Part shown: positions 1-49,579 of the stretch, piece after piece | Layout of the letters: the number at the start of each line of letters is the position of its first letter | Numbering within the stretch: position 1 is the first letter of the stretch | Source: Escherichia phage SRT8 | Length of the DNA stretch: 49,579 bases | Reading direction: 5' to 3' (one strand) | Sequence record: MF996376 | Position numbers and translations under genes: made by a program | The notes under the pieces: generated by a model | What the model was told of the DNA's origin: nothing | Databases searched by the model: none | What the model saw: the letters and a program-made list of their open reading frames with translations, nothing else

Positions 1-377
1 CACGACGCGGGAAAGATATCAAGCCCCGCCAGCGATGCGGATTCTACATCCTGAAGGACGAAGTACGCGCCGGACTACGCGCCCGACTTGACGCGTTAAT
101 CGAATATTACGGTTCGCCGTCCGCAACAGCTAAGGCGCTGAAAGTGACCAATCAGAACGTGAACGAATGGAAAGTTCGCGGCATGATTTCGTGGCAAGGC
201 GCTGAAGCGGCGCATCGCGCATACCGCCGACAAGGTTGTAAAGGATATCGCGCAAGCTGGCTTCGCTTCGATATCAAGTTCGACAGTAACGGCAAGTGCT
301 TAGAAAAGCGTTGCAAGAATCGCAAGTTTATGCGCGTTGTTCGAAAAGATGAAACGACGCAAAGCACAAATAGCTAA
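1..377 (+). CDS. 5'-truncated ORF for a small basic protein with an XRE/Cro-like helix-turn-helix segment (AKALKVTNQNVNEW)
   Basis: Frame open from window edge to stop at 375-377; HTH-like motif; hairpin plus T-run follows at 384-420. Confidence 0.4.
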   Translation, partial: RRGKDIKPRQRCGFYILKDEVRAGLRARLDALIEYYGSPSATAKALKVTNQNVNEWKVRGMISWQGAEAAHRAYRRQGCKGYRASWLRFDIKFDSNGKCLEKRCKNRKFMRVVRKDETTQSTNS

Positions 378-380
378 AAC
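362..380 (+). promoter_or_regulatory. Copy of the repeated palindromic element (aagcacaaatagctaaaa), overlapping the stop codon of the upstream ORF
   Basis: Matches the genome-wide consensus; followed by hairpin 384-420 and the RBS of the 437 gene. Confidence 0.5.
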
Positions 381-383
381 AAT

Positions 384-420
384 GAACGCGTAGCGGGTTA
401 GAATCTCGTTACGCGTTTTT
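384..420 (+). terminator. Hairpin (ACGCGTA...TACGCGT) followed by a T-run; intrinsic terminator-like
   Basis: Inverted repeat with T6 tract read directly. Confidence 0.5.
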
Positions 421-436
421 TATTGGAGCAAAGAAG

Positions 437-1381
437 ATGCACGAAGATAATATGATGTACCAGAAAGAAGACGTTTTGCCATACATGAAAGGAATGTGGC
501 GGGAGGCGTTACAATCGATCTGCAACCTACCGAATGACGTGTTCAACAAAAAACACCAATCTTGCCCGAATTGCGGAGGTAAAGACCGCTTCAGATGGAC
601 GGACAAATTAAAGGAAGCTGGCGACGGCGGCGCGATCTGTAACTCTTGCGGCAACGATACCGGGATCGGCTGGATGATGAAGCTTACCGGGTGCGAATAC
701 AGCGAAGTGATTAACATCTTAGGCCGCTTTTTGGGTAAGGTTCCGCAAGAATACGTTATTAAGGCCAACAAAAAAGCCCGTCGAACTCCGGTTCACAATG
801 TCGGCGTAGCAATGGCGGAGCATGAACAATGTGTCGCAGTAATGGAGCGAACAGAAAAGCGCGACAGGACACCTCTTTCGATGTTTGAAGGGATTTATCT
901 TCCGGGAGATGAATCTTACGATGTGGGCGTAAAAACGCTGGAGAATGGCTGGGAATCGCTTATTCATGCGTTGCCGTGTCGCATGGTGCATGAAGACGGA
1001 TTAGACGATGAATTTTGCAATATCCTGTTTATCGACGAAGAAGGGCGCGAATCGTTTTACGCGAAGAAATATACAGCCGCCTCCGTTGTCGTGAGTGGTT
1101 CAACCGACAAGGCGATTTACCTTTGCCTAAACTGGATCGACTCGCAACATGTACACCTTGCAACAGGTCAAGAAGTCTGGACGTGCTTTACTCCTGAAAA
1201 TCTGGAAATGGTAGCCTATCGCTACAAAGGAGAACGGGAAATGCGCGTCGCATGTACGCCGAGAGATCGTGATACGCTTTACATGGCGGACGACAGGGAA
1301 TTGAAAGTTATCATTCCGAACGAAGGCGGCTTCCGATCTGGAATGCAACGAAAAATATTTAATGCAAGTGATTTACTCTAA
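437..1381 (+). CDS. Putative DNA primase-like protein with an N-terminal zinc ribbon
   Basis: CPNCGG...CNSCG four-cysteine ribbon typical of primase zinc-binding domains; GGAG RBS 10 nt upstream; terminator downstream. Confidence 0.5.
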   Translation: MHEDNMMYQKEDVLPYMKGMWREALQSICNLPNDVFNKKHQSCPNCGGKDRFRWTDKLKEAGDGGAICNSCGNDTGIGWMMKLTGCEYSEVINILGRFLGKVPQEYVIKANKKARRTPVHNVGVAMAEHEQCVAVMERTEKRDRTPLSMFEGIYLPGDESYDVGVKTLENGWESLIHALPCRMVHEDGLDDEFCNILFIDEEGRESFYAKKYTAASVVVSGSTDKAIYLCLNWIDSQHVHLATGQEVWTCFTPENLEMVAYRYKGEREMRVACTPRDRDTLYMADDRELKVIIPNEGGFRSGMQRKIFNASDLL

Positions 1382-1401
1382 CCCGCTTCGGCGGGTTTTT
1401 T
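1381..1401 (+). terminator. Rho-independent terminator (ACCCGC-TTCG-GCGGGT plus T6)
   Basis: Perfect stem with T-run directly after the 437-1381 stop. Confidence 0.7.
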
Positions 1402-1410
1402 ATTTCCCTA

Positions 1411-1439
1411 TTGCCGCACACATAACACAATGCTAAAAT
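1411..1439 (+). promoter_or_regulatory. Sigma70-like promoter candidate (TTGCCG, 17-bp spacer, TGcTAAAAT extended -10) upstream of the tail fiber gene
   Basis: Hexamer spacing counted from the sequence; the palindromic element 1451-1465 lies in the predicted leader. Confidence 0.45.
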
Positions 1440-1481
1440 CATGGTTTACCAAATAGTGCTATTTACTTGGAGGATTTACAA

Positions 1482-3299
1482 ATGGCTTTATACAGACAAG
1501 GCGAAGCGTCAATGACGGCAGAAGGACAAGTAACGGGCGTCGGTACTCAATGGCGCGAACCGTTATCCCTGATCCGCAAAGGCGCAACTATAGTTTTCCT
1601 TACTACCCCATTGAAGCTGGCGGTAATCAACACGATCGATAGCGATACGGAAATGACCGCCATTACGACGGACGGCGAAGCGGTGGCGCAATCCAAATAT
1701 GTGATCCTGTTGAATGACTCGTTAACCGTTGACGGCATGGCGCAAGACGTAGCCGAAACGCTTCGTTACTACCAGAGCAAAGAAACGGAAATAGAGGAAG
1801 CAATTGAATTCTTCAAAAACTTTGACCTTAAAACATTACAGGATCTTGTTGCTCGCGCGGAAGCCGCCGCTCAATCGACAAGTGCGGATCGTGCTGCCAC
1901 TGAGCAATTGAAGAATGAAACCAATCAGTTCAGGGCTGGGGCGTTAAATGCTCGTAATGAAGCGGAGGACGCTCGCGACGCCGCTGATATTGCAAGATCT
2001 GGCGCTGAGACTGCAAAGTCTGGCGCTGATACAGCAAAGGCTGGCGCTGAAACTGCGCGTGATGAAGCTCGCCAATGGGCGCAACAGGTACAGCCTGAAA
2101 ATCTGCTGCATAAAGATCAAAACCTTAATGATCTTGCAAACAAAGACCTTGCAAGGAATAATTTGGGCATTGGTGAAACTGACATTCCTGTTTTTAGAGG
2201 AATAAGCCTAACAGAAAAAAACTCTGCAAACTCTGGAATTCTTTATTTAATAAACAAAAGTCCAGAAGATGTACAGCTTTCATACTCAAGAATTTACAAC
2301 GAAATTCAAGGTGGATTAGCAAAATCAACAATACAAGTTACTAGGGAAGGTGGCGACACAAACTATTATCAGTTTGATGAAAGCGGTAACGCGCTGAATT
2401 ACAACTCAATAACAATCGGTAGGGGTATTGGTAATGCTCTTGGCAGTAATTCTCTTGTTATTGGCGATACTGACACAGGTTTGAAATGGGGCAGTGATGG
2501 TGTTTTGCAAGTTTATTGCAATGGTATGAATGTTGCAGCTTATGAAGCGCAAAATATGCACCTTAACGGACTTTTAAATATATGGCCTGTTGATAATAAC
2601 GCTAGCGGCATTAGAGTTTCAGGATCTAGATTTGGGGGCAGCAATGCGTTAATCGGTGGTCAAGTAGCCCCTGGAAGTTTTGAAGTATGGCGAGAACGCG
2701 CTTGTGGTATGCTTGTTGAATTACCTGTTGATGATGCGGCAGTAAACGTCTTTAAGGTTGTTCGATGGGGTGGAGATTGGGCTGCTGGTCTTGATGTTGC
2801 CAGATATAGCGCTGGAGGTTGCGAAGCTCATTTTAATGTAAGGGGCGCTGTTTATGGGTTTAACGATTCTGGTTATGCGTCTGCTGTGCAATGGGTTAAC
2901 ACTTCCGATATTCGCCTGAAAGCAAACCTAAAAGAGATTGAAAGCGCTAAAGAAAAAGTGAAATCAATAAAAGGTTACACTTATTTTAAGCGCAACAATC
3001 TTGATGAAGATGAATATTCTTTCTATTCGGAGGAGGCTGGTGTAATAGCTCAAGACGTGCAAACTGTTTTACCGGAAGCGGTTTACAAGATTTCAGATTC
3101 AGAATATTTAGGTGTTAGCTATGGCGGTGTTACTGCTCTTTTGGTTAACGCGATCAATGAAATGATTGATGATTCAGATAAGCAGAATAAAACTATTCAG
3201 GCTCAACAGGAGGAAATTAAAGAGTTGAAAAACGAGATCGCAGAAATGAAAGCCGCAATTGCGGAAATGCAAGCGCTTATTGTCCAAACTGCTAAGTAA
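1482..3299 (+). CDS. Tail fiber protein with C-terminal intramolecular chaperone (peptidase S74-like) domain
   Basis: C-terminal SDIRLKANLKEIE...EEIKELKNEI region typical of auto-cleaving chaperone domains; Ala/Asp-rich repeats DARDAADIARSGAETAKSGADTAKAGAETARDEA; ATG at 1482 has a GGAGGA RBS (track start 1467 is TTG). Confidence 0.8.
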   Translation: MALYRQGEASMTAEGQVTGVGTQWREPLSLIRKGATIVFLTTPLKLAVINTIDSDTEMTAITTDGEAVAQSKYVILLNDSLTVDGMAQDVAETLRYYQSKETEIEEAIEFFKNFDLKTLQDLVARAEAAAQSTSADRAATEQLKNETNQFRAGALNARNEAEDARDAADIARSGAETAKSGADTAKAGAETARDEARQWAQQVQPENLLHKDQNLNDLANKDLARNNLGIGETDIPVFRGISLTEKNSANSGILYLINKSPEDVQLSYSRIYNEIQGGLAKSTIQVTREGGDTNYYQFDESGNALNYNSITIGRGIGNALGSNSLVIGDTDTGLKWGSDGVLQVYCNGMNVAAYEAQNMHLNGLLNIWPVDNNASGIRVSGSRFGGSNALIGGQVAPGSFEVWRERACGMLVELPVDDAAVNVFKVVRWGGDWAAGLDVARYSAGGCEAHFNVRGAVYGFNDSGYASAVQWVNTSDIRLKANLKEIESAKEKVKSIKGYTYFKRNNLDEDEYSFYSEEAGVIAQDVQTVLPEAVYKISDSEYLGVSYGGVTALLVNAINEMIDDSDKQNKTIQAQQEEIKELKNEIAEMKAAIAEMQALIVQTAK

Positions 3300-3300
3300 T

Positions 3301-3334
3301 AAAAAAGGAGCCGAAAGGCTCCTTTATTTTTTCT
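3301..3334. terminator. Bidirectional intrinsic terminator between convergent genes (AAAAAA-GGAGCC-GAAA-GGCTCC-TTTATTTTTT)
   Basis: Perfect hairpin flanked by A-run and T-run. Confidence 0.75.
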
Positions 3335-3335
3335 G

Positions 3336-3746
3336 TTAGAACGGGATATCGTCGTCGAATCCCTGTTGAGGTTGGGGCTGTCGCTGCTGTGTCGATTGCC
3401 CGCCGCCTTGCTGTTGTGGTGCTTGACTTTCTCCGCGCTGGCTAAATATCAGTCGCGGGAAGTCTGCCGCCTGAAGCGTGTTGTAAATCGTTCCGTTGTG
3501 CTCGCGTGAAGAAATCTTCAGCGTTTCGCACGATACCGAAATGACCTTCCCGATCTGGAATGCTTCAGCGTACCATTGCGCTAAACCGGGCTTACCGCCG
3601 TCACTAAAGAAGAAAGTGTAGTTCGTATATTCGCGGTTGCCGTCGCGCGGCTTGTAACTTTCTGCCAGTTCGACGATGTAAACAGTAGAGCCATTGCGAT
3701 CTAATGTTTTCGGTTCCTTGCGGATTTCACCTGTAATTACGTGCAT
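3336..3746 (-). CDS. ssb: Single-stranded DNA-binding protein
   Basis: OB-fold-like N-terminus, Gln/Gly/Pro-rich linker and acidic C-terminal tail DDDIPF characteristic of SSB. Confidence 0.85.
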   Translation of the reverse strand: MHVITGEIRKEPKTLDRNGSTVYIVELAESYKPRDGNREYTNYTFFFSDGGKPGLAQWYAEAFQIGKVISVSCETLKISSREHNGTIYNTLQAADFPRLIFSQRGESQAPQQQGGGQSTQQRQPQPQQGFDDDIPF

Positions 3747-3792
3747 TCTTTAATCTCCTGTAAAAATGTGCGACCTTCGCCGCCCGTTGATA

Positions 3793-4446
3793 TTATTCGA
3801 AATCGTTGATTGATTGAGATTGTACCGCTTGACGCTGTTCCGGTTCAACTGGTTTTTTCTGTTCCGGCTTTTCAGCTGGGCGGAATCCGCGCGCTTTACC
3901 AACTTCAAATTTCGCTTTCAATTTGTTGTAGTGATCTTGGACGATTGCTTTGTTTGCCGCGTCACACTGTCTAAACGCTGTCGCCCAAACATCTTTTAAC
4001 TGTTCGAAATCTTCGCATTCGTCAAGATCCTTTTTCCAATCCGCCGCCGACTTGACAGCTAATTGCGCGTCGTCGTCCGCTTGGCTAATGCCCAATGCCG
4101 CTGCCAGTCCGTAACGTCGTGCGTATGTCATTGCAGATCCTACGCCTTGCGGGTCACGCTTCGCGATTGGCATTGACATAAAGAACCGGGCGAATTGACC
4201 GCTTTCCGCATGAATAAGCATCGTTTCAAGATGGAAGGTTGTGTCGGTGCTTGTGTCAAGCATGGATTGCATAATCATGATCCCGTTATCCGTCAATGCT
4301 GGGGTAACGGCCTCCATCATAGAATCAAGCGTCGCATATTTGTTTTTCAGGTGTGTGTTTTGCTTGTCTTTCTTGGCCTTTACGAACTTGCCACGCGCCT
4401 TAAACAGAGCCGGAAGGATTTGATCGGATTGTTGGGAAAGAATCAT
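3793..4446 (-). CDS. ERF-family single-strand annealing (recombination) protein
   Basis: Resemblance to Erf annealases (SAMTYARRYGL region); sits between SSB and an exonuclease as in phage recombination modules. Confidence 0.55.
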   Translation of the reverse strand: MILSQQSDQILPALFKARGKFVKAKKDKQNTHLKNKYATLDSMMEAVTPALTDNGIMIMQSMLDTSTDTTFHLETMLIHAESGQFARFFMSMPIAKRDPQGVGSAMTYARRYGLAAALGISQADDDAQLAVKSAADWKKDLDECEDFEQLKDVWATAFRQCDAANKAIVQDHYNKLKAKFEVGKARGFRPAEKPEQKKPVEPEQRQAVQSQSINDFE

Positions 4447-4507
4447 TCTGTTATCTCCTGATTTGTTTTGTTTACGGGATGAATTATATCACCCCGCATT
4501 TTATATG

Positions 4508-4528
4508 TTTAGCTATTTGTGCTGTTTA
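4508..4528 (-). promoter_or_regulatory. Copy of the repeated palindromic element (variant AACAGCACAAATAGCTAAA), with hairpin and TGaTATAAT box before the erf-like gene
   Basis: Motif, GC hairpin, -10-like box and conserved leader read in order on the minus strand. Confidence 0.5.
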
Positions 4529-5599
4529 TTATAATGCGTGTTTGTACTGATACCTCACCCACTGAGGCGTTTCTAAATCGACTTCAGCCGCGCCGTTAGC
4601 ATATGAAGGCCATACGTCTGATTCTACGCACTCTTTGTATGTGTGAACTACGCTAACGTATTGTGTACGCCCGATTCGAAGCTGTTCCGGCGTCATACGA
4701 TAGCCCATCGGCAAGAATGGTTCCTTCTTCTCTTGAGCAAGGAGGCGGACAACAATCGGGATATTCGGATCTACTCCTTCGAATGCCCCAGCCTGAATTG
4801 CTCGCTTCAGTAAGTCATGCTGTAACGCCATTTTCAAATAGTAGCCGTGGTTAAATGCCAATCGCGGAAACTCCAACGGGTTAGCGCTTGTCGTAGTTTT
4901 GAAGTCGGTAATCACTAGCGCTTCAGGATGAATAACCGTTTCGTAAACCGGATCGCCTTCGTCGGAATAACCAGTCAGCACACGCGCTTCGACGTTCTCG
5001 CGTAAATCTAAGTGATCGAGTCGAACCTTAACCTTCACGCCGGAAATCGTTCCGAAGATTGAAACTTCGTGCATTGCTGTTTCACTGTTGATGCAAGCGT
5101 CATGTTCCGGGATTGATTCAAGAACTTTTCGCATTGTAACGCAAGCGTCGTATGCTTCGGCGTCTACTAACTGCTTGCCTTCTGCCCGCGCTTCGGCTTC
5201 CGCCACCATTTCGATCAGGTATTGAACGTTAAGCATTTCGCCACAATAAACCATCATTTTCAAAAGGTCGGGATACTGCTTCCCTGAAGTACCTTTCAGG
5301 CCGAATGATTTTAACTTAGCGGATAACCCGGCTTGCGACGTGATCAGATCCTTAAACTCGGACGGAGCCGGGCAACGTTTGTAAGTCGCTTCAAACAATT
5401 TTTTGCTTTCGAAGTTCGTGTGCGATTGTGTCCCGAACTCCAGCGCCTTAGTTGTCTGATTCTTCTTAAATCTCCAGTTAGCCGGGCAGGTATTGAAGAT
5501 ATCGGCAAGGCTTGAGCCGCTTACGTACTCCGCCGCCCAACCTTTCGGATCGTGGTATTCGTCGTTGTTAAGCTGTTTGTTGGTGAATACTTTAAACAT
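4529..5599 (-). CDS. PD-(D/E)XK family recombination exonuclease (YqaJ/lambda Exo-like)
   Basis: ITDFKTT motif of the PD-(D/E)XK nuclease core; gene order exonuclease-annealase-SSB; good RBS. Confidence 0.55.
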   Translation of the reverse strand: MFKVFTNKQLNNDEYHDPKGWAAEYVSGSSLADIFNTCPANWRFKKNQTTKALEFGTQSHTNFESKKLFEATYKRCPAPSEFKDLITSQAGLSAKLKSFGLKGTSGKQYPDLLKMMVYCGEMLNVQYLIEMVAEAEARAEGKQLVDAEAYDACVTMRKVLESIPEHDACINSETAMHEVSIFGTISGVKVKVRLDHLDLRENVEARVLTGYSDEGDPVYETVIHPEALVITDFKTTTSANPLEFPRLAFNHGYYLKMALQHDLLKRAIQAGAFEGVDPNIPIVVRLLAQEKKEPFLPMGYRMTPEQLRIGRTQYVSVVHTYKECVESDVWPSYANGAAEVDLETPQWVRYQYKHAL

Positions 5600-6147
5600 T
5601 CGTTTATCTCCTTCGTTGATGATGTGGTCATTATAGCCAGTAGGAACATTTAGTCAACAGTTACGCTGTAATTGTGCGTAATCATTCCTTAGAAAAAATA
5701 CGATTACACAAAATCTCTATGTAATTCAATACTATAAAGCGTGTAAAGTTGCATGTATAAGATGTAAGCTTGTAATCACTCTATAGAGAAATATCAACAT
5801 TCCCCATCGATAACGCATCATTCCATAGAGAATCACTATCAATTTGAACGCATCACAAAAAACACGATTACATCGCTTACATTGATTACATGATAATTAC
5901 ACATATAAAAAACCAATTTAAGATTATTATTATTATCTATATATTATAAGGAGTTAGCGCATATCCGGGCGCTCTATAGCTGCTCAAATTTTGCGCGGAT
6001 TCTGTAATCATTAAAATCGTAGACAAAAATTACACAGATTACACGTAATAGGATTACGGCGTGATTTTTCCGGATCGCACTTTTTGCCAACAATCACGAT
6101 CGCAAACGTGTATAATGCCGATAAGCAAACGAATGGAGGGTTATAGG
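5600..6147. other. AT-rich non-coding hub with short repeats (gattaca-like iterons, TTA x5 tract, tgtataagatgtaagc block)
   Basis: About 550 bp without a credible ORF; shares conserved blocks with the hub at 35990-36700. Confidence 0.6.
6075..6116 (+). promoter_or_regulatory. Palindromic element variant (atcgcactttttgccaa) followed 18 nt later by TATAAT; putative promoter cassette for the lipoprotein gene
   Basis: Same arrangement as the early-gene cassettes. Confidence 0.45.
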
Positions 6148-6375
6148 ATGAAGAAGAAATTTATTGTCGCGGCGATTGCGTTAGCTCTGATTGGTTGTGC
6201 TGATATGCCGAAAAGAACGTGTACCGCTATATACGAATCTAGATCTAACAAATACGAAGTGTATGTGTTCGGAACGAGGCTCAATGGAGGGGAGTTAATG
6301 TTACGCGCCGGATACCCGTTCTCATTTCATTATGTAAACGAAAGGCAATTCACCACTCACGACTGCAAACGATGA
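6148..6375 (+). CDS. Small outer-membrane lipoprotein, Cor-like superinfection-exclusion candidate
   Basis: Signal peptide with lipobox LIGC (MKKKFIVAAIALALIGCAD); 75 aa; own promoter; adjacent to tail genes. Confidence 0.55.
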   Translation: MKKKFIVAAIALALIGCADMPKRTCTAIYESRSNKYEVYVFGTRLNGGELMLRAGYPFSFHYVNERQFTTHDCKR

Positions 6376-6382
6376 AAAATAT

Positions 6383-6408
6383 AAAGCCCGGTTAATTCCG
6401 GGCTTTTT
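6383..6408. terminator. Bidirectional intrinsic terminator (AAAGCCCGG-TTAATT-CCGGGCTTTTT)
   Basis: Perfect hairpin with T-run on plus strand and A-run on the other side. Confidence 0.75.
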
Positions 6409-6409
6409 C

Positions 6410-7081
6410 TTATAGTCCATCAACGTTTATAGCTGTTATTGTCACCCCTGTATTAAGATATCCTACAACGCTACCGCTTGCCGCCTGACTTGATACGGCA
6501 TTAATCCTTGTCCCGCCTCCGCTGTTATATGCTCCAGTAGACGCGGATATGTTAATTATCTGCGGCTGTCCCTGAACAAATATTTGTATAAGCGTCGCAC
6601 CCATAATCATTGGAGACACGGCATAATTCCCCGGAAGAGTCTGATCGATATTTATCCCCCCGCCATTACCTACAGTACCAACAGTAACAAGATCGGTTAA
6701 TACCCTGCTTTCATTAGTCAGTATGCAAGTCCCTGACGCGTCCCATATAGCCATTCCATAGCGCGGGGTTGGTTGCGGGAATCTTGCGAACACATACGCC
6801 GTAACTGTGAAGTGCGGGTTATTCCTTCCCTGAATACTACCGCCGAATAATATTTGACCGCCCGATCTTGTTGCGCTAAGGGTTGCCCTGTTATCAGATC
6901 TCAAGAAAACCATGGCGGGATATGATGGATTAATATCTATTGTTCCGCTAGCGCCCTTATAATCAGCGCCAACATCAACGGATGATACTGAAGCCTTAGT
7001 GTAAAGAACGAACGGAGTTGATACCGGAGTTATAAACGGATGCCCCGAATTACTGTCAATGTAAGCGCCATATCTAGCCAT
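6410..7081 (-). CDS. Hypothetical Gly/Ser/Thr/Asn-rich protein, last gene of the tail operon (possible distal tail or receptor-binding accessory)
   Basis: ORF with RBS, positioned after the J-like gene; composition typical of beta-rich fibre proteins. Confidence 0.45.
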   Translation of the reverse strand: MARYGAYIDSNSGHPFITPVSTPFVLYTKASVSSVDVGADYKGASGTIDINPSYPAMVFLRSDNRATLSATRSGGQILFGGSIQGRNNPHFTVTAYVFARFPQPTPRYGMAIWDASGTCILTNESRVLTDLVTVGTVGNGGGINIDQTLPGNYAVSPMIMGATLIQIFVQGQPQIINISASTGAYNSGGGTRINAVSSQAASGSVVGYLNTGVTITAINVDGL

Positions 7082-7083
7082 AA

Positions 7084-7389
7084 TTAAGCATTCTCCAAGA
7101 ATACAACCAATTCACAATTAGATGCCGGGTAGTTACCGATCCCGATATCAGACGCCGGATAGATTGAAATGTTATTACCGTTTGCAACTATTCGTCGGCC
7201 TATCTTTTGGCCTCCAGTATCAAGCGTTACCGCAAACCCTACTTTCATCCCCTGCGGAACATCGAAATTCCATGAGCCGGAATTCTGACCGCTACTAAGA
7301 TTTATGATTCCAATAACCGAAACTGGCTTAATGCCGTAGTTATTATAGTTTCCGTTACCGTCCCACGTTCCAATGCCGTAAGAAGCCAT
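7084..7389 (-). CDS. Hypothetical small tail-associated protein
   Basis: ORF with AAGGAGG RBS immediately downstream of the J-like gene. Confidence 0.45.
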   Translation of the reverse strand: MASYGIGTWDGNGNYNNYGIKPVSVIGIINLSSGQNSGSWNFDVPQGMKVGFAVTLDTGGQKIGRRIVANGNNISIYPASDIGIGNYPASNCELVVFLENA

Positions 7390-7439
7390 AATTCGAACCT
7401 CCTTAAAAGATATAGGGCGACGCTCGCCGCCCTAAGATT

Positions 7440-10400
7440 TTACCATACGCCAGTAATTCTACCAATCTGGACGCGAAGAACGCCATTCTGATCTCTAACG
7501 CTGATCGTCTGGTTATCCTGCTTCATCGAACCCTCGCCCGGAGTTGAACCGAAGTTAAGGAACGTGCCGTCCTTCCCTAAGTGCCACCCCGACTGATTCC
7601 ATACATAGTTGTTTGATTGAATGTATCCACCAATCATGGCATTAGTGATGAATCCGTCCTTAATCACCGCGCTACTTAGTATTACCTGCCCGCCCTCAAC
7701 GATAAACGGGTATCTAATTTGATTATTAGCACCGTTATAGATCGCGAATCTGTCGGCCTCAAACAGAAGTTGCGATTTAACACCACCCACACCAGAAGCT
7801 ACAAGCGACATTGCGATTCCGGCGCTGTACTGCTGCCCGTTGTACGTCAATCCAAGCTTAACTCCATACATCGCGCCGACTGAATCAACGTTAGCCCACG
7901 AATCAAGTTTCTGATTCAATGCCGCTTCGTTGTTTCCGATCCTTGCGCTTAACGCCGTGTCCGCCGTGGTTCTCGCTTCCGTTTCGTTGGCGATTGCCTG
8001 TTGAACCTGCGTTAACTGCGCCTGAATATCGTCGCCTACAGCCGCGCGTAAATCTTCAATTTCCTGCGATAGCGCTTCCGTTTCCGTGGCGATAACCTGT
8101 CGAAGTTCGGTATTCTGCGCGTTAATCCTTCCGTCGAAATCCGCTTCCATCTGCGAAACTTGCGTTACGCGGGCTTCCGTTTCATTCGCGATAAGCTGTA
8201 ACGACTCTTTAATCTGCGCCGTGAATTTTCCGTTCTTCACTCGCTGAATTCGGACGTCTTTGTCGTTCGCTAACGCGTTTTCGATTGCCGATTCCGCCGT
8301 GTTCTGGATTCTTGCGATCGCGTCGGTTGCGTTCTCCTTCAGCCACTGATAGCCCGGCGAATTCTCAATATCAACCTTAATTTCTCCGATAATGCTTTCC
8401 ACATCAGTAGACGCCATCCCCGGTATTAAGTTAGTCCACGAAGACACGTTGCCGATTTTGTCGATGGCGCGAATTCTATAGAAAATCATCTTCCCGGCCT
8501 CAAGCGGAGTATGGAAATACTCATGTTGCGGATACGGGACTAACGTTAGCAACGATGCATTTTCTACGCTGTTGTTTGGCGATTGCTGCACCTCTATGTA
8601 AGCCGTGTCGCCGGAGTCTTCAGGCATACCCCATTTTAACCGGATGCCGAAAACAACGTCGTCGGATGCCGTAAAGTTAATTGGCGCTCCCGGCTCGCCT
8701 ACCTTGCCAGTTAACCCAACAGTTACAACCTCAGACCACACGGAAGCATTTTCCGAAGAAGAGATAGCGCGAACCCGGACGGAGTATTCACCCGCGTAAA
8801 TACCTTCGACGAATGTTTCGTTAGTTTGTGTGCGAGGAACGTTAATCCAGTTTCCGTTATTCTTGCGCCATTGCACCTCGTAAAATGCCGCGTAATCGAC
8901 CTTATCCCAGCTAATGACCATCGTTTCTACGCTCAAGCCCTGCACTACTCGCGAAAACGATTCGACCGCTACGTTTTTCGGTGATGGCAACTTATCAGGA
9001 TCTACGACACTTGTCGGCCTGTCGTCCACATTCACGCCGTAGTCGATCGCGTCGTATTTGTTCGGGTCATACTCAACAGCCGTGATGCTGAATACGAACT
9101 CTTCGTCGCCGTCGCCCTTCTTGATATCGGTCACAACGTATTGTTGCAATGCAACGTCGGTTCGGTCGATAGCAAAGATAGTGTTTGGCGCGACGTCAAA
9201 GCCGAACCCTACGTTTATTTCTATCGTCTTGCCGTCTGGTGACACTGAAGAAATAGTGCGCTTAACGGGCTTTCCATCCGGCTTATTTACGACAATAAAA
9301 TCACCAGCGCGGGCGTCAACACGAAACGCCGTAAAAATCTGCAACCCTGATACTTCCATGACTCGCCCGGAAAGGTTTAACGTAAGATTGCTTGACCAGA
9401 AATTATCTGCAATCGCCACGACGTCGCCGATTTGCGGGATCATACCTTCCAGCCCGGTAGCAAAGTTAACCGTCGTGCTGCGAAGGTTAGTTCGCAGAAT
9501 CCAGCGTCCGCGCCTGTTAGCCTCGCTGCGTCGCGTACATCCGATCGCTGTAATGCTTGTCGGGTTATTGCCGAAGCGTCGCGCCGCGTCAGTATCGAAT
9601 ACAGGTTCAACGTCCTGTTGATATAAGTTTTCATGATCATCAAACTGCACGTTGCAAGTCGTGTACATGCTCTTTTCGCTCGCGAACGAGTAAGAGAAGT
9701 TACCGCCGACTACGTTTTCGTTGGTGAAAATGTAAGACGGGTCGCGCGGCTTATCGATCACGACAGATAAACTTTCGCCATTCCAAAACGACATACCACG
9801 GAAGATTGAACAGATATCGCGAACCAGTTTAAACGCTTCAATCTGCGACTGAATAACCACATCGCAAAGGTAACGCGGTTCGGTTCCGCCTTTTCCGTCT
9901 GGAACCATCTGATCGCAATATTGCCCGGCTTCGTATAACGCCCACTTATCGACATTAATCCCTAACTCACGCTGATCTAACCCGTAACGTTGGTTCGTGA
10001 TGATATCGTAAAGAACCCATGCCGGGTTATTACTCCACGCCTTTTTGAACGTGCCGTCCCAGCTTCCGTTATAGTCGCGGGTAATCGGGTTATAGTTCGA
10101 CGGGACGTTAATCACCTTCCACTTTTTACGAAGCGAAATATTCGGGATCTGCGTCGGAAACATCTTCGAATCGAATTCCACGAATAACAGACCAGTCAGC
10201 GGATAACGGAATTTAGCGTCGATTACTTCCGCATAGCTTTTCAACTGGATTTCGTCGATCAGGTTAGAATCGTCGGAATCAGGAGTAACGCGCGACACTC
10301 TCACGATTACTTGACTGTTGAACGCCGGAAGATTGATTCGGCGGCTACGGTCATAACCCGACATTGTTTTACCGTCGATCACGTCGGTGAAGTATTCGGT

Positions 10401-10865
10401 AAACGCCGCCCCATCGACAGCCAATTCTACTTTGTATTCGACGCGAACGCCGTTCTTGTCGCCGTTGTTTTCCACCTTCACGCCACGCGGCATATACATT
10501 TTGATACGGATAGCTGAAAGCGACTTGTTCGTAACGTTAATGCTGTATGGCGTATCTCGTTCGATAACGCGATTCATCGTTACTTCGCTTGCGCTGTCGG
10601 TGAATCCCTGTATGTAATCTTGCGTTTGCGTACCGGGGCGAAACTCCGCCGTGATGCCTTCATAGTTGTATGTTCCGTCGTCGTTCATTACCGGAACGTC
10701 GTTAAGCAACAGCATTTTCATATCAAAGTCTGGATCGACTTCGCCGTCTGACACTGCCAGCAAAACGCGAATCTTGTTGATTGAAATCAAATTATCTTCC
10801 ATCTCAACAGGATTGTGAGGCTTGCCGCCACCGCCTTTCGATCCGGTTATCACTTTTTTAATCAT
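7440..10865 (-). CDS. Tail tip / central tail fibre, host specificity protein (lambda gpJ-like) with coiled-coil C-terminal region
   Basis: 1141-aa ORF at the end of the lambda-like tail operon after I/K/L/M; heptad-like repeats TEARVTQV and TEALSQEI in the C-terminal region. Confidence 0.85.
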   Translation of the reverse strand: MIKKVITGSKGGGGKPHNPVEMEDNLISINKIRVLLAVSDGEVDPDFDMKMLLLNDVPVMNDDGTYNYEGITAEFRPGTQTQDYIQGFTDSASEVTMNRVIERDTPYSINVTNKSLSAIRIKMYMPRGVKVENNGDKNGVRVEYKVELAVDGAAFTEYFTDVIDGKTMSGYDRSRRINLPAFNSQVIVRVSRVTPDSDDSNLIDEIQLKSYAEVIDAKFRYPLTGLLFVEFDSKMFPTQIPNISLRKKWKVINVPSNYNPITRDYNGSWDGTFKKAWSNNPAWVLYDIITNQRYGLDQRELGINVDKWALYEAGQYCDQMVPDGKGGTEPRYLCDVVIQSQIEAFKLVRDICSIFRGMSFWNGESLSVVIDKPRDPSYIFTNENVVGGNFSYSFASEKSMYTTCNVQFDDHENLYQQDVEPVFDTDAARRFGNNPTSITAIGCTRRSEANRRGRWILRTNLRSTTVNFATGLEGMIPQIGDVVAIADNFWSSNLTLNLSGRVMEVSGLQIFTAFRVDARAGDFIVVNKPDGKPVKRTISSVSPDGKTIEINVGFGFDVAPNTIFAIDRTDVALQQYVVTDIKKGDGDEEFVFSITAVEYDPNKYDAIDYGVNVDDRPTSVVDPDKLPSPKNVAVESFSRVVQGLSVETMVISWDKVDYAAFYEVQWRKNNGNWINVPRTQTNETFVEGIYAGEYSVRVRAISSSENASVWSEVVTVGLTGKVGEPGAPINFTASDDVVFGIRLKWGMPEDSGDTAYIEVQQSPNNSVENASLLTLVPYPQHEYFHTPLEAGKMIFYRIRAIDKIGNVSSWTNLIPGMASTDVESIIGEIKVDIENSPGYQWLKENATDAIARIQNTAESAIENALANDKDVRIQRVKNGKFTAQIKESLQLIANETEARVTQVSQMEADFDGRINAQNTELRQVIATETEALSQEIEDLRAAVGDDIQAQLTQVQQAIANETEARTTADTALSARIGNNEAALNQKLDSWANVDSVGAMYGVKLGLTYNGQQYSAGIAMSLVASGVGGVKSQLLFEADRFAIYNGANNQIRYPFIVEGGQVILSSAVIKDGFITNAMIGGYIQSNNYVWNQSGWHLGKDGTFLNFGSTPGEGSMKQDNQTISVRDQNGVLRVQIGRITGVW

Positions 10866-10868
10866 GAT

Positions 10869-10890
10869 GTTTAACCTTTTGTGCTATTTA
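10869..10890 (-). promoter_or_regulatory. Palindromic element (AAATAGCACAAAAGGTTAAA) directly upstream of the J start, preceded by a TATAAT box at 10901-10906
   Basis: Late-gene arrangement: terminator, -10 box, element, ATG. Confidence 0.45.
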
Positions 10891-10912
10891 TCGGTGTTTC
10901 CATTATACAGGC

Positions 10913-10936
10913 GAAAAAAAACCCGCGCAAGGCGGG
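10913..10936 (-). terminator. Intrinsic terminator after gene I (hairpin CCCGC-GCAAG-GCGGG plus T8 on the minus strand)
   Basis: Hairpin and T-run; almost the same hairpin recurs at 13052-13075. Confidence 0.6.
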
Positions 10937-10942
10937 CTAATT

Positions 10943-11545
10943 TTATGCCATATCTTCAGCGTAGGAACCTGCGGAGAAGGTCGCCCCGCCGACAGTTCGT
11001 TCGCCATACGGAAGCGGGATCGGATACCCCGCCGCCGTTGTGTTCACCGCCCCGCCGAAAGCATAGGACGGCTTGTTCTTGCTGGATTGCACTTCGAAAT
11101 TTTGCCCCCCAGCTTGCGGGCTAATCATCTGCATTACGCCACCCAAAACCATAGCGCCGCCCATCATAAATGCGGAGGAAGCAAGCGCCCCCATCGCCGC
11201 CAGCGACGCGCCAGCCGTAAAGAATGCCGCAACCATAATCGCCGCACCTAACACGATTTGAAACAGACCGCCCGACTTTGAACCAGTAGGGATCGGGAGG
11301 ATTCGAACTTCGTTAGCGCAAGCGAACTCTTTTTCGTTGTTGTGACTAATGTTCTTCCCGTCAACGAATACGGCGTACTTCATTCTGGAACCGACTTCGC
11401 TTTGCATGTAGTCTTTAAAGCCCTCCACCTGCGACGACAGCGCCCGAATTGCTTCCGGGTATGAATCAACAGCCAGATAGTGAAAGACGCCGAAACGACG
11501 CCCCAGCGAACCAGAAAGCTTTATTTTCTTCAATGATGTATTCAT
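10943..11545 (-). CDS. Tail assembly protein (lambda gpI-like)
   Basis: Position after K; ATG at 11545 overlaps the K stop as ATGA; hydrophobic C-terminal half. Confidence 0.7.
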   Translation of the reverse strand: MNTSLKKIKLSGSLGRRFGVFHYLAVDSYPEAIRALSSQVEGFKDYMQSEVGSRMKYAVFVDGKNISHNNEKEFACANEVRILPIPTGSKSGGLFQIVLGAAIMVAAFFTAGASLAAMGALASSAFMMGGAMVLGGVMQMISPQAGGQNFEVQSSKNKPSYAFGGAVNTTAAGYPIPLPYGERTVGGATFSAGSYAEDMA

Positions 11546-12258
11546 AGTTTCAGATCCTTGTGTCTGCAAATCATAACAGTGTGCTCCTGATACCAACCGG
11601 AATATAAATCTTCACGCGACAACTTGCCGAACGCGTGATGCAAGATCTTGTTATCGCCTACGTAAATCCCGGCGTGGTTCCATACTGGCGATTGTAGTTG
11701 CATGATAATCATATCGCCCGGCCTCGGTTCCTGATTGGTCGGGACGAACCCTTCGGCCTGATAAAGATCCTGATACAGATTTTCCCCGAACTCAGGTTTC
11801 CACCATTCATAAGGTTTTCTGTAATCGCCTAATTCGATTCCGTGTTCTTTGTGGTAAGCCATAACTAAGCCCCAGCAATCAAACGAGCCTAGCGCCCACG
11901 GCCTACCAATCAGCGGAAGCGTTGACGGTTGAACGAATCGCATATCACCTTCAGGCAAGCTAACGATAGTCCACATGACGCCCATTTCGTTACAGACACA
12001 TGTATCGTGCGGCGAAGGTAGTGTAGTTGCCCCGTCGCCAGTATGACTATGAACCACACTAACCAGTTCGCCACATTCCAGCGCGTCGGCGTACTGTTGC
12101 GCGTTCATTTCGAAATGGTTTTCCGGGTCGTCGTGCATGTTGTCGATCCTGTGGTAACGCTGAACCCGGCTTTTTTGGGTGACAACCCCGCAACACTCAG
12201 CGGGGTAAGCGTCCTGCGCGTGGCGCATGATTTCGATCTTAACTTTTGCATTAATCAT
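11542..12258 (-). CDS. Tail assembly protein (lambda gpK-like) with JAB/MPN and NlpC/P60 domains
   Basis: HSHTGDGATTLPSPHD JAMM-like motif followed by a Cys/His peptidase-like region; ATG at 12258 (track start 12291 is TTG). Confidence 0.75.
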   Translation of the reverse strand: MINAKVKIEIMRHAQDAYPAECCGVVTQKSRVQRYHRIDNMHDDPENHFEMNAQQYADALECGELVSVVHSHTGDGATTLPSPHDTCVCNEMGVMWTIVSLPEGDMRFVQPSTLPLIGRPWALGSFDCWGLVMAYHKEHGIELGDYRKPYEWWKPEFGENLYQDLYQAEGFVPTNQEPRPGDMIIMQLQSPVWNHAGIYVGDNKILHHAFGKLSREDLYSGWYQEHTVMICRHKDLKL

Positions 12259-13008
12259 TGCATTTTCCTCTGTAGTGAAGCGACGGCACAACCACCGAAA
12301 TCTAATTCCTGATCCGCGCCGAAGCGAAGTTTACATGCCGTTAATGTGCCGGGGCAAAAATCTTTCGACGGGTCGTCTACCGGATTATTGTCTCTGTCGA
12401 AGTAATTCGTTCCGGCATACGCGCAACCCTTGCCGCTTTTATACCATCCACGTTGCGCCCAATAACAAACGCTTTGCGACGTGCGCGGCGGGATCATAAT
12501 CCCATCCATATCATAAGGTGATGTGAGATCGAATCGTGCTAACGTTGAATCGACGTAATCCGGGCGCTCAATGTAGTAAACCAGCTTTCGGAACGCGCCG
12601 TCTTCGATCGTGCCGTACGTTCATTAAATCTTTCGGCGCAACCCATATCGTAACCTTAGCTTGCATCATGCCATTGTAGGAACGGATTAGCGCGGCAACC
12701 TGCGAATCAATGTTAGAGATCGTAAGCTTAGGTTTTCCGGCCTTTCCGTTACTGGTGAACGAGATCCCGGAAATGCCAAAAGGTCGCGCCCCGTATTGTT
12801 CGCCCTGAAAGGTGATTTCTTTCGGCGGCAATACACCAGTTTCACGCGCTTGCATAAGTTCTTCAGGCGTGTACGCGATATTCTCAGCATGGAATCGGTA
12901 GACCTGCGCACCGAACTTCTCGCCGTCAATCTCTACCAGCGTGATAATCTCGCCGGGGTAAAGGGATTGCAGGCAGTTTTCCCATTTTTCTTTACCAGTT
13001 TCAGCCAT
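12255..13008 (-). CDS. Minor tail / tail tip protein (lambda gpL-like), reading frame interrupted by a 1-nt frameshift near 12620
   Basis: N-terminal part in ORF 12568-13008; Cys-rich C-terminal part in a second frame open from 12620 to 12255; intact frame restored by removing one A at about 12620-12621. Confidence 0.7.
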
Positions 13009-13051
13009 TTTATTTACTCCATTTGTGAATGTGCAACCATTCTACAGCCAT

Positions 13052-13075
13052 AAAAAAGCCCGCGCAAGGCGGGCT
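13052..13075 (-). terminator. Intrinsic terminator after gene M (GCCCGC-GCAAG-GCGGGC plus T6 on the minus strand)
   Basis: Hairpin and T-run; followed by a TAGAAT -10-like box before gene L. Confidence 0.6.
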
Positions 13076-13089
13076 ATTGTTAGATAGTG

Positions 13090-13443
13090 CTATTCCATAG
13101 ATGTAAACTGTTCGGAAAACGTAGCGCGGATTTCGTTCAATCCCGGCGCGATCGGGGTAAGCGCAACCGAACCAGACTTCACAATGAACAAGCCTAATTG
13201 TTCATCTGGCGGAAGCCATAAAAACGGCTTCAGTCGATGCCCGGTACAAAATGCCTTAACCGCCTTCCAATCATTGCCAGCGTATACGATCGTAAACTCC
13301 CGGCGCTCAGTGTTAAATCCAGACGATGCAACTTGCTTGTAGCCGTTACCGAAAACGACTTCCCTGTCGTTGTTCTCGGTAGTCATTGCGCCGCCGCTAT
13401 TCTGAATTTGTGTACACCATGTAAATTCGTCTAGCGTCGCCAT
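13090..13443 (-). CDS. Minor tail protein (lambda gpM-like)
   Basis: 117 aa, between tape measure and L as in lambda. Confidence 0.7.
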   Translation of the reverse strand: MATLDEFTWCTQIQNSGGAMTTENNDREVVFGNGYKQVASSGFNTERREFTIVYAGNDWKAVKAFCTGHRLKPFLWLPPDEQLGLFIVKSGSVALTPIAPGLNEIRATFSEQFTSME

Positions 13444-13446
13444 TGA

Positions 13447-16152
13447 TTAGCCTCCTGTTTTTTCCATAATGTAGGTGTAAGCTTTGCCACCTTGTGAAAA
13501 CGATTCGTTAATCATTTCGTTGCAGATCATACGAATGCCCTGCTCAAGCCCTTTTGGATCGTTGCCGTTATTCACATCGACTCGCATCCCGCTAACGTCG
13601 ATATAGTTCCCAGCGCCAGCGCCACCGCTTGAAAGCGTTAACCCTGCTCCGCGCGAAGCATTGCCAACTGAACCGCCGTTCGCATAACCGCGCATTAGTC
13701 GGTTTAGGTTGCCAACCCCGATCCGGCTTGTCGCCTCCTTCGTGAACACGAATTCACCGCCGTGAACTACGCCTTTCGGTTCGTACTTGCCGCCGTTCCC
13801 GGTATAACCGCCATTAGCAAACCCGCCCGCAAAACTCCACGTAGAGCCGCCCATCATACCAGAAATCGAATTGAAGATTACCATCTTAGTAATCATCTGG
13901 ATAATCTGGCTAATGATGCTCTTAGCGAAATCTGCGAAGTTCGCTTCACCGGTCATGAGGAATTCCGCCATCATATCAGACATTCCCGACAGCGCGTTCG
14001 AAGCAATGTTCCCTACATTATCATACATGTTAGTTGCTTCTTCGCCGTAGGTGGCAAATGCTGATTGCGCCCCAGCCAGCCAATCGCCGCGTTTTTCGTC
14101 TTCGGCTGCGTAGTATTTTTCTTGCGCTTCCTGCATACGCTTGAACGTGTCGTCCTCAAGACTTCCGCCCTTCGCTAACCAATCCGCTTGCATCTTCTGG
14201 CGTTCCGCTTCACGTTGTGCCGCAAGTGCGCCCATGCTTCGCGTATCGTTTAGCGTCTTCGTTGCCTGTTCCATTTGCAACACGAATTTAACGGAATCTT
14301 GATTCAACTGGTTTAGCCGTTCCTGCTGCGCAATCTGATCGCCTAGTTCGGCTTTCTGTTGTGCGCGGGCTAGTACCTGTTTCTGTTCCAGTAATAACGC
14401 TTGCTCCGCATTTGTTAACTTGCGTGTGGATTGCGCTTCCTCCAATACCTGAATCTGTCCTTCGACAGCCCATAGTGCTTTACGCTGTTGCGAAATGCGA
14501 TCGTTAATGCTGGCGTGTTTTTGCAGTGTCACTAACTGCGCCTGAAGCACGTAAAGCTCTTTGTCGAGTTGCTCGGTAGGTGCTCGCGTGATACCGCCAG
14601 AACCTTTCTTGCCGCCCTTCGTGCCTTTCTTCTTCTCCGCCTCCTTCGCCTGTTTCACTTCGTCTTCGCGAATCTTGATTAACTTTTGAGCGTTGGCGAT
14701 TGCTTCTTTATTGCCGGAAGCCGCGATCGCGTTGGCGTTCTTTCTCGCGTCGGCTAATGCCTTCTCAGCCCCGGCGACACGATCCGCCGCTAAATATTCT
14801 TTGTTAATCAAATCGACGGTTTTCGCTACATGCTTGTTACCTTCAATTCGCGCCGTGTTAACTTGCTGATTAAGCGTTTTAGCCTGTTCCAGCACTTTTA
14901 CAATCGGGTCAACTGCGCCGCCCAGCGCGACAGACTGTTTCCCTTCGTTCGCCCCGGTGTAATAGTTTTTCACCTCTTCCGCCGCATCGCTCCACGCGTC
15001 TTTGATTTCCAGAACCTTTAATCGGTGCTGTTCAATGTCAACGTTTAGCGCCGTGAAATCGCCCGATTTCTTGTACTGTTCGACACGCTGTCGCGCTTCG
15101 TCATAGCTGATCCCGACGTCTAACATTTTCTGTAACGACTCTTCCGCGCCGTCTTTCGTCGAAATGAAAGCTTTGATTACTTCGTCTGCTGATTGGTCGG
15201 CGGCTTTCGCGATCCCCATAATGTTCAAGGACAACCGATCAGCGTAATCGCCAGTAATCCCAAGTTGTGTATTGACTGCGGATTGAGTTTCCTTGATCTC
15301 GTTGCGGGTACTGACAACCTTATAAATCAGTGCTCCCAGCGCCCCAACCGTAACGCCCAATCCGACGTTAAGCGGATTCAGGAAAGACAACAGAACTTTG
15401 AACGTATTACCCAGCCCGCCGAAGCTGTCTTTAATCTGTCCGCCCTGCTGGATTGCTACCAACCAAACAGGCATACCGGAAGCAAGCGACGTTACAACGT
15501 CCGTAATCTGCGCCGGAAGCATTCGCATTGCTTGCGCATATTGCCCGGCAGAAACGCCAGCCAGTTTTAAACCCTTCGCCTGATTATTCAACTGCGCGAT
15601 AAATGGCGCGGCCTGTTCGCTTACGCCTAATTGCGCGGCCTTCAGTTCTAAAACTTCTTGCGCCGTCTTGCCAGCGAATAAGGCTTGCTGTTCTAAGCTC
15701 TTGATGAAGTTTTGCCCGGCCTTCGTTGCCACCTCCTTCTGGCGTGATGCTTCCGCCGCCGCTCGACCTTCAGCCGTTAACGCTTGCTGATTCTTGCGCA
15801 ATGCAACCTCTTGCGATTCCAGAACTTCGCCAAGCCGGAAGAATTCGTCGTCCGGTACGACGCCTTTTTTCCAAAGTGCGTCTAACTGCTTCGCCGTTTC
15901 GCGTAAGCGGTTCATGCTCTTGACTGTGGGATCGATAGCCGCTACAACGTTGGAGTATTCCTTCGCCTGTTTCGACAGTTCACGCGCGTGATCCTTTGCC
16001 TTCTGTTTCGCAACTTCCGTTTGATTTAGAAATTCATGGGTCGAGTCCGCCGCGCCGTCGTTCGCCTTCGCAAATTCACGAAGAGACTTTACAGCCCGAT
16101 CGACTTGCGATACGTCAACACCTAGCGACAATCCCGCGTATTGTTCCGCCAT
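13447..16152 (-). CDS. Tail tape measure protein
   Basis: 901 aa, long Ala/Gln/Glu/Lys-rich coiled-coil stretches, Gly-rich C-terminus; directly after the G/GT chaperone genes. Confidence 0.85.
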   Translation of the reverse strand: MAEQYAGLSLGVDVSQVDRAVKSLREFAKANDGAADSTHEFLNQTEVAKQKAKDHARELSKQAKEYSNVVAAIDPTVKSMNRLRETAKQLDALWKKGVVPDDEFFRLGEVLESQEVALRKNQQALTAEGRAAAEASRQKEVATKAGQNFIKSLEQQALFAGKTAQEVLELKAAQLGVSEQAAPFIAQLNNQAKGLKLAGVSAGQYAQAMRMLPAQITDVVTSLASGMPVWLVAIQQGGQIKDSFGGLGNTFKVLLSFLNPLNVGLGVTVGALGALIYKVVSTRNEIKETQSAVNTQLGITGDYADRLSLNIMGIAKAADQSADEVIKAFISTKDGAEESLQKMLDVGISYDEARQRVEQYKKSGDFTALNVDIEQHRLKVLEIKDAWSDAAEEVKNYYTGANEGKQSVALGGAVDPIVKVLEQAKTLNQQVNTARIEGNKHVAKTVDLINKEYLAADRVAGAEKALADARKNANAIAASGNKEAIANAQKLIKIREDEVKQAKEAEKKKGTKGGKKGSGGITRAPTEQLDKELYVLQAQLVTLQKHASINDRISQQRKALWAVEGQIQVLEEAQSTRKLTNAEQALLLEQKQVLARAQQKAELGDQIAQQERLNQLNQDSVKFVLQMEQATKTLNDTRSMGALAAQREAERQKMQADWLAKGGSLEDDTFKRMQEAQEKYYAAEDEKRGDWLAGAQSAFATYGEEATNMYDNVGNIASNALSGMSDMMAEFLMTGEANFADFAKSIISQIIQMITKMVIFNSISGMMGGSTWSFAGGFANGGYTGNGGKYEPKGVVHGGEFVFTKEATSRIGVGNLNRLMRGYANGGSVGNASRGAGLTLSSGGAGAGNYIDVSGMRVDVNNGNDPKGLEQGIRMICNEMINESFSQGGKAYTYIMEKTGG

Positions 16153-16171
16153 ATGTTATTACCTCCAGATA

Positions 16172-16198
16172 AAAGAAAAGCGCCCGAAGGCGCTTATT
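16172..16198 (-). terminator. Hairpin (AAGCGCC-TTCG-GGCGCTT) with T-rich tail after the T-frame ORF
   Basis: Inverted repeat read directly. Confidence 0.45.
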
Positions 16199-16520
16199 TG
16201 CTGTTATGGTGCATCATTTCTAATGCTTTCTGTTCCATAACACGAATATCGTTTAACACCTGCTCTTCATCGTCTATTTTATAGATTTTGAACAACATAG
16301 GCAAAACATTATAATCAAGACCGTAAGCCCCAGCGCCCGCGCTTCTCCACTGCGTACCCATCGCACAAAACACGTCATACGATTGGATCATATCTTCAGG
16401 GAAATAAAGTATTTCCGGTTCCTCGCCTTCGTAGTCAGAACGGGACAGGCCGACAGATCTTAACTCTTCATCTGTGGGCGGTTTCTGGTACATCAGATAA
16501 ACCGCCCGCTTTAGTTTTTT
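16194..16520 (-). CDS. T-frame extension of the tail assembly chaperone, expressed as a G-T fusion by -1 ribosomal frameshift
   Basis: Frame is continuous with G in the -1 frame from the slippery site to the stop at 16194. Confidence 0.7.
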   Translation of the reverse strand, partial: KKLKRAVYLMYQKPPTDEELRSVGLSRSDYEGEEPEILYFPEDMIQSYDVFCAMGTQWRSAGAGAYGLDYNVLPMLFKIYKIDDEEQVLNDIRVMEQKALEMMHHNSK

Positions 16521-16825
16521 ACGCGTTGCCCTGCCAGCGCTCGAAGGTAGGTTGACGTAAGAGCCAGCGCCGCGCCCGGATAGTAGCGGACAAGCATTTC
16601 GGCGTTTTCTTGATTAAACTCTTCTTCCAGATCCCAGCCGGAAGCCAATTCCATAATGAAATCGTGGTCTTTGATATCTTGTCGATCGTAAAGCTCCTGC
16701 ACTTCGTTAGACGGGCGATGCTTCACTTTGAAAGTGATTTTCGCTTCGTCGCCGTTCGGCATGATGAATTTTACGGGTAGTGCGAAGTCAGGCAGTGCTC
16801 CCAAAGTAATTTTGAATTTAGCCAT
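16511..16825 (-). CDS. Tail assembly chaperone (lambda gpG-like)
   Basis: 104 aa between major tail and tape measure genes; ends in slippery site. Confidence 0.75.
   Translation of the reverse strand: MAKFKITLGALPDFALPVKFIMPNGDEAKITFKVKHRPSNEVQELYDRQDIKDHDFIMELASGWDLEEEFNQENAEMLVRYYPGAALALTSTYLRALAGQRVKN
16514..16520 (-). other. -1 programmed frameshift slippery heptamer A-AAA-AAC at the end of the G chaperone gene, with stem-loop at 16476-16507
   Basis: Heptamer in the zero frame spans codons AAA AAC before the TAA stop; 9-bp stem GGGCGGTTT/AAACCGCCC starts a few nt downstream. Confidence 0.75.
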
Positions 16826-16847
16826 TGTTGATTCTCCTGATAGGTAA

Positions 16848-16870
16848 TAGCACGAATTGCTAAAACAGCG
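16848..16870 (-). promoter_or_regulatory. Palindromic element (aatagcacgaattgctaaaaca) just upstream of the G chaperone RBS
   Basis: Consensus match; follows the hairpin at 16906-16930. Confidence 0.45.
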
Positions 16871-16905
16871 TCGAGCCGATTTGATACGATGATTCTACAG
16901 AAAAG

Positions 16906-16930
16906 AAAAAGGGGAAGCAAGCTTCCCCGG
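16906..16930 (-). terminator. Intrinsic terminator after the major tail protein gene (GGGGAAGC-TTGC-TTCCCC plus T-run)
   Basis: Hairpin and T-run on the minus strand. Confidence 0.6.
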
Positions 16931-16937
16931 AGTGATG

Positions 16938-17594
16938 TTATTCGGATGCAAGGTAAGTAAATTTACCTTTCAGGGAAACGGACAAGGAAACAGTTTCCAT
17001 CTCGTTTACCTGCGTTTGTGGGATATCGTTAAACGACAGAACCCCAGCCCAAAGGCGCATTTCTTTAGCCTTCGGAACGAACATTCGAAGCGGCGTTACT
17101 TCGCCGGATTCGTCCAGACCGCGAAGGATCGGGTAAATCGCGTTATCAAATTCGTGCGCGAAGCTGTAAGTAAGCGACACGGCAGATTTGAAGGTCGGTA
17201 ACTGCTGTTCCTGATCGTCAGAAAGGCACTGGTAAGTGTAATACTGCTGCTCGCCGCCGTCCTGCCCGATATCCTGTACGCAAGGGATCTCAGTCCATGC
17301 GGTAACAGGTCGGAACGAAGCCGGGTTAGTACCTGTTGGGAATACGTTCGCGTTGGTAGTGTCGATACCCTCAAGCGTTACGCTTACATCTTCGGATACA
17401 GCCTTAACACGAAGGACGCGATCCAGAAGACGCCCCCACGCGGCGGAAGTAACTAACACATATTGACCGACAGTTACGCCGGAAGTTGACGCAACAGAGA
17501 AGACCGGATCGGCAGCGTTTGAAACGTTGGTTGCCTCGATCTCAGCGCCCAGCGTGGAACCGATAAAAATTTGTGAACCATTAGGAAGGTGCAT
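16938..17594 (-). CDS. Major tail protein
   Basis: 218 aa, strong AAGGAG RBS, followed by a terminator, immediately upstream of the G/GT chaperone pair. Confidence 0.7.
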   Translation of the reverse strand: MHLPNGSQIFIGSTLGAEIEATNVSNAADPVFSVASTSGVTVGQYVLVTSAAWGRLLDRVLRVKAVSEDVSVTLEGIDTTNANVFPTGTNPASFRPVTAWTEIPCVQDIGQDGGEQQYYTYQCLSDDQEQQLPTFKSAVSLTYSFAHEFDNAIYPILRGLDESGEVTPLRMFVPKAKEMRLWAGVLSFNDIPQTQVNEMETVSLSVSLKGKFTYLASE

Positions 17595-17606
17595 AATTGT
17601 AACTCC

Positions 17607-18017
17607 TTATTTTTTGTCTTTACGAACATAGAATCGGACGGGATAAGACCAGCCGCCGACAGATTTTTGTACCGGGTGAACCTTTCCACCGTCTACGATA
17701 TAACAATCGTTAATCAGCATTTTACCATCTTCGAAAAATTCCGCAATATCACGCGCTAACATTCTAACTTTATCCATTCCCAAACCCGGCGCGAAGTGGA
17801 TAGAGATCTGAACCATTCCAACCGCGTATTTGCATTTGCGGGACAACCCGACGAATACCGTGTCCGCTTCTTTGTAGTCGAACTTCAGCCACGTAGAACC
17901 ATCAGCGGGAGGATCGAACGGCACACTTTCGTAAGCAACAGGAAAAACATATTCCGGGGCGCTATTAATGAAGTTGCTTAATTCATTACGCGCCGCAACT
18001 GCTAGATCATAGTGCAT
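17607..18017 (-). CDS. Putative tail terminator / tail completion protein
   Basis: Position between neck genes and the major tail gene; start moved to the internal ATG at 18017 to avoid a 120-nt overlap. Confidence 0.4.
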   Translation of the reverse strand: MHYDLAVAARNELSNFINSAPEYVFPVAYESVPFDPPADGSTWLKFDYKEADTVFVGLSRKCKYAVGMVQISIHFAPGLGMDKVRMLARDIAEFFEDGKMLINDCYIVDGGKVHPVQKSVGGWSYPVRFYVRKDKK

Positions 18018-18450
18018 TTTTAGCCCTCGATTGTCTGATCGCGTCCGCCATGAAAGAGCGAAGGCGAATTGCCACCACGCCAACGACGCCAGCCGGGGCT
18101 TGTTTCGAATGCCCGTACTCAAGCGCATTAGCGTAAATCAGCATGTTAGAAAAATAGATTGACGTTATAGCCGCGCCACGTCGAAGAGTGAACACGCTGG
18201 CTACACGCTTCCCGTATGCGATCGTTTGTCCGCCTGATTTATCATATTGGTTTAGAGCGTACATAGGCGGAGCGTTAAAAGTTATCTGCCAGTTAGCTCT
18301 AAATCGCCCTGTATCGACCGGAGAACCCATTACTAACGCCTTGTGAACCTCTTCAATGAAGATTCGTAACGTGTCCTCCAAGCCGTTCCCAGCCGCTTTA
18401 ATCCACGCGTCGATTGACGCGTGAAATTGCCGAATCTGATAATTAGCCAT
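18007..18450 (-). CDS. HK97 gp10-like tail-component (neck) protein
   Basis: VDTGRFRANW motif resembling the gp10-family signature; position. Confidence 0.5.
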   Translation of the reverse strand: MANYQIRQFHASIDAWIKAAGNGLEDTLRIFIEEVHKALVMGSPVDTGRFRANWQITFNAPPMYALNQYDKSGGQTIAYGKRVASVFTLRRGAAITSIYFSNMLIYANALEYGHSKQAPAGVVGVVAIRLRSFMADAIRQSRAKNAL

Positions 18451-18820
18451 ACAGAGCCACCCTTCGCAAAATCGGGCGGTATGCGACGACAGTCCCGGAC
18501 GGTTTAATCGGACGCGGGTCTACAACTTCATACTTCACGCCGTCAACTACGATCCAGTTGCCTTTATGGATGTACTCTTCAAAGGTGAAGATTCCGCGCT
18601 TATCGTCTGCCCGGATGGTGTCGCCGTTAACGTCACGCGCCTGAATATCCCGGATAACTCCCTGAATGGTTAACACCTCTTCAGGCTGGACAACCTCGAC
18701 GCCGTTTACCATCGTTACGCCGCCACCACGAATTAGCGTACATTCGCCACCGCCCAGCATAGGATCAGCAAAAAAGCCGATCCCGTCTTTCGCCAGTTTT
18801 TGCAATGCTGCATAGTTCAT
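18443..18820 (-). CDS. Putative head-tail adaptor / head closure protein
   Basis: Synteny; ATG at 18820 overlaps the upstream stop as ATGA. Confidence 0.4.
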   Translation of the reverse strand: MNYAALQKLAKDGIGFFADPMLGGGECTLIRGGGVTMVNGVEVVQPEEVLTIQGVIRDIQARDVNGDTIRADDKRGIFTFEEYIHKGNWIVVDGVKYEVVDPRPIKPSGTVVAYRPILRRVALYG

Positions 18821-19230
18821 CGTCCGCACCCCCTACGAAGCCCTGTCATTAAACCCATACCGCCGCCACTCTTGCGAAGTAAAGCTCGGTACATTTTGCC
18901 CCACGGCGTTTGTTCAAGAACATCATTCGAAGTCGTCTTCGATACGTCGCCGAATGTTTGTGAAAATTCACCACTCAGGGAAAATGACGTTACACGGCGC
19001 GTCATTGATTCTACGCTTTCGGTTCCCTGTTTCATTGCCCCATCCAATACCATCAAATGAAGCGCATACAATGCAACGGCTTTATGATAGCGCGACTTGA
19101 ATTTCGATTTGCAAACGTAGTCGCTTGCAAGGTCAATCCATACTTTGATTTGTGCCGGGTTAATGTTTTGCATTGGCGGAGCCAGCGCGACAAGGATCAC
19201 ATAGACTTCTTGCAATTCTTCTTCTGACAT
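18817..19230 (-). CDS. Putative head-tail connector (head completion) protein
   Basis: Synteny; GGAGG RBS. Confidence 0.4.
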   Translation of the reverse strand: MSEEELQEVYVILVALAPPMQNINPAQIKVWIDLASDYVCKSKFKSRYHKAVALYALHLMVLDGAMKQGTESVESMTRRVTSFSLSGEFSQTFGDVSKTTSNDVLEQTPWGKMYRALLRKSGGGMGLMTGLRRGCGR

Positions 19231-19249
19231 TTCATTACCTCCAGATATG

Positions 19250-19271
19250 AAAAAGGGCGCATATAGCGCCC
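19250..19271 (-). terminator. Hairpin (GGGCGC-TATAT-GCGCCC) plus T-run on the minus strand
   Basis: Read directly. Confidence 0.55.
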
Positions 19272-19280
19272 GGACTCGGT

Positions 19281-19586
19281 TTAGAATTCGCCGCCGTCTT
19301 CAAGTTCTTTTTGTGACTTGCCAGCGGTAGGATCTGGCTTACGTCGCGCTTCCATTCGTTCGCGGATTTCGTCGGTCGCGTCGCGGTCGTCTTTTATTTC
19401 TAACGCGCCTTGTCCGAAAAGGTATTCAATGCCGGAAGTCTTCAGAAGTTCGGCGGATACTTCCATTTCATCGCCCGGCATAAGCTTTTCGCCGTCAATG
19501 AAAATCAGCGCTACACCAGCATTAATGATTGCCACTTTGCCGGATTCGGTTACTTCGGATTTTGCTTTTTTGGTTTCTTTAGCCAT
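19281..19586 (-). CDS. Hypothetical acidic protein encoded directly after the major capsid gene
   Basis: ORF with RBS between two terminator hairpins. Confidence 0.4.
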   Translation of the reverse strand: MAKETKKAKSEVTESGKVAIINAGVALIFIDGEKLMPGDEMEVSAELLKTSGIEYLFGQGALEIKDDRDATDEIRERMEARRKPDPTAGKSQKELEDGGEF

Positions 19587-19605
19587 GTTGGTTTACTCCT
19601 GATAA

Positions 19606-19636
19606 TAAAAAAGGGACTCAAATTAATGAGTCCCTA
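19606..19636 (-). terminator. Intrinsic terminator after the major capsid gene (AGGGACTCA-TTAATT-TGAGTCCCT plus T-run)
   Basis: Strong hairpin and T5 on the minus strand. Confidence 0.65.
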
Positions 19637-19647
19637 TATTAAGGCAA

Positions 19648-20625
19648 TTACTCGGTGACTGCAAGCCCGGTAATCAGGACAATCGTCAACGGACGGTAGA
19701 TTGTCAGGCCAGTACATTTAGAAGTGCAAGGCACTTTGAAATGCAGGTCTTTCGGCTGTGCTGGCAGCATGTTAAACGCTTCCGGGATCTCGATAGACAT
19801 ATTCATCGGATCGTATTCGTAAACCAATGCGCCTTTTGTGCCGGAGCCGTCGATATCTTCCAACTCTGCGATCGCTTCGATGGTGATATTACCGTTTTGC
19901 TTCTGGAAATATTCAAGATAGCTTTCAGTAGTATCAGTCATGCGAACGGTCAGAACTTTACGCATAGACGGCGGAATCAGAATGTGGGTCGCGCGGTGTG
20001 CGCCCATAGTCAGCGTTTCGATGGTTTCGATTGCTGCGGTCAATTCTTCTTCTGCGTTTTCCGGCAGTTTAGTAGTAACGCCGCCAGTGGTAGAAGTCCA
20101 GCCCTTAGACGTAATCTTCGTAATGTTCGGATGATTGAACACGCTTACGATTTTGTGCGGAGCGGAGCCTTTGAAGACCAGACGGTTTACAAGCTGATCA
20201 TGCGCAAGCTGTGCCGCGTTCGCTTTGCGATTCGACAGAGATTTGCCAGTCGCTTGACCTGCTTTGATTTCGTCAATAGAAATCAGATACGCATTACCCA
20301 GGCGGAACACTTTACCGAATTCGCTTGATGCCATTGCATCTACCAGCGGCAAATCATCGGTATAATCGGCGATAATTTGCGCGATACCGACTTTATCAAA
20401 AGTCTGATATTCGAAGGTTTTATCAACTGGGGAAAGGTCAGACGTAACCGGGAAAACGCGAAGTGCGGAGCCAGCCGGGTAATCTTTTTCGTAAGACTGC
20501 GACTTCAGCTTATTAAGTTCCTGCGCCGTCCAAATGCCTAGCGTGTCGGCGTCCGCTTTAGTGCCGCGCATTTGCAGGTGATTAGCAACGACGGAAGCTT
20601 CGAATTCATCATATTTTTTAGCCAT
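19648..20625 (-). CDS. Major capsid protein
   Basis: 325 aa, very strong RBS AAGAGGAAA, flanked by terminators, position after scaffold/decoration genes. Confidence 0.65.
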   Translation of the reverse strand: MAKKYDEFEASVVANHLQMRGTKADADTLGIWTAQELNKLKSQSYEKDYPAGSALRVFPVTSDLSPVDKTFEYQTFDKVGIAQIIADYTDDLPLVDAMASSEFGKVFRLGNAYLISIDEIKAGQATGKSLSNRKANAAQLAHDQLVNRLVFKGSAPHKIVSVFNHPNITKITSKGWTSTTGGVTTKLPENAEEELTAAIETIETLTMGAHRATHILIPPSMRKVLTVRMTDTTESYLEYFQKQNGNITIEAIAELEDIDGSGTKGALVYEYDPMNMSIEIPEAFNMLPAQPKDLHFKVPCTSKCTGLTIYRPLTIVLITGLAVTE

Positions 20626-20676
20626 GTTTTCATTTCCTCTTATTGGTGAAAAGCCGTTAATTGATAACGGCTTTAT

Positions 20677-20696
20677 GATAGCACTTTTTGTTAAAG
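20677..20696 (-). promoter_or_regulatory. Palindromic element (atagcactttttgttaaag) with hairpin 20651-20675 upstream of the capsid gene
   Basis: Consensus match in inverted orientation relative to the gene. Confidence 0.45.
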
Positions 20697-20714
20697 CGTC
20701 AAACTGTTTTTATG

Positions 20715-21497
20715 TTATGGTTCGGGCGGCGCTTCCGTGACGGTAATCGGGCGCGTGATCGTGTACTTGCCGGAGTCGTTCGCCGTCCATACGATGTTAG
20801 TAGTGCCAGCCGCTACGCCAGTGATTAAACCCGTATCCTGATCTACCGTCGCGACGCCTTCGTCTTCCGAAGAGAATTTACCAGTTCGATCCGGCGCGGC
20901 TGGAGTGATAGCGATTAACCTTGCCTGAACGGTTGCCCCCACTTCGATCGAATTCGGGTTAATGTTCATTCCGCCACTTTGCACAACCAAAAACGCGTTA
21001 ATACCCTGAACTAATTGCACCTCAAAGATTGCAACGTTAGGCTTGATAATCACTTTACCGCCAGTGAATCGCCAGTTAACCAGCGCCCCGCCAGAAGTGC
21101 CGACAGTGCCGTTTGACTGAATTCGAACGCGCTGTCCGAAAGTTGGCGTAATATCCGTGTTGTTACCGTAAACCCACACGCGACCATGCGTTACGACGTT
21201 AATCACATCGCCTACGTTATACATCGCGTAACCGTCCGCCGATTCATGCGGCGCATAGTGATGCGTCATTGCGATCCCGTATGGCACATTTTGAGTAGAA
21301 ATCAGGCTTTGACGAACGATTTTATGCCCGCCCGGATCTACTGACTCAACCCACACGGCGCAACCTGAAAAGACGTGTTCGCCGCCGATGCCTTCACCCT
21401 GCCCGCCCACAACACAAGCGCCGTCGATGTTATAGTCCGACGTGTCGGAAAGACAGCCGGGAAAAGCTTTTAGAATGACGTTTCCATAATCTGACAT
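20715..21497 (-). CDS. Capsid decoration-like protein with C-terminal bacterial Ig-like (Big_2-type) domain
   Basis: C-terminal ATVQARLIAITPAAP...VTEAPPEP region resembles Ig-like domains; N-terminal half is paralogous to ORF 21560-22036. Confidence 0.5.
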   Translation of the reverse strand: MSDYGNVILKAFPGCLSDTSDYNIDGACVVGGQGEGIGGEHVFSGCAVWVESVDPGGHKIVRQSLISTQNVPYGIAMTHHYAPHESADGYAMYNVGDVINVVTHGRVWVYGNNTDITPTFGQRVRIQSNGTVGTSGGALVNWRFTGGKVIIKPNVAIFEVQLVQGINAFLVVQSGGMNINPNSIEVGATVQARLIAITPAAPDRTGKFSSEDEGVATVDQDTGLITGVAAGTTNIVWTANDSGKYTITRPITVTEAPPEP

Positions 21498-21514
21498 ATT
21501 TTATTACCTCCAAT

Positions 21515-21546
21515 AAAAAAGGGACTATCCAAAAGGATAGCCCCCA
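21515..21546 (-). terminator. Hairpin (GGGGCTATCC-TTTT-GGATAGTCCC) plus T6 on the minus strand
   Basis: Read directly. Confidence 0.6.
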
Positions 21547-21559
21547 TATTAACGGTTAA

Positions 21560-22036
21560 TTACAGTTGCATCAACTGAATTTCTACCAGCTTCAGATCTT
21601 GATAAGTGGTGAAGCCGCCCGCGTAAGTCCACGTAGTTTCAATCGCGCCGTCTGCTTTCTGCTGTCCGTCAACGTCGAATTTAACAGGAGTGCCGAACGC
21701 CGGGGCGGTGGAGTCTTTAGAGATAACCCAAACGCGACCGGAAGTCATAACGTTTAGACCGCCGCCAGCTTCGTAATACATCTGGCCGTTTTTGCCTTTA
21801 GTCTGGAAGTGTGAACGAATCGCGATACCGTAAGGAACGCCCGCCGCCGACATTGGCTTCATAACTTTGTGACCATCAACCGCTTGAACGCTGTCAATCT
21901 GTACCGCGACGCCAACGAGGATATCAACGTCACCATTCAGGACACACGCGCCGTCAATGTTATATCGGGAGGTGTCCGCAACCATACCCGGAAGCGCGAT
22001 CGCCATATCTTTCTGATAGCTTGCTGCAATTGCCAT
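21560..22036 (-). CDS. Capsid-associated protein, paralog of the N-terminal domain of ORF 20715-21497
   Basis: Shared motifs YNIDGACV, VPYGIA, GRVWV between the two proteins. Confidence 0.5.
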   Translation of the reverse strand: MAIAASYQKDMAIALPGMVADTSRYNIDGACVLNGDVDILVGVAVQIDSVQAVDGHKVMKPMSAAGVPYGIAIRSHFQTKGKNGQMYYEAGGGLNVMTSGRVWVISKDSTAPAFGTPVKFDVDGQQKADGAIETTWTYAGGFTTYQDLKLVEIQLMQL

Positions 22037-22049
22037 AATTTAAATCTCC

Positions 22050-23156
22050 TTACTTGTTAAGTTTATTCAGGCGGGAATTCGGAGTCACTTCGGCTTCGTC
22101 TTCTTTCTTGCCCGGTTCGCTTGCTGCGTCGCCTTTGATGCTTTGACGCTGTGACGCCATATTATCACAATCTTTCGCGAAGTCGAAGGCGTTGTCGATG
22201 TATGCGTCAGATTTCGCGGAAACATCCTTCCCGGTAACAGCTTTCAGGAAGGCAACTTTGATCGCTTTAGCGTCCATACCGTCACACTTCACACCAGCTT
22301 CGGAAGCGGTAGCAATCAGCGCGGTAAGTTCGGCGGCGTCGGCTTTGTGCTTTTCGACTGCTTCAGTAATCAGCGCCGGAATGCCGTCTACTTTAGTTTT
22401 CAGTAAATCGCGTTCCGCTTCCAGACCGTCGGCCTTGCCCTGAATAGTTGCCACTTCACCGTTAAGCTTTTCGATGTGCGCCGCTACACTTTCCGGCACT
22501 TCCACTTCTACGGAGTCGATTTTAATTTTCTTCATTACGTGATCCTCTTTGTTTGAATTAACGTCGTAATCATACGGGAATTCTTGTTCGCTATCAAGGT
22601 TTAATTTAGCGATTCCCGCACGGCCTTTGAATACCATAGCAACATGATTCACGCGGATTTTTGTCTGTACGGCGTCGAACTTAACCCAGCCTTTCGGGAT
22701 TACTTCGTCTTCTTTCATATCCTCTTCGAAGATATATTCGCCCGTTTCGTTGGAACCCCAACCCGGTTTTTCGATATCTTCGGACGTGTACCCGACAGAC
22801 AGTTCCGCCGCCATTTTGCGCTTGGCCTTCTCGATCGCGCGTTGGCTGTAAATCGACATAGGCACTTCGACGCCGACGCCGTTCGGGATACCGTCGCCAG
22901 CGCATGAACCTACGACAACCTTTTCCGCGTTCTCAGGCGTTACGGTTACGTGACCGACCGTTACAGGCTTGCCCGCATACGTCGCCAGCGATTCAGGATC
23001 GAACACTTCTGACGCCGGGCGGAATTCTACGCGATCGCCGAATGGCGTTTTATAAGTCTGTGCGCCGATACGGGCGACAACCGGGCGATCGACTAAAAAG
23101 CCGTGTTCGTCAAAGTGAGCTTTGATCTTGACGCTATCGAATCTTTGCTTTGCCAT
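22050..23156 (-). CDS. Putative capsid scaffolding / prohead core protein
   Basis: 368 aa with a coiled-coil, Ala/Lys/Glu-rich C-terminal half; lies between the minor head protein and decoration genes. Confidence 0.45.
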   Translation of the reverse strand: MAKQRFDSVKIKAHFDEHGFLVDRPVVARIGAQTYKTPFGDRVEFRPASEVFDPESLATYAGKPVTVGHVTVTPENAEKVVVGSCAGDGIPNGVGVEVPMSIYSQRAIEKAKRKMAAELSVGYTSEDIEKPGWGSNETGEYIFEEDMKEDEVIPKGWVKFDAVQTKIRVNHVAMVFKGRAGIAKLNLDSEQEFPYDYDVNSNKEDHVMKKIKIDSVEVEVPESVAAHIEKLNGEVATIQGKADGLEAERDLLKTKVDGIPALITEAVEKHKADAAELTALIATASEAGVKCDGMDAKAIKVAFLKAVTGKDVSAKSDAYIDNAFDFAKDCDNMASQRQSIKGDAASEPGKKEDEAEVTPNSRLNKLNK

Positions 23157-23159
23157 TAA

Positions 23160-23924
23160 TTAATCTCCTATCTGATTGAAATCTGGAACAACCCAGCAAC
23201 GGCAACCGTATTCTTCGCCGGGGAATATGTGATTACTGTTTACCGGGATGCGCTTACCCTCCCATTTTACGTGTTTTTCACGTTCGCGTAAATCCATCAT
23301 TCCGCGCCAGAAGTAGTGGGTAACTTGTGCGTCCTTCAGGCGTTGACGCATCATTCGGCTGTTCCATGTAGTCACGATCCCGGATGCCCGATTACGCGCC
23401 CACGAAGAGTAAACCTTATAACGCTGATTGGTTTCTTCATAAACCCTTTCGGCTTCGTAGCCGTTCGCCGCCGCGTCGCGTAGCTTCCCGGTAAAGTCGG
23501 TAATAATGTTCGCCGCGAATTTGCGTAATGATGTTTTCGTCTGCGCTTCCCATAGATCGTACTGCGGCGCGTACCAGCTTTCTCCCATATTAGCACCAAT
23601 CAGGACAAGCAACATGACGGCCTGATTTTTTGAACCTCCAGCACTCTTTGCGATCTTAATCCACTGTTTCGCGTTGAACTTATAGATCGTGAACGCCAGC
23701 GCCGGAAGTGCCGCGAACATTGATTGCAACAGGTCTTCGGCGTAGTCAAGCAAGCTTCGCTCTACCTGCTCGATCTGGCCTTCGTCCGCATCCCATTTCA
23801 TAGGATTTAAACTCTCCTGCATACGGGCGACAATCGCGCCCGTAAATTGCTCCATAGAGCGACTTAATTGTCGCTCGCTGGATTCAGGAAAGCGCCATGT
23901 TTTAGCGATTCCGTTAATCTTCAT
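23160..23924 (-). CDS. Minor head protein (head morphogenesis, SPP1 gp7-like)
   Basis: Immediately downstream of the portal gene, overlapping its end. Confidence 0.5.
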   Translation of the reverse strand: MKINGIAKTWRFPESSERQLSRSMEQFTGAIVARMQESLNPMKWDADEGQIEQVERSLLDYAEDLLQSMFAALPALAFTIYKFNAKQWIKIAKSAGGSKNQAVMLLVLIGANMGESWYAPQYDLWEAQTKTSLRKFAANIITDFTGKLRDAAANGYEAERVYEETNQRYKVYSSWARNRASGIVTTWNSRMMRQRLKDAQVTHYFWRGMMDLREREKHVKWEGKRIPVNSNHIFPGEEYGCRCWVVPDFNQIGD

Positions 23925-25230
23925 TGTCTCCGCCTTCTTCGTTTTCGTGAATTACTTCACCGACTCCCGGTTCCTTTTCGGCCTTCTGTTGCTCTTCGGT
24001 GCGCTTCTTCAGTTCCGTGTGATTCAGGTCTTTAAGCTTAAACATCGGCGCGATAGATTGCAACGTGTCGCGGGCTTCTTCTAAATCAATCATCTGATCT
24101 TCCAGTGCGCCCCGGATAGACTCAACGTGATTTTTCGTAGTCTCGGACGCTTCCTTCTCTGAAGGCATGGAAAGCGGTTCGAACTCGACAGACCATTCCT
24201 GTTCGTGAATTACGAACGGCAAAAGGAATTCTAAGATCGGGCGGTAATGCTCTTCGCGCTGTCGGTCAATCAGCTTGTAAAACGTTTCTAGCGCCGTGTT
24301 CTGGCTTGCGCTAACGCCGCCGACGTTCTTGTTTTTCAAGATGATTTCATGAATGCCGGACAGTGACACAACACGATCGAACTTATTTTGCAGGAATTCA
24401 GAAACGCCGTTAACGTCAGAATTCAATACTTCGTATTCTTCGTCGTTCGCGTCAATACCGATCGCCTTACCTACGCCGGAATTATCATCCACCTGCGCCA
24501 GCCGCAAACGCGCCGCGTAAGCTGCTTCGTCGTCGTCGCACATTTCCGCAAGCCCTTTCACCTTCCATACTGCTTGTTGTTTACGGCGTAGAAGTTGCGT
24601 TGCCAGTTCTTCGCAATATTCGTAATCGTAAATCGCTTCAATCAGTGACTTGTTAAGGAATGGTGCGCCCCATCCGTTGTTACGCTTGCGCTGTTGTGGC
24701 GGAAGTCGTTCACCGTCTAGGATCTTGATTCGCGTATAGTGAACCTGATACTGCGTAAGACCATCGCCCGGACTAATTTCATAAAGGACAGGTTCGCCGT
24801 AACGGACGTTCCGCGCGTTGGTTTCTTTCTTCGCGATAGCAATTTGATCGCGATCGTAAACCCTGATTCCTTCCAGTACGCCGCCTTCTTTCGCTGGCGA
24901 AGTAAGCTTGCGCCCGTCGTTGATAATAGCCACGATCCCGGAACCGCCATAAAGACGACGCCACGCTAACGCATCAACGATTAGACCTTCGATTTCCAGA
25001 TCGTCCCACACTGACCGGAACGCCGCTTCATCCTTAACGCCGGAAACTTTAAAGCCGGGCGATACCATTTCTTCTGGAACAACGTCGATAATACGTCGCG
25101 CTAATCCGTTGTTTTCGTACATCCACCCCAGCCCGTAAGACTGCGCCCCGGTAACGTAAAACGGCTTCGGCGCGTTGTCGCCTCCGTTGTTGAAAATCTC
25201 GTTATACCCATCGTGCTTTACAATTTTCAT
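23914..25230 (-). CDS. Portal protein
   Basis: 438 aa directly after the large terminase gene; acidic C-terminus. Confidence 0.75.
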   Translation of the reverse strand: MKIVKHDGYNEIFNNGGDNAPKPFYVTGAQSYGLGWMYENNGLARRIIDVVPEEMVSPGFKVSGVKDEAAFRSVWDDLEIEGLIVDALAWRRLYGGSGIVAIINDGRKLTSPAKEGGVLEGIRVYDRDQIAIAKKETNARNVRYGEPVLYEISPGDGLTQYQVHYTRIKILDGERLPPQQRKRNNGWGAPFLNKSLIEAIYDYEYCEELATQLLRRKQQAVWKVKGLAEMCDDDEAAYAARLRLAQVDDNSGVGKAIGIDANDEEYEVLNSDVNGVSEFLQNKFDRVVSLSGIHEIILKNKNVGGVSASQNTALETFYKLIDRQREEHYRPILEFLLPFVIHEQEWSVEFEPLSMPSEKEASETTKNHVESIRGALEDQMIDLEEARDTLQSIAPMFKLKDLNHTELKKRTEEQQKAEKEPGVGEVIHENEEGGDNED

Positions 25231-25247
25231 TCTGTCTTTCCTCCAAT

Positions 25248-25274
25248 AAAAAAAGGCTGGAAAATTCCAGCCTT
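25248..25274 (-). terminator. Hairpin (AAGGCTGGAA-TTTT-CCAGCCTT) plus T7 between terminase and portal genes
   Basis: Read directly. Confidence 0.55.
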
Positions 25275-25287
25275 AATTATACCCGCT

Positions 25288-26859
25288 TTATTTACGCTTT
25301 ACCATTCCGGCTAAACGCTTCATTCGCTCGACAGGATCGTCGATTGTCAGAAGTTCGATGTTCGCCGCATCCATGAAGTTATCGACAATATCGTCGTGCG
25401 GGTGCGTATCGTCGTATGTGAACGCGCTATGCTCGGCGATGATTTCGGACAGCATAGGGTGTTCTTCCGGTAGCACCACACGCCCGGCTTTGATTACTGG
25501 CTGCGCATCCATCGCGCGAGTAACTTTATCTTTGTTACGCTGCAACGGCGTGATAGCAACAGGAGTTTTCTTCTCTAAGTTCTGGATCAAGCCCGTACCG
25601 CTGGCCTTATCTTCGACGTAAATCTTTCTCAGTACCCCCATTGATTTATTATGCCTCCACGCCGCGTTAACGAACGCTTTAAACTGCGTTTCCATTTCCG
25701 GCGCTTTCCATTTGCCGCGAACGCCGTCGATAAAGTACACCTTATCGTTTTTCTTACCCCATAAACAGAAGACAGTGTAGTCGTTTAGCTCGCCTGTTTT
25801 CTGCGCGGTATCGGCGGTAATGAAGCGGTAATCGAACTTGCCCGGTTCTGGTTCGTCGGCTTCTAAGCTGTTGCCGTAGTACGTCCACCACTCGGAATTA
25901 AACACCGCGCCGCCCAGCGCGATCGGACGCTGTTGATACTGCGAATCAAAGGTGTATTGGTCGGCCTCACGTAGCGCCATTAAGTCGTGAACGGTTTCCT
26001 TTTCAGGCCAAAAGCTATAATGCTTAACGCCGTCGATTAGCACGTATTCAGACGAAAGCACATCCTTTTCGAAGTGCGGTTGTAACCATTCAGGAAGTGA
26101 TTTCCCGTATTCCTCAGTTACTAGCGCCGGAATTGAAATCTGATCGAATTCTATCCCCATCCCGCCGTTCATCATGAACCATGTAGAATCCTGTGCGTGT
26201 AAGCGCTGCTGTATGGCGATAATCGGCGTTTCGTTGTGCATTCGTCGGCTTCGGATTGTGTTCTTTAAAAGCGTATGTGTGCGCTCTCGTTTTACCTTAG
26301 AAAACATATCGTCCGGCTTGTCGATATCGTCAAGCATTACCATACCGGAAAAGCCAGGAACCATATAACCGCCACGCGAACCAGTAATGCGACCGCCCGC
26401 CGCCGCTGAAATAAGCTCAAACCAGACCTTTCCCGCATTGTTTAGCACCTGCATTTCTTCATCTTTCGACGTGCCGAACGCGCAAGGCCATAGCTCTTGG
26501 AATTCCGGCGAAGAAATGATTTCGCGGACTCGCTTACTGTTACGCTTTACAAGGCTGTCGGCGAATGACACATTCAAGTTTCTGACCTTCTTCAGCTTCA
26601 GCATTGCATAAACTGGCAAGTGGATCGAAAAGACTTCCGTTTTCCCCGAACCCGGAGTCACGTTAAAGATCGTGTTACCGCGTCGCCCGGCGATAATCTC
26701 TTCGACTTCGTGGCACAAGTAAAGGTGATGCCAGTTAGGTAAAAATTGCTGTGCCTGTATCAACTGGAACCAGATCCGAATCATCTTTTCGAAGCTGGCT
26801 TCCGACATTTTCTTGATCGCAAGCTTTTGTGTTGCGTCCAGTTCTTCCCAAATTAACAT
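25288..26859 (-). CDS. Terminase large subunit
   Basis: 523 aa; N-terminal ATPase with GSGKTE P-loop-like motif and C-terminal nuclease-like half; position before portal. Confidence 0.8.
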   Translation of the reverse strand: MLIWEELDATQKLAIKKMSEASFEKMIRIWFQLIQAQQFLPNWHHLYLCHEVEEIIAGRRGNTIFNVTPGSGKTEVFSIHLPVYAMLKLKKVRNLNVSFADSLVKRNSKRVREIISSPEFQELWPCAFGTSKDEEMQVLNNAGKVWFELISAAAGGRITGSRGGYMVPGFSGMVMLDDIDKPDDMFSKVKRERTHTLLKNTIRSRRMHNETPIIAIQQRLHAQDSTWFMMNGGMGIEFDQISIPALVTEEYGKSLPEWLQPHFEKDVLSSEYVLIDGVKHYSFWPEKETVHDLMALREADQYTFDSQYQQRPIALGGAVFNSEWWTYYGNSLEADEPEPGKFDYRFITADTAQKTGELNDYTVFCLWGKKNDKVYFIDGVRGKWKAPEMETQFKAFVNAAWRHNKSMGVLRKIYVEDKASGTGLIQNLEKKTPVAITPLQRNKDKVTRAMDAQPVIKAGRVVLPEEHPMLSEIIAEHSAFTYDDTHPHDDIVDNFMDAANIELLTIDDPVERMKRLAGMVKRK

Positions 26860-26900
26860 TATCGTGATCCTATAGGGCGGACTAGCCGCCCGGTTAACTG

Positions 26901-27416
26901 TTAGAGCATATCAAGAACGCTGTTTACCGCGTCCTTCATCGCGTCTTCTGTGGTGGCAACAGCCGCCGCGCTCGACGTGTTGTCGATGTTAATCGACGCT
27001 GGCTTGTCGATGCCTAAGTCCTTGCCGATAAACGAAGCGTTAATGATGCCGTTTGCCGCAAGCTGGAATTTCTGTTCGTTGATAACGGAATCGACGAATT
27101 CCATAACTTCGGCATAGTCCGGTTCGGATCTGTACCGCGCGATCGTTCCGTCGCTCAGGTTGCAGAAAAGCTTAAACCCGGTAACGGTAAATACTCGCGG
27201 CTTATGCACTAACGACTCTTCTACATCGCCCTGAAAACTGGCAGTCTCAGCCGCTTTGATTGCGTTGTCTTCCGCCCATTCGAAATACTTAACCGCCAGA
27301 TCGAACAACTGTTTCGGCGTAGTCTGTCGTGTCTTGCCTAACACTGTTCCGAACTCTTTCCGGTATAGCTCTTTGAAGTTACCACCCTGAACGACGGGCG
27401 CTTTTTCCTGTTTCAT
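26901..27416 (-). CDS. Putative terminase small subunit
   Basis: Position directly upstream of TerL; start reassigned to ATG at 27416 with GAGGA RBS. Confidence 0.5.
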   Translation of the reverse strand: MKQEKAPVVQGGNFKELYRKEFGTVLGKTRQTTPKQLFDLAVKYFEWAEDNAIKAAETASFQGDVEESLVHKPRVFTVTGFKLFCNLSDGTIARYRSEPDYAEVMEFVDSVINEQKFQLAANGIINASFIGKDLGIDKPASINIDNTSSAAAVATTEDAMKDAVNSVLDML

Positions 27417-27432
27417 AGATTCGTCCTCACTG

Positions 27433-27450
27433 TTTAACATTTCGTGCTAT
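27433..27450 (-). promoter_or_regulatory. Palindromic element (ATAGCACGAAATGTTAAA) upstream of the TerS RBS, preceded by a TAATAT box and terminator
   Basis: Late-gene arrangement as for J and L. Confidence 0.45.
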
Positions 27451-27469
27451 TTTAGCATATTACAGGCAC

Positions 27470-27493
27470 AAAAAAACCCGCCGAAGCGGGTTA
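27470..27493 (-). terminator. Intrinsic terminator closing the leftward early operon (AACCCGC-TTCG-GCGGGTT plus T7)
   Basis: Hairpin nearly identical to the terminator at 1381-1401. Confidence 0.65.
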
Positions 27494-27510
27494 GTTTTCA
27501 ACCTGATTTT

Positions 27511-27741
27511 CTATTTGATGACTTTAAAGTTAATCGGCTTGTGGTGGCTGTAAGCTTTTGCGTATACCGCCGACAGGTCGCCGAAACAGTCCCATTCGTC
27601 ACGCTTGCGATCGTATGTCAACCATACGCCCGTTTTATGTTCCGCGTCGTGGTGAAGCGCGAAGGCTACAACAACGAACGCACAAAATGCACCAAAACCG
27701 AAAATCGCGATTGCCGCCAGAATGTAAAGAACGATAGCCAT
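27511..27741 (-). CDS. Small membrane protein
   Basis: Hydrophobic N-terminal segment ILAAIAIFGFGAFCAFVVVAFAL; AAGGAG RBS. Confidence 0.45.
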   Translation of the reverse strand: MAIVLYILAAIAIFGFGAFCAFVVVAFALHHDAEHKTGVWLTYDRKRDEWDCFGDLSAVYAKAYSHHKPINFKVIK

Positions 27742-27743
27742 TG

Positions 27744-27929
27744 TTAAATCTCCTTAACTAATAAAATGTTGAATTTGTGAGTTGCTGGATTCGCGCCTGA
27801 TTGGCCTTTCGCAATTGCGACAGCCTCTTCAGTGGAACCCGCTTCGATTTCTGCTTCGTAATGTTGACGACAGGTTTTGCACTGTCGCCCCATCTGCTTA
27901 ATTAGTAGCTTTACTGTGAATCGCTTCAT
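27744..27929 (-). CDS. Hypothetical small protein with a CxxC pair
   Basis: ORF only; start uncertain. Confidence 0.3.
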   Translation of the reverse strand: MKRFTVKLLIKQMGRQCKTCRQHYEAEIEAGSTEEAVAIAKGQSGANPATHKFNILLVKEI

Positions 27930-28059
27930 CTTCTTGCGCCTTCAGCATAACGCCACCGATTCGACCGATAACCGCTTCGCCCGGTTTTAATGATTTTTTG
28001 TAGCGGGTTACTTCGCCGTTACGGGTGACTTTGATTTCGATTTTGATATCTTGTTTCAT
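27898..28059 (-). CDS. Hypothetical small protein (53 aa), below the ORF-track length cutoff
   Basis: ATG with AAAGGAACC RBS-like sequence; read manually. Confidence 0.3.
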   Translation of the reverse strand: MKQDIKIEIKVTRNGEVTRYKKSLKPGEAVIGRIGGVMLKAQEDEAIHSKATN

Positions 28060-28222
28060 TTAGGTAGGTTCCTTTTAGAATTGATGCCGTGTACGGGTCT
28101 ACGGCGTTGGTTCCACAATCCAACCGAACTTACTACGAAAGTGCATCTATCGCGATGCGCGTTGCGCTCTATGCGCCTCTTTTGTCTACGGAAATAATGT
28201 TATCACCACTCAGGGACGAAGG

Positions 28223-28426
28223 TCAATCGTTAATTTCAAAATGTCCTTTCGTCATATCCTGCGGGAAGTCGATTTCGTGCAAGTTTCCATCGTCGCCGTA
28301 CACATAGACCAGGCGTTTAGCTTTGCTTACCTTCTCCACGTCGTACAAACAGCCATGCGAAAAGGCGTCGCCATTGCGTGACGTGATACAACGTACTTGA
28401 TCGTTTTTCTTCGGGAAGTGTGACAT
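28223..28426 (-). CDS. Hypothetical protein
   Basis: ORF in the early operon. Confidence 0.4.
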   Translation of the reverse strand: MSHFPKKNDQVRCITSRNGDAFSHGCLYDVEKVSKAKRLVYVYGDDGNLHEIDFPQDMTKGHFEIND

Positions 28427-28437
28427 TGTTAGATCTC

Positions 28438-28671
28438 CTATTCGTAGTCAAATTTGTTTCCAAAACGCCCGTTAAAATACCCGGCTAACCATATGAATTG
28501 TTGTCGCGTTACAAGGGTGTGAACTCCGTCCTTCTTGTGGTGCTCGTCGATTATGCGCTTTGCGACGTGATCGTATTTCGCGCCGCCTTCGATAGCCGCT
28601 TTCAACTCGGAAGACATTTCCCGGCAACGACGCTTAACAATATTCAAGTGCGCTTCAGTTAGTCCGAACAT
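28438..28671 (-). CDS. Hypothetical protein
   Basis: Start set to the ATG preceded by the conserved leader ACGGAGTAAGTAGA. Confidence 0.4.
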   Translation of the reverse strand: MFGLTEAHLNIVKRRCREMSSELKAAIEGGAKYDHVAKRIIDEHHKKDGVHTLVTRQQFIWLAGYFNGRFGNKFDYE

Positions 28672-28726
28672 TCTACTTACTCCGTTTGTTTTGATGGGGT
28701 TACTATATCGCAACCACGCGTTAATG

Positions 28727-28747
28727 GTTTAGCAATTCGTGCTAAAA
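28727..28747 (-). promoter_or_regulatory. Palindromic element cassette (TTTAGCA-ATTCG-TGCTAAA, a perfect 7-bp palindrome)
   Basis: Contains the stop codon of the upstream gene; followed by TATAGTAACCCCATCAAAACAAACGGAG leader. Confidence 0.55.
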
Positions 28748-29116
28748 GCGACCGGAACGACCGTTAACCGATACAACCTTTCCGCGCTTGCCGACGATCT
28801 CGTTATAAAGTGCGCCGCCAGCATTAACCGAATACTTCAGCGCCTCGGCTGGCGTGATATCGCGGAACATTTCAGCTTGACCGAATGACTTTTCCGCCGT
28901 TTCATTCTTGCGTCGCCACGCTTCGATCAGGTTCGGTAAAACACGTTCCGAACGCCACACGGCTAAAGCGGCCTGTTCGCTTGAATGCGGTAGCAATTGA
29001 CGCTCTACGATCTTGAACACTTCGCGGGCGATAGGAGTATCAAGTACGCCAGTTACCGAAAAACAGAAGTCGCAGAATTCGCGGGCTTGCTTCTCTGAAA
29101 GGTTAATCTGAATCAT
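28742..29116 (-). CDS. Hypothetical protein
   Basis: ORF in the early operon. Confidence 0.45.
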   Translation of the reverse strand: MIQINLSEKQAREFCDFCFSVTGVLDTPIAREVFKIVERQLLPHSSEQAALAVWRSERVLPNLIEAWRRKNETAEKSFGQAEMFRDITPAEALKYSVNAGGALYNEIVGKRGKVVSVNGRSGRF

Positions 29117-29304
29117 TCCGGTTTCTCCTTGGTAAAGAATCGACGCACATCTTTGCGATCATAATATGCGCCTTCGCTGTAATCTGATTCGCGTACTTCG
29201 ATAAACTGATCGCAACCGTCATACATGAAATCGCCGTCGTCGGTGAAAATCAATTCGTATTCGTTGCCGTGTTTGTCAAAGTAAACTTTTCCGGTGCAAA
29301 TCAT
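29113..29304 (-). CDS. Hypothetical small protein
   Basis: Start set to the ATG behind the conserved cassette leader. Confidence 0.4.
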   Translation of the reverse strand: MICTGKVYFDKHGNEYELIFTDDGDFMYDGCDQFIEVRESDYSEGAYYDRKDVRRFFTKEKPE

Positions 29305-29361
29305 TTTCGTTTCCTCGCTTTGTTTCAATAAGGACATTCTAACAAATGCCCTTGCGGAAAG

Positions 29362-29384
29362 TTTAGCAATTAGTGCTATTCGAC
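29362..29384 (-). promoter_or_regulatory. Palindromic element cassette, variant B (-10-like box inside a short inverted repeat)
   Basis: Motif followed by ctttccgcaagggcatttgttagaatgtccttattgaaa. Confidence 0.5.
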
Positions 29385-29582
29385 AATCTCCCAATCTTGC
29401 CCGGCAAGATGCACGCTATGTTTTAGCCGCGTGTAACATGGTGCGCCCAATTCGCCTTTGAAGCTGTAACAACCTTTAAACGAACCTTCTTCGCATAACT
29501 CCGCGTCGTAAATCTTAGTTGCCTTAATCCACGGCGAACCGTTATAAGTGGTGCGTATTCGGATCTTTTTCTTCTCTGTCAT
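29376..29582 (-). CDS. Hypothetical Cys-containing small protein
   Basis: ORF; GGGGAG RBS. Confidence 0.4.
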   Translation of the reverse strand: MTEKKKIRIRTTYNGSPWIKATKIYDAELCEEGSFKGCYSFKGELGAPCYTRLKHSVHLAGQDWEIVE

Positions 29583-29776
29583 AGTAATTTACTCCCCTTG
29601 CGGAATTCGTTTCGAAGCATATCGGCGGCGTCTAATCGACCATTTCGCCAGCCCAGCAAGTGACCGCCTAAGAACGCAAGAAACATCTCGGCGGCAACAA
29701 CGAAGCCGGAAGGCTGAAGCGCGATCGATAATGCGATGCAAGCCCAGCCGAAGATAAATAAAACCTTCATTTTCAT
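29579..29776 (-). CDS. Small membrane protein
   Basis: Two hydrophobic segments; cassette leader upstream. Confidence 0.45.
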   Translation of the reverse strand: MKMKVLFIFGWACIALSIALQPSGFVVAAEMFLAFLGGHLLGWRNGRLDAADMLRNEFRKGSKLL

Positions 29777-29834
29777 AGCGTAATTCCCTGATTGGTTGTT
29801 GATGGGGTAACTATAACAGCTTACCCCGATCCGG

Positions 29835-29853
29835 TTTTAGCAATTCGCGCTAT
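29835..29853 (-). promoter_or_regulatory. Palindromic element cassette (AAATAGCGCGAATTGCTAAAA, then hairpin, TGtTATAGT and leader)
   Basis: Read directly. Confidence 0.5.
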
Positions 29854-30428
29854 TTCAAATAGCGGCCTGTGATGACGCTTGCGGTGTAATCCGGGTCGCC
29901 GTCGCGCAACGTGAAGTCTTCTTCGGTGTACCCGTTAACGCCATGCCAGCCGACAGGTAAATGAAGATAGCTTCTGGAATCACCTTCGAACGTGAATCCG
30001 TCCCGGTGAAGTCGGCAAACATGAACCTGAATACCAGCTTCGATTAGTGCGATTGTCTCTTCAGTGAATCCGCCGTCAGTAATAACGGCTGGCGTGTCGC
30101 TTGCCTTAATCGCCTCCACCATGCGCCGCCCGAAATAATCATTTCCGAACTCAGGTTTAATGATTGTTTCGCTAATCCAGATCATGAACTCGCGCGGGCT
30201 TTTACCATTCAGGATAGAATCTGGCTTCTCTTTATGAAGTCGATCGTTATACAAGAATAAGAAATAATCGTAATTCGCGTCGCCCAAAATGGCGCGGGAA
30301 ATTTCAAACATCGGCGCTTTGAAGCTCAGCATGCGGACGCCTTTCCACTGGTTCATATCAGCGATAACACAACCGATCGTATCTTTGCCAATTCCCGGAC
30401 AGCCGTTAAGAATAATAACCTTGTTCAT
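29850..30428 (-). CDS. P-loop nucleotide kinase (deoxynucleoside-monophosphate kinase-like)
   Basis: N-terminal Walker A GCPGIGKDT and a late RDGD motif reminiscent of phage dNMP kinases; assignment from recalled family patterns. Confidence 0.5.
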   Translation of the reverse strand: MNKVIILNGCPGIGKDTIGCVIADMNQWKGVRMLSFKAPMFEISRAILGDANYDYFLFLYNDRLHKEKPDSILNGKSPREFMIWISETIIKPEFGNDYFGRRMVEAIKASDTPAVITDGGFTEETIALIEAGIQVHVCRLHRDGFTFEGDSRSYLHLPVGWHGVNGYTEEDFTLRDGDPDYTASVITGRYLK

Positions 30429-30535
30429 TATTTAACCCCTTTAATTACTTTCGCCACATCTACGATAACGCTATACATAATGTAAGCAAGAAAAAACGTT
30501 AATACCGGGTGCGCTTGCGAATGCGTAAAATTCTG

Positions 30536-31069
30536 TCATAACTTATCTACTCCGTGTGATTTCAGGTGTGAATGTACGTTGTCGCCGTAGTCGGTTACGG
30601 CATAGGTTGTTATTCCAATATTCCTAAAGTGTGGAATAACTGAAGGGCTATCATCCCACGCCGCTAAAATGCGATGCAACCCGATTTCGCGCAAAATCTC
30701 TTCTTTGATTACCGTATCCTTCCGGTTGTCGTCGTGGCGGCGCATGATCAGGAAATCATATTTCGCGTTGTGGTTCGCCAGCCATTCGCGCGACTCCTTT
30801 TCGACTTCATCGCTTCGCCCGGTTAGGATGATTACACAATGCCCGGCTGCATACATCGCATTCATTACCGCGATCGTGTTGGTAATCGGCGTGTCGAAGA
30901 TTGCCGCCCGGTTAAACTCGCTCCAACTTTCAGTTAAGTGAAGATCGGTTTTCGGTAGCAGGTGCAAGCGGTGCGTTCCGTCTGACAAAGTACCGTCGTA
31001 ATCAAAAATACAAATCATCCCGGACGGCGCGTTAGTGCGAAATTCTCTTCCGTATGCGTTAATCTTCAT
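30536..31069 (-). CDS. HAD-superfamily phosphatase
   Basis: DYDGT motif (FDYDGTLSD) near the N-terminus and a downstream acidic motif; start chosen at the ATG overlapping the upstream stop. Confidence 0.55.
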   Translation of the reverse strand: MKINAYGREFRTNAPSGMICIFDYDGTLSDGTHRLHLLPKTDLHLTESWSEFNRAAIFDTPITNTIAVMNAMYAAGHCVIILTGRSDEVEKESREWLANHNAKYDFLIMRRHDDNRKDTVIKEEILREIGLHRILAAWDDSPSVIPHFRNIGITTYAVTDYGDNVHSHLKSHGVDKL

Positions 31070-31191
31070 TATCGTAACCCTTCCCATTTTTCAGCCTGAT
31101 TTTTGCCGCGTTTCTGCGTCTTCTTAACTCGCTTGTAACCTTCGTCGAACTTCTTCGGCTTGCCGACAATCTTTTCGAAGTTTTGGCGCAT
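31069..31191 (-). CDS. Hypothetical small basic protein (about 40 aa)
   Basis: ATG behind the cassette leader CAAACAACAAAGGAG. Confidence 0.3.
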   Translation of the reverse strand: MRQNFEKIVGKPKKFDEGYKRVKKTQKRGKNQAEKWEGLR

Positions 31192-31243
31192 CGGTATTAC
31201 TCCTTTGTTGTTTGCTTTCAATGAGGACACTATAGCAATGCCC

Positions 31244-31266
31244 TCGCGGAAAGTCTTTAGCAAGTC
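31244..31266 (-). promoter_or_regulatory. Palindromic element cassette, variant B (TGcTATAGT in a hairpin loop)
   Basis: Read directly. Confidence 0.5.
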
Positions 31267-31273
31267 GTGCTAT

Positions 31274-31720
31274 TTACCAGTAGCTAATTTCTTCAATAAC
31301 GTAGCTGTCGAAGCTGGCTTGCGAAAAGTCGCTTTCGTAGTCGATGCGGAACGTTTCGATTAATTCGCTGATCGGGTAGCCAGATCTGAAGAAGTAGCCG
31401 TCTGCCATAGCCCGCGACCATTTCTTCGCGTCACGCTTGCACATACCGTAAGTGTTCACGGCCTCTTTGAAGAATGCGCGGTTCATCTTGCGGCGAATTG
31501 CGGTAACGTCCAGATAAGTAGCTGTACCGCCGTACACTTGATAATGATACCTGGACAGGCGCTTCATAATCAGATCCAGATCGCCCGGCTTGCAAATAAT
31601 CGCATCGGTGTGAAGGTAGGTTCGATACGGCTTGATTTCGGTTTCGTGACCGTAAAGACCGGTTTCCGCCATTTTGAGGCCGTCCGCTTCACCCTGAATG
31701 CACACGATCAGTTTGTTCAT
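31274..31720 (-). CDS. Hypothetical protein
   Basis: 148-aa ORF in the early operon. Confidence 0.45.
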   Translation of the reverse strand: MNKLIVCIQGEADGLKMAETGLYGHETEIKPYRTYLHTDAIICKPGDLDLIMKRLSRYHYQVYGGTATYLDVTAIRRKMNRAFFKEAVNTYGMCKRDAKKWSRAMADGYFFRSGYPISELIETFRIDYESDFSQASFDSYVIEEISYW

Positions 31721-31777
31721 TGTTGAATCTCCGTTTGTTGGTGTAGGGGGGAATCATAGCGCATTCCCCGTGATAGG

Positions 31778-31800
31778 TTTTAGCTTTTAGTGCTATTCAC
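31778..31800 (-). promoter_or_regulatory. Palindromic element cassette (motif overlaps the 3' end of the upstream ORF)
   Basis: AATAGCACTAAAAGCTAAAA followed by hairpin GGGGAAT...ATTCCCC and leader. Confidence 0.5.
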
Positions 31801-31998
31801 TTCGATAGTCACGCAAAAATTATCAAAACGATGCCCGCTTAAACGCGCTGTAATCACTTCTGGACGACGCAAAATCGCGTCAAGCAATCGCAAGGGTGAA
31901 TACTTAAAACCGTGATAGTGGGCGCTACGCTTCGAATTTGGGTTCATACCTGCTACCGCGTCCGCCGCTAAATCGTCGTAGTTCACATCACCAGCCAT
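31780..31998 (-). CDS. Hypothetical protein
   Basis: ORF in the early operon. Confidence 0.4.
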   Translation of the reverse strand: MAGDVNYDDLAADAVAGMNPNSKRSAHYHGFKYSPLRLLDAILRRPEVITARLSGHRFDNFCVTIEVNSTKS

Positions 31999-32105
31999 AA
32001 AGCCCCCTTCAAAACGTTAAGTACAATCAGCAATCCCAAAATCCCGGAAAGGAACCATAAAGGCGTATAGTCGGGCGGTTCATTCCAGTGTCCGGCGTCA
32101 ATCAT
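31986..32105 (-). CDS. Possible small membrane peptide (39 aa), below the ORF-track cutoff
   Basis: ATG with GAGG RBS; hydrophobic stretch LWFLSGILGLLIVLNVL. Confidence 0.3.
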
Positions 32106-32157
32106 CGTAAAACCTCAAGTTATGGGGAATCAATCAGCGACAGATTCCCCGTTAAAA

Positions 32158-32472
32158 TTACGCCACGCAAGCTACAGTGGCGACCAACAGGATCACGGCG
32201 GTGAAGATTGCCGGGACAATGTTTTCTTTGCGACGATACCACGGCTTTTTCGCTTCGTCGATTTCGCTTTGCGGTTTCAGCACTTGGAAGACAGCGCCCC
32301 GATCGGCGGCGAATGTTACGCGGTAGAACGTGCCGCCGTGAATCGGCATGCATGGACGCGCCCGGCCTTTGTCGTCGGCTGCGATGAAGTCTTTTTCGCC
32401 GACGCGCACAACGTCGTAAAATCCGCCGATGGTAAATTTATTGGTGTTGTTCGAAACGCATTTAGTTTTCAT
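32158..32472 (-). CDS. Hypothetical protein with C-terminal transmembrane anchor
   Basis: Start at the ATG behind the cassette leader; C-terminal IVPAIFTAVILLVATVACVA. Confidence 0.4.
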   Translation of the reverse strand: MKTKCVSNNTNKFTIGGFYDVVRVGEKDFIAADDKGRARPCMPIHGGTFYRVTFAADRGAVFQVLKPQSEIDEAKKPWYRRKENIVPAIFTAVILLVATVACVA

Positions 32473-32528
32473 TGATGTATCTCCTTTCGTTTGGTGTAGG
32501 GCTATTATGACATAGCCCCGATTCAGTG

Positions 32529-32550
32529 TTTTAGCAAAAAGTGCTATACG
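32529..32550 (-). promoter_or_regulatory. Palindromic element cassette
   Basis: ATAGCACTTTTTGCTAAAA then hairpin and AAAGGAG leader. Confidence 0.5.
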
Positions 32551-32846
32551 TAAACTTTGTTGCACAACGTGCCGGGCAGGATGTTAAACGACAGCATAAC
32601 GAAGTTGTTTCCGTTGTGCGTATCAGCGTTCGCCCGGTTAATGTACTTCGTTACGTCCGTCACATCGGTAATCAGTACACTAACTTCGCGCCCGGTGTAG
32701 TCGCCGTAATGCCACTCGCGCAAGCGCAACACGTCGCCCTCCTGAAAGTCGCGATCGTTCAATCTGAATTCGGCCTTCTTGCCGCCCATCTGGACGCCGA
32801 AAAAGTGAACAGGTTCGATCTTTAAATCGTGTTGCTTGCGTTTCAT
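32544..32846 (-). CDS. Hypothetical protein, possibly ASCH/PUA-like
   Basis: Weak pattern resemblance only (EFRLNDRDFQEGDVLRLREW). Confidence 0.4.
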   Translation of the reverse strand: MKRKQHDLKIEPVHFFGVQMGGKKAEFRLNDRDFQEGDVLRLREWHYGDYTGREVSVLITDVTDVTKYINRANADTHNGNNFVMLSFNILPGTLCNKVYV

Positions 32847-33055
32847 CGCCTACCAACCTCCCGGTAATCCATAGTCAAATCCAATTCCTTACAGCCGCAA
32901 GTGTGCATTTCTGTAGTGTTGACGTCGTGGTATTTGTTCATGCTGTACATTTCCTTCGCGATAATCTCGATCCTGTCGCTTGGGTGAATGTGCGATAACA
33001 GCCCTTCTAGCGTTACCGCCTTGCTGTCGATCTCAAATTGGCGTAGTCGTTTCAT
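32843..33055 (-). CDS. Hypothetical protein
   Basis: ORF, translationally coupled to neighbours. Confidence 0.4.
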   Translation of the reverse strand: MKRLRQFEIDSKAVTLEGLLSHIHPSDRIEIIAKEMYSMNKYHDVNTTEMHTCGCKELDLTMDYREVGRR

Positions 33056-33303
33056 TTAGCCACCCATTTACAACCGCTGTATTTTGCTTGACCGCCATCA
33101 TAGCCGCTATCCATTACGTGAAACTCGATCATGTCATTGGATAACATTTCCGTGATCGCGGAGTGATGCCAGCCAGTTTGATCAACATCCGGGAAATACC
33201 AGAACCTTTCCCCGGATGAATTCACATCCATTACTATGCTTTTGCACTTGCTCTTTTTCAGGCACGATTTAAATCGCTCCTGATCGCGTGTTAATTTTTT
33301 CAT
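33052..33303 (-). CDS. Hypothetical protein
   Basis: ORF, translationally coupled. Confidence 0.4.
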   Translation of the reverse strand: MKKLTRDQERFKSCLKKSKCKSIVMDVNSSGERFWYFPDVDQTGWHHSAITEMLSNDMIEFHVMDSGYDGGQAKYSGCKWVAK

Positions 33304-33593
33304 TTGAACAGTTTCCCCGATTTAAGCTTATTCCAGAACGAGAACGGATTAGCCTTCCGATACTCACCCTCTAAGAACGGATAGTCCGACATTTCGCGAC
33401 CTTCGAAAAGCAGATCGGCAAGGTGGCGATGTTTAGGCTTCGCGAATCGGGCTAACTCTTTCGCGCTTACCAGAACGAGCGAACCGATCGTTTTGTTGAC
33501 TTTTAGTTCAGTTTCGGTCGTCATGCCTTCGGTGATAATGTACTGATTGAGATTGCTCTTGCTGAAATATTGTTCGGTTAAGGTGATTTTCAT
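33300..33593 (-). CDS. Hypothetical protein
   Basis: Start at the ATG behind the cassette leader. Confidence 0.4.
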   Translation of the reverse strand: MKITLTEQYFSKSNLNQYIITEGMTTETELKVNKTIGSLVLVSAKELARFAKPKHRHLADLLFEGREMSDYPFLEGEYRKANPFSFWNKLKSGKLFK

Positions 33594-33659
33594 CGGGTTA
33601 TCTCCTGATTGGTTGCCCTGCTTCAATAAGCCCACTATAACAAATGGGCTTGCGGAAGG

Positions 33660-33677
33660 TTTAGCTATTCGTGCTAT
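33660..33677 (-). promoter_or_regulatory. Palindromic element cassette, variant B
   Basis: Element contains the TAG stop of the upstream gene; followed by GCCCA-tttgttatag-TGGGC. Confidence 0.5.
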
Positions 33678-34189
33678 TCAGCCCACTTGATCGTAGTGCC
33701 GCGCTTCATGCTAACTTCCCCGGCGAACACTTTGTTTTTGAAGCTGTGGTGCAACAGGAAAGTAATCGTTTCGCCGTCAACTTCGATTCGGACGGGATTA
33801 ACGAGAATATCAACCCATCCGCCCGACTCCATGCGGACGCCTGTCAGCTTCGCGCCTAGCGGCATTTGTTCGATTTTGCAGATCCCGCCAGATGTAGCGG
33901 CGGCGCTGGCATTATCGGCTGCGTTATGGATAATCATTCCGGCTGCGTACATTTGACCATTCAGCGAACGCGCATCCGAACGCATCGAATCTTTGTTGTA
34001 GTAGAAATAATCCTTCGCCGGGTTATTGTGCGGATTGCGTAGGTTATGCTGTTCGACGAAGTGCATAACGCTACCGTTATATTTTCCCTCACCTTCCTTC
34101 ACGCCACAATAGCGGCTAGTGAATGTGAAGCGGCCTACGCCGTTGCTGATAAATGTAATTGGATAGATGATATCTTGTTCTTTTAACAT
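33674..34189 (-). CDS. Hypothetical protein
   Basis: 171-aa ORF. Confidence 0.45.
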   Translation of the reverse strand: MLKEQDIIYPITFISNGVGRFTFTSRYCGVKEGEGKYNGSVMHFVEQHNLRNPHNNPAKDYFYYNKDSMRSDARSLNGQMYAAGMIIHNAADNASAAATSGGICKIEQMPLGAKLTGVRMESGGWVDILVNPVRIEVDGETITFLLHHSFKNKVFAGEVSMKRGTTIKWAE

Positions 34190-34241
34190 TGTTGTAACTC
34201 CTTTGTGTGGGCTTCACCACCATAGCGAAGCCCGAATCAAT

Positions 34242-34409
34242 TTACATGAACCAGCCCAACAGGGAACCCAGCGGCGCGATAAACACGCCGATTGCGCGAA
34301 TGATAAGGTTGTTGGTTGTGATATCGCCGAACATTGCGACGATGTTCATAATCCAGCCAGCAACAGCCGCGATCCATAAAGCAATAACCATAAGTGAGAA
34401 TAATTTCAT
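34242..34409 (-). CDS. Small membrane protein
   Basis: Start at the ATG behind the cassette leader; two hydrophobic segments. Confidence 0.4.
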   Translation of the reverse strand: MKLFSLMVIALWIAAVAGWIMNIVAMFGDITTNNLIIRAIGVFIAPLGSLLGWFM

Positions 34410-34465
34410 TTGTGTAACTCCTGTTTCGTTGTTGATGGGCTTACTATATCGCAAGCCCGGATGTG

Positions 34466-34488
34466 CGTTTTAACAAAAAGTGCTATCG
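34466..34488 (-). promoter_or_regulatory. Palindromic element cassette
   Basis: ATAGCACTTTTTGTTAAAA, hairpin, TATAGT, leader. Confidence 0.5.
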
Positions 34489-34965
34489 GATGATTTCTGC
34501 TTCAGCGCCGAAATACTCGTGTCCCTCAATGCAGAAAGTAGGATCGAACCCGCGAACATACATCCCGATTGCCAGTGCGTCGGCCTCGCAGATTGAAACA
34601 GTGTTCAACTGGTCTTCGTCGCGATATCCGTTAACGATAACCGGGAATGTGCGATTGTTGTTAGGCTTGAACGGGTAGTCGCCACTTTCAAGAATGCGCA
34701 CCTTCACTTTGCCGAACTTCGCGATCTCTACTTCGTGGTGCATGAAGAATAAGACGCCTTTTTTCGGGTTGTAGTCAATGCCGCCGCCGTTTTCTTCGGT
34801 AGGCTGTTGCCCGATTGCGCTGTCGTACACGCCTAGCGCTTCCAGATCAGAAACTTTGACGTGATAGCCGCCGTTACGCTCCGTTTCCACCGCATCGACC
34901 ACAATCGGGAAATGGTTAGTCGTGAAGCCCTTGTATCCGCCATTGCAAAAGATTTCGATTTTCAT
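34483..34965 (-). CDS. Hypothetical protein
   Basis: 160-aa ORF. Confidence 0.45.
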   Translation of the reverse strand: MKIEIFCNGGYKGFTTNHFPIVVDAVETERNGGYHVKVSDLEALGVYDSAIGQQPTEENGGGIDYNPKKGVLFFMHHEVEIAKFGKVKVRILESGDYPFKPNNNRTFPVIVNGYRDEDQLNTVSICEADALAIGMYVRGFDPTFCIEGHEYFGAEAEIIR

Positions 34966-35018
34966 GTGTGTATCTCCGTTCGTTGTTGATGTGGTTATAG
35001 TACCCGATCCGCTTGACC

Positions 35019-35039
35019 GGGTTTTAGCAATTCGTGCTA
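35019..35039 (-). promoter_or_regulatory. Palindromic element cassette
   Basis: AAATAGCACGAATTGCTAAAA with the TAG stop of the upstream gene inside it. Confidence 0.55.
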
Positions 35040-35318
35040 TTTAATCCATTCGCCTTTAATAATAAAGTCAGTGAACGCGTCAACCTTAGCGCCGCCACCA
35101 CAATTAAGCGGGTAGCTCCCTGTCGCGTCGTAAAAGTCCGCCAGGCGTTCGGCTATCCAGTTCATGAAACGCGCGTTACGTGACGCTACAGTGCCTTCGT
35201 ATGCTTGCTTAAATCCAAGTGCGGTTACGAATGCGATAAAGCGTTTTTGATAACCGGGCATCGCTTGCACGTTGGCGGCGAAGGCGTGTTGAAATTCAGT
35301 GCGGGTAAAGTTGTTCAT
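35037..35318 (-). CDS. Hypothetical protein
   Basis: Start at the ATG behind the cassette leader. Confidence 0.4.
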   Translation of the reverse strand: MNNFTRTEFQHAFAANVQAMPGYQKRFIAFVTALGFKQAYEGTVASRNARFMNWIAERLADFYDATGSYPLNCGGGAKVDAFTDFIIKGEWIK

Positions 35319-35376
35319 CCTGATAGGTTCCGTTGTCGTTGTCGATGTGTGCATTATGCCCGACTCCGTGCCGGGC

Positions 35377-35396
35377 TTTTTAGCAATTCGTGCTAT
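35377..35396 (-). promoter_or_regulatory. Palindromic element cassette
   Basis: ATAGCACGAATTGCTAAAA plus hairpin GCCCGGCAC/GGAGTCGGGC. Confidence 0.55.
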
Positions 35397-35986
35397 TCTG
35401 CGACTTCTTCGTTTTTACCTCTCAGGGCTTCGACGTGATTTCGAAATTCTTCTAGCAATTGCCTTGCCGTCGATAACTCTTCGTCGTCGTACTTCGTGAA
35501 GTCGGGAACCCACAACGCCAGCGCATTAAATCGAACCGTGTCGATATGCTCACCAGATTGAACAGAATCAGCCTGGACAACCGGAACCGCTTTCGCCTTA
35601 CGTGTGCGGGCGGGCTTCTCGATCGGTTCGTCAGACAGCGTGACCGACACTAAGATTTCGTCGTCTTCATCCCGGCTAAGTGAGATCGCACAATCAAAGC
35701 CAGCTTTCGCAACGTGGCGCTTGATAGTCGGCGCGATGTACGGCGATTTCATCTTCAGGCGCAACAGGCCGTTGTACTGATCCCGGAAGACTCGCGCGTC
35801 GTCGTCCAATTCGTCTTCAGTGCGGGTGACGCCGTGTTCCTCATACTGCAACCGGGCGGCTTCAATCAGCATTTGCAATTCGGTGAAGCTGAATTCCCGT
35901 TCGCCAGCCTGAATCTTCAGCGTGACGATGTGGCGAAGCATTGCGGCGATGTTCGGTTCATTTGCGGAAGGTAGTTTAGTTGACAT
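35393..35986 (-). CDS. First gene of the leftward early operon; acidic hypothetical protein
   Basis: 197 aa, Asp/Glu-rich; strong RBS directly next to the AT-rich hub. Confidence 0.5.
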   Translation of the reverse strand: MSTKLPSANEPNIAAMLRHIVTLKIQAGEREFSFTELQMLIEAARLQYEEHGVTRTEDELDDDARVFRDQYNGLLRLKMKSPYIAPTIKRHVAKAGFDCAISLSRDEDDEILVSVTLSDEPIEKPARTRKAKAVPVVQADSVQSGEHIDTVRFNALALWVPDFTKYDDEELSTARQLLEEFRNHVEALRGKNEEVAE

Positions 35987-36429
35987 GGTTGTTTCTCCTG
36001 ATTGGTTTATGCAGACTTAGACAAAGATTGCACGTTGTATAAGCGCGTAATAATATCTTATTTTTTTGCTTTAGACAACACAATCCAGTAGCGACGCGCG
36101 TCACAAGGCTGTAAACATGCTTGTATAAGATGTATAAGATGTAAGCCCCCATAGAGATATTTAAGCATATGCGCATAAAACACTGTATATATACACAGAA
36201 AATCGCAATATATCAAATTTCACCCTTACATATAATACAAGTTTGACACGCTCTATATACAACAGCGTTTCTACTATATAAAAGCTAATTTAAAACTTAT
36301 TATTATTATATATATCATATAGTTAGCGCTAAACAGGCAGCTCCATGGGGTTGCTCACTTTTGCACCAATTTGTCTAAGTGACAAATCTAGCAAATTTTA
36401 GACAAGGATTACAAGCGTAATTTAGACAC

Positions 36430-36449
36430 GTAGCACGAATTGCTAAAAG
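36430..36449 (+). promoter_or_regulatory. Orphan palindromic element cassette (motif plus hairpin with TATAAC) not followed by a gene
   Basis: gTAGCACGAATTGCTAAAAg then GGGGA...TCCCC hairpin; no ATG with RBS downstream. Confidence 0.45.
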
Positions 36450-36623
36450 TTGGAGGGGAAGACCGTTTCACTCTATAACCTCTCCCCATTTTAATGCTTC
36501 ACAAGCAACAATCATCGCGATTGCGAACAATCACGCAATAATCATAACTTGTCATTTGCAATCATGAGTAATCACTCATTATTCCAGTTATTCCAATCTG
36601 AAGGAATAATCGTATCGGATCAG

Positions 36624-36642
36624 GAATAGCACTTTTTGCAAC
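36624..36642 (+). promoter_or_regulatory. Palindromic element cassette for the first rightward early gene
   Basis: AATAGCACTTTTTGCAACA, then TGgTATAGT, then leader ATCGAAACGAAGGAGA. Confidence 0.55.
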
Positions 36643-36698
36643 ACATCTGGCGGGTAGAGTTGGTATAGTTACTTCATCGAAACGAAGGAGATACAGAA

Positions 36699-36989
36699 AT
36701 GACCACTATCAGCAAAACGACAATCAACTTTGCACGCAAGCGCGGTTTAGACGTTACGATCGAGAACGTTGGCGAAGGTGACTTTATGGCGGTGTGGGAT
36801 CTGAATAATGATTGCGAATGGATGTTCACATATCAGGTCAATGATAACGGTTCATTCACTTATAACGGTAATGTGTGGTTGCCGGAAGATTTGAAAGAAG
36901 AGTTGCCCGGCACACTGAAAGATGAAAAGCACGTTCGCGAAATGCTGGCTTACATCGGCGCTAACCGTCACTTGTGGAAAGACTTATGA
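36699..36989 (+). CDS. Hypothetical protein (first rightward early gene)
   Basis: ORF with AAGGAG RBS. Confidence 0.5.
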   Translation: MTTISKTTINFARKRGLDVTIENVGEGDFMAVWDLNNDCEWMFTYQVNDNGSFTYNGNVWLPEDLKEELPGTLKDEKHVREMLAYIGANRHLWKDL

Positions 36990-37129
36990 TTCGCAGACTA
37001 AGGAATGCAATCGGCATTCACCTTAACGCGATCGAAGCGATGGGGTACGAAGTAGACGTCCGGGAGTTTAATCACCACTACAACCGGATCGAGGCGATAG
37101 AAAAACTTTTAGAACAGATGGAGAAATGA
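36986..37129 (+). CDS. Hypothetical small protein (47 aa), below the ORF-track cutoff
   Basis: ATGA overlap with both flanking genes. Confidence 0.35.
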   Translation: MIRRLRNAIGIHLNAIEAMGYEVDVREFNHHYNRIEAIEKLLEQMEK

Positions 37130-37314
37130 CAGTGAAGATCTTAAAGCGATTCACCAATAAAGGGCAGTGCAAGACACTTGCCGATACCGTAGAACGCAAG
37201 GTCGATTTCTATACTGACAACCTGTTTCGCTTTTGGGGCGATCCGTTTAGCAATCGCGATTTCCTTATTTGGGAAAAGCTGAAGCAATGGCGTAAAACGT
37301 TTTGCGGGTACTAA
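37126..37314 (+). CDS. Hypothetical protein
   Basis: ORF; translational coupling. Confidence 0.45.
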   Translation: MTVKILKRFTNKGQCKTLADTVERKVDFYTDNLFRFWGDPFSNRDFLIWEKLKQWRKTFCGY

Positions 37315-37335
37315 ATAGCACTTTTTGTTAAAACA
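37313..37335 (+). promoter_or_regulatory. Palindromic element cassette
   Basis: AAATAGCACTTTTTGTTAAAA then hairpin GGGGT...ACCCC. Confidence 0.5.
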
Positions 37336-37393
37336 CAATAGGGGTGGTGTGGCATCATTACCCCATCGCAAACGAGACAAGAGGATCACAAGC

Positions 37394-37666
37394 ATGGGAC
37401 AGAATAAGACCGTTACCGAATCAGTGGAATACATCGCCGTTATGACTCTTCGCCCGGACACTATCGCGGTGCAATGCCTTAGCAACAAACAACCCGTTTA
37501 CGTGCCGCGCGACGAAGACGTCGTAGAGTTCTTGACCGATCCGAACTTCCTGTCGTTAATGGAGAAAGTGACCGATCATTACCGCTACGACGACAGAAGT
37601 TTAACGATGGTTCGTCTTGTGGTGAAAGAACGCAAAATCCGCACAACCACGGAGATAATCGAATGA
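37394..37666 (+). CDS. Hypothetical protein
   Basis: ATG behind the cassette leader. Confidence 0.45.
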   Translation: MGQNKTVTESVEYIAVMTLRPDTIAVQCLSNKQPVYVPRDEDVVEFLTDPNFLSLMEKVTDHYRYDDRSLTMVRLVVKERKIRTTTEIIE

Positions 37667-37851
37667 AGAAACAATACCGCGTCGTTGCAAAGAGTCGCGC
37701 AACCGGGAAGGAGTCAGTTTGCTATGCAGGTGATAGCGCCAGCCTTGCGACCGACACTTACGACGACCTGTTGAAGCGCAAAATGTTTATGGAAGATTTC
37801 AAGATCCGGCTTGAAATTATGGAACCCGTAATCGTCATGGAATCCGACTAA
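37663..37851 (+). CDS. Hypothetical protein
   Basis: ORF; coupled. Confidence 0.45.
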   Translation: MKKQYRVVAKSRATGKESVCYAGDSASLATDTYDDLLKRKMFMEDFKIRLEIMEPVIVMESD

Positions 37852-38076
37852 ATGAGAAAGCAAGTAACTTGCCGTTGTCGCGCGTATGACTTCCCGCATA
37901 GATTCGGCGGCGGACGTTGTAACGGGATCGCTATTGTCGAACAGCATTTTCCCGGTTCACTTTGCGGCAGTTGCTTGCTGTTTAACGATGGGTGCGAAGT
38001 CCTCAAAGGACAGGAAAGCCCGTGCGAATGTATGTACGTTCAAGACTTCATCGAATATCAGGAGATTAAATTATGA
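37852..38076 (+). CDS. Hypothetical Cys-rich (possible zinc-binding) protein
   Basis: Ten Cys in 74 aa. Confidence 0.45.
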   Translation: MRKQVTCRCRAYDFPHRFGGGRCNGIAIVEQHFPGSLCGSCLLFNDGCEVLKGQESPCECMYVQDFIEYQEIKL

Positions 38077-38399
38077 TCGGCAAATTGTACGAAATCAACG
38101 TCAAGCGCCTGATTGGTTGGGGCGGAAGCATTTCCGACGCTGTATTGAAAGCTGGCGAAGATTTACAGCCGCACGTATTGGAGCGAGCGAGGGCGGCGGC
38201 ATTACGAAAAGTTGGTGCTGATTTCGAAGATCGTGTGAAATACGTCTACACCGACAGCGCACGAATCCTTATCGACGAACCGACAGGCGAAGAGATTATC
38301 CGCTTCAGTCCTTTGCAGCATAACAGCTACGAAGATATGAAGAAGACCGGGAGAGTGATTTTATCAGTTCAATACGCGACGTGGGACAATAAGCAATGA
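38073..38399 (+). CDS. Hypothetical protein
   Basis: ORF; coupled. Confidence 0.45.
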   Translation: MIGKLYEINVKRLIGWGGSISDAVLKAGEDLQPHVLERARAAALRKVGADFEDRVKYVYTDSARILIDEPTGEEIIRFSPLQHNSYEDMKKTGRVILSVQYATWDNKQ

Positions 38400-38551
38400 T
38401 TCGATATTACAACCACGAAACGAAATCATGGTATGTAATCGTAGGTCAACATGTACGCCGCTTAATGAAAGATGGTAGTTGGATTATCTCAGATCGCTAT
38501 AGTGTCGCCGACGTTGCGCATTATCCATTTACCTGGCATCGCGTCAAATAG
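38396..38551 (+). CDS. Hypothetical small protein (51 aa)
   Basis: ATGA overlap; its TAG stop lies in the next palindromic element. Confidence 0.35.
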   Translation: MIRYYNHETKSWYVIVGQHVRRLMKDGSWIISDRYSVADVAHYPFTWHRVK

Positions 38552-38566
38552 CACAAATTGCTAAAA
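38546..38566 (+). promoter_or_regulatory. Palindromic element cassette
   Basis: AAATAGCACAAATTGCTAAAA, hairpin GGGGTA...TACCCC, TGtTATAGT, leader. Confidence 0.55.
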
Positions 38567-38620
38567 CAACGACGGGGTATCTTGTTATAGTTACCCCATC
38601 GAAACGAAGGAGAAATAACA

Positions 38621-38845
38621 ATGAGTATCAAGATTGAAAATATTCTTAAGCACTACGCAGCAAAAGGGAAAGTAATTGTAAAACTGGATCGCGCGGCTGG
38701 ATATCATCAAATCACCATTAACAAAAGCCGTAGCGGTAATAACGTAGTCGGCACTATTCCGGGCGCTCGTTTAGTAAACGCAACAATGGCGGACGTTCGC
38801 GCCATGCTTGAAACTAACTCAATCTACATTAATTCGTGGGGTTAA
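38621..38845 (+). CDS. Hypothetical protein
   Basis: ORF with AAGGAGA RBS. Confidence 0.45.
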   Translation: MSIKIENILKHYAAKGKVIVKLDRAAGYHQITINKSRSGNNVVGTIPGARLVNATMADVRAMLETNSIYINSWG

Positions 38846-38848
38846 TCG

Positions 38849-39058
38849 ATGGAACAAGATAACTTTTGGACTCGTTATTTTACCGCGCTTTACGCTGGAT
38901 TGAATCGCGAATTTTGCTTGAAGGTGGCATATAAAGAAATGTCGCTAGATGAAGCGTTAGGCGATATGAACATGGACGACGAAAGCGAATTCGATCCGAA
39001 TTTCGTCATGACGGCGGAAGACAATTCCATCCCCGGCAAAGATTATATTCCGTGGTAA
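38849..39058 (+). CDS. Hypothetical acidic protein
   Basis: ORF. Confidence 0.4.
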   Translation: MEQDNFWTRYFTALYAGLNREFCLKVAYKEMSLDEALGDMNMDDESEFDPNFVMTAEDNSIPGKDYIPW

Positions 39059-39080
39059 ATAGCACGATTTGTTAATATTG
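39059..39080 (+). promoter_or_regulatory. Palindromic element cassette, variant B
   Basis: AATAGCACGATTTGTTAATA, then TGaTAAAGT within an inverted repeat. Confidence 0.45.
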
Positions 39081-39140
39081 CCGCAAGGTCATTTGATAAA
39101 GTGGCCTTATTCAAGATAACCAATCAGAAGGAATTACCCG

Positions 39141-39554
39141 ATGAAAACTATTAAACTGAAATGTACCCATTCCATTACAAAAACCTTCCAGACCAACAAC
39201 CTGATCACGGCAAAGGTTGACGACGAAGGAAATATTTATACCGGAAAAGGCAAGGCTAAAATATGGTTATCAGTCGGCGTTTCTGGTGAAATATTTTGCG
39301 ACGTAGCCGGGATTATCGCCGCGACTTTCATTGAACTGAAAACTAAAACGCTGAAGTGTACCGGGCTTGACCACAAAAACCCGGTTAAGAAATCGTTCAC
39401 TGTCGGCAAGCGATATCAAGTGGAAAGCGGACGCGCGTTAGGTGGCGTCGCGGGATACATATTCGATAAGGACGGCTGTCGATGGACACTCTTTCGTGAA
39501 GACGTCGGCTTCAGCATTGCGGACGGAACCACTTTCGAAGCGAAGTACCTGTAA
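39141..39554 (+). CDS. Hypothetical protein
   Basis: 137-aa ORF. Confidence 0.45.
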   Translation: MKTIKLKCTHSITKTFQTNNLITAKVDDEGNIYTGKGKAKIWLSVGVSGEIFCDVAGIIAATFIELKTKTLKCTGLDHKNPVKKSFTVGKRYQVESGRALGGVAGYIFDKDGCRWTLFREDVGFSIADGTTFEAKYL

Positions 39555-39556
39555 CA

Positions 39557-39578
39557 AATAGCACTTATTGCTAAAAGC
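39557..39578 (+). promoter_or_regulatory. Palindromic element cassette
   Basis: AAATAGCACTTATTGCTAAAAG, hairpin GGGGTA-taatc-TACCCC, leader AAGGAGA. Confidence 0.55.
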
Positions 39579-39629
39579 GTGTAGTATGGGCGGGGTATAA
39601 TCTACCCCGTTCAATAAGGAGATCTAGAA

Positions 39630-41195
39630 ATGCTTTTCGGTAAACCTAAACTTTCAGTTAGTCAAATCATTGAAATCGCAAATACGAACGGGATTAACCC
39701 GGTCGCGTTAGCCATTCGTGAGAACGGCTATCCTGATTCTCGATCGTTCTGGAGTCAGCCGGAACAGATTAACAGCGGAAACGATCAATTCCCGCTTATC
39801 TCTATTGCTGGCGACAACATCGTTTACGAATACGCGAAAGCAAAGGCTGAATCCGTCCAATTCCCTGTTTCGTCTGCCTACGCGCATTTTATCGGCTGTA
39901 TGTCCGCCGCCATGCTGGGGCGCTTTTGGGTGGAGTATCACGGCGAAGAACAACCTACCGCGCTTTACATGGTAATTAGCCAGCCGCCGTCTACTGGTAA
40001 ATCTGCGATTAACTCCGCCGCGATTAACCCAATGCGATCCGAAATTGACCGCATTAACGAAGCACGAAAGGCCGAACGTTCGCGCCTGATGGGGCAACTT
40101 CGCAACGTCGAACGCGAGATCAAGAACGACGTAAAAGGCAATTCAGCCGTAGCGCTTTACGAAGAAAAAGAGAAGTTAGAAGAGAAGATCAAGAAAATGG
40201 CTAACGTCGTGTTTGCTGTATCCGATCCAACTCCTGAAGGCTTGGCGAAGGTTGCAGCCGCGCAAGGTAACTTCTCCGTAATCTCGGACGAAGCAACGGC
40301 GATAAATACGCTTCTTGGCTTGACGTATGGCGGAACCGACAAGAAGGCGAACAGTGAACTAATCCTTAAAGCGTGGGATATGAACCACATGGAAGTAGCG
40401 CGTTCCAATCAGGATAACAACCTGTCGATTCGTCCCGTTGGCGCGATCTGCGTTATTGCTCAGGATGAAACTATACGCGGGATTATGGACGCCGGGCAAC
40501 GTGGGATCGGGGTATCGGAACGTTTCTTGCTAGTTCGTGAAGAGCCGTTGTTAGGTACGCGCACACTTTGCGACGAAAACGGCGACGCGGTATATAAGCC
40601 AGTAGAGCAATCGTTAGTTAGCAAATATTATCGCTTGATTCACAATATCATGAAGGAAGAGAAAGTCGTATTCACGCTAAACCGGAACGCGAACCGGGCG
40701 CTTAACTTGGCGCGTCAGGAAATGGAATCCAGCTTCGCGGCGGGCGGGCGTTATTCGCACTCTATGTTACGCGGTCATTTAGGCAAGTTCGATAAACACG
40801 TTATCCGTATCGCTTCAGTGCTTCACGCGATCCGTAACTGGACAGGTGAAAACCCGAACCGGGCAAACCGTGAGATCGATTTAGACACAATGCAGGAAGC
40901 GATCATGATATTCAACGAACTGTCGAAAACGTATCTGTCGTCGGCGAACGCGGCGGGCTTTGCAGGTGACGAAGCCGAATCCCGCAAGCTGTCGGAAGTG
41001 ATTACGGAAATGGCGCGTCGTTCAAAAGGTCGTGTACAGATCCACAGCCTGATTTCGAAGTGTCGCAACATTACCCCGTTCAACGGACAACAGAAGGTCG
41101 GCGAACGTATCGAAACGCTGTTGATTGAGTTAGAGCGAATGAACCATGTTTGCGTAGTTGACGACGTTGTTTATGTGAATCCATGTTTCCTATAA
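39630..41195 (+). CDS. P-loop ATPase, putative primase/helicase-type replication protein
   Basis: Walker A-like SQPPSTGKS; 521 aa; largest early gene. Confidence 0.5.
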   Translation: MLFGKPKLSVSQIIEIANTNGINPVALAIRENGYPDSRSFWSQPEQINSGNDQFPLISIAGDNIVYEYAKAKAESVQFPVSSAYAHFIGCMSAAMLGRFWVEYHGEEQPTALYMVISQPPSTGKSAINSAAINPMRSEIDRINEARKAERSRLMGQLRNVEREIKNDVKGNSAVALYEEKEKLEEKIKKMANVVFAVSDPTPEGLAKVAAAQGNFSVISDEATAINTLLGLTYGGTDKKANSELILKAWDMNHMEVARSNQDNNLSIRPVGAICVIAQDETIRGIMDAGQRGIGVSERFLLVREEPLLGTRTLCDENGDAVYKPVEQSLVSKYYRLIHNIMKEEKVVFTLNRNANRALNLARQEMESSFAAGGRYSHSMLRGHLGKFDKHVIRIASVLHAIRNWTGENPNRANREIDLDTMQEAIMIFNELSKTYLSSANAAGFAGDEAESRKLSEVITEMARRSKGRVQIHSLISKCRNITPFNGQQKVGERIETLLIELERMNHVCVVDDVVYVNPCFL

Positions 41196-41201
41196 GGTGA
41201 A

Positions 41202-41606
41202 ATGATGATGCTGTTACTTGAACTGTTTAAATTCTGCGAAGGTTACGATCGGTACACGCGACAGCACATCGCGAAATTCATATTCCAGCATAAGGAATCC
41301 GAAAGAATGGCGGCGGCGGCTGGGTTGCCGCATCGCGAATTCGTTAGCCTAATGTCGAAAGAGTTTTGCGCCCGGTGCATGACTGAAGGTTATTTAGATT
41401 GCATCAAAGGAGAGTATTTTTGCAAAGGGCGTTTAAAGCGCCCGCTAATGATGAAGCTCGTTTGCGTGGAAGGTTACGCGAACAGATACAATTATGAAAT
41501 GATGCACATTGAGGAATTGAGTGATGAAGATTTGTTCGGGAAAGGTCGAAATGTTGATAGATCGGAGCGTCGAATTTTGCGCAACGCACCAGCTTTCAGA
41601 AGATGA
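41202..41606 (+). CDS. Hypothetical Cys-rich protein
   Basis: ORF with AAGGTG RBS. Confidence 0.4.
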   Translation: MMMLLLELFKFCEGYDRYTRQHIAKFIFQHKESERMAAAAGLPHREFVSLMSKEFCARCMTEGYLDCIKGEYFCKGRLKRPLMMKLVCVEGYANRYNYEMMHIEELSDEDLFGKGRNVDRSERRILRNAPAFRR

Positions 41607-41724
41607 ATTCAACACGGCGCTAATGTCTCTTCTGTTGTCTTCGATGCGGGCGTCCGGTGAAACGTGTCACAATCTGGCGGACGGCGACGGCGTTTGCATA
41701 TTGAGCGTGACGCGATACCAATAG
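41551..41724 (+). CDS. Hypothetical small protein overlapping the previous gene
   Basis: ATG with AAAGG RBS; overlap of about 55 nt. Confidence 0.3.
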   Translation: MLIDRSVEFCATHQLSEDEFNTALMSLLLSSMRASGETCHNLADGDGVCILSVTRYQ

Positions 41725-41740
41725 CACTTTTTGTTAAAAC
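41720..41740 (+). promoter_or_regulatory. Palindromic element cassette
   Basis: ATAGCACTTTTTGTTAAAA then hairpin TACCC...GGGTA. Confidence 0.5.
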
Positions 41741-41794
41741 TACCCGGTTAATTCAGGGTATTATCATTTCATAGAAACAAAAGTAGAAAGAAAA

Positions 41795-42043
41795 ATGGCT
41801 ACTTACCGCGTTAACTTCAAATCAAATGCCCGCACCGACGAACGCAAAGTCGAAACTGTTACAATCCCGGATTGCGTACCGTTTGCAGCACGTAACCGCG
41901 CGATTTGCGCAACGTTAAACGTAATGGGATACGACTTCGCAGCCGATCCGATTATCGTTACTAAGGCGGTAACAATCCACGCCGTAGAATGCGGAATCCC
42001 TGATGAAGTGAAGGTCGCGGAAAGTATCGACATTCTCGCATAA
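41795..42043 (+). CDS. Hypothetical protein (last rightward early gene)
   Basis: ORF; followed by a bidirectional terminator. Confidence 0.45.
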   Translation: MATYRVNFKSNARTDERKVETVTIPDCVPFAARNRAICATLNVMGYDFAADPIIVTKAVTIHAVECGIPDEVKVAESIDILA

Positions 42044-42071
42044 AAAAGGAGGCTTTAAGCCTCCTTATTTT
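42042..42071. terminator. Bidirectional intrinsic terminator (AAAAAA-GGAGGCTT-TAAG-CCTCC-TTATTTT)
   Basis: Hairpin flanked by A- and T-runs between convergent genes. Confidence 0.7.
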
Positions 42072-42459
42072 GTTTCCTGTAACTGATTGACCACAACAGC
42101 CCCGCACAAATCAACCACGCCGCAATCATGCCGCCACCGAACCAGAATACAGCGCCTTCGCTACCGTTGTTTACTTCGATGCGTTCCGCCTGAATGGTTC
42201 CGGCCTTAATGCTTTCCGTCTTCTTAGTGGAGGAATCCACCTTGCCGACGTTGGAATCTTTGACCGACGTTTCGTTCTTCTGATCCTGTTTAGCTGTCAG
42301 GCCGACAGTCTGTTTTACGTTCTCCGCGCCGACTTGCGCCGTCACATCTGGCTTATTACCAATCAGGGAATCCAGCGGATTCATTGAACAGCCCGACAGC
42401 ACGATCGCGGGTAATGTAATGCACAATGCGCAAAATGTTGCTAATGCAAAATCTTTCAT
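42055..42459 (-). CDS. Unimolecular spanin (outer-membrane lipoprotein with C-terminal transmembrane domain)
   Basis: Lipobox LSGC after signal peptide, C-terminal [18 protein letters not shown] helix; last gene of lysis cassette. Confidence 0.65.
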
Positions 42460-42953
42460 TTCGTTAACTCCTTCATGCAGAATTTATATTCAATGTCGCG
42501 ACGGTTTTTAAGGCCGCGTGACTTTTCCATTTTTCCGGTTTTCGGATTGTAGAAGTAAACCCAATCATAAAGACGCGAACAAGCCTTCGTGAATCGCCCG
42601 GCGTTGACGTCTTTTAGTAAGGTTGATTTACGGAATGCCCCGCCTCCAACGTTGAACGTGAAGCTATACAGAGCCGCCCGCATGGTATCAGGAATCGGCA
42701 CTTTTACAGCGCTATCAACGTGCCGCTTCGCTACTTCGATGTGTTTGTAAAGTAGCGCGTCGCACTCTTTCTTCGTGTACGTCTTGCCTAAAATAACATC
42801 CTTCCCGGTAATGCCAGAACAGACCGTCCAGATCCCGGCGATATCCTTGTACGGCTTGTACCGGATGCCTTCGATTTCCTCAAGCAAGCCCGGCACAAGA
42901 ACAAGGGCGGCGGAAATTACTGTCGCCGCTACAGTGTTCTTGATTGCGCTCAT
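42456..42953 (-). CDS. Endolysin (T4-lysozyme-like muramidase), probably signal-anchor-release type
   Basis: Catalytic region [22 protein letters not shown] (Glu, 8 aa, Asp, 5 aa, Thr pattern) after a weakly hydrophobic N-terminal segment. Confidence 0.75.
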
Positions 42954-42955
42954 AG

Positions 42956-43171
42956 TTATTTATTCCGAATGTTGATTGCCGTTTTCAGATCTCCGGCGTC
43001 GATAGCCGCGCGGATAGCCTTGCTGTCGCGGTACTTCCAGTAAGCGCCCCAAACGCCGAAGCCTAAGAAACAAACGAAGGTTAGCCCGGCGATAACAAGC
43101 TGTCCTGTTGCCGCGCTAGTGATTGCAGCGCCGCCAGTGCCGGACGTTGCAGCGTGAATAAAGTCTTTCAT
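42956..43171 (-). CDS. Holin (small membrane protein, possible pinholin)
   Basis: 71 aa with hydrophobic helices, directly upstream of the endolysin; start taken at ATG 43171 (track start is GTG). Confidence 0.55.
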
Positions 43172-43293
43172 GAAATACCCCACAATAAAGTTTTAAGTTA
43201 GTGGGGATATAATAACGGAAGGTGGGCAGGAAAGGAACAGCACAAAAAGGAGGCATAAAGCCCCCTTTAGGATAGTGATTTGATTTGTATCAG

Positions 43294-43470
43294 TTATTTG
43301 ACAACAACGAATTCAAGATAATGTCCGCTTAACGGCGCTTGAATTGCCGATCCTTTGCCGTCGTAGATCTCATAAATCCCGCCGCCGTGGTGATAGCCGA
43401 TCGAATAGATTTCGTTAACGTGGAACGGTAAAGATTTAGAGTCGTTGCGAATACACTTAACGCGAGTCAT
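43294..43470 (-). CDS. Hypothetical small protein (58 aa), below the ORF-track cutoff
   Basis: ATG-initiated ORF between the peptide gene and holin. Confidence 0.3.
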   Translation of the reverse strand: MTRVKCIRNDSKSLPFHVNEIYSIGYHHGGGIYEIYDGKGSAIQAPLSGHYLEFVVVK

Positions 43471-43480
43471 GTTGTTTTCC

Positions 43481-43588
43481 TTAAAATCCGTTGAAGTTGC
43501 CAGCTAAAGACAGAACCCACAAGAAGAACCCGGTAACAGCTACGCCAGCAACGAAAGGTACTACGGTTTTGATGATGAAGTCTTTCAT
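43481..43588 (-). CDS. Small hydrophobic peptide (35 aa), possible membrane-active or lysis-timing peptide
   Basis: MKDFIIKTVVPFVAGVAVTGFFLWVLSLAGNFNGF behind a full cassette. Confidence 0.35.
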   Translation of the reverse strand: MKDFIIKTVVPFVAGVAVTGFFLWVLSLAGNFNGF

Positions 43589-43644
43589 TTGTCTATCTCC
43601 TTTGTTTTGATGGGGTAACTATAACTCGTTACCCCGCGTTTGTC

Positions 43645-43666
43645 TTTAGCTATTCGTGCTATTTAT
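43645..43666 (-). promoter_or_regulatory. Palindromic element cassette
   Basis: AAATAGCACGAATAGCTAAAG, hairpin GGGGTAAC/GTTACCCC, TATAGT, leader. Confidence 0.55.
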
Positions 43667-44796
43667 TCGGTCATTTCCGGGCGGTAGATGAAGCGCCCAA
43701 CTTCGCCGAATTTTTTGTCGTACACGATAACCGCCGCTTGTCGGTATGCTCTCCAGCCGCCCCGCGCCGCGTAAGCGTCTTTAGCGCCTAGCTGTCCGTG
43801 TACTTCGTCAATCCCTAGCGTGTGCTCGGTGATTGTTTGATGATGCCAATGTCCGCTATGCGTGTATACGTATTTGCTGTCGCCGAACTCTTCGCGGAAG
43901 TCCGCCGCCATAGCCGCTAAACGCGTGTCGGCTTTCTTCATCGTGTGACCGTGAGTGTAACCCAAAAGCGTTTTACCCCACTTCGTTTTATGTAGAATCA
44001 TCGGGCTAACATCGACATAGACGCGCGGTTCGTCGTCGTAATATGCCGCCATTGCAGCGCGTAGCCAAATCATTCCGGCTTGATCGTGATTGCCTTCAAT
44101 GATTTGCACTTCGACTTCTTCGTGTTTCTCAAGCATTCTTGAGATCGCGCGGCGCGTTGCCCGGATTGCCACGTAAACCAGTTTTGCATAGCGTGAATCT
44201 TGATCCAGAACGTGACCGCTTGCCGGGGTAACTGCGTCCAGACCGTCACTATGCAGGAAGTCACCACCGATTAACAGTACGGCTTTTTTGGCTTCAGGCG
44301 CTACGGTTACGGCGTAGTCGAAATACTTGTTCAACACTTCTTCGGCGATATCAGTAGAATAGTTTTCGCCGGATTCGTGTTTATGGGCTAACGCGCCGAT
44401 ATGAAGATCGAATACCGGGTAAAGCGCAAGCAAGCTTTCTTCAGTGTTCGGCGTTGCGTCGCTTGGCGTCGCTCGCGGAAGGTCTTCACAAAATGCGATT
44501 TGTGCCGCCTTCATTAGTTCGTAAATCTTTTCCTTGTCCTGATCGGTCTTAACCCAACGAACGACTTCGGAACCGTCCGCGCGAATCATTGTCGAAGTAC
44601 CTTTGACCGCGAAGCCTGTCGGGACGTTAGCCGATACGTGCGCGTTTCCGTGGAAGTGACCTTCTTTCGCTAACTTAGCGTGACGCGCTTCGACGGTTCG
44701 AATGTGCATACCGTATTTTTCTGCGATCTCGCGAAGGGTTAGGCCGTTGCTACGCTCTTCGATAAGCTGTTCGGTTGTGATTTTTGCAGTTGACAT
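43663..44796 (-). CDS. Calcineurin-like metallophosphoesterase with N-terminal helix-turn-helix domain
   Basis: Phosphoesterase motifs GDFLH, GNHD, GHTH, GHWH; N-terminal LTLREIAEKYGMHIRTV resembles an HTH. Confidence 0.6.
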   Translation of the reverse strand: MSTAKITTEQLIEERSNGLTLREIAEKYGMHIRTVEARHAKLAKEGHFHGNAHVSANVPTGFAVKGTSTMIRADGSEVVRWVKTDQDKEKIYELMKAAQIAFCEDLPRATPSDATPNTEESLLALYPVFDLHIGALAHKHESGENYSTDIAEEVLNKYFDYAVTVAPEAKKAVLLIGGDFLHSDGLDAVTPASGHVLDQDSRYAKLVYVAIRATRRAISRMLEKHEEVEVQIIEGNHDQAGMIWLRAAMAAYYDDEPRVYVDVSPMILHKTKWGKTLLGYTHGHTMKKADTRLAAMAADFREEFGDSKYVYTHSGHWHHQTITEHTLGIDEVHGQLGAKDAYAARGGWRAYRQAAVIVYDKKFGEVGRFIYRPEMTE

Positions 44797-44881
44797 ATTT
44801 TTACATCCTTACATTACAATTAGATAAATGATAGTGAAAGCTATTACGGGGGTGAATACTACACCAAAAAAGCCGAACATG

Positions 44882-45127
44882 CTACTTCTTCCTAAGCCAG
44901 TTTACAAGGTCTGAAGGCTTCATACCTTCGCCGCCATTGTCGAAAATCATCATGTTTTTAGCCGGGCTATACCACATCTTTATATAACCGCCGCCGCGAC
45001 TGCATAGAACCGTTTCGAAGTCGGAAGGCAACCAATCAGCGAAAGGGATTATTTTAAACACTTCGCCTTCGAACTCTGTTTCCGGGTAACTGTCAAAGTT
45101 ACCGTTTAAGCCGGGTAGCCTTTCCAT
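44882..45127 (-). CDS. Hypothetical protein
   Basis: ORF. Confidence 0.4.
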   Translation of the reverse strand: MERLPGLNGNFDSYPETEFEGEVFKIIPFADWLPSDFETVLCSRGGGYIKMWYSPAKNMMIFDNGGEGMKPSDLVNWLRKK

Positions 45128-45371
45128 TCTTCTGACTCTCCTTAAATTCCTTCATTATGCGCTTACCTTCTTCCCGGTAATATTCTAGACCGGGAACAGC
45201 CGGGACGCGGTGACATTTGCGTGGAAGCTCTTCAATGTAGGTTATCTTCCCGTTACCAATTATGCTAACGTCTTTTATATCTAAATACTTAGCAATTAGT
45301 GCGATCCCGTCCGCAAGCCCTGTTTCTTTTGCGTGTTCCCACACTGCCCGCTTGCCTGATTCTTTAATCAT
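45099..45371 (-). CDS. Hypothetical protein
   Basis: ORF, overlaps neighbours. Confidence 0.4.
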   Translation of the reverse strand: MIKESGKRAVWEHAKETGLADGIALIAKYLDIKDVSIIGNGKITYIEELPRKCHRVPAVPGLEYYREEGKRIMKEFKESQKNGKATRLKR

Positions 45372-45559
45372 GAATCACCTTCTTAACGTCTTCGATAAAG
45401 CTTTCGATCTCTTCGACGCTTGCGCGGTAATATGCCATTTTAAGAAACTTCATAGCGATATCCCAATCGAAGTTACCCGCGTGATATGTGGTTAACTCTA
45501 CGCCTTCACGCGCTGAAGATTGAGCCATTTCGAAAAAGTGTTTATTGATGCGAGTCATT
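45364..45559 (-). CDS. Hypothetical small protein
   Basis: Start at the ATG behind the cassette leader. Confidence 0.35.
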
Positions 45560-45614
45560 TGCTTATCTCCGTTTCGTTTTGATGAAATAATAATACCCGA
45601 CTTTCGCCGGGTAC

Positions 45615-45634
45615 GTTTAGCAATTAGTGCGATC
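45615..45634 (-). promoter_or_regulatory. Palindromic element cassette (variant GATCGCACTAATTGCTAAAC)
   Basis: Contains the stop of the upstream gene; hairpin and TATTAT box follow. Confidence 0.5.
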
Positions 45635-45851
45635 TGACGCCTAAGAATTCGCGCAAGTCGTTTTGTATGATTGAATCCCACAATTCGAACGGCTGATTCT
45701 TTATCTCTTCGAATGACATATCAAGGCAATCCGTAAAACTCCACAAGTCGCCGTCTACCATTTCTTCGACCATCGCGCTTTCAATCGCCGCGCACACCAT
45801 TGCACGATACAGGAGGAATAATTTATTCTCGCCGATAAGTAAAAGTTTCAT
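45624..45851 (-). CDS. Hypothetical protein
   Basis: ORF. Confidence 0.4.
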   Translation of the reverse strand: MKLLLIGENKLFLLYRAMVCAAIESAMVEEMVDGDLWSFTDCLDMSFEEIKNQPFELWDSIIQNDLREFLGVRSH

Positions 45852-46564
45852 TAAATATTCCTCGCTTTTGCACGTTTATTTTTCACTGAAGGGCAAATGT
45901 CCGCAATGCTCACATAATGCGTTTGTTGTGTCTCGCCTTCTTTAAGTTGGCGAATGACGAACAGAACAGAGCCTTTGTTATTTCCGTCTACTGGCTTCCC
46001 GGTAGCGCCCGAAATGAAGGCCAACCGTCCAGATCTGGCGAATTCCGTTCCGTCGATATCTTCCCACAAATCACCCTCGATCCAGATGATTTCCGCCGCG
46101 TTACGTCGCGCTTCTGTAAACCATGCCGTAGAGTTATCGGCAGGTAACAGCATATCAATCTGGTTTCCGTGTTCCATTTGCTCGATCGCTTTCTTAACGA
46201 ACACGTCCGGGCGACTATATGGCGGATTTAGCCAAACGTGTTTATTTTTACCCCACCAGCGTTTTAAGCAGTTTGTTTCCTGCGAATAAAACTTGTCGCA
46301 CACTTTATTTTCTTCGCTGGCGGCGGCGTCAAGATCATATTTACCGAAGCGGCCTTCCATATATGCCACGACTTCGCGCGGAGTAGACCATAAGTCGCGA
46401 ACCGCGTCCGGCGTATTGGTTCCCTTATATCGGCGACCGGATACGATATCTTCAGGGCGCGGCCTTACATATTGATAATGACCGCCAGTTACTAACCCGG
46501 CGCGGGCAAACTCGCAACCTGTGCCGAATGTGTCGATTGTCACTTTATCGTTTTCGTCTTTCAT
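45851..46564 (-). CDS. DNA N6-adenine methyltransferase (Dam-like)
   Basis: NPPY catalytic motif (WLNPPYSRP) in a 237-aa protein. Confidence 0.75.
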   Translation of the reverse strand: MKDENDKVTIDTFGTGCEFARAGLVTGGHYQYVRPRPEDIVSGRRYKGTNTPDAVRDLWSTPREVVAYMEGRFGKYDLDAAASEENKVCDKFYSQETNCLKRWWGKNKHVWLNPPYSRPDVFVKKAIEQMEHGNQIDMLLPADNSTAWFTEARRNAAEIIWIEGDLWEDIDGTEFARSGRLAFISGATGKPVDGNNKGSVLFVIRQLKEGETQQTHYVSIADICPSVKNKRAKARNI

Positions 46565-46567
46565 CGC

Positions 46568-46879
46568 TTATGCTCCGTAAATTTCGCACTGAAGGTTAGT
46601 AATTTCGTGGCTATTGGAAAGCATCTTCCCGGTGAATCTGTCGCGAATCAATGCCGTGTTTTTGAAGAACTGATAGCGCGACTTGTAATTCAGGACAGAA
46701 CGAAAATCTTGTCCGTGAACTTTACCGCCAATCGTTAACGCTTCGGTTACGGCGTTATATTCGATCTGCTCGGTGTATTCGTGACCGTCGAACGTGTAGT
46801 CGCAATCATAATTAATATTGAAATCCTTCGCGCTAACTGAAGCGGCGAATAACATTGCGAGAAGTGCTAATTTTTTCAT
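46568..46879 (-). CDS. Secreted / periplasmic small protein
   Basis: N-terminal signal peptide MKKLALLAMLFAASVSA; cassette leader upstream. Confidence 0.45.
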   Translation of the reverse strand: MKKLALLAMLFAASVSAKDFNINYDCDYTFDGHEYTEQIEYNAVTEALTIGGKVHGQDFRSVLNYKSRYQFFKNTALIRDRFTGKMLSNSHEITNLQCEIYGA

Positions 46880-46933
46880 TTCTTTGTCTCCGTTGTTTCG
46901 ATGAAGCTATTATGCCGAATTCCCTTTCGGCTG

Positions 46934-46955
46934 TTTTAGCTATTCGTGCTCTTTT
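46934..46955 (-). promoter_or_regulatory. Palindromic element cassette (motif forms the 3' end of the VRR-NUC coding sequence)
   Basis: AAAGAGCACGAATAGCTAAAA followed by hairpin and leader. Confidence 0.5.
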
Positions 46956-47365
46956 AGCATTTCTTCGACAGCTAATTTAAATTGCTCTACGCCATAGGCG
47001 ACGGCGGCGAATCCTCCACGTTCGCGAACCTTACGCAAGAAAGATTTCTGTTCGTCGCTGACTAGTGACGCCTTTCCTTTGCCCGACTTATTGACGCGCT
47101 TCAATTCGATAGCGCCGAACGGGTAGCGGTGATTAAAACCAATCAGGAACACGAAGTCGCTAACGCCTTTCAATAATCCCGATTGCTGATCTATCATCGC
47201 CGTAACCTTGCTTTTCTCGTTCTCGTTCACGCTATGCCAGAACAGTAATTCAGGATGCCGAACCTTAACGAACGATGTACTTTCAATCTGGTGATTAACC
47301 TCCTTCCGTGTGTCGCTTGGATCGCGTTCGTAGAATTCTAAGTAGTCGCCTTTGTCGGTTATCAT
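46940..47365 (-). CDS. VRR-NUC domain nuclease (PD-(D/E)XK fold)
   Basis: GVSDFVFL...GAIELKR pattern typical of VRR-NUC; ATGA coupling with the helicase gene. Confidence 0.55.
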   Translation of the reverse strand: MITDKGDYLEFYERDPSDTRKEVNHQIESTSFVKVRHPELLFWHSVNENEKSKVTAMIDQQSGLLKGVSDFVFLIGFNHRYPFGAIELKRVNKSGKGKASLVSDEQKSFLRKVRERGGFAAVAYGVEQFKLAVEEMLKEHE

Positions 47366-49413
47366 TGCGGTATTTCCTCCATGCCGAAATCTTTACGGCT
47401 GATTAAGTCTTCTTTCTTCGCGTTCTTGCGGTGCGTCACGCGAACCGGGGCGGCGATGTGGTGCGCGTACTGCATGATCTTGATTGCGTTCTTCATGCCG
47501 ATGAAGTATTTGCGCATCTTCGGATCTGATACGTGCGGCAACACACCTTTAGTTTTCCACAACGTACCGCACACTTTCGCTTCGGATTCCGGGAAGAATC
47601 GTTCGTATGCGTTGAACTCACCTTCGCCGTTATCTAACACGTAATGGAATATTATTCCCTTTCTGTTTTTGGTCAACTGTACTTCGAACTTTTTAACGTC
47701 GTACCAATCGTTTTTCGTGTACGCCTTCCCGGATAGCTTCAGGTTAGGATCGACTAACGACACATCGCAACAACGACAGACACGCGCCACGACGTCATTT
47801 TTCGCCCCGCAACCTTTTACAAGGATCTTACCCGTTTTTTCGTCCTTCTGGTCTTCGCACGTTTGATACGTCCAGAAGTGTTCACATCGCTTTCCGTCGA
47901 TTACGTTAACACAACGGCGGGCGTAAAAGCTGTTTTCGTGTCCGCATAGTTCGCATTTCTTCGGATCTTTACCTGTTTCAAATCGACGTTGGTATTGCGC
48001 TTGCTCAAGTATCGGATCGAAATAAAGTTGCCCTAATTCGTCCATTGTCCCGGCGAAGTCCCAAACAAGATGATCTGTCTTCACCATTCCCGCTTCAATC
48101 TGCCATTTCTTCAGAAGTCGCATTCCGCGCCCTAAAAGCTGAATCAGCAAGGTAAGCGAACCAATCTTGCGGAGGATTACAGAGAAATCCCAATTCGGCA
48201 CGTTCACGCCAGTAGTTAACGCCATAACCTGAAACGTGTACTTAATCTTCCCGGCGCGAACGTCGTCTAAGATTGCCTGTCGTTGCTTCGCGTTGGTCTT
48301 GTCGGTAATGATCGCGTAAGTGCTTCCGGGCGGTAGTGCGGCGGCGGCTTCTTTGCAATGCCTTTGCCCGGCGCAAGTGATTAGAACCGCGTTCCGCTTC
48401 TCCGCCTCCTTTGCGACCATGTGCATAATCTGTTCGGTTAAAGACTTGTTCGCCAGCGCTTCGGCTTCCATCTTTTTCAAGTCTTTGTCGCTGAAGTCCG
48501 CTACGCCGTCTTCGCTGGATGCCGTGAAGCTGTCGTAGTTGTAGTGAACGCCTGAAGTAGATCCGAATACTGTCGGCACAACGGAACCGAATTCGATCAG
48601 GTAGTTGGTATCAATGTTCGTTACCTGCTCACGCCAGAATCCGACCATCTTCGGATTTTCGACAAGAATCGGCACAACTCCGCGATATTCCGATCCGGTC
48701 ATTCCGAACACTCGCAATTCGTGACCGTGAACCTCACGACAACGACGCATCATTTCAACAATGATTACGGTGTACTGTGAACGCTTTGTCCCGGTGACAG
48801 GTAAACCGTCTTTACCGATCAGCGGAATATCGCCATTCATTACGATTTGACCTTTATCCGCCGTCATTTGTTCGTAAGATTCGTCGCCCTCAATCGCTTT
48901 CGCTACGTCTTCCCAATCGACTTGGTGACATTCATCGATCCCGATTACGTGCGGCACGAAGTCGGATAGTTCGTTAAACAGGCCGTTACCGACAGTACCT
49001 TCGGAACCGACTACGATCGGGAAGTAGCAAGACTTGATACCCAGCGACGCGGAAAAGATAGAGTTAGGAACTCCGAAATTGTCGATCTCTTCACTATCCT
49101 GATCGACAATCTCACCCTGTCGGGCAAGAACCATCATTTTCAAGCCCATAGCTTGACACTGTTTCGCAACCATCGCGAAGATGATTGTTTTACCTGCCGA
49201 TACCGACGCCTTCACATAGAACGGGTGTTCGTAGTCCTTACCTAAGCGCTTCGCGATCTCGAAGTACGCCGCGACCTGATATTCGTAAGGCTTAATGTCG
49301 CCGACAGTGAAGCGCTCTTGTGTGCGCATGATATACTCTTCGCCCAGCATTTCGATCTGCTTTTTGATGTTTTGCGTTTTGAAATACTGTCGCGTTTCGT
49401 TGCTAATTTTCAC
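47362..49413 (-). CDS. Superfamily 2 DNA helicase (DEAH/DECH box) with C-terminal zinc ribbon
   Basis: GKT Walker A region, DECH motif (GIDECHQVD), Cys-rich C-terminal segment; GTG start with AAGGA RBS. Confidence 0.75.
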   Translation of the reverse strand: MKISNETRQYFKTQNIKKQIEMLGEEYIMRTQERFTVGDIKPYEYQVAAYFEIAKRLGKDYEHPFYVKASVSAGKTIIFAMVAKQCQAMGLKMMVLARQGEIVDQDSEEIDNFGVPNSIFSASLGIKSCYFPIVVGSEGTVGNGLFNELSDFVPHVIGIDECHQVDWEDVAKAIEGDESYEQMTADKGQIVMNGDIPLIGKDGLPVTGTKRSQYTVIIVEMMRRCREVHGHELRVFGMTGSEYRGVVPILVENPKMVGFWREQVTNIDTNYLIEFGSVVPTVFGSTSGVHYNYDSFTASSEDGVADFSDKDLKKMEAEALANKSLTEQIMHMVAKEAEKRNAVLITCAGQRHCKEAAAALPPGSTYAIITDKTNAKQRQAILDDVRAGKIKYTFQVMALTTGVNVPNWDFSVILRKIGSLTLLIQLLGRGMRLLKKWQIEAGMVKTDHLVWDFAGTMDELGQLYFDPILEQAQYQRRFETGKDPKKCELCGHENSFYARRCVNVIDGKRCEHFWTYQTCEDQKDEKTGKILVKGCGAKNDVVARVCRCCDVSLVDPNLKLSGKAYTKNDWYDVKKFEVQLTKNRKGIIFHYVLDNGEGEFNAYERFFPESEAKVCGTLWKTKGVLPHVSDPKMRKYFIGMKNAIKIMQYAHHIAAPVRVTHRKNAKKEDLISRKDFGMEEIPQ

Positions 49414-49426
49414 GAATTTTAATCCT

Positions 49427-49455
49427 TTGCGTAGATGCTTCGTTGATTGTATAAT
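49427..49455 (+). promoter_or_regulatory. Sigma70-like promoter (TTGCGT, 17-bp spacer, TATAAT) for the rightward gene at 49508
   Basis: Hexamers and spacing counted directly; palindromic element 49475-49493 sits in the leader. Confidence 0.55.
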
Positions 49456-49507
49456 ACACGCATTGACGAAACAGTTTTAACAAAAAATGCTATTGAGGAA
49501 TTTACTA

Positions 49508-49579
49508 TGACGATGAAACGTATTGCAGAATCAACTGGTGAAATCGACCGTCGCCACATCAACGGGAATAATGGTACAC
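49508..49579 (+). CDS. 3'-truncated ORF starting MTMKRIAESTGEI, runs off the window edge
   Basis: ATG with GAGGAA RBS after promoter; only 24 codons visible. Confidence 0.3.

Follow-up and report, generated by a model that had tools for sequence, protein, structure and literature searches.

The late genes of Escherichia phage SRT8 lie in a long co-directional block whose gene junctions carry hairpins and promoter-like boxes, which raises the question of whether the block is transcribed as one message or is stopped and restarted at its junctions. A first-pass annotation of the same DNA had proposed graded attenuation with re-initiation. We examined this proposal in the window, the whole stretch of 49,579 nucleotides in record MF996376, and compared the junctions with those of about 90 relatives.

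Late-region layout and published precedent

The window is a complete T1-like siphovirus genome (Drexlerviridae) with 99.5% identity to Citrobacter phage IME-JL8. The late genes are carried on the minus strand, from about 27.5 kb down to 6.4 kb, and their names match those annotated in T1 and BrunoManser. The whole window gave no matches in Rfam and tRNA scans.

A late block split by terminators and promoters has already been proposed for T1 on sequence grounds, and the present work refines that proposal and is no new discovery. The T1 late-region 'transcriptons' (Roberts, Martin & Kropinski 2004) are summarised in section 17 of the TLS paper (PMC11447400). The TLS authors, whose criteria were stricter, did not affirm them and found just three convincing sigma-70 promoters across the genome; the re-annotation noted "unexpectedly" few promoters and a 21-nt repeat without known function (PMC11447400). 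The T1 record AY216660 annotates terminators at homologous late junctions, namely before TerS, after the decoration gene and before and after the capsid gene, with further terminators after orf46, after the chaperone and after M, I and J. SRT8 is T1-like and has terminators at the corresponding late junctions, in line with this transcripton type. For the late region, the current T1 annotation gives one promoter only; in the SU57 record, BPROM promoters are marked at V>G, M>L and I>J. No transcriptome, start-site or 3'-end data for any T1-like phage were found in the literature searched.

Predicted hairpin terminators punctuate the late region

A G+C-rich stem directly followed by a T run is the defining signature of an intrinsic terminator. 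We found nine late intergenic G+C-rich hairpins with T-tracts on the coding strand, with dG values of -10.5 to -18.9 kcal/mol (Table 1). In nine late hairpins at least 5 of the 8 letters directly after the stem are T; the T-tract is weak at Ig>MCP and J>p101. The stem-loops lie on the transcribed strand, and the TerS>TerL hairpin has no T run after its stem. Intergenic gaps account for 4% of the region and hold nine of the ten strongest minus-strand terminator-like matches (P about 3e-12). In total, promoter-like and terminator-like sites are no more numerous in the region than in shuffled sequence.

Table 1. Coordinates of hairpins, promoter-like elements and repeat copies at SRT8 gene junctions
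Feature	Position	Strand	Description
Terminator upstream of TerS	27475..27492	-	AACCCGC-TTCG-GCGGGTT, T7 tail; dG -11.3; between upstream early block and TerS
TerS box of the first-pass annotation, GCCTGTAATATGC	27455..27467	-	Not a conserved -10
TerS extended -10, TGCTAAAAT	27449..27457	-	Canonical TGnTAnAAT; no -35; 7 nt downstream of the earlier box
DR element, AAATAGCACGAAATGTTAAAC	27432..27452	-	Palindrome TAGCA-N5-TGTTA; centre at predicted TerS start site
TerS>TerL hairpin	26875..26891	-	No T-tract, then TATAGGATC; dG -10.5; not a canonical terminator
TerL>portal module	25253..25304	-	TGGTAA-17-TATAAT (25276-25304); weak -35; -10 ends 1 nt before hairpin 25253-25274
deco>Ig module	21520..21574	-	TTGATG-17-TAATAT (21546-21574) adjoins hairpin 21520-21545; PWM tail 0.03%
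Predicted capsid-gene promoter (Ig>MCP)	20650..20702	-	TTGACG-16-TGcTATCAT (20675-20702) adjoins short-T-tract hairpin 20650-20674; PWM tail 0.002%
MCP>orf101 module	19612..19664	-	TTGCAG-17-TAATAT (19636-19664) adjoins hairpin 19612-19635
orf101>htc1 terminator	19255..19271	-	T-tract continues straight into Shine-Dalgarno sequence
V>G module	16892..16928	-	Hairpin 16911-16928, loop and 3' arm hold TTGCTT; -10 TAGAAT 16892-16897
Inverted DR, TTTTAGCAATTCGTGCTATTA	16845..16865	-	Between predicted V>G promoter and G ribosome-binding site
T>TMP terminator	16178..16195	-	cUUCGg loop; Shine-Dalgarno sequence directly after
M>L module	13039..13075	-	Hairpin 13057-13075, TTGCGC in loop and 3' arm; 17-nt spacer; TAGAAT 13039-13044
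I>J module	10902..10938	-	Hairpin 10920-10938 with TTGCGC; 17-nt spacer; TATAAT 10902-10907
DR-like element, AAATAGCACAAAAGGTTAAAC	10869..10889	-	J leader; overlaps Shine-Dalgarno sequence; conserved in nearly all relatives
J>p101 module	7413..7465	-	TTGGTA-17-TGgTAAAAT (7437-7465), overlaps J stop codon; 2 nt before hairpin 7413-7434
Module upstream of lateral tail fibre gene	1380..1465	+	Hairpin 1380-1397; TTGCCG-17-TGcTAAAAT 1411-1439; inverted DR 1445-1465

The hairpin pairs covary across relatives, and compensatory changes were seen. Since MAFFT alignments of the M>L hairpins shifted the 5' arm by one column between lineages, per-sequence folding was used instead of pair counts, with consensus folding for the TerS hairpin. 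The latter, folded from 20 relatives, kept 7 pairs, and at 4 of these both partners had changed in a compensatory way.

These results bear on a list of late genes said to be followed by a terminator. A hairpin with a T-tract was found after I, M, the major tail gene, the 101-aa gene, the capsid gene, the decoration gene and TerL; after TerS, also on that list, the hairpin has no T-tract. The list did not include the T chaperone 3' terminator (16178-16195). The recurring hairpin families that had been described were confirmed: a 46-nt family occupies 10900-10945, 13037-13082 (85% identity) and 27455-27500 (67%), and the 24 nt at 1378-1401 are the perfect reverse complement of 27471-27494.

Two junctions have a terminator only. 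At orf101>htc1 the window holds no promoter-like site, and no relative has a site in the top 0.4%; at T>TMP a -10 box was present in none of 16 relatives, whose loops read TTCG, TACG or GTTT. Because these junctions lack a promoter, the genes downstream would be reachable by read-through alone, which fits graded attenuation.

Terminator hairpins hold a -35-like element before G, L and J

A conserved -10-like box with an upstream TG had been reported directly after the terminators before J, L and TerS. The box was upheld before J and L, where it reads CTGTAnAAT, and failed before TerS, where the box named is unconserved. CTGTAnAAT occurs three times in the window (10902-10910, 13039-13047 and 16892-16900), each time 12-13 nt past a terminator hairpin; the third copy, before G, had been overlooked. 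This count alone is not significant (3 found vs 1.14 expected). The composite TTGC-N18-GTAnAAT, a pattern derived from the sites and then counted, has 4 matches in the window vs 0.15 expected. Its fourth match (49427-49455) has no hairpin and lies in a promoter position upstream of the start codon of the putative regulator gene.

The sites have the sigma-70 form: TAnnnT with the corresponding conservation profile lies at 10902 (TATAAT), 13039 and 16892 (both TAGAAT), and exactly 17 nt upstream stands TTGCGC before J and L and TTGCTT before G, with only 3 of 6 consensus bases. The reported TG is shifted by one base (-14/-13, not -15/-14), and its T is unconserved, relatives reading CTG, ATG, CCG or GTC; a canonical extended -10 was rejected for the three boxes on these two grounds. 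A default promoter scan demanded at least 4/6 matches per hexamer and under this rule misses loop-embedded -35s, so we used a position-weight score (PWM), built on approximate textbook consensus frequencies.

Comparison of relatives showed that GTAnAAT is invariant at I>J in 22 of 22 distinct sequences, with hexamer position 3 alone varying. The 17-nt spacing of the loop TTG is maintained despite changed letters in stem, tail and spacer. At V>G, where the 17-nt spacer includes the T-tract, the loop TTG lies 16-17 nt upstream of the -10-like box in 18 of 19 distinct relatives, and in SU57, the exception, a TGn extended -10 takes its place. At M>L, three relatives (L022, SU57 and LF82-10) lack the -10 box, and the loop TTG is missing there too. 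The loops at terminator-only junctions read TTCG or TACG. The conservation pattern of the J, L and G boxes is that expected of a sigma-70 -10 hexamer, and promoter activity is predicted for them.

The TerS junction and its lateral tail fibre counterpart

At TerS, the core TGTAATAT of the box chosen earlier (GCCTGTAATATGC) is TGCAATAT in T1 and TGGAGTAT in IME347, and its position had been misjudged. The nearby TGCTAAAAT scores in the top 0.2% of window positions, and TGnTAnnnT is found 8-16 nt past the T-tract in 44 of 52 distinct relatives. The earlier box was dropped on this conservation in favour of TGCTAAAAT (27449-27457), which is likely to be the TerS promoter. Two arrangements occur among the relatives: in one, TATAAT stands 17 nt from a TTG in the loop; in the other, the loop has no TTG and a TGn extended -10 is located further downstream.

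The hairpin upstream of the lateral tail fibre gene (1380-1397) is identical to the TerS one, the two forming an inverted pair of 24 nt at 100%. An extended -10 with T at -15 and G at -14 was found at TerS, at the predicted capsid promoter and, at 1431-1439, before the lateral tail fibre gene, and not at J, L or G.

Predicted promoters that run into a terminator

Before the portal, Ig, capsid, orf101 and p101 genes, a promoter-like element precedes the hairpin. At TerL>portal, all 29 relatives with a script-located hairpin and a box in range have a -10-like box 0-3 nt ahead of the hairpin, and the same order and spacing are kept in relatives at Ig>MCP and MCP>orf101. The distance from TTG to box at MCP>orf101 is exactly 17 nt even where lineages differ in capsid C-termini and spacers. 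The deco and Ig genes are paralogous, and the deco>Ig junction was extracted from relatives by ORF logic; its TTG-17-box arrangement is present in T1, IME347 and L013 and unclear in TLS-like lineages. The predicted capsid promoter is built on an inverted DR, a repeat described below, and the homologous T1 sites are annotated as promoter and terminator. The J>p101 site has a PWM tail of 0.005% and a T-tract that is poor in the window, and its conservation is confounded because much of the module is coding sequence.

At six of 13 hairpins, the -10 of a high-scoring predicted promoter ends at most 5 nt from the hairpin start (binomial P 2e-8 against genome background; about 1e-4 by hand calculation against an A/T-matched background of 1.4%). 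These six are the five junctions above and a borderline site before the I>J hairpin. Terminator and promoter-like element overlap in two ways: three junctions have the -35 within the hairpin, and five have the -10 at 0-2 nt from it. Since the -10 of the latter ends 0-2 nt before the hairpin, the predicted start falls inside the hairpin 5' arm. In computed folding of these five junctions, read-through RNA gave -13 to -21 kcal/mol, and RNA begun 6-9 nt past the -10 gave 0 to -7 kcal/mol (J>p101: -6 to -10).

Several of these boxes coincide with stop codons or coding sequence (TAA-AAT; TTG from Leu and Val codons), and A/T-rich sequence upstream of terminators is common in general; their conservation may therefore partly have other causes. 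A resemblance to T7 promoters (TATAGGGA after the capsid gene) and the sigma-28 and IHF consensus were judged by eye and rejected because of poor fit and the lack of a phage polymerase gene.

A model of stop and restart, and its alternatives

We consider it rather probable that the late region consists of about 10 short co-directional units whose boundaries are 40-60 bp modules, in which a terminator hairpin overlaps a predicted host sigma-70 promoter. Four types of boundary would exist. Before G, L and J (type 1), the loop and 3' arm would supply the -35 (TTGCnn) and the 3' arm and T-tract the 17-nt spacer, with TAnAAT following. Before TerS and the lateral tail fibre gene (type 2), the terminator would be followed by an extended -10 without a -35, TGnTAAAAT. 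Before portal, Ig, capsid, orf101 and p101 (type 3), the promoter would come first and the terminator second; because the start would lie inside the 5' arm, RNA begun there could not fold the terminator, and only RNA arriving from upstream could. Before htc1 and TMP (type 4), the terminator alone would act as a pure attenuator. The elements themselves, their fixed geometry, their conservation and the covariation of the hairpins are direct observations.

At each boundary, arriving transcripts would be stopped or thinned and transcription would restart immediately, perhaps aided by polymerase retained on the DNA after intrinsic termination. Abundant proteins (capsid, decoration, major tail) would thereby receive other mRNA doses than scarce ones (tape measure, tip proteins), and late genes would be insulated from the co-directional early block upstream of TerS. 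From the sequence we infer promoter activity, start sites, termination efficiency and the coupling of termination to restart. Attenuation with re-initiation, as proposed in the first-pass annotation, is plausible and agrees with the T1 transcripton model and with bacterial terminator-promoter overlaps. What stands of that proposal is a late region cut by terminators with promoter-like elements at most boundaries; it had misassigned the class of the boxes, misplaced the one at TerS and missed most promoter-like sites.

The main alternative is one or a few long late transcripts, with leaky terminators grading expression by read-through and the -10-like boxes as non-functional by-products of A/T-rich flanks, stop codons and ribosome-binding regions. 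The orf101>htc1 and T>TMP junctions clearly work without a promoter, the -35s are weak, promoter-like sites are not in excess in the default scan, many boxes coincide with stop codons, the curated T1 record has a single late promoter, and only three sigma-70 promoters genome-wide convinced the TLS authors (PMC11447400). By-products, however, would not be expected to show conservation specific to a -10, with positions 1, 2 and 4-6 invariant and 3 free, nor to hold TTG at exactly 17 nt while stem, tail and spacer change. The joint loss of -10 box and loop TTG and the alternation at TerS between these two elements at 17 nt and a TGn extended -10 further downstream also argue against it, and we regard this alternative as unlikely.

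A further possibility concerns regulation. Plain sigma-70 promoters throughout would leave the late timing of these genes unexplained. The DR motif is the 21-nt repeat without known function reported for phage TLS (PMC11447400, section 17). At about 20 predicted early promoters without a -35, a palindromic repeat, TAGCA-N5-TG(C/T)TA, stands exactly 22 nt before the -10, with its centre near -42. That is the position used by lambda cI and other class II activators. A hairpin that read-through RNA alone could form overlaps each predicted early promoter, for example in the early module at 35023-34960. At the predicted TerS, capsid, G, J and lateral tail fibre promoters, the repeat covers the predicted start site or lies downstream of it, a repressing position. 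Pfam and PDB sequence searches with the putative regulator returned sub-threshold Cro-like helix-turn-helix matches only. Hairpin-promoter overlap might be genome-wide and under this one Cro/C2-like regulator, whose gene is at the window ends (49507-49579 plus 1-377); it would activate early promoters and hold late ones off until about 30 sites per genome titrate the protein on replication and late genes come on. We hold this scheme to be speculative and quite improbable.

Least probable, and in our view very doubtful, is that the hairpins act mainly after transcription, as 3'-end protection or processing marks that set the half-lives of mRNA segments, with any promoters independent: unit boundaries do include hairpins without T-tracts (TerS>TerL at 26875-26891; about 17 modules of the early region), and their arms covary between copies, a sign that structure matters and not sequence, but the late hairpins have 5-8 T right after a G+C-rich stem, and a pure stability element needs no tight coupling to a -35 or -10.

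Relation to known systems

In lambda, the late operon has one late promoter, and Q antitermination reads through internal terminators. SRT8 resembles lambda in its long co-directional head and tail block, which includes lambda-like tail genes (V, G, T, M, L, K, I, J), and differs in that most late junctions have their own promoter-like element. No antiterminator is annotated in the T1, BrunoManser or IME347 records.

The T1 transcriptons, as summarised in the TLS paper, match SRT8 in virus family, gene order and terminators at homologous junctions, and their description there is likewise purely in silico. The finding as first written was of modest significance because it restated that published model. 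The summarised text of the T1 model lacks the fixed geometries found here: the loop -35 at 17 nt, the -10 adjoining the hairpin, and the change to an extended -10 where TTG is missing from the loop.

In bacterial operon concatenation, an upstream terminator overlaps a co-directional downstream promoter within tens of bp; the overlaps are conserved, and a link in expression has been proposed (PMC6735719). Those overlaps lie between host chromosomal operons and have experimental support, whereas the 8-10 junctions of SRT8 fall within 21 kb of a virulent phage, have several geometries and are known from sequence. Recycling termination with facilitated re-initiation has been described for E. coli RNA polymerase (PMC11347151; bioRxiv 10.1101/2023.02.10.528045). 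A recycling polymerase is a possible route from a hairpin terminator to a sigma-70 promoter 10-40 bp away and so into the next unit, which would correspond to the re-initiation first proposed. Recycling was shown on model templates and inferred genome-wide in E. coli, and its authors discuss only phages with their own polymerase.

Should the modules behave as predicted, each would be a very compact natural part, 40-60 bp long, that terminates and restarts transcription while sparing its own transcript, and such parts could serve as insulators for synthetic operons. T1-like phages encode no RNA polymerase or sigma factor, and the map presented here bears on how their genes may be timed and dosed: it predicts which junctions start, stop or only attenuate transcription, and places the predicted start sites at base level.

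Genome identity and late gene order

The window is a whole viral contig (49,579 bases; IMGVR_UViG_2974594196_000001) classified as a T1-like siphovirus of the Drexlerviridae. Its late region shared 99.5% identity with Citrobacter phage IME-JL8, 96% with Escherichia phage BrunoManser, and about 76-78% with T1 and IME347. A tRNA scan and an Rfam scan of the window found none. The structural genes run along the minus strand from about 27.4 to 6.4 kb, in the order TerS, TerL, portal, minor capsid, protease, decoration, Ig-like decoration, major capsid, 101-aa gene, four head-tail connector genes, major tail V, chaperones G and T, tape measure, M, L, K, I and J. Order and names were assigned from the T1, BrunoManser and IME347 annotations, with which the gene names of the first-pass annotation agreed.

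Three individual genes showed further features. The ORF list starts TerS at 27440, an ATG inside the repeat element without a Shine-Dalgarno sequence; the ATG at 27416, which has GAGGA ahead of it and matches relatives, is the likelier start. The tail-tip gene L carries a 2-bp deletion relative to BrunoManser (ATGAACG--TACGGC versus ATGAACGAAGACGGC), so that it is broken into a 146-aa ORF and a remaining part that is out of frame. Either the sequence or its assembly is in error, or an essential gene has a frameshift. The tail-tip gene J contains a 54-nt motif three times consecutively, 99 nt apart, with 63-74% identity.

Positions and promoter-like elements of predicted features
Feature	Position	Strand	-35	Spacer (nt)	-10
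Terminator hairpins with T-tracts	27475-27492; 25253-25274; 21520-21545; 19612-19635; 19255-19271; 16911-16928; 16178-16195; 13057-13075; 10920-10938	minus			
Hairpin 3' of TerS	26875-26891				
46-nt hairpin family	10900-10945; 13037-13082 (85%); 27455-27500 (67%)				
24-nt perfect reverse complements	1378-1401; 27471-27494				
Reused leader	16150-16178; 21495-21523; 25228-25256	minus			
TerS extended -10	27449-27457				TGCTAAAAT
Hairpin and promoter-like site ahead of lateral tail fibre gene	1380-1397 (hairpin)	plus	TTGCCG	17	TGCTAAAAT
TerL>portal			TGGTAA	17	TATAAT
deco>Ig			TTGATG	17	TAATAT
Ig>capsid			TTGACG	16	TGcTATCAT
capsid>orf101			TTGCAG	17	TAATAT
J>p101			TTGGTA	17	TGgTAAAAT
Alternative TerS starts	27416-27440	minus			
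Deletion in L	~12617, within 12250-13008	minus			
Repeated motif in J	7974-8225				
Match complementary to V>G module	43966-44003	plus			
Early cassettes	28700-35400 (e.g. 35023-35040 and 38548-38565 among all cassettes); 36400-41750; 43600-49500	minus; plus; minus			
Early-cassette hairpins	29792-29855; 38563-38624; 43585-43646				
Regulator gene with its promoter region	49414-49579 joined to 1-377				
Regulator promoter	49427-49455	plus	TTGCGT	17	TATAAT
Inverted repeat copy	49476-49493				
Regulator>primase junction	361-436 (repeat-like site 361-379; hairpin 385-417)	plus			TAGAAT

Terminator hairpins in the late region

A terminator scan returned no more terminator-like sites overall than shuffled sequence. 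Intergenic gaps, 4% of the region, nevertheless held 9 of the 10 strongest minus-strand matches (P ~3e-12). The first-pass annotation had placed a terminator after several late genes; a hairpin with a T-tract was found at nine positions (Table), while the hairpin 3' of TerS lacks a T-tract. Both hairpin families that it had described as recurring were recovered. Since similarity within the 46-nt family spans hairpin, T-tract and box, the whole module, a terminator hairpin overlapping a promoter-like element for the next gene, is repeated. The genes for decoration, capsid and major tail, whose products are the most abundant in the virion, are each followed by a terminator, and the one ahead of TerS lies between the late genes and a co-directional early block, so their placement fits dose-setting and insulation. 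A leader consisting of T-tract, ATTGGAGG or ATCTGGAGG, spacer and ATG is also reused.

Predicted terminator-then-promoter junctions

We compared homologous junctions (X>Y, gene X and the next gene downstream) from T1, BrunoManser and IME347, 22 viral contigs found via the M protein at 64-75% identity, a more distant set of four phages (NJS1, a Webervirus; SU57, Braunvirinae; LF82-10; Chapo), and 64 further contigs found via TerL (37-93% identity). CTGTAnAAT occurs three times in the window, before J, L and G, each time 12-13 nt past a terminator hairpin; the count alone (3 versus 1.14 expected) is not significant. The -10-like box proposed earlier after terminators was thus borne out before J and L, and also before G, which had not been listed, while the box proposed for TerS (27455-27467) is not conserved as a -10. 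In an extended -10, TG occupies -15/-14. The upstream TG that had been read this way lies at -14/-13 and its T varies among relatives, so that reading was abandoned.

Among relatives, the hairpin loop before G, L and J keeps a TTG (TTGCGC, TTGTGC, TTGCTT, TTGCAC or TTGCGT), and exactly 17 nt past it stands TATAAT, TAGAAT, TACAAT, TAATAT or TAAAAT; stems, T-tracts and spacer letters vary across lineages. At I>J, G-T-A-n-A-A-T was invariant in 22 distinct sequences and hexamer position 3 alone varied, which is the profile of a sigma-70 -10. At M>L, the box and the loop TTG are absent from the same three lineages (L022, SU57 and LF82-10). The pattern TTGC-N18-GTAnAAT matched the window four times against 0.15 expected, three matches being the G, L and J modules; it was derived from the counted sites themselves, and the independent evidence is conservation in relatives. 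The fourth match has no hairpin and occupies the promoter position upstream of a Cro/C2-like regulator gene.

Two further observations concern these modules. A site antisense in an SbcD-like exonuclease gene shows 76% complementarity to the V>G module, exact TGTAGAATCATCG included; it could reflect an antisense promoter or mere chance. In the metagenomic relatives L015 and L016, the I>J module is replaced by a 563-nt insert (about 5475-6040) with an opposite-strand ORF and, at its end right before the J ribosome-binding site, an inverted repeat copy.

At TerS, a canonical TGnTAnnnT was found 8-16 nt past the T-tract in 44 of 52 distinct relatives. Lineages with a TTG loop have TATAAT at 17 nt; in those with TTCG, TACG or TAAT loops the -10 lies about 7 nt further on and the TGn motif is relied upon. 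Consensus folding of 20 TerS-upstream hairpins kept 7 pairs, 4 with compensatory double changes. An identical plus-strand hairpin, followed by a promoter-like site with the same -10, precedes the lateral tail fibre gene.

Predicted promoter-then-terminator and terminator-only junctions

A position-weight scan revealed a second layout, unnoticed in the first-pass annotation, in which the -10 of a promoter-like site ends 0-2 nt before the hairpin. Such high-scoring sites abutted 6 of 13 hairpins, namely the five tabulated junctions and one borderline case ahead of the I>J hairpin (P = 2e-8 against genome background; ~1e-4 by hand calculation with an A/T-matched background fraction of 1.4%). For the Ig>capsid site, the T1 record gives a promoter plus a terminator. 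The TerL>portal geometry recurred in all 29 relatives where the script located a hairpin with a box in range, the box being TGaTAAACT in the most distant lineages; at capsid>orf101 the box-to-TTG distance stays 17 nt despite differing capsid C-termini and spacer lengths. The predicted start, 6-9 nt past the abutting -10, falls inside the hairpin 5' arm. Computed folding gave -13 to -21 kcal/mol for read-through RNA and 0 to -7 kcal/mol for the promoter's own RNA (-6 to -10 kcal/mol at J>p101).

At orf101>htc1 and T>TMP, no promoter-like site was found in the window, and none scored in the top 0.4% in relatives. Their loops are TTCG, TACG or GTTT, and the T-tract leads directly into the ribosome-binding site, as the terminator tail also does at promoter-then-terminator junctions.

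The 21-nt repeat and a putative regulator

The 21-nt direct repeat of phage TLS, aaATAGCACnnnTTGnTAAAA, is listed with function unknown (PMC11447400). Repeats of this type are abundant in the window, and in the early regions 20 of 29 matches are followed by a -10 hexamer at a distance of exactly 22 nt. This spacing places the palindrome TAGCA-N5-TG(C/T)TA near -42, where class II activator sites lie. About 22 early cassettes share one layout: ATAGCAC-N3-TTG(C/T)TAAAA 22 nt upstream of TATAGT, TATAAT or CATAAT, no -35, and a start codon about 75 nt from the repeat. In most, a stable hairpin overlaps the -10 or spacer. Hairpins between repeat and predicted start (dG -11 to -17, z -3 to -6) hold the -10 in the loop, in the 3' arm or abutting the 3' end; their arms differ between copies with complementarity kept, and no T-tract follows. 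Only transcripts that read through from upstream could form them.

Late-region copies of the repeat sit on the predicted start or beyond it at TerS, capsid, G, J and the lateral tail fibre gene. A 148-aa Cro/C2-like helix-turn-helix gene is split by the contig ends; its Cro-like matches were sub-threshold (Pfam P22_Cro, 23.9 bits, below cut-off). In the divergent region at the window ends, one inverted repeat copy follows the regulator promoter at about +20 and sits at roughly -42 relative to the leftward helicase promoter, a layout that resembles an autoregulatory switch. At regulator>primase, a repeat-like site precedes a 33-nt hairpin with TAGAAT in its loop, after which a T6 tract and then a Shine-Dalgarno sequence lead to the primase ATG at 437; this is a predicted terminator with a promoter -10 inside the loop. 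We speculate that a single regulator might activate early units and repress late ones; a genome-wide rule of hairpin-promoter overlap, controlled through the repeat, is a further, unlikely and unproven reading.

Proposed organization of late transcription

The late region is most likely a chain of short units in which overlapping terminator-promoter modules form the links and two junctions are pure attenuators. The first-pass observation is partly confirmed, and its proposal of graded attenuation with re-initiation is partly supported; promoter-like elements lie at most junctions. Restart could occur by independent initiation or, alternatively, be aided by polymerase staying on DNA after intrinsic termination, a behaviour demonstrated on model templates with E. 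coli polymerase (PMC11347151; bioRxiv 10.1101/2023.02.10.528045). Against the module reading, -35 elements are weak and some of the boxes coincide in part with stop codons or coding sequence; nor would the late expression of these genes be explained by plain sigma-70 promoters. We infer all promoter and terminator activity here, and a literature search for 5'-end or 3'-end data on T1-like phage found none.

The core idea is already present in the T1 literature. At these same junctions the T1 record has terminators, with the capsid promoter as the only promoter listed there, and the SU57 record carries BPROM promoters for V>G, M>L and I>J. Under stricter criteria, section 17 of the TLS paper does not affirm a T1-type late layout for TLS (PMC11447400). 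In bacteria, tufB-secE and other operon pairs are established examples of a terminator overlapping the next promoter (PMC6735719). The present analysis adds fixed geometries, the way they co-vary across the family, and a testable base-level map.

Follow-up and report, generated by a model that had tools for sequence, protein, structure and literature searches.

Gene L and its neighbours in the tail-tip module

The window, by which is meant the whole 49,579-nt stretch of Escherichia phage SRT8 DNA that was analysed (MF996376), holds a tail-tip module in the order found in lambda and T1, namely tape measure, M, L, K, I and J (Table 1). Gene L spans 754 nt, against the 756 nt of an intact orthologue encoding 251 residues, and no single uninterrupted frame runs through both of its domains, as the frame changes after codon 130. 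The N-terminal ORF starts at 13008 and ends in ...KDLMNVRHDRRRRVPKAGLLH at a TGA stop (12570..12568). The C-terminal frame, which is open from 12620 down to 12255 just as the preliminary description had it, begins TYGTIEDGAF and encodes TYGTIEDGAFRKL...CAVASLQRKMQ before its stop. By sequence comparison, residues 1-130 and G133-Q251 of the SRT8 protein are the same as those of the phage IME-JL8 protein, and a shift of +1 (equivalently -2) is needed to rejoin the two frames.

Table 1. Positions of gene L, its parts and the neighbouring tail genes in the SRT8 window.
Feature	Position	Strand	Remarks
Gene L, interrupted	12255..13008	minus	lambda gpL / T1 gp36 hub-protein homologue; Pfam Phage_tail_L
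L N-terminal ORF, 146 aa	12568..13008	minus	residues 1-130 native; the last 16, VRHDRRRRVPKAGLLH, out of frame
L C-terminal frame, 121 codons + stop	12255..12620	minus	ACG at 12620; stop 12257..12255
Overlap zone, 53 nt	12568..12620	minus	fusable by a +1/-2 shift; without recoding signal
Lesion	12615..12618	minus	G-T-A-C here, G-AAG-A-C in relatives
ATG-started ORF, 84 aa	12255..12509	minus	publicly annotated as 'putative minor tail protein' (ATN93790.1 / YP_009615415.1)
Gene K, 238 aa	11542..12258	minus	JAB/MPN + NlpC/P60; ATG overlaps L stop (ATGA), preceded by GAGG
Gene M, distal tail protein	13090..13443	minus	Phage_min_tail; intact; directly upstream of L
Tape measure protein	16152..13447	minus	
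Gene I, 200 aa	ends 10943	minus	orthologue of IME-JL8 ORF10
Gene J	10865..7440	minus	

That a gpL-type gene is here divided between two frames had been proposed from the ORFs alone, and both the ORFs and their positions were confirmed. The N-terminal fragment matches PF05100 over model positions 2-77 (E=3.7e-13, 49.7 bits) and the C-terminal fragment over positions 106-204 (E=3.4e-27, 95.6 bits), each above the curated cut-off of 25 bits for that family, and an intact orthologue scores 142.8 bits over positions 2-204. Since the matches of the two halves are collinear and do not overlap, the two ORFs are, judging from their sequence, one gene in two frames and no chance pair of ORFs. The annotation of SRT8 in both GenBank and RefSeq keeps L split.

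The lesion compared with related phages

The closest public genome, that of IME-JL8 (MT023084), is 99.7% identical over a query consisting of L and its flanks, and like SRT8 this phage belongs to the species Sertoctavirus SRT8. The two share the M-L-K-I-J order and the ATGA overlap of L and K, and the DNA of the IME-JL8 gene (ORF12, QIG61998.1, 251 aa) is the same as that of SRT8 except for the lesion, the only difference within the 754-nt gene. At this point IME-JL8 has GAAGAC, encoding E131-D132, within one ORF, whereas SRT8 has GTAC and two frames. In a four-way DNA alignment IME-JL8, BrunoManser and IME347 read AAC-GAN-GAC-GGC (N, E/D, D, G) where SRT8 reads AAC-G-T-AC-GGC; GAAGAC is present in IME-JL8, in two SRA-derived assemblies and in one metagenome contig. 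On the minus strand a T at 12617 thus stands in place of AAG, so that 2 nt are lost on balance (on the plus strand, an A in place of CTT at window position 12617). Read from the alignment, the lesion is a complex deletion-substitution by which codons E131-D132 are lost and a palindrome, CGTACG, arises.

The alignment with L homologues that the preliminary description had proposed as a check showed the frame of the relatives to be continuous, and it also redefined the lesion. What had been taken for a 1-nt frameshift at 12620-12621 is the replacement of three nucleotides by one at 12617. Removal of one A at 12621-12620, the repair suggested at the time, does formally rejoin the frames, and its arithmetic is right because +1 is equivalent to -2; the protein that it yields (KDLM-TYGT) is, however, not the ancestral one, as the relatives have KDLMNEDGT. 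For the same reason the out-of-frame tail, earlier counted as 17 residues with N130 included, comes to 16, N130 being native.

The lesion is private to the SRT8 record. The sequence KDLMNEDGTIEDG, including E131-D132, is common to every one of the 10 proteins in the 90%-identity cluster. When intact L was compared by tblastn with 50,697 phage records, 1326 had a match; in 1282 of them a single place accounted for at least 80% of the protein, and in the best 60 of the 1326 matched records L lies in one uninterrupted piece each. Contigs of SRR6840810 and SRR19631151 encode the exact intact 251-residue L; they were considered as independent data on SRT8 and set aside as such, being 97.2% and 98.4% identical, respectively (97-98.6% for contigs with intact L), and derived from relatives other than SRT8 itself. 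In IMG/VR viral and JGI metagenome contigs the lesion allele gave 0 matches, with the intact allele as a control giving only 0 and 1; since the intact allele was found there only once, absence of the lesion allele from these collections is weak evidence against a genuine mutation.

The intact L genes of the relatives contain a 10-nt direct repeat, CGAAGACGGC, present twice with a 15-nt period and encoding EDG...EDG (12585-12625, minus strand). Each copy holds a GAAGAC (BbsI-type) site, a GATC Dam site lies between the copies, and the first copy is the one struck by the lesion. No mechanism was found that would tie the CGAAGACGGC repeat to the lesion. An origin by templated mutation or by gene conversion was also considered and rejected: nowhere in the genome, on either strand, is there another copy of the junction-spanning 7-13-mers that could have served as a donor.

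Consequences for the protein, and ways around the break

Intact L is 78% identical to T1 gp36 (PDB 9L9P chain J; E=1.6e-138) and matches lambda gpL with E=3.8e-13. In lambda gpL an N-terminal HDI beta-sandwich (residues 1-166) is followed by a C-terminal iron-binding domain in which Cys173, 182, 205 and 212 ligate a [4Fe-4S] cluster (PMC10721106), and T1 gp36 has the same arrangement (PMC11945409); L is a conserved structural part of the tail tip (PMC10721106; PMC11945409). The intact protein resembles T1 gp36 (9L9P) and lambda gpL (8IYK/8K35) in belonging to PF05100 and in the succession of HDI and iron-binding domain. Unlike its T1 and lambda counterparts, SRT8 L is interrupted, at the equivalent of lambda residues ~117-120, with which N130-E131-D132 align; the break thus falls within HDI and not at a domain boundary. 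C182, C196, C219 and C226 of intact L align with lambda C173, C182, C205 and C212 and are the predicted Fe-S ligands, and all four lie downstream of the break and out of frame. Substitution of any of these cysteines in lambda gpL is said to have abolished its activity in the hands of Tam et al. in 2013. A phage with the lesion allele should not assemble tails.

Translation from a second start offers no plausible way out. Neither ATG nor GTG nor TTG occurs in the C-terminal frame before M168, whose ATG at 12509 lies 37 codons past the break, is not preceded by a Shine-Dalgarno sequence and would give a product from which the conserved residues 133-167 are missing; because this start is so late, so poorly placed and so costly, there is no plausible rescue of L from within the C-terminal frame. 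The same facts bear on the idea that L now functions as two polypeptides, the 146-residue N-terminal fragment and the annotated 84-residue C-terminal one. In lambda (gpL/gpJ) and in RcGTA (gp13/gp15) hub domains are naturally spread over separate proteins (PMC10721106), and the 84-residue ORF does stand as a protein in the public record; against this, the SRT8 break goes through a beta-sandwich, the second piece begins too far downstream, and no relative examined has such an arrangement. A functional split is considered extremely improbable.

A further possibility is that the frameshift is real and is bypassed between 12620 and 12568, either by a +1/-2 ribosomal shift or by transcriptional slippage, to give a near-full-length L. 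In the 0 frame the codons of the overlap are AAC GUA CGG CAC GAU CGA AGA CGG CGC GUU CCG AAA GCU GGU UUA CUA CAU UGA, and a shift anywhere within these 53 nt would fuse the two frames. The shifted frame contains the rare arginine codons CGG, CGA, AGA and CGG, and by eye the AAA-G in CCG AAA GCU would allow +1 re-pairing from AAA to AAG; with three copies of L per virion (PMC10721106), even a low efficiency might suffice. The rare arginine codons may indeed stall the ribosome, but no slip-capable P-site codon precedes any of them. The AAA-G is followed by a common codon, GCU, with no nearby stop and no upstream Shine-Dalgarno-like stimulator, and the terminal CAU-UGA is unable to slip. Transcriptional slippage is ruled out because no homopolymer in the zone exceeds 3 nt. 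A codon-by-codon inspection by eye found no slippery or hungry-codon motif in the 53-nt overlap, and no stimulatory RNA structure was detected in a 121-nt region (minimum free energy -28.5 kcal/mol against a mean of -31.4 kcal/mol for shuffled sequences, z = +0.91). In all relatives examined L is a plain uninterrupted ORF, which rules out a programmed feature of the family. Since there is neither a slippery site nor a stimulatory structure nor conservation, recoding at L is not supported, and it is regarded as highly improbable.

A weaker form of this explanation holds that the lesion is real in viable virions and that functional L comes from unprogrammed +1 slippage in the overlap; this too would be most improbable. 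A shift at AAA-G is predicted to yield the N-terminal ORF through ...VPK followed by LVYYIERPDYVDS..., that is, a protein with 11 wrong residues forming a scrambled loop within HDI. A predicted junction peptide of the fused frames would be, for example, DLMNYGTIEDGAFR. Were such slippage to prove true, it would mean that a three-copy hub protein can cope both with being made in very small amounts and with a loop of altered sequence. Even taken together, recoding and a functional two-piece L are judged very unlikely.

Programmed frameshifts in phage tail genes, of the lambda G/GT type (-1) or the prfB type (+1), likewise make one protein from two frames in a tail gene cluster. The break in SRT8 L is unlike these in lacking a slippery motif, a stimulator and conservation, and in its +1/-2 direction. 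By contrast, the G/GT chaperone genes of the same genome do have a textbook -1 site, A AAA AAC.

This heptamer lies at about 16521-16515 on the minus strand, just before the stop of a 104-residue ORF (16825..16511, Phage_TAC_4). The -1 frame entered there reads ...KKLKRAVYLMYQKPP and runs into a 99-residue ORF (16493..16194, DUF1799). On its sequence, the stretch 16511-16525 has the appearance of a true -1 programmed frameshift site of the G/GT type. In the relatives the Phage_TAC_4 and DUF1799 ORFs are annotated as two separate 'tape measure chaperone' CDSs.

A mutation in the phage or an error in its record

The quality of the remaining genome bears on whether the lesion belongs to the phage or to the record. 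The lesion lies in a block of 1527 bp which is otherwise the same as in IME-JL8, the flanking differences being at 11956 and 13483. Over the 14-kb tail module (window 7000-21000) there are about a dozen further columns that differ from IME-JL8, all of them single substitutions. When 84 BrunoManser proteins were compared by tblastn with the whole 49.6-kb genome, L was the only gene split between frames; the other multi-frame matches were to a paralogous pair of cement proteins and to a gene that the window ends interrupt. Other uncompensated indels relative to IME-JL8 that fall where BrunoManser gives coverage either occur in BrunoManser too or fall within short homopolymers or variable tracts, and those at 30509 and 30527 are intergenic. 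A generally low sequence quality was accordingly considered and rejected; the SRT8 record is not generally poor, and the lesion is one isolated anomaly in it.

A few other observations concern these records more broadly. A poly-G tract at window 31741-31746, poly-C when read on the coding strand, varies in length among close relatives, with six G in SRT8, five in IME-JL8 and four in BrunoManser. It lies just past the ATG annotated as the start of IME-JL8 ORF43, and because a shorter protein is annotated in BrunoManser, the true start of ORF43 is probably downstream, with the tract in the leader. The BrunoManser 'putative transcriptional regulator' bas12_0031 is represented in SRT8 across the window ends, residues 1-24 at 49507-49578 and residues 25-148 at 3-374; the genome is circularly permuted or terminally redundant, and the point at which the SRT8 record opens it is arbitrary. 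The two paralogous capsid decoration (cement) genes lie next to each other at 20718-22036 on the minus strand, encode 158 and 260 residues with ~34% mutual identity, and match the Pfam families Phage_cement and XM1_gp53_minor_capsid. Several IME-JL8 product names look wrong: in MT023084 (locus L004) a 1141-residue J-like tail tip protein and a 136-residue tail terminator are both named 'putative ATP-dependent helicase', and L and M are named 'hypothetical protein'.

The sequenced DNA of SRT8 may truly carry the AAG-to-T change, acquired during laboratory propagation or present as a major subpopulation. The record would then be correct and L, inactivated or crippled, would be a very young pseudogene or a defective allele. 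The otherwise good quality of the genome, with no second frame-split gene, is in keeping with this, as is the nature of the change, since a complex deletion-substitution is unusual among platform errors; the replacement of 3 nt by 1 nt is atypical of errors of the homopolymer type. The lack of any other change in the gene would suit a very recent event and an error equally well. Viewed as a pseudogene, L provides no independent allele (a weak test) and no other change within the gene. On the other side stand the conservation of L in the tail tip (PMC10721106; PMC11945409) and its uninterrupted state in the relatives examined, the absence of a donor in the genome for a templated change, and, with little force, the absence of the allele from the viral and metagenome collections. 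With HDI broken and the Fe-S domain lost, neither plaques nor a lysate consensus would be expected without a helper. A genuine mutation is considered unlikely; it is retained as an alternative because the record is clean, the 3-to-1-nt change is atypical and an artefact is seen here only indirectly.

It is quite probable instead that the frameshift in L is a consensus or assembly error in the SRT8 record. We infer an artefact because L is essential and SRT8 is a propagated isolate; as a named, isolated phage that is the type of its species, it would be expected to have a working L. The lesion is confined to one record and isolated within conserved sequence, as an artefact would be, and a record error is the simplest account of a change that is private, isolated and incompatible with function. 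Of the three explanations put forward in the preliminary description, a sequencing or assembly indel is thus the one favoured, and the evidence argues against recoding. The error would have arisen in base-calling, assembly or editing of the deposited consensus, and the two short L CDSs of the public annotation would be its by-product. The real phage would make an ordinary L of 251 residues, the same as that of IME-JL8, which would serve as a tail-tip hub protein composed of the HDI beta-sandwich and then the [4Fe-4S]-binding C-terminal domain. A search for an independent resequencing or second assembly of SRT8 found none, nor were SRT8 reads, coverage data or a primary sequencing paper found; the literature cites SRT8 only as a relative of other phages.

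Were the lesion real, an essential hub protein of a viable phage would bear a change that looks lethal; nothing in this analysis points in that direction. On the favoured reading, in which the record is at fault, the result matters mainly for curation, and the SRT8 reference entry would deserve a flag on L. Within the Drexlerviridae, SRT8 is the exemplar for a species and a genus recognised by ICTV (Sertoctavirus SRT8), and from its RefSeq record the split L and the 84-residue 'minor tail protein' fragment pass into protein databases and are carried over to comparative annotations. In all probability the frameshift is no biological feature, and L of SRT8 is an ordinary member of a well-known and structurally characterised family.

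Follow-up and report, generated by a model that had tools for sequence, protein, structure and literature searches.

A probable site of -1 ribosomal frameshifting between the tail assembly chaperone frames G and T of the T1-like Escherichia phage SRT8

Introduction

Two overlapping reading frames, G and T, lie between the tail tube gene and the tape measure gene of Escherichia phage SRT8. The locus raises the question of how T is translated: from a start codon of its own, or as an extension of G by ribosomes that change frame at the end of that gene. The window, that is, the whole stretch of DNA analysed here (sequence record MF996376), is a complete T1-like phage genome of 49,579 bp (Drexlerviridae, Tunavirinae, Sertoctavirus). 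Judged from its sequence and from that of its relatives, this T1-like siphophage very probably carries, at the end of its tail assembly chaperone gene G, a signal for -1 programmed ribosomal frameshifting. Such a frameshift is already known in T1-like phages from the GenBank record of T1 and from published genome notes. Statements on the work of Xu, Hendrix and Duda (2004) and on the paper reporting the T1 genome (PMID 14972552) are given at second hand, after PMC5009743, PMC7660901 and notes in GenBank records.

Gene order around G and T

The G-T region of SRT8 is 99.9% identical to that of Citrobacter phage IME-JL8 and 99.2% identical to that of Escherichia phage BrunoManser. Phage T1 DNA shows 72% identity across 75% of the 901-nt G-T query, and the G protein is 61% identical to its T1 homologue. 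The genes and elements that frame the site are as follows.

16938..17594, minus strand: major tail (tube) protein gene, 218 aa, Pfam PF08813 (Phage_tail_3), E 4.5e-61; adjoins G on the upstream side
16911..16928, minus strand: terminator-like hairpin and T-run, GGGGAAGCTTGCTTCCCC then TTTTTCTTTT, in the gap between the tube gene and G; predicted function
16834..16838, minus strand: Shine-Dalgarno sequence AGGAG of G, 8 nt 5' of the ATG, read from the sequence
16511..16825, minus strand: G, tail assembly (tape measure) chaperone, 104 aa, 0-frame, Pfam PF08748 (Phage_TAC_4)
16178..16195, minus strand: terminator-like hairpin and T-run, AAGCGCCTTCGGGCGCTT then TTCTTTTATC, directly 3' of the T stop and before the tape measure gene
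13447..16152, minus strand: tape measure protein gene, 901 aa, Pfam PF06791 (TMP_2) and PF09718 (Tape_meas_lam_C); directly downstream

The minus-strand order of tube protein, G, T and tape measure protein, and the Pfam families of these genes, match the G/GT layout. As in the G/GT arrangement described by Xu, Hendrix and Duda (2004), two overlapping ORFs are found between the tube and tape measure genes, and the upstream one belongs to a recognised family of tail assembly chaperones, Phage_TAC_4, whose profile it matches over the full length (E 9.9e-35; the score is 119.9 bits where the cut-off is 21.1). G also matches phrog_569 and phrog_17368. The latter profile, of 213 positions, is matched by G at 1-107 and by T at 117-213; since it spans both proteins, fused G-T proteins are already present in the databases. 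The neighbouring elements agree with annotated relatives as well: the tube gene is called major tail protein in the records of IME-JL8, BrunoManser and T1, the T1 record places a ribosome binding site, common to the short and the fused product, at the position equivalent to the AGGAG, and the records of T1, AHP42 and Sweeny call the element after T a rho-independent terminator. A PDB sequence search with the 210-aa fusion gave no match at E <= 1 and thus offered no homologue of known structure for comparison.

The slippery heptamer and the stop codon of G

On the minus strand, G ends with ...CAA CGC GTA AAA AAC TAA. The following elements of the putative signal are found here.

16514..16520, minus strand: slippery heptamer AAAAAAC in the register A_AAA_AAC, with AAA for the P site and AAC for the A site, read from the sequence
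16511..16513, minus strand: 0-frame stop codon TAA, abutting the 3' end of the heptamer, read from the sequence
16476..16507, minus strand: predicted RNA hairpin, 9-bp stem GGGCGGUUU/AAACCGCCC and 14-nt loop holding 3-4 inner pairs; separated from the heptamer by 6 nt
16194..16514, minus strand: -1-frame extension T, 106 codons and a stop, LKRAVYL followed by the 99-aa DUF1799 segment
16194..16493, minus strand: ATG-started T ORF, 99 aa (MYQKPPTDEEL...), called as a separate ORF, Pfam PF08809 (DUF1799), E 1.8e-16

The sequence-only reading of this DNA had stated that G ends in GTA AAA AAC TAA, with the heptamer in frame directly before the stop, and that a 9-bp stem-loop follows a few nucleotides later; both statements proved exact, and the spacer is 6 nt. 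Relative to G, the T ORF is shifted by 332 nt, equal to 2 mod 3, which is the -1 frame; no stop codon interrupts that frame between a point 100 nt before the G stop and 16194. Within the 100-nt overlap where both frames are open, A_AAA_AAC is the sole in-frame heptamer of the form XXXYYYZ, which provides the in-frame slippery sequence inside a two-frame overlap that is typical of G/GT. The mere presence of the heptamer carries little weight: AAAAAAC occurs 13 times in the SRT8 genome against 21.8 expected, that is, without enrichment, and the chance of finding some in-frame slippery heptamer in a 33-codon overlap is, by our arithmetic, about 0.13. Its significance therefore derives from its conservation among relatives.

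Conservation was assessed in 95 related loci from GenBank phages and IMG/VR contigs. A scan of viral contigs with the single G protein matched only SRT8's own contig (IMGVR_UViG_2974594196_000001), and an IMG/VR scan with an alignment gave 78 loci. AAAAAAC followed immediately by a stop codon is found in 83 of the 95 loci (TAA in 79, TGA in 2 and TAG in 2); eight others have a one-codon variant, and the remaining four have a run of five A, probably through sequencing errors. In the 83 loci the codon before the heptamer is GTA, GCA, GAA, ACA, TCA or CTA (V/A/E/T/S/L) and invariably ends in A, the Lys codon of the heptamer is invariably AAA and the Asn codon invariably AAC. This combination of heptamer and stop extends over the subfamilies of the Drexlerviridae, Dhillonvirus, an Aeromonas phage and divergent uncultivated contigs, so that, as in other G/GT cassettes, the slip site and the two-frame layout are kept among relatives. 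In a codon-aligned profile of 74 distinct G-T sequences, synonymous diversity falls to its minimum, 0.23 compared with an average of 0.48 across G-T, in the windows centred on the heptamer and the stop. A -1-frame TGA stands directly before the heptamer (cgTGAAAAAAACTAA) in Dhillonvirus and Aeromonas phage pAEv1818; in these phages the two frames share nothing but the heptamer, which is consequently the only site at which the frame can change. The canonical heptamer is not obligatory throughout the family, since Rogunavirus (GCA AAG GTC TAA) and Webervirus (GCA AAA GTT TAA) are without it; lacking any XXXYYYZ heptamer, they could use only a one-codon slip on A_AAG or A_AAA_G.

The position of the stop codon suggests a variant mechanism, a "shifty stop", in which the P-site tRNA-Asn alone would slide from AAC to AAA while TAA occupies the A site, CUA being decoded next; the product, VKN-LKR, would be the same. 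The stop abuts the heptamer in 83 of 83 heptamer-bearing loci, whatever its identity, the heptamer-less lineages must use their one-codon site close to the stop, and A-site codons that are slow to decode, stops included, are described as promoting slippage (PMC5009743). However, the first A of the heptamer is kept after six different preceding codons, and this A matters only if the Lys tRNA re-pairs, which favours slippage of two tRNAs. The slip codon presumed for Rogunavirus and Webervirus does not adjoin the stop but stands one codon before it, and stop adjacency may simply reflect a conserved C-terminus of G together with the overlapping -1-frame Leu-Lys. Single-tRNA slippage at the stop is therefore considered unlikely, and simultaneous slippage of the Lys and Asn tRNAs is the preferred reading.

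Probable synthesis of T as an extension of G

If T were an independent gene, initiated at the ATG at 16493 in the hairpin loop, no fusion would be formed and the protein would begin with MYQKPPTDEELR. An ATG-started ORF of 99 aa does exist at 16493..16194, its ATG lies within a loop predicted to be single-stranded, and the closest GenBank records, those of IME-JL8 and BrunoManser, list G and T as two separate CDSs with no join. Several observations speak against this reading. The 15 nt before it (GGGCGGTTTATCTG) contain no Shine-Dalgarno sequence and are partly inside the stem. Among 45 distinct junctions of the Drexlerviridae type, the ATG of SRT8 is present in three; elsewhere the position reads TAT, CAG, TTT, TTA, TAC and so on (CTG TTA TAT in phage T1), and no other start codon replaces it there in any of the 45. 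The heptamer, on the other hand, is kept whatever amino acid precedes it.

From the stop of G to the ATG of SRT8, the -1 frame specifies L-K-R-A-V-Y-L. In the 45 distinct sequences the amino acids R, A, V, Y and L are kept in 44, 44, 44, 38 and 45 cases, respectively, with 4, 4, 4, 2 and 5 synonymous codons in use. These amino acids are maintained through synonymous changes in a region where the G frame has already ended, a pattern of purifying selection that marks the codons before the ATG as translated. The downstream ORF thus has no conserved start or ribosome binding site, and its conservation as protein reaches back to the slip site, which is again a feature of G/GT. Taken together with the presence of the ATG in only 3 of 45 sequences, the synonymous maintenance of LKRAVYL argues that T is made as a fusion and not from its own start, which makes independent genes for G and T a very unlikely arrangement. 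The ATG of the T ORF therefore appears, from this comparison, to be incidental, a chance ATG inside a longer -1-frame extension; some independent initiation at 16493 is possible. The GenBank records of T1 and of the Webervirus phages KLPN1 and Sweeny already contain joined CDSs labelled as frameshift products.

The hairpin downstream of the heptamer

In minus-strand order, the 5' arm of the stem (GGGCGGTTT, 16507..16499) follows the heptamer after the spacer TAAAGC; the loop occupies 16498..16485 and the 3' arm (AAACCGCCC) 16484..16476. RNAfold gives -19.6 kcal/mol, with eight of the nine stem pairs and 3-4 inner pairs (CUG/CAG) in the minimum-energy fold. The distance of 6 nt falls within the 5-9 nt 3' of the heptamer at which a stable structure is found in stem-loop-stimulated signals of the dnaX / IS3 type. 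None of 200 dinucleotide shuffles was as stable (z = -3.87). As the stem arms also encode R-A-V and K-P-P, synonymous recoding was chosen as the test: among 5000 recodings of the -1-frame peptide, drawn from SRT8's own codon usage, none reached -19.6 kcal/mol (mean -6.7, best -19.2). Two rare codons, CGG (10% of those for Arg) and CCC (5% of those for Pro), go into the SRT8 stem.

The same fold test, applied to each relative, gives z values of -3 to -5 in sequences of the Tunavirinae and Tempevirinae types. It detects no significant structure in those of the Braunvirinae type (L012, L014, L062-L068), those of the Rogunavirinae type (L009, L042-L047) and a few others, and the hairpin is missing as well from some Tempevirinae-like sequences that keep the heptamer. 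Locus L049 encodes the same peptide as hairpin-bearing sequences without forming the stem. In three more distant clades (Dhillonvirus, L096 and LF82-19), the heptamer is followed by other stems after an equal distance. The stems of Dhillonvirus (GGCGGCG/CGCCGCC) and L096 are not homologous to that of SRT8, while LF82-19 combines an outer arm (GGGCA/TGCCC) that has diverged from the SRT8 stem with a new inner stem (GTCGA/TCGAC). In an alignment of 48 sequences, 76% of the cells are paired, compared with 38-49% for slid controls; true covariation is slight, with double changes in only 4 of 12 pairs and a score barely above that of the version slid by -1. Since covariation is weak, the case for the hairpin is based on the synonymous-recoding null and on the independent stems in other clades. 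These sequence comparisons indicate that the SRT8 hairpin is under selection in its lineage, and it is sited where a frameshift stimulator belongs. Because several lineages keep the heptamer without it, the hairpin is not required in general; it is likely to be an optional stimulator, a lineage-specific modulator and not the conserved core of the signal.

Other structures were considered in the same region. An H-type pseudoknot between AUCUG at the 5' side of the loop and CAGAU just past the stem was rejected on steric grounds, as a 1-nt connecting loop across a 9-bp stem would be implausible; RNAfold places CAGAU in a weak second hairpin. A scan of 16150..16950 against Rfam at a permissive threshold matched no curated family; the best score was 17.9 bits, for an unrelated family with a threshold of 58.7.

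The run of A residues and the hairpin also bear on a reading in which the frame would change during transcription: slippage of RNA polymerase on the A6 would add an extra A in a fraction of the mRNAs, in which G-T would become a single continuous frame with ...VKK-LKR at its junction. Trans-frame products are known to arise by transcriptional realignment (PMC5009743). The site offers a run of six A (seven in Dhillonvirus), and one inserted A would yield the identical downstream frame. A run of six is short, however; E. coli RNA polymerase generally requires runs of about 8-9 or more to slip productively. Rogunavirus and Webervirus keep the conserved -1 frame with only 3-4 A, so the family-wide mechanism cannot depend on a long homopolymer. 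Moreover, hairpins that stimulate polymerase slippage sit upstream, in the nascent RNA, whereas the structure that appears to be selected here lies downstream, at the spacing of a ribosomal stimulator, and the codon register of the run, X_XXY_YYZ, is fixed in every lineage. Transcriptional slippage as the source of the fusion is accordingly regarded as very unlikely.

Proposed mechanism

Slippage of the ribosome is the mechanism that we infer from these observations. The majority of ribosomes starting at the ATG of G (16825) would terminate at the TAA (16513..16511) and release the 104-aa G. A minority would slip back by 1 nt on A_AAA_AAC, tRNA-Lys moving from AAA to AAA and tRNA-Asn from AAC to AAA, and would then read CUA AAG CGG GCG... 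in the -1 frame as far as 16194. The predicted fusion comprises 104 residues of G and 106 residues of the -1 frame, 210 aa in total. With its first pair some 13 nt away from the first nucleotide in the P site, the hairpin would meet the ribosome where the mRNA enters it; there the structure may resist unwinding and so raise the frequency of slippage. If lambda gpG and gpGT are a guide, G and the corresponding portion of the fusion may coat the tape measure protein while the T part recruits the tube protein, and neither G nor G-T would end up in the virion.

Because Asn is incorporated when the Lys and Asn tRNAs slip simultaneously, the predicted junction is ...Q-R-V-K-N-L-K-R-A-V-Y-L (RVKN-LKRAVYLMYQKPP), hence VKN-LKRAVYL and not KKL. 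The sequence-only reading had given the -1 frame as KKLKRAVYL running into the T ORF and on to 16194. Its frame and coordinates hold exactly, but KKL is a conceptual translation; the junction would actually read KKLKRAVYL only in the case of a slip before the decoding of Asn or during transcription. Its assignment of the site to the conserved G/GT strategy of long-tailed phages is borne out by gene order, protein families, frames, heptamer, comparison among relatives and the annotation of T1.

A more speculative extension is that the stop codon of G contributes to the signal in its own right, by setting termination in competition with slippage, and that lineages tune the ratio of G to G-T by swapping heptamer strength, stop and hairpin. 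This is put forward as a doubtful proposal. If it were true, the Phage_TAC_4 family would be a natural series for dissecting how the efficiency of bacterial -1 frameshifting is set.

Comparison with other frameshift systems

The nearest known system is the pair CPTT1_038 / CPTT1_039 of phage T1 (GenBank AY216660), homologous genes with essentially the same signal as SRT8. The record labels them "tape measure chaperone" and, for a joined CDS, "tape measure chaperone, frameshift product". The T1 signal consists of GCA AAA AAC TAA, the spacer AAA and the stem GGGCGGTTT...AAACCGCC, and T1 shares with SRT8 the -1-frame peptide LKRAVYL and the terminator after T. SRT8 has ATG where T1 has TTA, and its stem has nine pairs where that of T1 has eight; these differences have no known functional meaning. 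The genome notes of two other T1-like phages, Stevie (PMC4319613) and U136B (PMC8104045), mention the conserved frameshift, citing Xu et al. (2004).

Rogunavirus and Webervirus (AHP42, KLPN1, Sweeny) resemble SRT8 in their homologous G and T, in the peptide LKRAVYL or LRRAVYL and in gene order. Unlike SRT8, Rogunavirus has no significant hairpin, and that of Webervirus is borderline (L015: z -1.69, p 0.055). Heptamers with a hairpin, heptamers without one and one-codon sites may together form a natural panel for the study of frameshift tuning in enterobacterial phages.

In lambda, G binds the tape measure protein, T recruits the tube protein and the ratio of the two products is about 30:1 (PMC5009743, summarising Levin, Hendrix and Casjens 1993 and Xu, Hendrix and Duda 2004, 2013 and 2014). 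SRT8 shares with lambda the position between the tube and tape measure genes and, by prediction, a short 0-frame product with a rare fusion arising from a -1 shift close to the end of G; the presumed roles, of G with the tape measure and of T with the tube protein, would correspond. The proteins are of different families, those of SRT8 being Phage_TAC_4 and DUF1799 with no match to lambda-type families. The signals differ as well: the slip site of lambda is G_GGA_AAG, whereas that of SRT8 is A_AAA_AAC, abutted by the stop and then followed by a hairpin that appears to be selected. To our knowledge, no requirement for a structure downstream has been reported in lambda.

E. coli dnaX (tau/gamma) has in common with SRT8 an A-rich heptamer, the same Lys tRNA and a downstream stem-loop, but its heptamer is the much shiftier A_AAA_AAG, whereas that of SRT8 ends in C (for dnaX, see PMC5009743). 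The shifted frame of dnaX ends almost at once, while that of SRT8 adds 106 residues. The dnaX stem-loop also starts about 6 nt after the heptamer, and dnaX has an upstream Shine-Dalgarno-like stimulator and an efficiency of about 50%. A stimulator of the latter kind was sought in SRT8 and the candidate rejected, as there is only a weak AGGG 8 nt 5' of the heptamer, in a Gly codon that varies among GGG, GGA, GGC and GGT in relatives.

A_AAA_AAC is a recognised -1 shift site and serves as the g-t shift site of a haloarchaeal virus (PMC5009743). According to the same review, A_AAA_AAG is much shiftier than A_AAA_AAC in E. coli, so the weaker site fits the low G-T ratio that is wanted. As the last base of the heptamer is C, and as the only Shine-Dalgarno-like sequence is the AGGG in a variable codon, low frameshift efficiency is expected at the SRT8 site. 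Two chaperone frameshifts of the HK97 type have been measured at 6-7% (PMC3711429); for members of the Phage_TAC_4 family, a literature search found no direct measurement.

Annotation of T1-like genomes

Biologically, the SRT8 site is nothing new in kind, being another instance of the G/GT arrangement, which fixes the ratio of two tail chaperones. Its bearing is mainly on annotation. Besides the two-gene records of IME-JL8 and BrunoManser, many other records of T1-like phages list G and T as separate genes, as "hypothetical protein" or, mislabelled, as "tail length tape measure protein". All of these should carry the joined 210-aa frameshift product, as the record of T1 does.

Slip Sites of the Related Loci

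The XXXYYYZ heptamer is missing from two groups in our collection of 95 related loci (L-numbers), which comprises GenBank phages and IMG/VR contigs. In the Rogunavirus-type loci (L009 and L043-L047) the G gene ends in GCA AAG GTC TAA instead, and in Webervirus (L015 and L016) it ends in GCA AAA GTT TAA. Both groups retain LKRAVYL or LRRAVYL in the -1 frame, and both must shift on a one-codon site, A_AAG or A_AAA_G, situated one codon 5' of the stop. The Rogunavirus-type slip sites show no significant hairpin, and the hairpin of Webervirus is only borderline (z -1.69, p 0.055 in L015). L042 has AAAAAAC despite its Rogunavirus-like T peptide.

Four of the 95 loci, all IMG/VR contigs (L063, L085, L088, and L089), carry five rather than six A residues at the slip site (GTAAAAACTAA). 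The shorter run puts G into the third frame, so that T could be reached only via a +1 or -2 shift. These loci are most likely homopolymer sequencing errors, and their being real variants, in which T would depend on such a shift, is less likely.

The start codon of the separately called T ORF lies within the frameshift hairpin:

16491-16493, minus strand: start codon (ATG) of that ORF, unpaired in the hairpin loop

Among the related loci compared, this ATG is confined to the clade of the window, IME347, and LF82-19.

Sequence Features within and around the G-T Unit

Besides the dip at the heptamer and stop codon, the codon-aligned profile of synonymous diversity has a second dip, located inside T, where codons 179-183 of G-T (KIYKIDD) have a value of 0.26 vs. 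a mean of 0.48:

16270-16304, minus strand: second synonymous dip, in the T part of G-T; counterpart in phage T1 (L003), 2138-2175

Across this stretch the window and T1 are identical over ~33 nt (TTGCCTATGTTGTTCAAAATCTATAAAATAGA), and of the 54 sequences that have isoleucine there, 49 encode it with the rare codon ATA. A promoter-like TTGCCT-17-TAAAAT overlaps the dip on the same (minus) strand. The low diversity could stem from a promoter within T, from an RNA element, or simply from codon bias.

The G-T unit is flanked on both sides by terminator-like GC hairpins with T-runs:

16911-16928, minus strand: terminator-like GC hairpin and T-run, 3' of the tube gene
16178-16195, minus strand: terminator-like GC hairpin and T-run, 3' of T and 5' of the tape measure gene

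The latter is called rho-independent in the annotations of T1, AHP42, and Sweeny, an odd placement for a terminator, immediately 5' of the essential tape measure gene. Through partial read-through, this second hairpin may determine how much tube protein, chaperones, and tape measure protein are made relative to one another.

Annotation of the Gene Pair

A G homolog is found in roughly 1000 phage records, among which the G/T pair is annotated very unevenly. In some the label is "hypothetical protein," in others the pair appears as two separate CDSs, each called "tape measure chaperone," and others again carry "tail length tape measure protein," a mislabel inherited from PHROG names. Some records, such as ityhuna, have no T call at all, and the joined G-T product appears in only a few public records.

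Follow-up and report, generated by a model that had tools for sequence, protein, structure and literature searches.

In the head of phage T1, which is built on a T=7 lattice with 415 capsid subunits, the three-fold and quasi-three-fold sites are occupied by trimers of two cement proteins with a beta-tulip fold, gp49 and gp48, arranged as 80 gp49 homotrimers and 60 heterotrimers in which gp48 and gp49 stand in a ratio of 1:2 (PMC11945409). The N-terminal arm of gp49 passes under the shell, unlike lambda gpD, and reaches the inner capsid surface, whereas gp48 sits on the outside only (PMC11945409). The C-terminus of gp48 is flexible and protrudes from the head, and a role in adsorption has been suggested for it; its Ig domain is too flexible to be resolved and has no modelled contact with the capsid (PMC11945409). 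The fold of the lambda gpD/TW1 type has been called analogous to that of the T1 cement proteins, and a fold analogy to the herpesvirus triplex has also been noted (PMC11945409).

Three deposited structures bear on this system, namely 9KZJ, the capsid of T1, and 9KMG and 9KMH, the capsid and the portal vertex of the T1-like phage FCWL1. Among the vertices of each hexon in a T=7 lattice, two adjoin a penton, one is a strict three-fold vertex and the other three are quasi-three-fold vertices where only hexons meet. Because in the published T1 figure a hexon is ringed by four homotrimers and two heterotrimers (PMC11945409), this geometry and simple arithmetic place the heterotrimers at the 60 penton-hexon-hexon sites. 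The chain counts, with one gp48 in the asymmetric unit of 9KZJ and five copies of gp29 in the portal-vertex model 9KMH, are consistent with such a vertex-adjacent placement. The equivalent FCWL1 proteins (9KMG, 9KMH) are reportedly the subject of a 2025 paper by Cai et al. in Structure (33:663), which PMC13033339 cites.

Related solutions are found in more distant viruses. Lambda gpD and TW1 gp56 are likewise trimeric beta-tulip clamps at the three-fold sites of an HK97-fold capsid, but they have no sequence similarity to the SRT8 pair described below and form homotrimers only. Judged by family names and fold matches, the myophages E217, Pam3 and XM1 have a single cement protein, represented by the Pfam families PF22758 Phage_cement (E217 gp24/Pam3 gp6) and PF23982 (XM1 gp53), whereas SRT8 has a pair of specialised paralogs, and in one of these the cement domain is joined to an Ig domain. 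The herpesvirus triplex consists of one Tri1 and two Tri2, which are related subunits, at local three-fold positions. It shares the 1:2 heterotrimer logic of T1-type cement, but it has no detectable homology to it, fills all sites and is essential for assembly. Ig-like domains are likewise displayed on the head by T4 Hoc and T5 pb10, where they have been linked to surface adherence and are thought to adhere weakly; these proteins are anchored differently, as monomers at hexamer centres rather than through a cement trimer at three-fold sites.

The gene pair analysed here lies in Escherichia phage SRT8 (record MF996376), of which the whole stretch of 49,579 nucleotides forms the window. SRT8 is a T1-like phage (Drexlerviridae, Tunavirinae, Sertoctavirus). 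Its head region is 98.3% identical to that of Citrobacter phage IME-JL8 and 96% identical to that of Escherichia phage BrunoManser (Drexlerviridae, Tunavirinae, Sertoctavirus), and apart from this region, too, the window is typical of T1-like genomes. Both ORFs occur on the minus strand exactly where the initial annotation had placed them, within a standard head module whose genes all lie on the same strand:

25288-26859, minus strand: large terminase
23914-25230, minus strand: portal
23160-23924, minus strand: Mu-F-like head morphogenesis protein
22050-23156, minus strand: prohead protease/scaffold (DUF2213), the upstream neighbour of the pair (Pfam DUF2213, E=8e-25; PHROG 530 head maturation protease, E=1.7e-104)
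21560-22036, minus strand: ORF158, 158 aa, A-type cement (decoration) protein, ortholog of T1 gp49
20715-21497, minus strand: ORF260, 260 aa, equivalent in position to T1 gene 48
19648-20625, minus strand: major capsid protein of the HK97 fold family (Pfam PF09950 Major_capside, E=1.5e-57; PHROG 264 major head protein)
19281-19586, minus strand: DUF7444 protein, a small gene just downstream of the capsid gene

The tandem is situated between the prohead protease and major capsid genes, as are T1 genes 49 and 48. In the T1 genome, protease gene 50 is followed by gene 49 (158 aa), a terminator marked in the annotation, gene 48 (255 aa) and the capsid protein gene 47. SRT8 has the same order, as have BrunoManser, IME347 and others, and it belongs to the same family as T1 (Drexlerviridae, Tunavirinae). 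Both ORFs begin with ATG, and Shine-Dalgarno sequences (GGAGG and AGGAG) are located 7-8 nt 5' of the starts of ORF260 and ORF158. The DUF7444 gene is flanked by two more strong terminator-like hairpins (19255-19271 and 19612-19635, minus strand), which match the terminator-rich layout annotated in T1. Some T1-like genomes have been deposited as 'Campylobacter phage' (20 records, for example A127) and 'Streptococcus phage MBBL140'; it is likely that the host was misassigned in these cases or that T1-like coliphages had contaminated the laboratory material.

ORF158 scores well within PF22758 (E=1.8e-29, 103.1 bits against a gathering threshold of 27 bits). A phmmer search of PDB sequences aligns it with the 158-aa chain of 9KZJ, 9KMG and 9KMH, which is labelled 'decoration protein / cement protein II' (E=5e-68). 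It is 68% identical to T1 gp49 and 89% identical to IME347 gp36. In alignments it retains the long conserved N-terminal arm of the gp49 type (MAxIxASYQxDMAIALPGMV), and its own arm, MAIAASYQKDMAIALPGMV, matches that of T1 gp49. The AlphaFold2 model built from the family alignment has a pLDDT of 87.3 and resembles the 9kmg and 9kzj chains in Foldseek (TM 0.88-0.93). The predicted models of both ORFs match Pam3 8hdt_G and XM1 7kmx_a at a TM of 0.6, and weak or distant fold matches include TW1 5wk1_K and the base of the phi29 gp8.5 head fibre.

ORF260 is composed of two parts:

21003-21497, minus strand: B-type cement domain of the T1 gp48 type, ORF260 residues 1-165 (Pfam PF22758)
20736-20993, minus strand: C-terminal Big_2 Ig-like domain, ORF260 residues about 169-254 (Pfam Big_2, AlphaFold2, Foldseek)

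The N-terminal part belongs to PF22758 (residues 4-162, E=6.4e-23, 81.9 bits against the same 27-bit threshold), and both ORFs also score above the threshold of PF23982. Among PDB sequences, the cement domain matches 9kzj_H, which is T1 gp48, at E=5.6e-27, and over its full length ORF260 is matched at about 1e-26 by two chains, the 255-aa 'BIG2 domain-containing protein' in 9KZJ and 'decoration protein gp29' in 9KMH. The view of the initial annotation that the two products are capsid-associated is thus borne out by Pfam membership and by homology to chains seen in cryo-EM capsids of T1 (9KZJ) and FCWL1 (9KMG, 9KMH). The AlphaFold2 model of ORF260, again from the family alignment, has a pLDDT of 80.8, and in Foldseek its N-terminal domain matches the T1 and FCWL1 chains with a TMt of 0.78-0.87 and an rmsd of 1.8-3.9 A. 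The C-terminal domain, which the initial annotation had assigned to the Big_2 type, is recognised as such by Pfam (PF02368, residues 177-246, E=5.9e-11, 42.6 bits against a cut-off of 22.8 bits). It is all-beta in the model and matches the Big_2 domain 7quz (rmsd 1.3-1.4 A over 76 columns) as well as the C-terminal Ig domain of lambda gpV (2l04). With the Ig domain of T1 gp48 it shares 42% identity (E=2e-11).

T1 gp48 and ORF260 have the same architecture, a cement domain with a short N-terminus followed by Big_2, and their predicted folds superpose, but their cement domains are only about 39% identical, and ORF260 carries loop insertions at residues 31-44, 55-56, 66-67 and 84-93. With every other cement protein, whether of the A or the B type, the ORF260 cement domain shares only about 35-43% identity; its BLAST scores are 60 bits to T1 gp48, 84-98 bits to A-type proteins and 84-106 bits to various A and B proteins. 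When strict residues diagnostic of A versus B were sought in the alignment, only two columns qualified, both within the first 20 residues. The assignment of ORF260 to the B type therefore rests on its position, its short gp48-type N-terminus (MSDYGN...), the B-type features and motifs that are qualitatively visible in the cement-domain alignment, and the Ig domain. Judged by these sequence features, the SRT8 pair has the hallmarks of the T1 system, with tandem genes, an arm on one product, a short N-terminus and Big_2 on the other, and a terminator-like hairpin between them, except that the ORF260 cement domain is not measurably nearer to gp48 than to A-type proteins.

The initial annotation had also described ORF158 and the N-terminal half of ORF260 as paralogs with shared motifs, and had proposed pairwise alignment and structure prediction as checks. 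In BLASTP, residues 11-164 of ORF260 align with residues 14-157 of ORF158 (55/155 identities or 35%, 54% positives, E=6e-27), and YNIDGACV, VPYGIA and GRVWV are present in both. Structure prediction gives both proteins the same fold as the T1 and FCWL1 chains, and unrelated folds were not seen. Between the two genes at the nucleotide level, nothing significant was found, the best match being 23 nt, and the duplication is therefore old.

Taken with the structures of T1 and FCWL1, these data make it very probable that SRT8, a T1-like siphophage, has its two cement (decoration) proteins in ORF158 and ORF260, which are orthologous to T1 gp49 and gp48 by position and architecture and would work as these do. 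Because ORF158 has the long gp49-type arm and ORF260 the short gp48-type N-terminus, homology to T1 points to ORF158 as the general cement subunit and to ORF260 as the vertex-adjacent one. By analogy, ORF158 would form beta-tulip trimers that clamp the three-fold and quasi-three-fold junctions of a T=7 capsid, 80 of them homotrimers, and at the 60 junctions beside the five-fold vertices one ORF158 would be replaced by ORF260 to give a 2:1 heterotrimer. The cement domain would anchor ORF260, and the Big_2 Ig-like domain would project on a flexible linker, so that five Ig domains would surround each vertex and 60 would decorate the head. The need for ORF158 and ORF260 would then be 360:60, or 6:1.

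The spacers on either side of ORF260 contain elements that may serve this ratio:

21510-21545, minus strand: intrinsic-terminator-like hairpin with T-run in the 62-nt ORF158-ORF260 spacer, with an 11-bp GC-rich stem and a 4-nt loop
20675-20702, minus strand: sigma-70 promoter-like element from a promoter scan, TTGACG, 16-nt spacer and TG-extended TATCAT (TGcTATCAT), 10/12 matches with TG
20651-20673, minus strand: 9-bp hairpin found by folding, directly after the promoter-like element and upstream of the major capsid gene

The RNA of the ORF158-ORF260 spacer folds with -25.2 kcal/mol (z=-4.5), and its hairpin was also found by a terminator scan. A terminator is annotated at the equivalent place in T1 (14235-14267) and in Stevie. 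All 11 Drexlerviridae phages examined have the hairpin, with stems that differ in sequence; both partners have changed in 8 of its 11 pairs, the paired cells amount to 84%, none of 500 shuffles reaches the observed value, and slid controls are clearly worse. This hairpin is a candidate attenuator that may set the A:B ratio, since a conserved leaky terminator would lower ORF260 relative to ORF158, plausibly serving the need for roughly 6:1. The promoter-like element is almost invariant in nine Drexlerviridae phages, whereas the flanking coding DNA is only 70-79% identical. It is plausibly a promoter which, with its 5' stem-loop, would restore high expression of the capsid protein after ORF260.

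The A/B pair occurs in Tunavirinae and Tempevirinae. In a neighbour-joining tree of the cement domain, the A genes group with the single-copy genes and the B genes form longer, separate branches; SRT8 A and B are never sisters, the deep nodes being weak (32-71%), and ORF260 is placed among the B genes, likewise with weak deep support. A recent duplication was rejected because the two genes have no nucleotide similarity and are unpaired in the tree. The tandem duplication proposed in the initial annotation accordingly stands as paralogy and fails as a recent event in SRT8, given a pair common to both subfamilies and a deep split in the tree. The further statement that the longer copy had 'gained' its Ig domain is only loosely right: most B-type genes (T1, swan01, KMB46, PHB07) have a homologous Ig domain and some (Stevie, tonn, IME347) lack it, so that the domain dates from early in the B lineage and was later lost or swapped in places. 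No donor for it was found among the SRT8 tail tube, gpJ-like and fibre proteins, which contain no other Big_2 domain. The genus Webervirus (Klebsiella and Enterobacter phages; loci L011 and L013) has a single A-like cement gene of 172 aa and no B paralog, and presumably all 140 sites of these phages are occupied by homotrimers. In Rogunavirus Rogue1, a 481-aa collagen-repeat protein lacking a cement domain is encoded between the cement and capsid genes (L010:2347-3792; PF01391, 3e-27; PHROG 5073 'tail fiber'), and it may be a head fibre or the product of a misplaced tail-fibre gene.

The ORF260 allele has a narrow distribution. At more than 95% identity it is found only in IME-JL8 and BrunoManser, the other 840 phage records being below 60%, so that, unlike T1 gp48, it is confined to three known phages. 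Among 1.84 billion representative proteins it has one close cluster only, and the next full-length relatives are 36-43% identical; the word-indexed protein search returned few full-length homologs, and the exhaustive search was swamped by multi-Big_2 proteins and left about 20 useful family members. SRT8 A is sister to IME347 A (100% bootstrap), but their B genes do not group. Nucleotide similarity between SRT8 and IME347 (about 79%) breaks off at 21412, where codon 29 ends shortly beyond YNIDGACV, and is found again from 20717, the ORF260 stop codon; other relatives show the same limits. Even A-type genes of other phages share 85-90% identity with the 40-nt stretch of ORF260 that encodes DTSxYNIDGAC. 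With such sharp similarity boundaries, ORF260 appears to be a divergent allele that behaves as a replaced cassette. Its cement domain is nearest to B proteins of the PHB07/K50evo type and its Ig domain to the T1/swan01 type, and these split affinities suggest that ORF260 is a mosaic at the level of domains.

Several other readings of the pair have to be weighed against the T1-type model. That the similarity of ORF158 and ORF260 is a compositional coincidence, or that one of them is a non-functional relic, deserves almost no credence: their products align with the E-value given above, both have good ribosome-binding sites and confident predicted folds, and both are intact in every close relative, the Pfam and PDB-sequence matches being already sufficient to refute the idea. 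A more serious alternative is that ORF260 is part of the capsid but does not enter 2:1 heterotrimers with ORF158, forming instead homotrimers of its own, as in a head fibre of the phi29 gp8.5 type, or binding sub-stoichiometrically. The proposal of 2:1 heterotrimers in SRT8 would extend the T1 arrangement across the large distance between ORF260 and gp48, and the step is a long one because ORF260 scores T1 gp48 no better than it scores A-type proteins. The great divergence of the cement domain from that of gp48, the apparent exchange of the B allele without its A partner in the comparison with IME347, and the presence of the phi29 gp8.5 fibre base among the distant fold matches all favour separate homotrimers. 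Nevertheless, the A/B pair, its gene order and the intergenic terminator are conserved throughout the family, B is found together with A in both solved relatives, and a minority subunit fits a terminator-attenuated gene, so that homotrimers or sub-stoichiometric binding appear improbable. A search for virion proteomics of the closest phage, IME-JL8, led to a paper that reports SDS-PAGE only, with unassigned gel bands.

Under the favoured model of 2:1 heterotrimers, the Ig-like domain would be an accessory surface module, most likely one that binds carbohydrates of cell or environmental surfaces weakly and reversibly. Its occurrence among B genes is variable: it is absent from Stevie, tonn and IME347, the last of which has a Pro/Glu-rich tail instead, it is single in T1, KMB46 and SRT8, and it is double in swan01. 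The PHB07 B gene carries a divergent Ig domain that is missed by Pfam and is homologous to that of T1 gp48 at E=3e-6; the idea that the C-terminus of the PHB07/K50evo type is a different domain was rejected on this ground. Whatever the number of Ig modules (none, one or two), the cement domain is always kept, a pattern that would be expected of an accessory domain for display. The Ig domain thus appears to be old in the B lineage and to have been repeatedly lost or changed, and a dispensable, outward accessory function fits better than a structural one. It is nevertheless possible, if rather unlikely, that the domain is not adhesive, and that it shields or braces the vertex, aids folding or assembly of the heterotrimer, or is near-neutral baggage. 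The relatives without it are viable phages, no ligand is known for it even in T1, and the T1 domain is too flexible to be resolved and makes no modelled contact with the capsid. The same flexibility and the outward position speak against bracing, however, while variation in number and sequence is typical of modules that face the environment, and the Ig-like domains of T4 Hoc and T5 pb10 are tied to surface adherence. Homology to Hoc was seen only as a marginal match at the level of the Ig domain (Hoc-like 7x30_P, E=0.25), and the ORF260 domain would resemble the Hoc-like adherence proteins of the BAM model by functional analogy only. In IME347, the Ig-less B gene (164 aa) ends at an in-frame TAG within its Pro/Glu-rich tail (L003, about 2616-2678, minus strand). 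Beyond this TAG another 20 PE-rich codons follow in the same frame, up to a TAA at the point where the gene stops in other phages; they could be what a deletion has left behind or an extension made by read-through.

Much of the arrangement inferred for SRT8 is already known, as it has been described structurally since 2025 for T1 and FCWL1, and near-identical genes are present in GenBank. What is new is the conserved bracket of terminator-like and promoter-like elements and the apparent cassette-like exchange of the B gene. It is conceivable, although we would not call it probable, that the B gene is a swappable 'vertex display cassette' placed between an attenuating terminator and a promoter with a 5' hairpin, and that these devices set A, B and capsid protein to about 6:1:7 and, together with the DTSxYNIDGAC stretch, anchor homologous exchange independently of A. 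If this is true, the cassette would be a small, previously undescribed unit of stoichiometry and exchange in the heads of Drexlerviridae.

The practical value of the comparison lies in better annotation. The nearest GenBank records label the ORF260 homologs 'hypothetical protein', and misleading names found on homologs of the cement genes include 'putative zonula occludens toxin', 'SbcC-like scaffolding protein', 'beta-galactosidase', 'putative preneck appendage protein' and 'capsid fiber protein'. The variable and dispensable C-terminus of B would also be a natural site for the engineering of capsid display in T1-like phages. For the biology of these phages, the pair would illustrate how quasi-equivalence is broken by a duplicated cement protein, the extra copy of which displays an Ig domain around each vertex.

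Follow-up and report, generated by a model that had tools for sequence, protein, structure and literature searches.

A conserved, covarying structured RNA behind a predicted promoter upstream of terS in Escherichia phage SRT8 and other Drexlerviridae

In the window, meaning the whole 49,579-nt stretch of Escherichia phage SRT8 DNA analysed here (sequence record MF996376), the intergenic spacer at 28060-28222 was found to carry a sigma-70-type promoter motif, followed on the minus strand by a conserved structured RNA element of ~112 nt (28078..28189). The element corresponds to the match of a covariance model and extends from the predicted start, G28189, to an AAUUC tail. An earlier sequence-only reading had proposed a structured RNA or a regulatory site at this position, and both were found. 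We estimate at roughly 0.85 the probability that the element is transcribed from its own promoter into a functional structured RNA, and it is classified here as a new family of phage-encoded structured small RNA. The explanation we favour, at somewhat less than even odds, is that of a stand-alone gene for a stable, trans-acting small RNA, which shares an RNA-gene slot with tRNAs.

SRT8 is a T1-like phage (Drexlerviridae); the 1.3 kb around the spacer showed 99.5% identity with Citrobacter phage IME-JL8 and 96.7% identity with Escherichia phage BrunoManser (Bas12), both belonging to Sertoctavirus (Tunavirinae, Drexlerviridae). The genes around the spacer lie on the minus strand throughout. It separates a 67-aa ORF (28223-28426(-)) from a 53-aa ORF (27898-28059(-)), and the small terminase gene terS (ORF 26901-27440) is located ~0.6 kb downstream. 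The spacer had been described as free of ORFs, which was borne out by 3, 6 and 2 stops in the three minus-strand frames and by stops in all plus-strand frames as well. It is also unusually long, as had been claimed; its 163 nt make it the longest co-directional gap locally, the maximum in the IME-JL8 annotation being 108 nt. The counterpart gap in the curated T1 record measures 164 nt and is the biggest among 45 gaps, with a runner-up of 113 nt.

The inverted repeats listed in the sequence-only reading are real and correspond, on the minus (gene) strand, to the hairpins H2, H3 and H4, while a further hairpin, H1, and the promoter had been overlooked. Of the direct repeat CCGTAGAC, both copies exist (28191-28184 and 28104-28097), but the repeat is mostly a by-product, the second copy consisting of the 5' strand of H4 and part of its loop. 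At the site of this copy T1 carries CCGCAGAC, by which the base pair is kept and the repeat is lost. Across the whole window, CGTAGAC occurs in 4 copies versus 4.9 expected, revealing no enrichment. A relation of CCGTAGAC to the RfaH ops site (GGCGGTAGnnTG) was considered and rejected; by eye, only ~5-7 of 12 positions match, and one copy lies at +1, where ops cannot work, the other being unconserved.

The promoter (28197..28226, minus strand) was identified by a consensus scan and by its register across 27 lineages. Its -35 element TTGACC (28226-28221) overlaps the stop codon of the upstream ORF, and an 18-nt spacer that includes an extended -10 TG (28205-28204) leads to the -10 element TAACAT (28202-28197), as located by the consensus scan. 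A TAnnnT hexamer was found exactly 7 nt ahead of a conserved GTRRAC in 26 of the 27 lineages; in the same comparison, a -35 element of the form TTGACx or TTGCAT was present 17-18 nt upstream of the -10, mostly together with the extended -10 TG. From this fixed register, transcription is predicted to begin at G28189 or a neighbouring nucleotide, and the RNA would thus begin with GUAGAC. A promoter of its own, as is characteristic of a classical sRNA gene, is therefore predicted for the element from the conserved -35, extended -10 and -10 motifs.

All parts of the RNA are given on the minus strand. The 5' segment GUAGACAAAAGAG (28177..28189; family consensus GUAGACAnAnGAG) starts where the transcription start is expected, is unpaired in the structure models and is nearly invariant in alignments A3, A4 and A5, where A4 is an unguided MAFFT alignment of 11 sequences and A5 is a model-fitted alignment of 28 distinct sequences, biased towards the model. 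It is followed by H1 (GCGC-auaga-GCGC, 28164..28176), for which nine stem versions were found, with 4/4 pairs compensatory and 98% of cells paired in A5. Directly 3' of H1 stands a conserved AACG (28163-28160). H2 (GCAUC-gcgaua-GAUGC, 28143..28158) exists in ten stem versions and has 5/6 compensatory pairs in the unguided A4. H3 (GUUGG-auuguggaa-CCAAC, 28106..28124) likewise has ten stem versions in a hand-curated table; it was missed by RNAalifold because its stem length varies among lineages. For H4 (GCCGU-agacccguac-ACGGC, 28086..28105), nine stem versions were recorded with all five pair positions changed, compensatory pairs amounting to 3/5 in A4 and 4/5 in A5, and the loop motif CCGUAA is kept in most lineages. 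The element closes with the conserved single-stranded tail AUCAAUUC (28078..28085), which would be the 3' end or a processing site. An identification of the AUUC tail with an rrn/lambda boxA was rejected, the match by eye being partial and confined to Braunvirinae.

Comparison of the lineages revealed a common plan consisting of the promoter, GUAGACAnAnGAG, H1 (4-5 bp, GC-rich, flanked by conserved AG and AA), AACG, H2, a variable linker with possible extra hairpins, AAUCGG, H3, H4 (loop ...CCGUAA) and an (A/C)AUUC tail. The length of the RNA ranges from ~60 nt in Webervirus, where only the 5' motif, H1 and H4 are present, to ~240 nt in Rtp, via inserted hairpins. The conserved nucleotides are mostly found in loops and junctions, with the stems being variable. 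This combination of loop conservation, stem variation and hairpin insertions is characteristic of folded RNAs with a binding partner. A candidate pseudoknot, in which ACG(G) downstream of H1 would pair with CCGU in the loop of H4, is compatible with many lineages. It covaries in Webervirus (AAG with CUU), whereas K62PH164C2, Phagiculus and TLS do not support it. In Klebsiella phages and in the NBD2 and LF82-10 phages, the 5' GUAGAC could plausibly form a closing helix with nucleotides 3' of H1 or H2; such a helix does not fit T1 or the SRT8 window.

Support for the structure was obtained from covariation. RNAalifold applied to A4 recovered H1, H2 and H4, with 10/15 pairs changed on both sides. 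In this alignment, 92.6% of cells were paired versus 75.4% in column shuffles (0/500 as high), the covariation score was 0.451 versus 0.162 in shuffles, and pairing fell to 17-39% in a slid control in which the partners were moved by 1-3 columns. The corresponding values for A5 were 89.4% versus 62.4% for pairing and 0.471 versus 0.114 for the covariation score, with 14/15 pairs compensatory. The hand-curated table, comprising four stems in 21 lineages, contained 373 Watson-Crick pairs, 6 G.U, 0 A.C and 4 other mismatches, and each hairpin was represented by 9-10 stem versions. Those of H2 include GCAUC/GAUGC in SRT8, GUGAGA/UCUCAC in T1, GCAGCA/UGCUGC in NBD2, GCGC/GCGC in Rtp and GGUC/GACC in Phagiculus. 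The covariation analysis across related phages that the sequence-only reading had suggested thus showed the hairpins, including the three it had listed, to be kept by compensatory substitutions. Covariation of this kind implies selection on pairing in a single-stranded molecule.

These data also bear on a reading in which the spacer acts at the DNA level, as a pac site, as the operator of a phage regulator using the CCGTAGAC repeats or as a replication origin. Such a site would be suitably placed 0.6 kb upstream of terS, the two CCGTAGAC copies lie 87 bp apart, and the inverted repeats could form in DNA too. However, it is pairing and not sequence that is conserved, as is evident from the number of stem versions, and the second CCGTAGAC copy is kept in one clade only, with T1 altering it to hold the base pair. 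Moreover, whole hairpins are gained or lost between lineages, the element stands in fixed register with the same-strand promoter and tRNA genes, and no GC-skew feature was seen at the spacer. We regard a DNA-level function as very improbable.

The folding energy of the sense strand was unremarkable compared with shuffles (z = +0.11), while the antisense strand folded better than its shuffles (z = -2.24). As neither the MFE nor the repeat counts stand out, the case beyond chance is a comparative one, made by conservation and covariation, and not a thermodynamic one. In a strand test on A5, 6 G.U versus 11 A.C cells were counted, all 11 of the latter in visibly misaligned rows, and the excess of G.U over A.C weakly backs the sense strand in the curated stems only (6 vs 0). 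The strand was assigned mainly on the basis of the promoter, the genes and the tRNAs that follow on the same strand. On the antisense strand at 28157-28176 (+), the complement of the H1 hairpin and the subsequent CTCTTTTGTC were scored as terminator-like by the scan. This signal and the antisense folding are probably by-products of G.U-compatible complements.

The loci compared included Rtp, TR2, 12210I, ZL19, Msk and AN_ECEAS (Braunvirinae), Tunavirinae lineages, phiEB49 and Phagiculus (Rogunavirinae), P818 and ESCO41 (Nouzillyvirus), Phc and Ec_L1 (Eclunavirus), NBD2, LF82-10, Webervirus and other Klebsiella phages, and TLS (Tempevirinae). In every Drexlerviridae lineage examined, the element was present as a single copy in the same slot, 0.4-0.9 kb upstream of terS; its constant position alone is weak evidence, since general synteny across Drexlerviridae is high. 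Lack of conservation, named in the sequence-only reading as grounds for abandoning the idea, is contradicted by this family-wide retention. The covariance model R1, built from 11 sequences, gave one match in the SRT8 window (28189-28078, 108.9 bits, E 9e-23) and one match in the expected slot of each of 28 sources, and a second-generation model gave one match in TLS (48.3 bits). The next-best match in the window, with 15.3 bits at 13404-13464(-), is partial, with the 5' motif and the tail falling over a Shine-Dalgarno sequence and start codon and without H4, and was judged to be due to chance.

BLASTN with the 201-nt region returned 49 phage records at ~75% identity, all of them T1-like. When the spacers of P818, AN_ECEAS, Phc and KL3 were used as queries, 284 further records were found, including 162 Klebsiella phages, and at most matches to these distant-relative queries nothing is annotated. 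Two exact-pattern scans of viral contigs yielded the same 17 T1-like contigs, the first scan returning two chance GC-rich matches in addition. A host origin was rejected upon finding no match among 5,426 complete E. coli genomes. Searching the whole window against Rfam 15 at gathering thresholds matched no family, and searching 27800-28500 at E up to 10 gave two sub-threshold chance matches (16.9 and 16.6 bits). For tRNA and tmRNA, ARAGORN reported 0 genes in the window, and the permissive search of 27800-28500 gave no tRNA-clan match. Although ribosome-binding sites, terminators and promoters are marked in the curated T1 record, it shows no feature at 7591-7742, and the locus is unannotated as RNA in all records inspected. 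No description of the RNA was found in the full-text literature searched, which consists mainly of journals open to all readers.

Coding potential was rejected in view of stops in six frames and of hairpins being gained or lost between lineages. Some deposited records nevertheless place ORFs over the RNA locus. Hypothetical CDSs overlapping the RNA or its promoter are ESCO41_00044 (locus L027, 1367-1555 (-)), which lies on the strand opposite to the conserved RNA, and Phagiculus CDS0021 (locus L049, 776-949 (+)); both are probably spurious gene calls over non-coding RNA. The copy in Shigella phage vB_SsoS_008 (MK335533; locus L038, 1696-1812) has a broken H4 (GCCGC/AUAAC), scattered substitutions and disturbed flanking ORFs, and represents either low-quality sequence or a decaying copy.

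A promoter-driven, covarying RNA that is kept in every subfamily sampled would, on this comparative basis, very likely be important for infection. T1 belongs to the classical set of seven T phages, and phages of the Drexlerviridae, some of them candidates for therapy, rank with the coliphages and Klebsiella phages that are isolated most often. The RNA offers a defined and inexpensive experimental target of ~110 nt in an easily engineered phage, and a seed alignment and covariance model for the new RNA family would allow better annotation of phage genomes.

Further evidence came from the neighbouring tRNA genes. Of 17 loci scanned with ARAGORN, 11 have a tRNA gene behind the element and in the same orientation; eight of these tRNAs start 1-4 nt past the last model position, i.e. 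after the AUUC tail. The tRNAs found were tRNA-Ser(GCU), tRNA-Arg(UCU), tRNA-Arg(CCU), and tRNA-Arg together with tRNA-Val, and genes for Ser, Arg and Val tRNAs have apparently been gained more than once. Every tRNA found in the fetched Drexlerviridae loci sits directly after the conserved RNA, whereas the SRT8 window has none. Thus, the adjacency to tRNA genes known from the T4 species 1 and 2 RNAs is seen in the relatives and not in the SRT8 window. Unannotated tRNA-Arg genes were revealed by ARAGORN in Rtp (NC_007603; locus L042, 1152-1228), AN_ECEAS (L026, 1587-1662), ZL19 (L050, 1086-1163) and Msk (L051, 1121-1198). The single location of tRNA genes in the family would be accounted for by the RNA slot, with tRNA genes joining an existing slot of RNA expression. 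Right after the tRNA-Arg(UCU) gene of ESCO41 (L027, ~1640-1745), a second tRNA-like sequence was observed, with a T-arm-like GGTTCGATTCC and a long extra arm. It was not called by ARAGORN and may be a degenerate or unusual tRNA.

According to the favoured explanation, host sigma-70 RNA polymerase would start at or next to G28189 from the promoter at 28226-28197 (-) and produce the ~112-nt RNA with its unpaired 5' end GUAGACAnAnGAG, the four short hairpins H1-H4 and the AUUC tail. Transcription would run on through two or three tiny ORFs and end at the terminator at 27492-27475. The RNA itself would be the product, and endonucleases would excise it from the primary transcript. If the tail is directly followed by a tRNA gene, RNase P, in forming the 5' end of the tRNA, would release an upstream RNA that has H4 close to its 3' end; in phages such as SRT8, cleavage of the A/U-rich tail by an RNase E-type activity would serve this purpose, and H4 would protect the 3' end after the cut. 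Early in infection, the released RNA would then have a trans-acting role, its partner being a protein or another RNA, with contacts made via the unpaired conserved nucleotides, namely the 5' 13-mer, the AG/AA internal loop, AACG and the loops of H3 and H4. Against a stand-alone gene, the RNA is without a Rho-independent terminator of its own; no U-run follows H4, the first terminator lies ~0.6 kb downstream, and in SRT8 the RNA runs directly into the Shine-Dalgarno sequence of the next ORF. For these reasons it could equally be termed a 5' UTR.

Part of the RNA resembles tRNA. In the SRT8 window, T1, NBD2 and LF82-10, the loop of H3 (AUAGUGGUUAA in T1) is closely similar to a tRNA D-loop, and H4 follows 0-1 nt after H3 as an anticodon-arm-like hairpin, whose loop is too large for such an arm and ends in CGUAA. 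The D-loop signature of H3 is absent from the other subfamilies; the tRNA likeness of H3/H4 is a feature of the T1 clade only, and acceptor and T arms are absent. A tRNA may thus have been the ancestor of the 3' half. This likeness to a D-arm plus anticodon-type arm, in a slot that often holds tRNAs, together with an MFE z-score of ~0, would agree with a promoter followed by an incidental, functionless 5' UTR, in which the hairpins arose by chance or are neutral remnants of a decayed tRNA gene. We find this barely credible, as compensatory changes in nearly all modelled pairs are unexpected for neutral sequence, the RNA is retained in all sampled subfamilies, tRNA-less ones included, and neither ARAGORN nor the Rfam tRNA model gave a match.

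The RNA might also be an early anti-host effector, i.e. a compactly folded decoy or sponge that, produced from a strong promoter within the first minutes after infection, would bind and neutralise a conserved enterobacterial protein or RNA, although we consider this quite unlikely. One idea along these lines is a tRNA-derived mimic, in which the D-arm and the anticodon-type arm with its CGUAA loop would be directed against an anticodon nuclease or another RNA-targeting defence; as context, Drexlerviridae phages also encode a T4-type polynucleotide kinase. If true, the decoy RNA would represent a new class of counter-defence factor, consisting of RNA and shared by the whole family.

Across lineages, one to four tiny ORFs were found after the RNA or, where tRNAs are present, after these. 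In SRT8 the first ORF of the unit encodes 53 aa (phrog_6666, 27898..28059, minus strand) and is limited to the T1 group; its Shine-Dalgarno sequence AAGGA (28074-28070) lies outside all conserved helices. The following 61-aa ORF (phrog_2919, 27744..27929, minus strand) was present downstream of the RNA in 20/20 lineages tested, and a word-index protein search with it retrieved close relatives only. Usually next after phrog_2919 is a small ORF of the phrog_5976 type, which in SRT8 is the last gene of the unit (76 aa, hydrophobic N-terminus, 27511..27741, minus strand) and shows a weak DUF7299 match, below the Pfam cut-off in SRT8 and above it in P818. The gene 3' of the RNA thus varies by lineage, being phrog_6666, phrog_2919, another ORF or a tRNA, which implies that the RNA is not bound to the ribosome-binding site of one gene.

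Another reading is that the RNA serves in cis, as the 5' leader of a cassette of small ORFs comprising phrog_2919 and the DUF7299-like ORF. As in the autoregulatory leaders of ribosomal-protein operons or in phage translational operators, a factor, for which the phrog_2919 protein is a possible candidate, would be bound by the folded RNA, and the stability, processing or expression of the RNA's own transcript would thereby be controlled. However, the gene that follows varies between lineages, H4 is clear of the Shine-Dalgarno sequence, no alternative terminator/antiterminator pairing is visible, and the 13-nt unpaired 5' end is unlike a 5' stabiliser hairpin. Many lineages have phrog_2919 separated from the RNA by additional ORFs or by one or two tRNAs, and RNase P would sever the leader from the mRNA where tRNAs intervene. 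A similarity to eL20/PurS concerns a small, common beta-beta-alpha-beta fold and is unspecific. We consider the leader unlikely. A riboswitch or attenuator platform was not recognised either, as no terminator follows H4, the Shine-Dalgarno sequence is not part of any conserved helix and a tRNA intervenes in many relatives.

The unit is closed by a strong intrinsic terminator, AACCCGCUUCGGCGGGUU plus a U-run (27475..27492, minus strand), and directly after it stands an extended -10 promoter, TGCTAAAAT (27449..27457, minus strand), predicted for terS and beyond. A terminator just upstream of terS was found in 16/16 lineages scanned, with a start-to-start distance of 57-85 nt where terS is known. 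A motif of the TGnTAnAAT type was present at the terS-promoter position in 17/18 lineages aligned, in many as TGGTATAAT. With terminator and terS promoter in place, the packaging and structural genes have their own start and the RNA unit is insulated from them, which also argues against a read-through leader.

Among known systems, the T4 stable RNAs species 1 and 2 (rnaC/rnaD) are encoded within the cluster of T4 tRNA genes; they are small, structured and distinct from tRNAs, are co-transcribed with the tRNAs and are freed by tRNA-processing nucleases. We know of no function for the T4 species to date. Set side by side by description, they and the T1-family RNA are alike in being small structured non-tRNA RNAs beside phage tRNA genes. 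By contrast, the T1-family RNA is located at the 5' end of its transcript, directly after its own promoter, persists in most tRNA-less relatives, and is followed by protein-coding ORFs. StxS/lambda 6S RNA is described as a phage RNA made from the constitutive sigma-70 promoter PR' upstream of the late genes that is also a trans-acting sRNA (PMC7547250). StxS is bounded by the terminator tR' and depends on Q antitermination, whereas the T1-family RNA is without its own terminator and without a Q/qut context and has a multi-hairpin covarying structure. The T4 stable RNAs and StxS/6S RNA are the closest analogues, neither being regarded as a homologue. In Stx phages, too, tRNA genes lie downstream of the promoter concerned, PR'. 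In the thrU-tyrU-glyT-thrT-tufB operon of E. coli, one promoter serves stable RNAs and then a protein-coding sequence, and the parts are split by RNase P; the first product of the T1-family unit differs in having no Rfam match and in not being a tRNA.

The put RNAs of HK022 are RNA-only processive antiterminators that are promoter-proximal and built of hairpins. A cis-acting element for processive antitermination, of the put type or of the nut/N type of lambda, would, as nascent RNA, modify RNA polymerase and thereby permit read-through of the terminator before terS and of the dozen within the late operon, and several features are compatible with it. The T1-family element is promoter-proximal and upstream of the packaging and structural genes, its minimal form in Klebsiella phages (Webervirus) likewise consists of two adjacent hairpins, and the late block holds ~12 strong intrinsic terminators, six without room for a promoter, so that read-through is needed somewhere. 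This explanation was favoured at first and was demoted because the conserved terS promoter sits right behind the unit terminator. The terminator at the end of the unit, seen in every lineage scanned, and the terS promoter separate the RNA from the late genes. Given that late transcription can restart downstream of the RNA and that put and nut act in cis only, a cis antiterminator upstream is hard to justify. No similarity to put was detected; on HK022 26000-33000, which we take to include the early/immunity region, the HK022 record leaving put unannotated, the best match of covariance model R1 reached 5.7 bits (E 1.2). No boxA (CGCUCUUA-like) was read in 28078-28189, no second RNA copy was found behind other promoters of the window, and the neighbouring small proteins belong to PHROG families of no known function, with none annotated as an antiterminator. 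Antitermination is hence considered highly unlikely, and a stand-alone small-RNA gene is retained as the favoured explanation.

The late block itself merits a remark. The density of ~12 strong intrinsic terminators is the same in T1 and TLS (11-12). Six of those in the window, ending at 25253, 21520, 19612, 19255, 16178 and 7413 (-), are directly followed by GGAGG and ATG, so that a promoter could not be accommodated; the genes behind them, of which the portal gene is an example, need terminator read-through. Cassettes of a terminator and a subsequent promoter recur on the minus strand of the window, at 27492-27449 and behind the terminators with ends at 16911, 13057 and 10920. They consist of a strong hairpin with a U-run and, within ~10 nt, CCTGTAnAAT, or TGnTAnAAT before terS, and have the appearance of late promoters of the extended -10 type, lacking a -35 element, that are fused to terminators.
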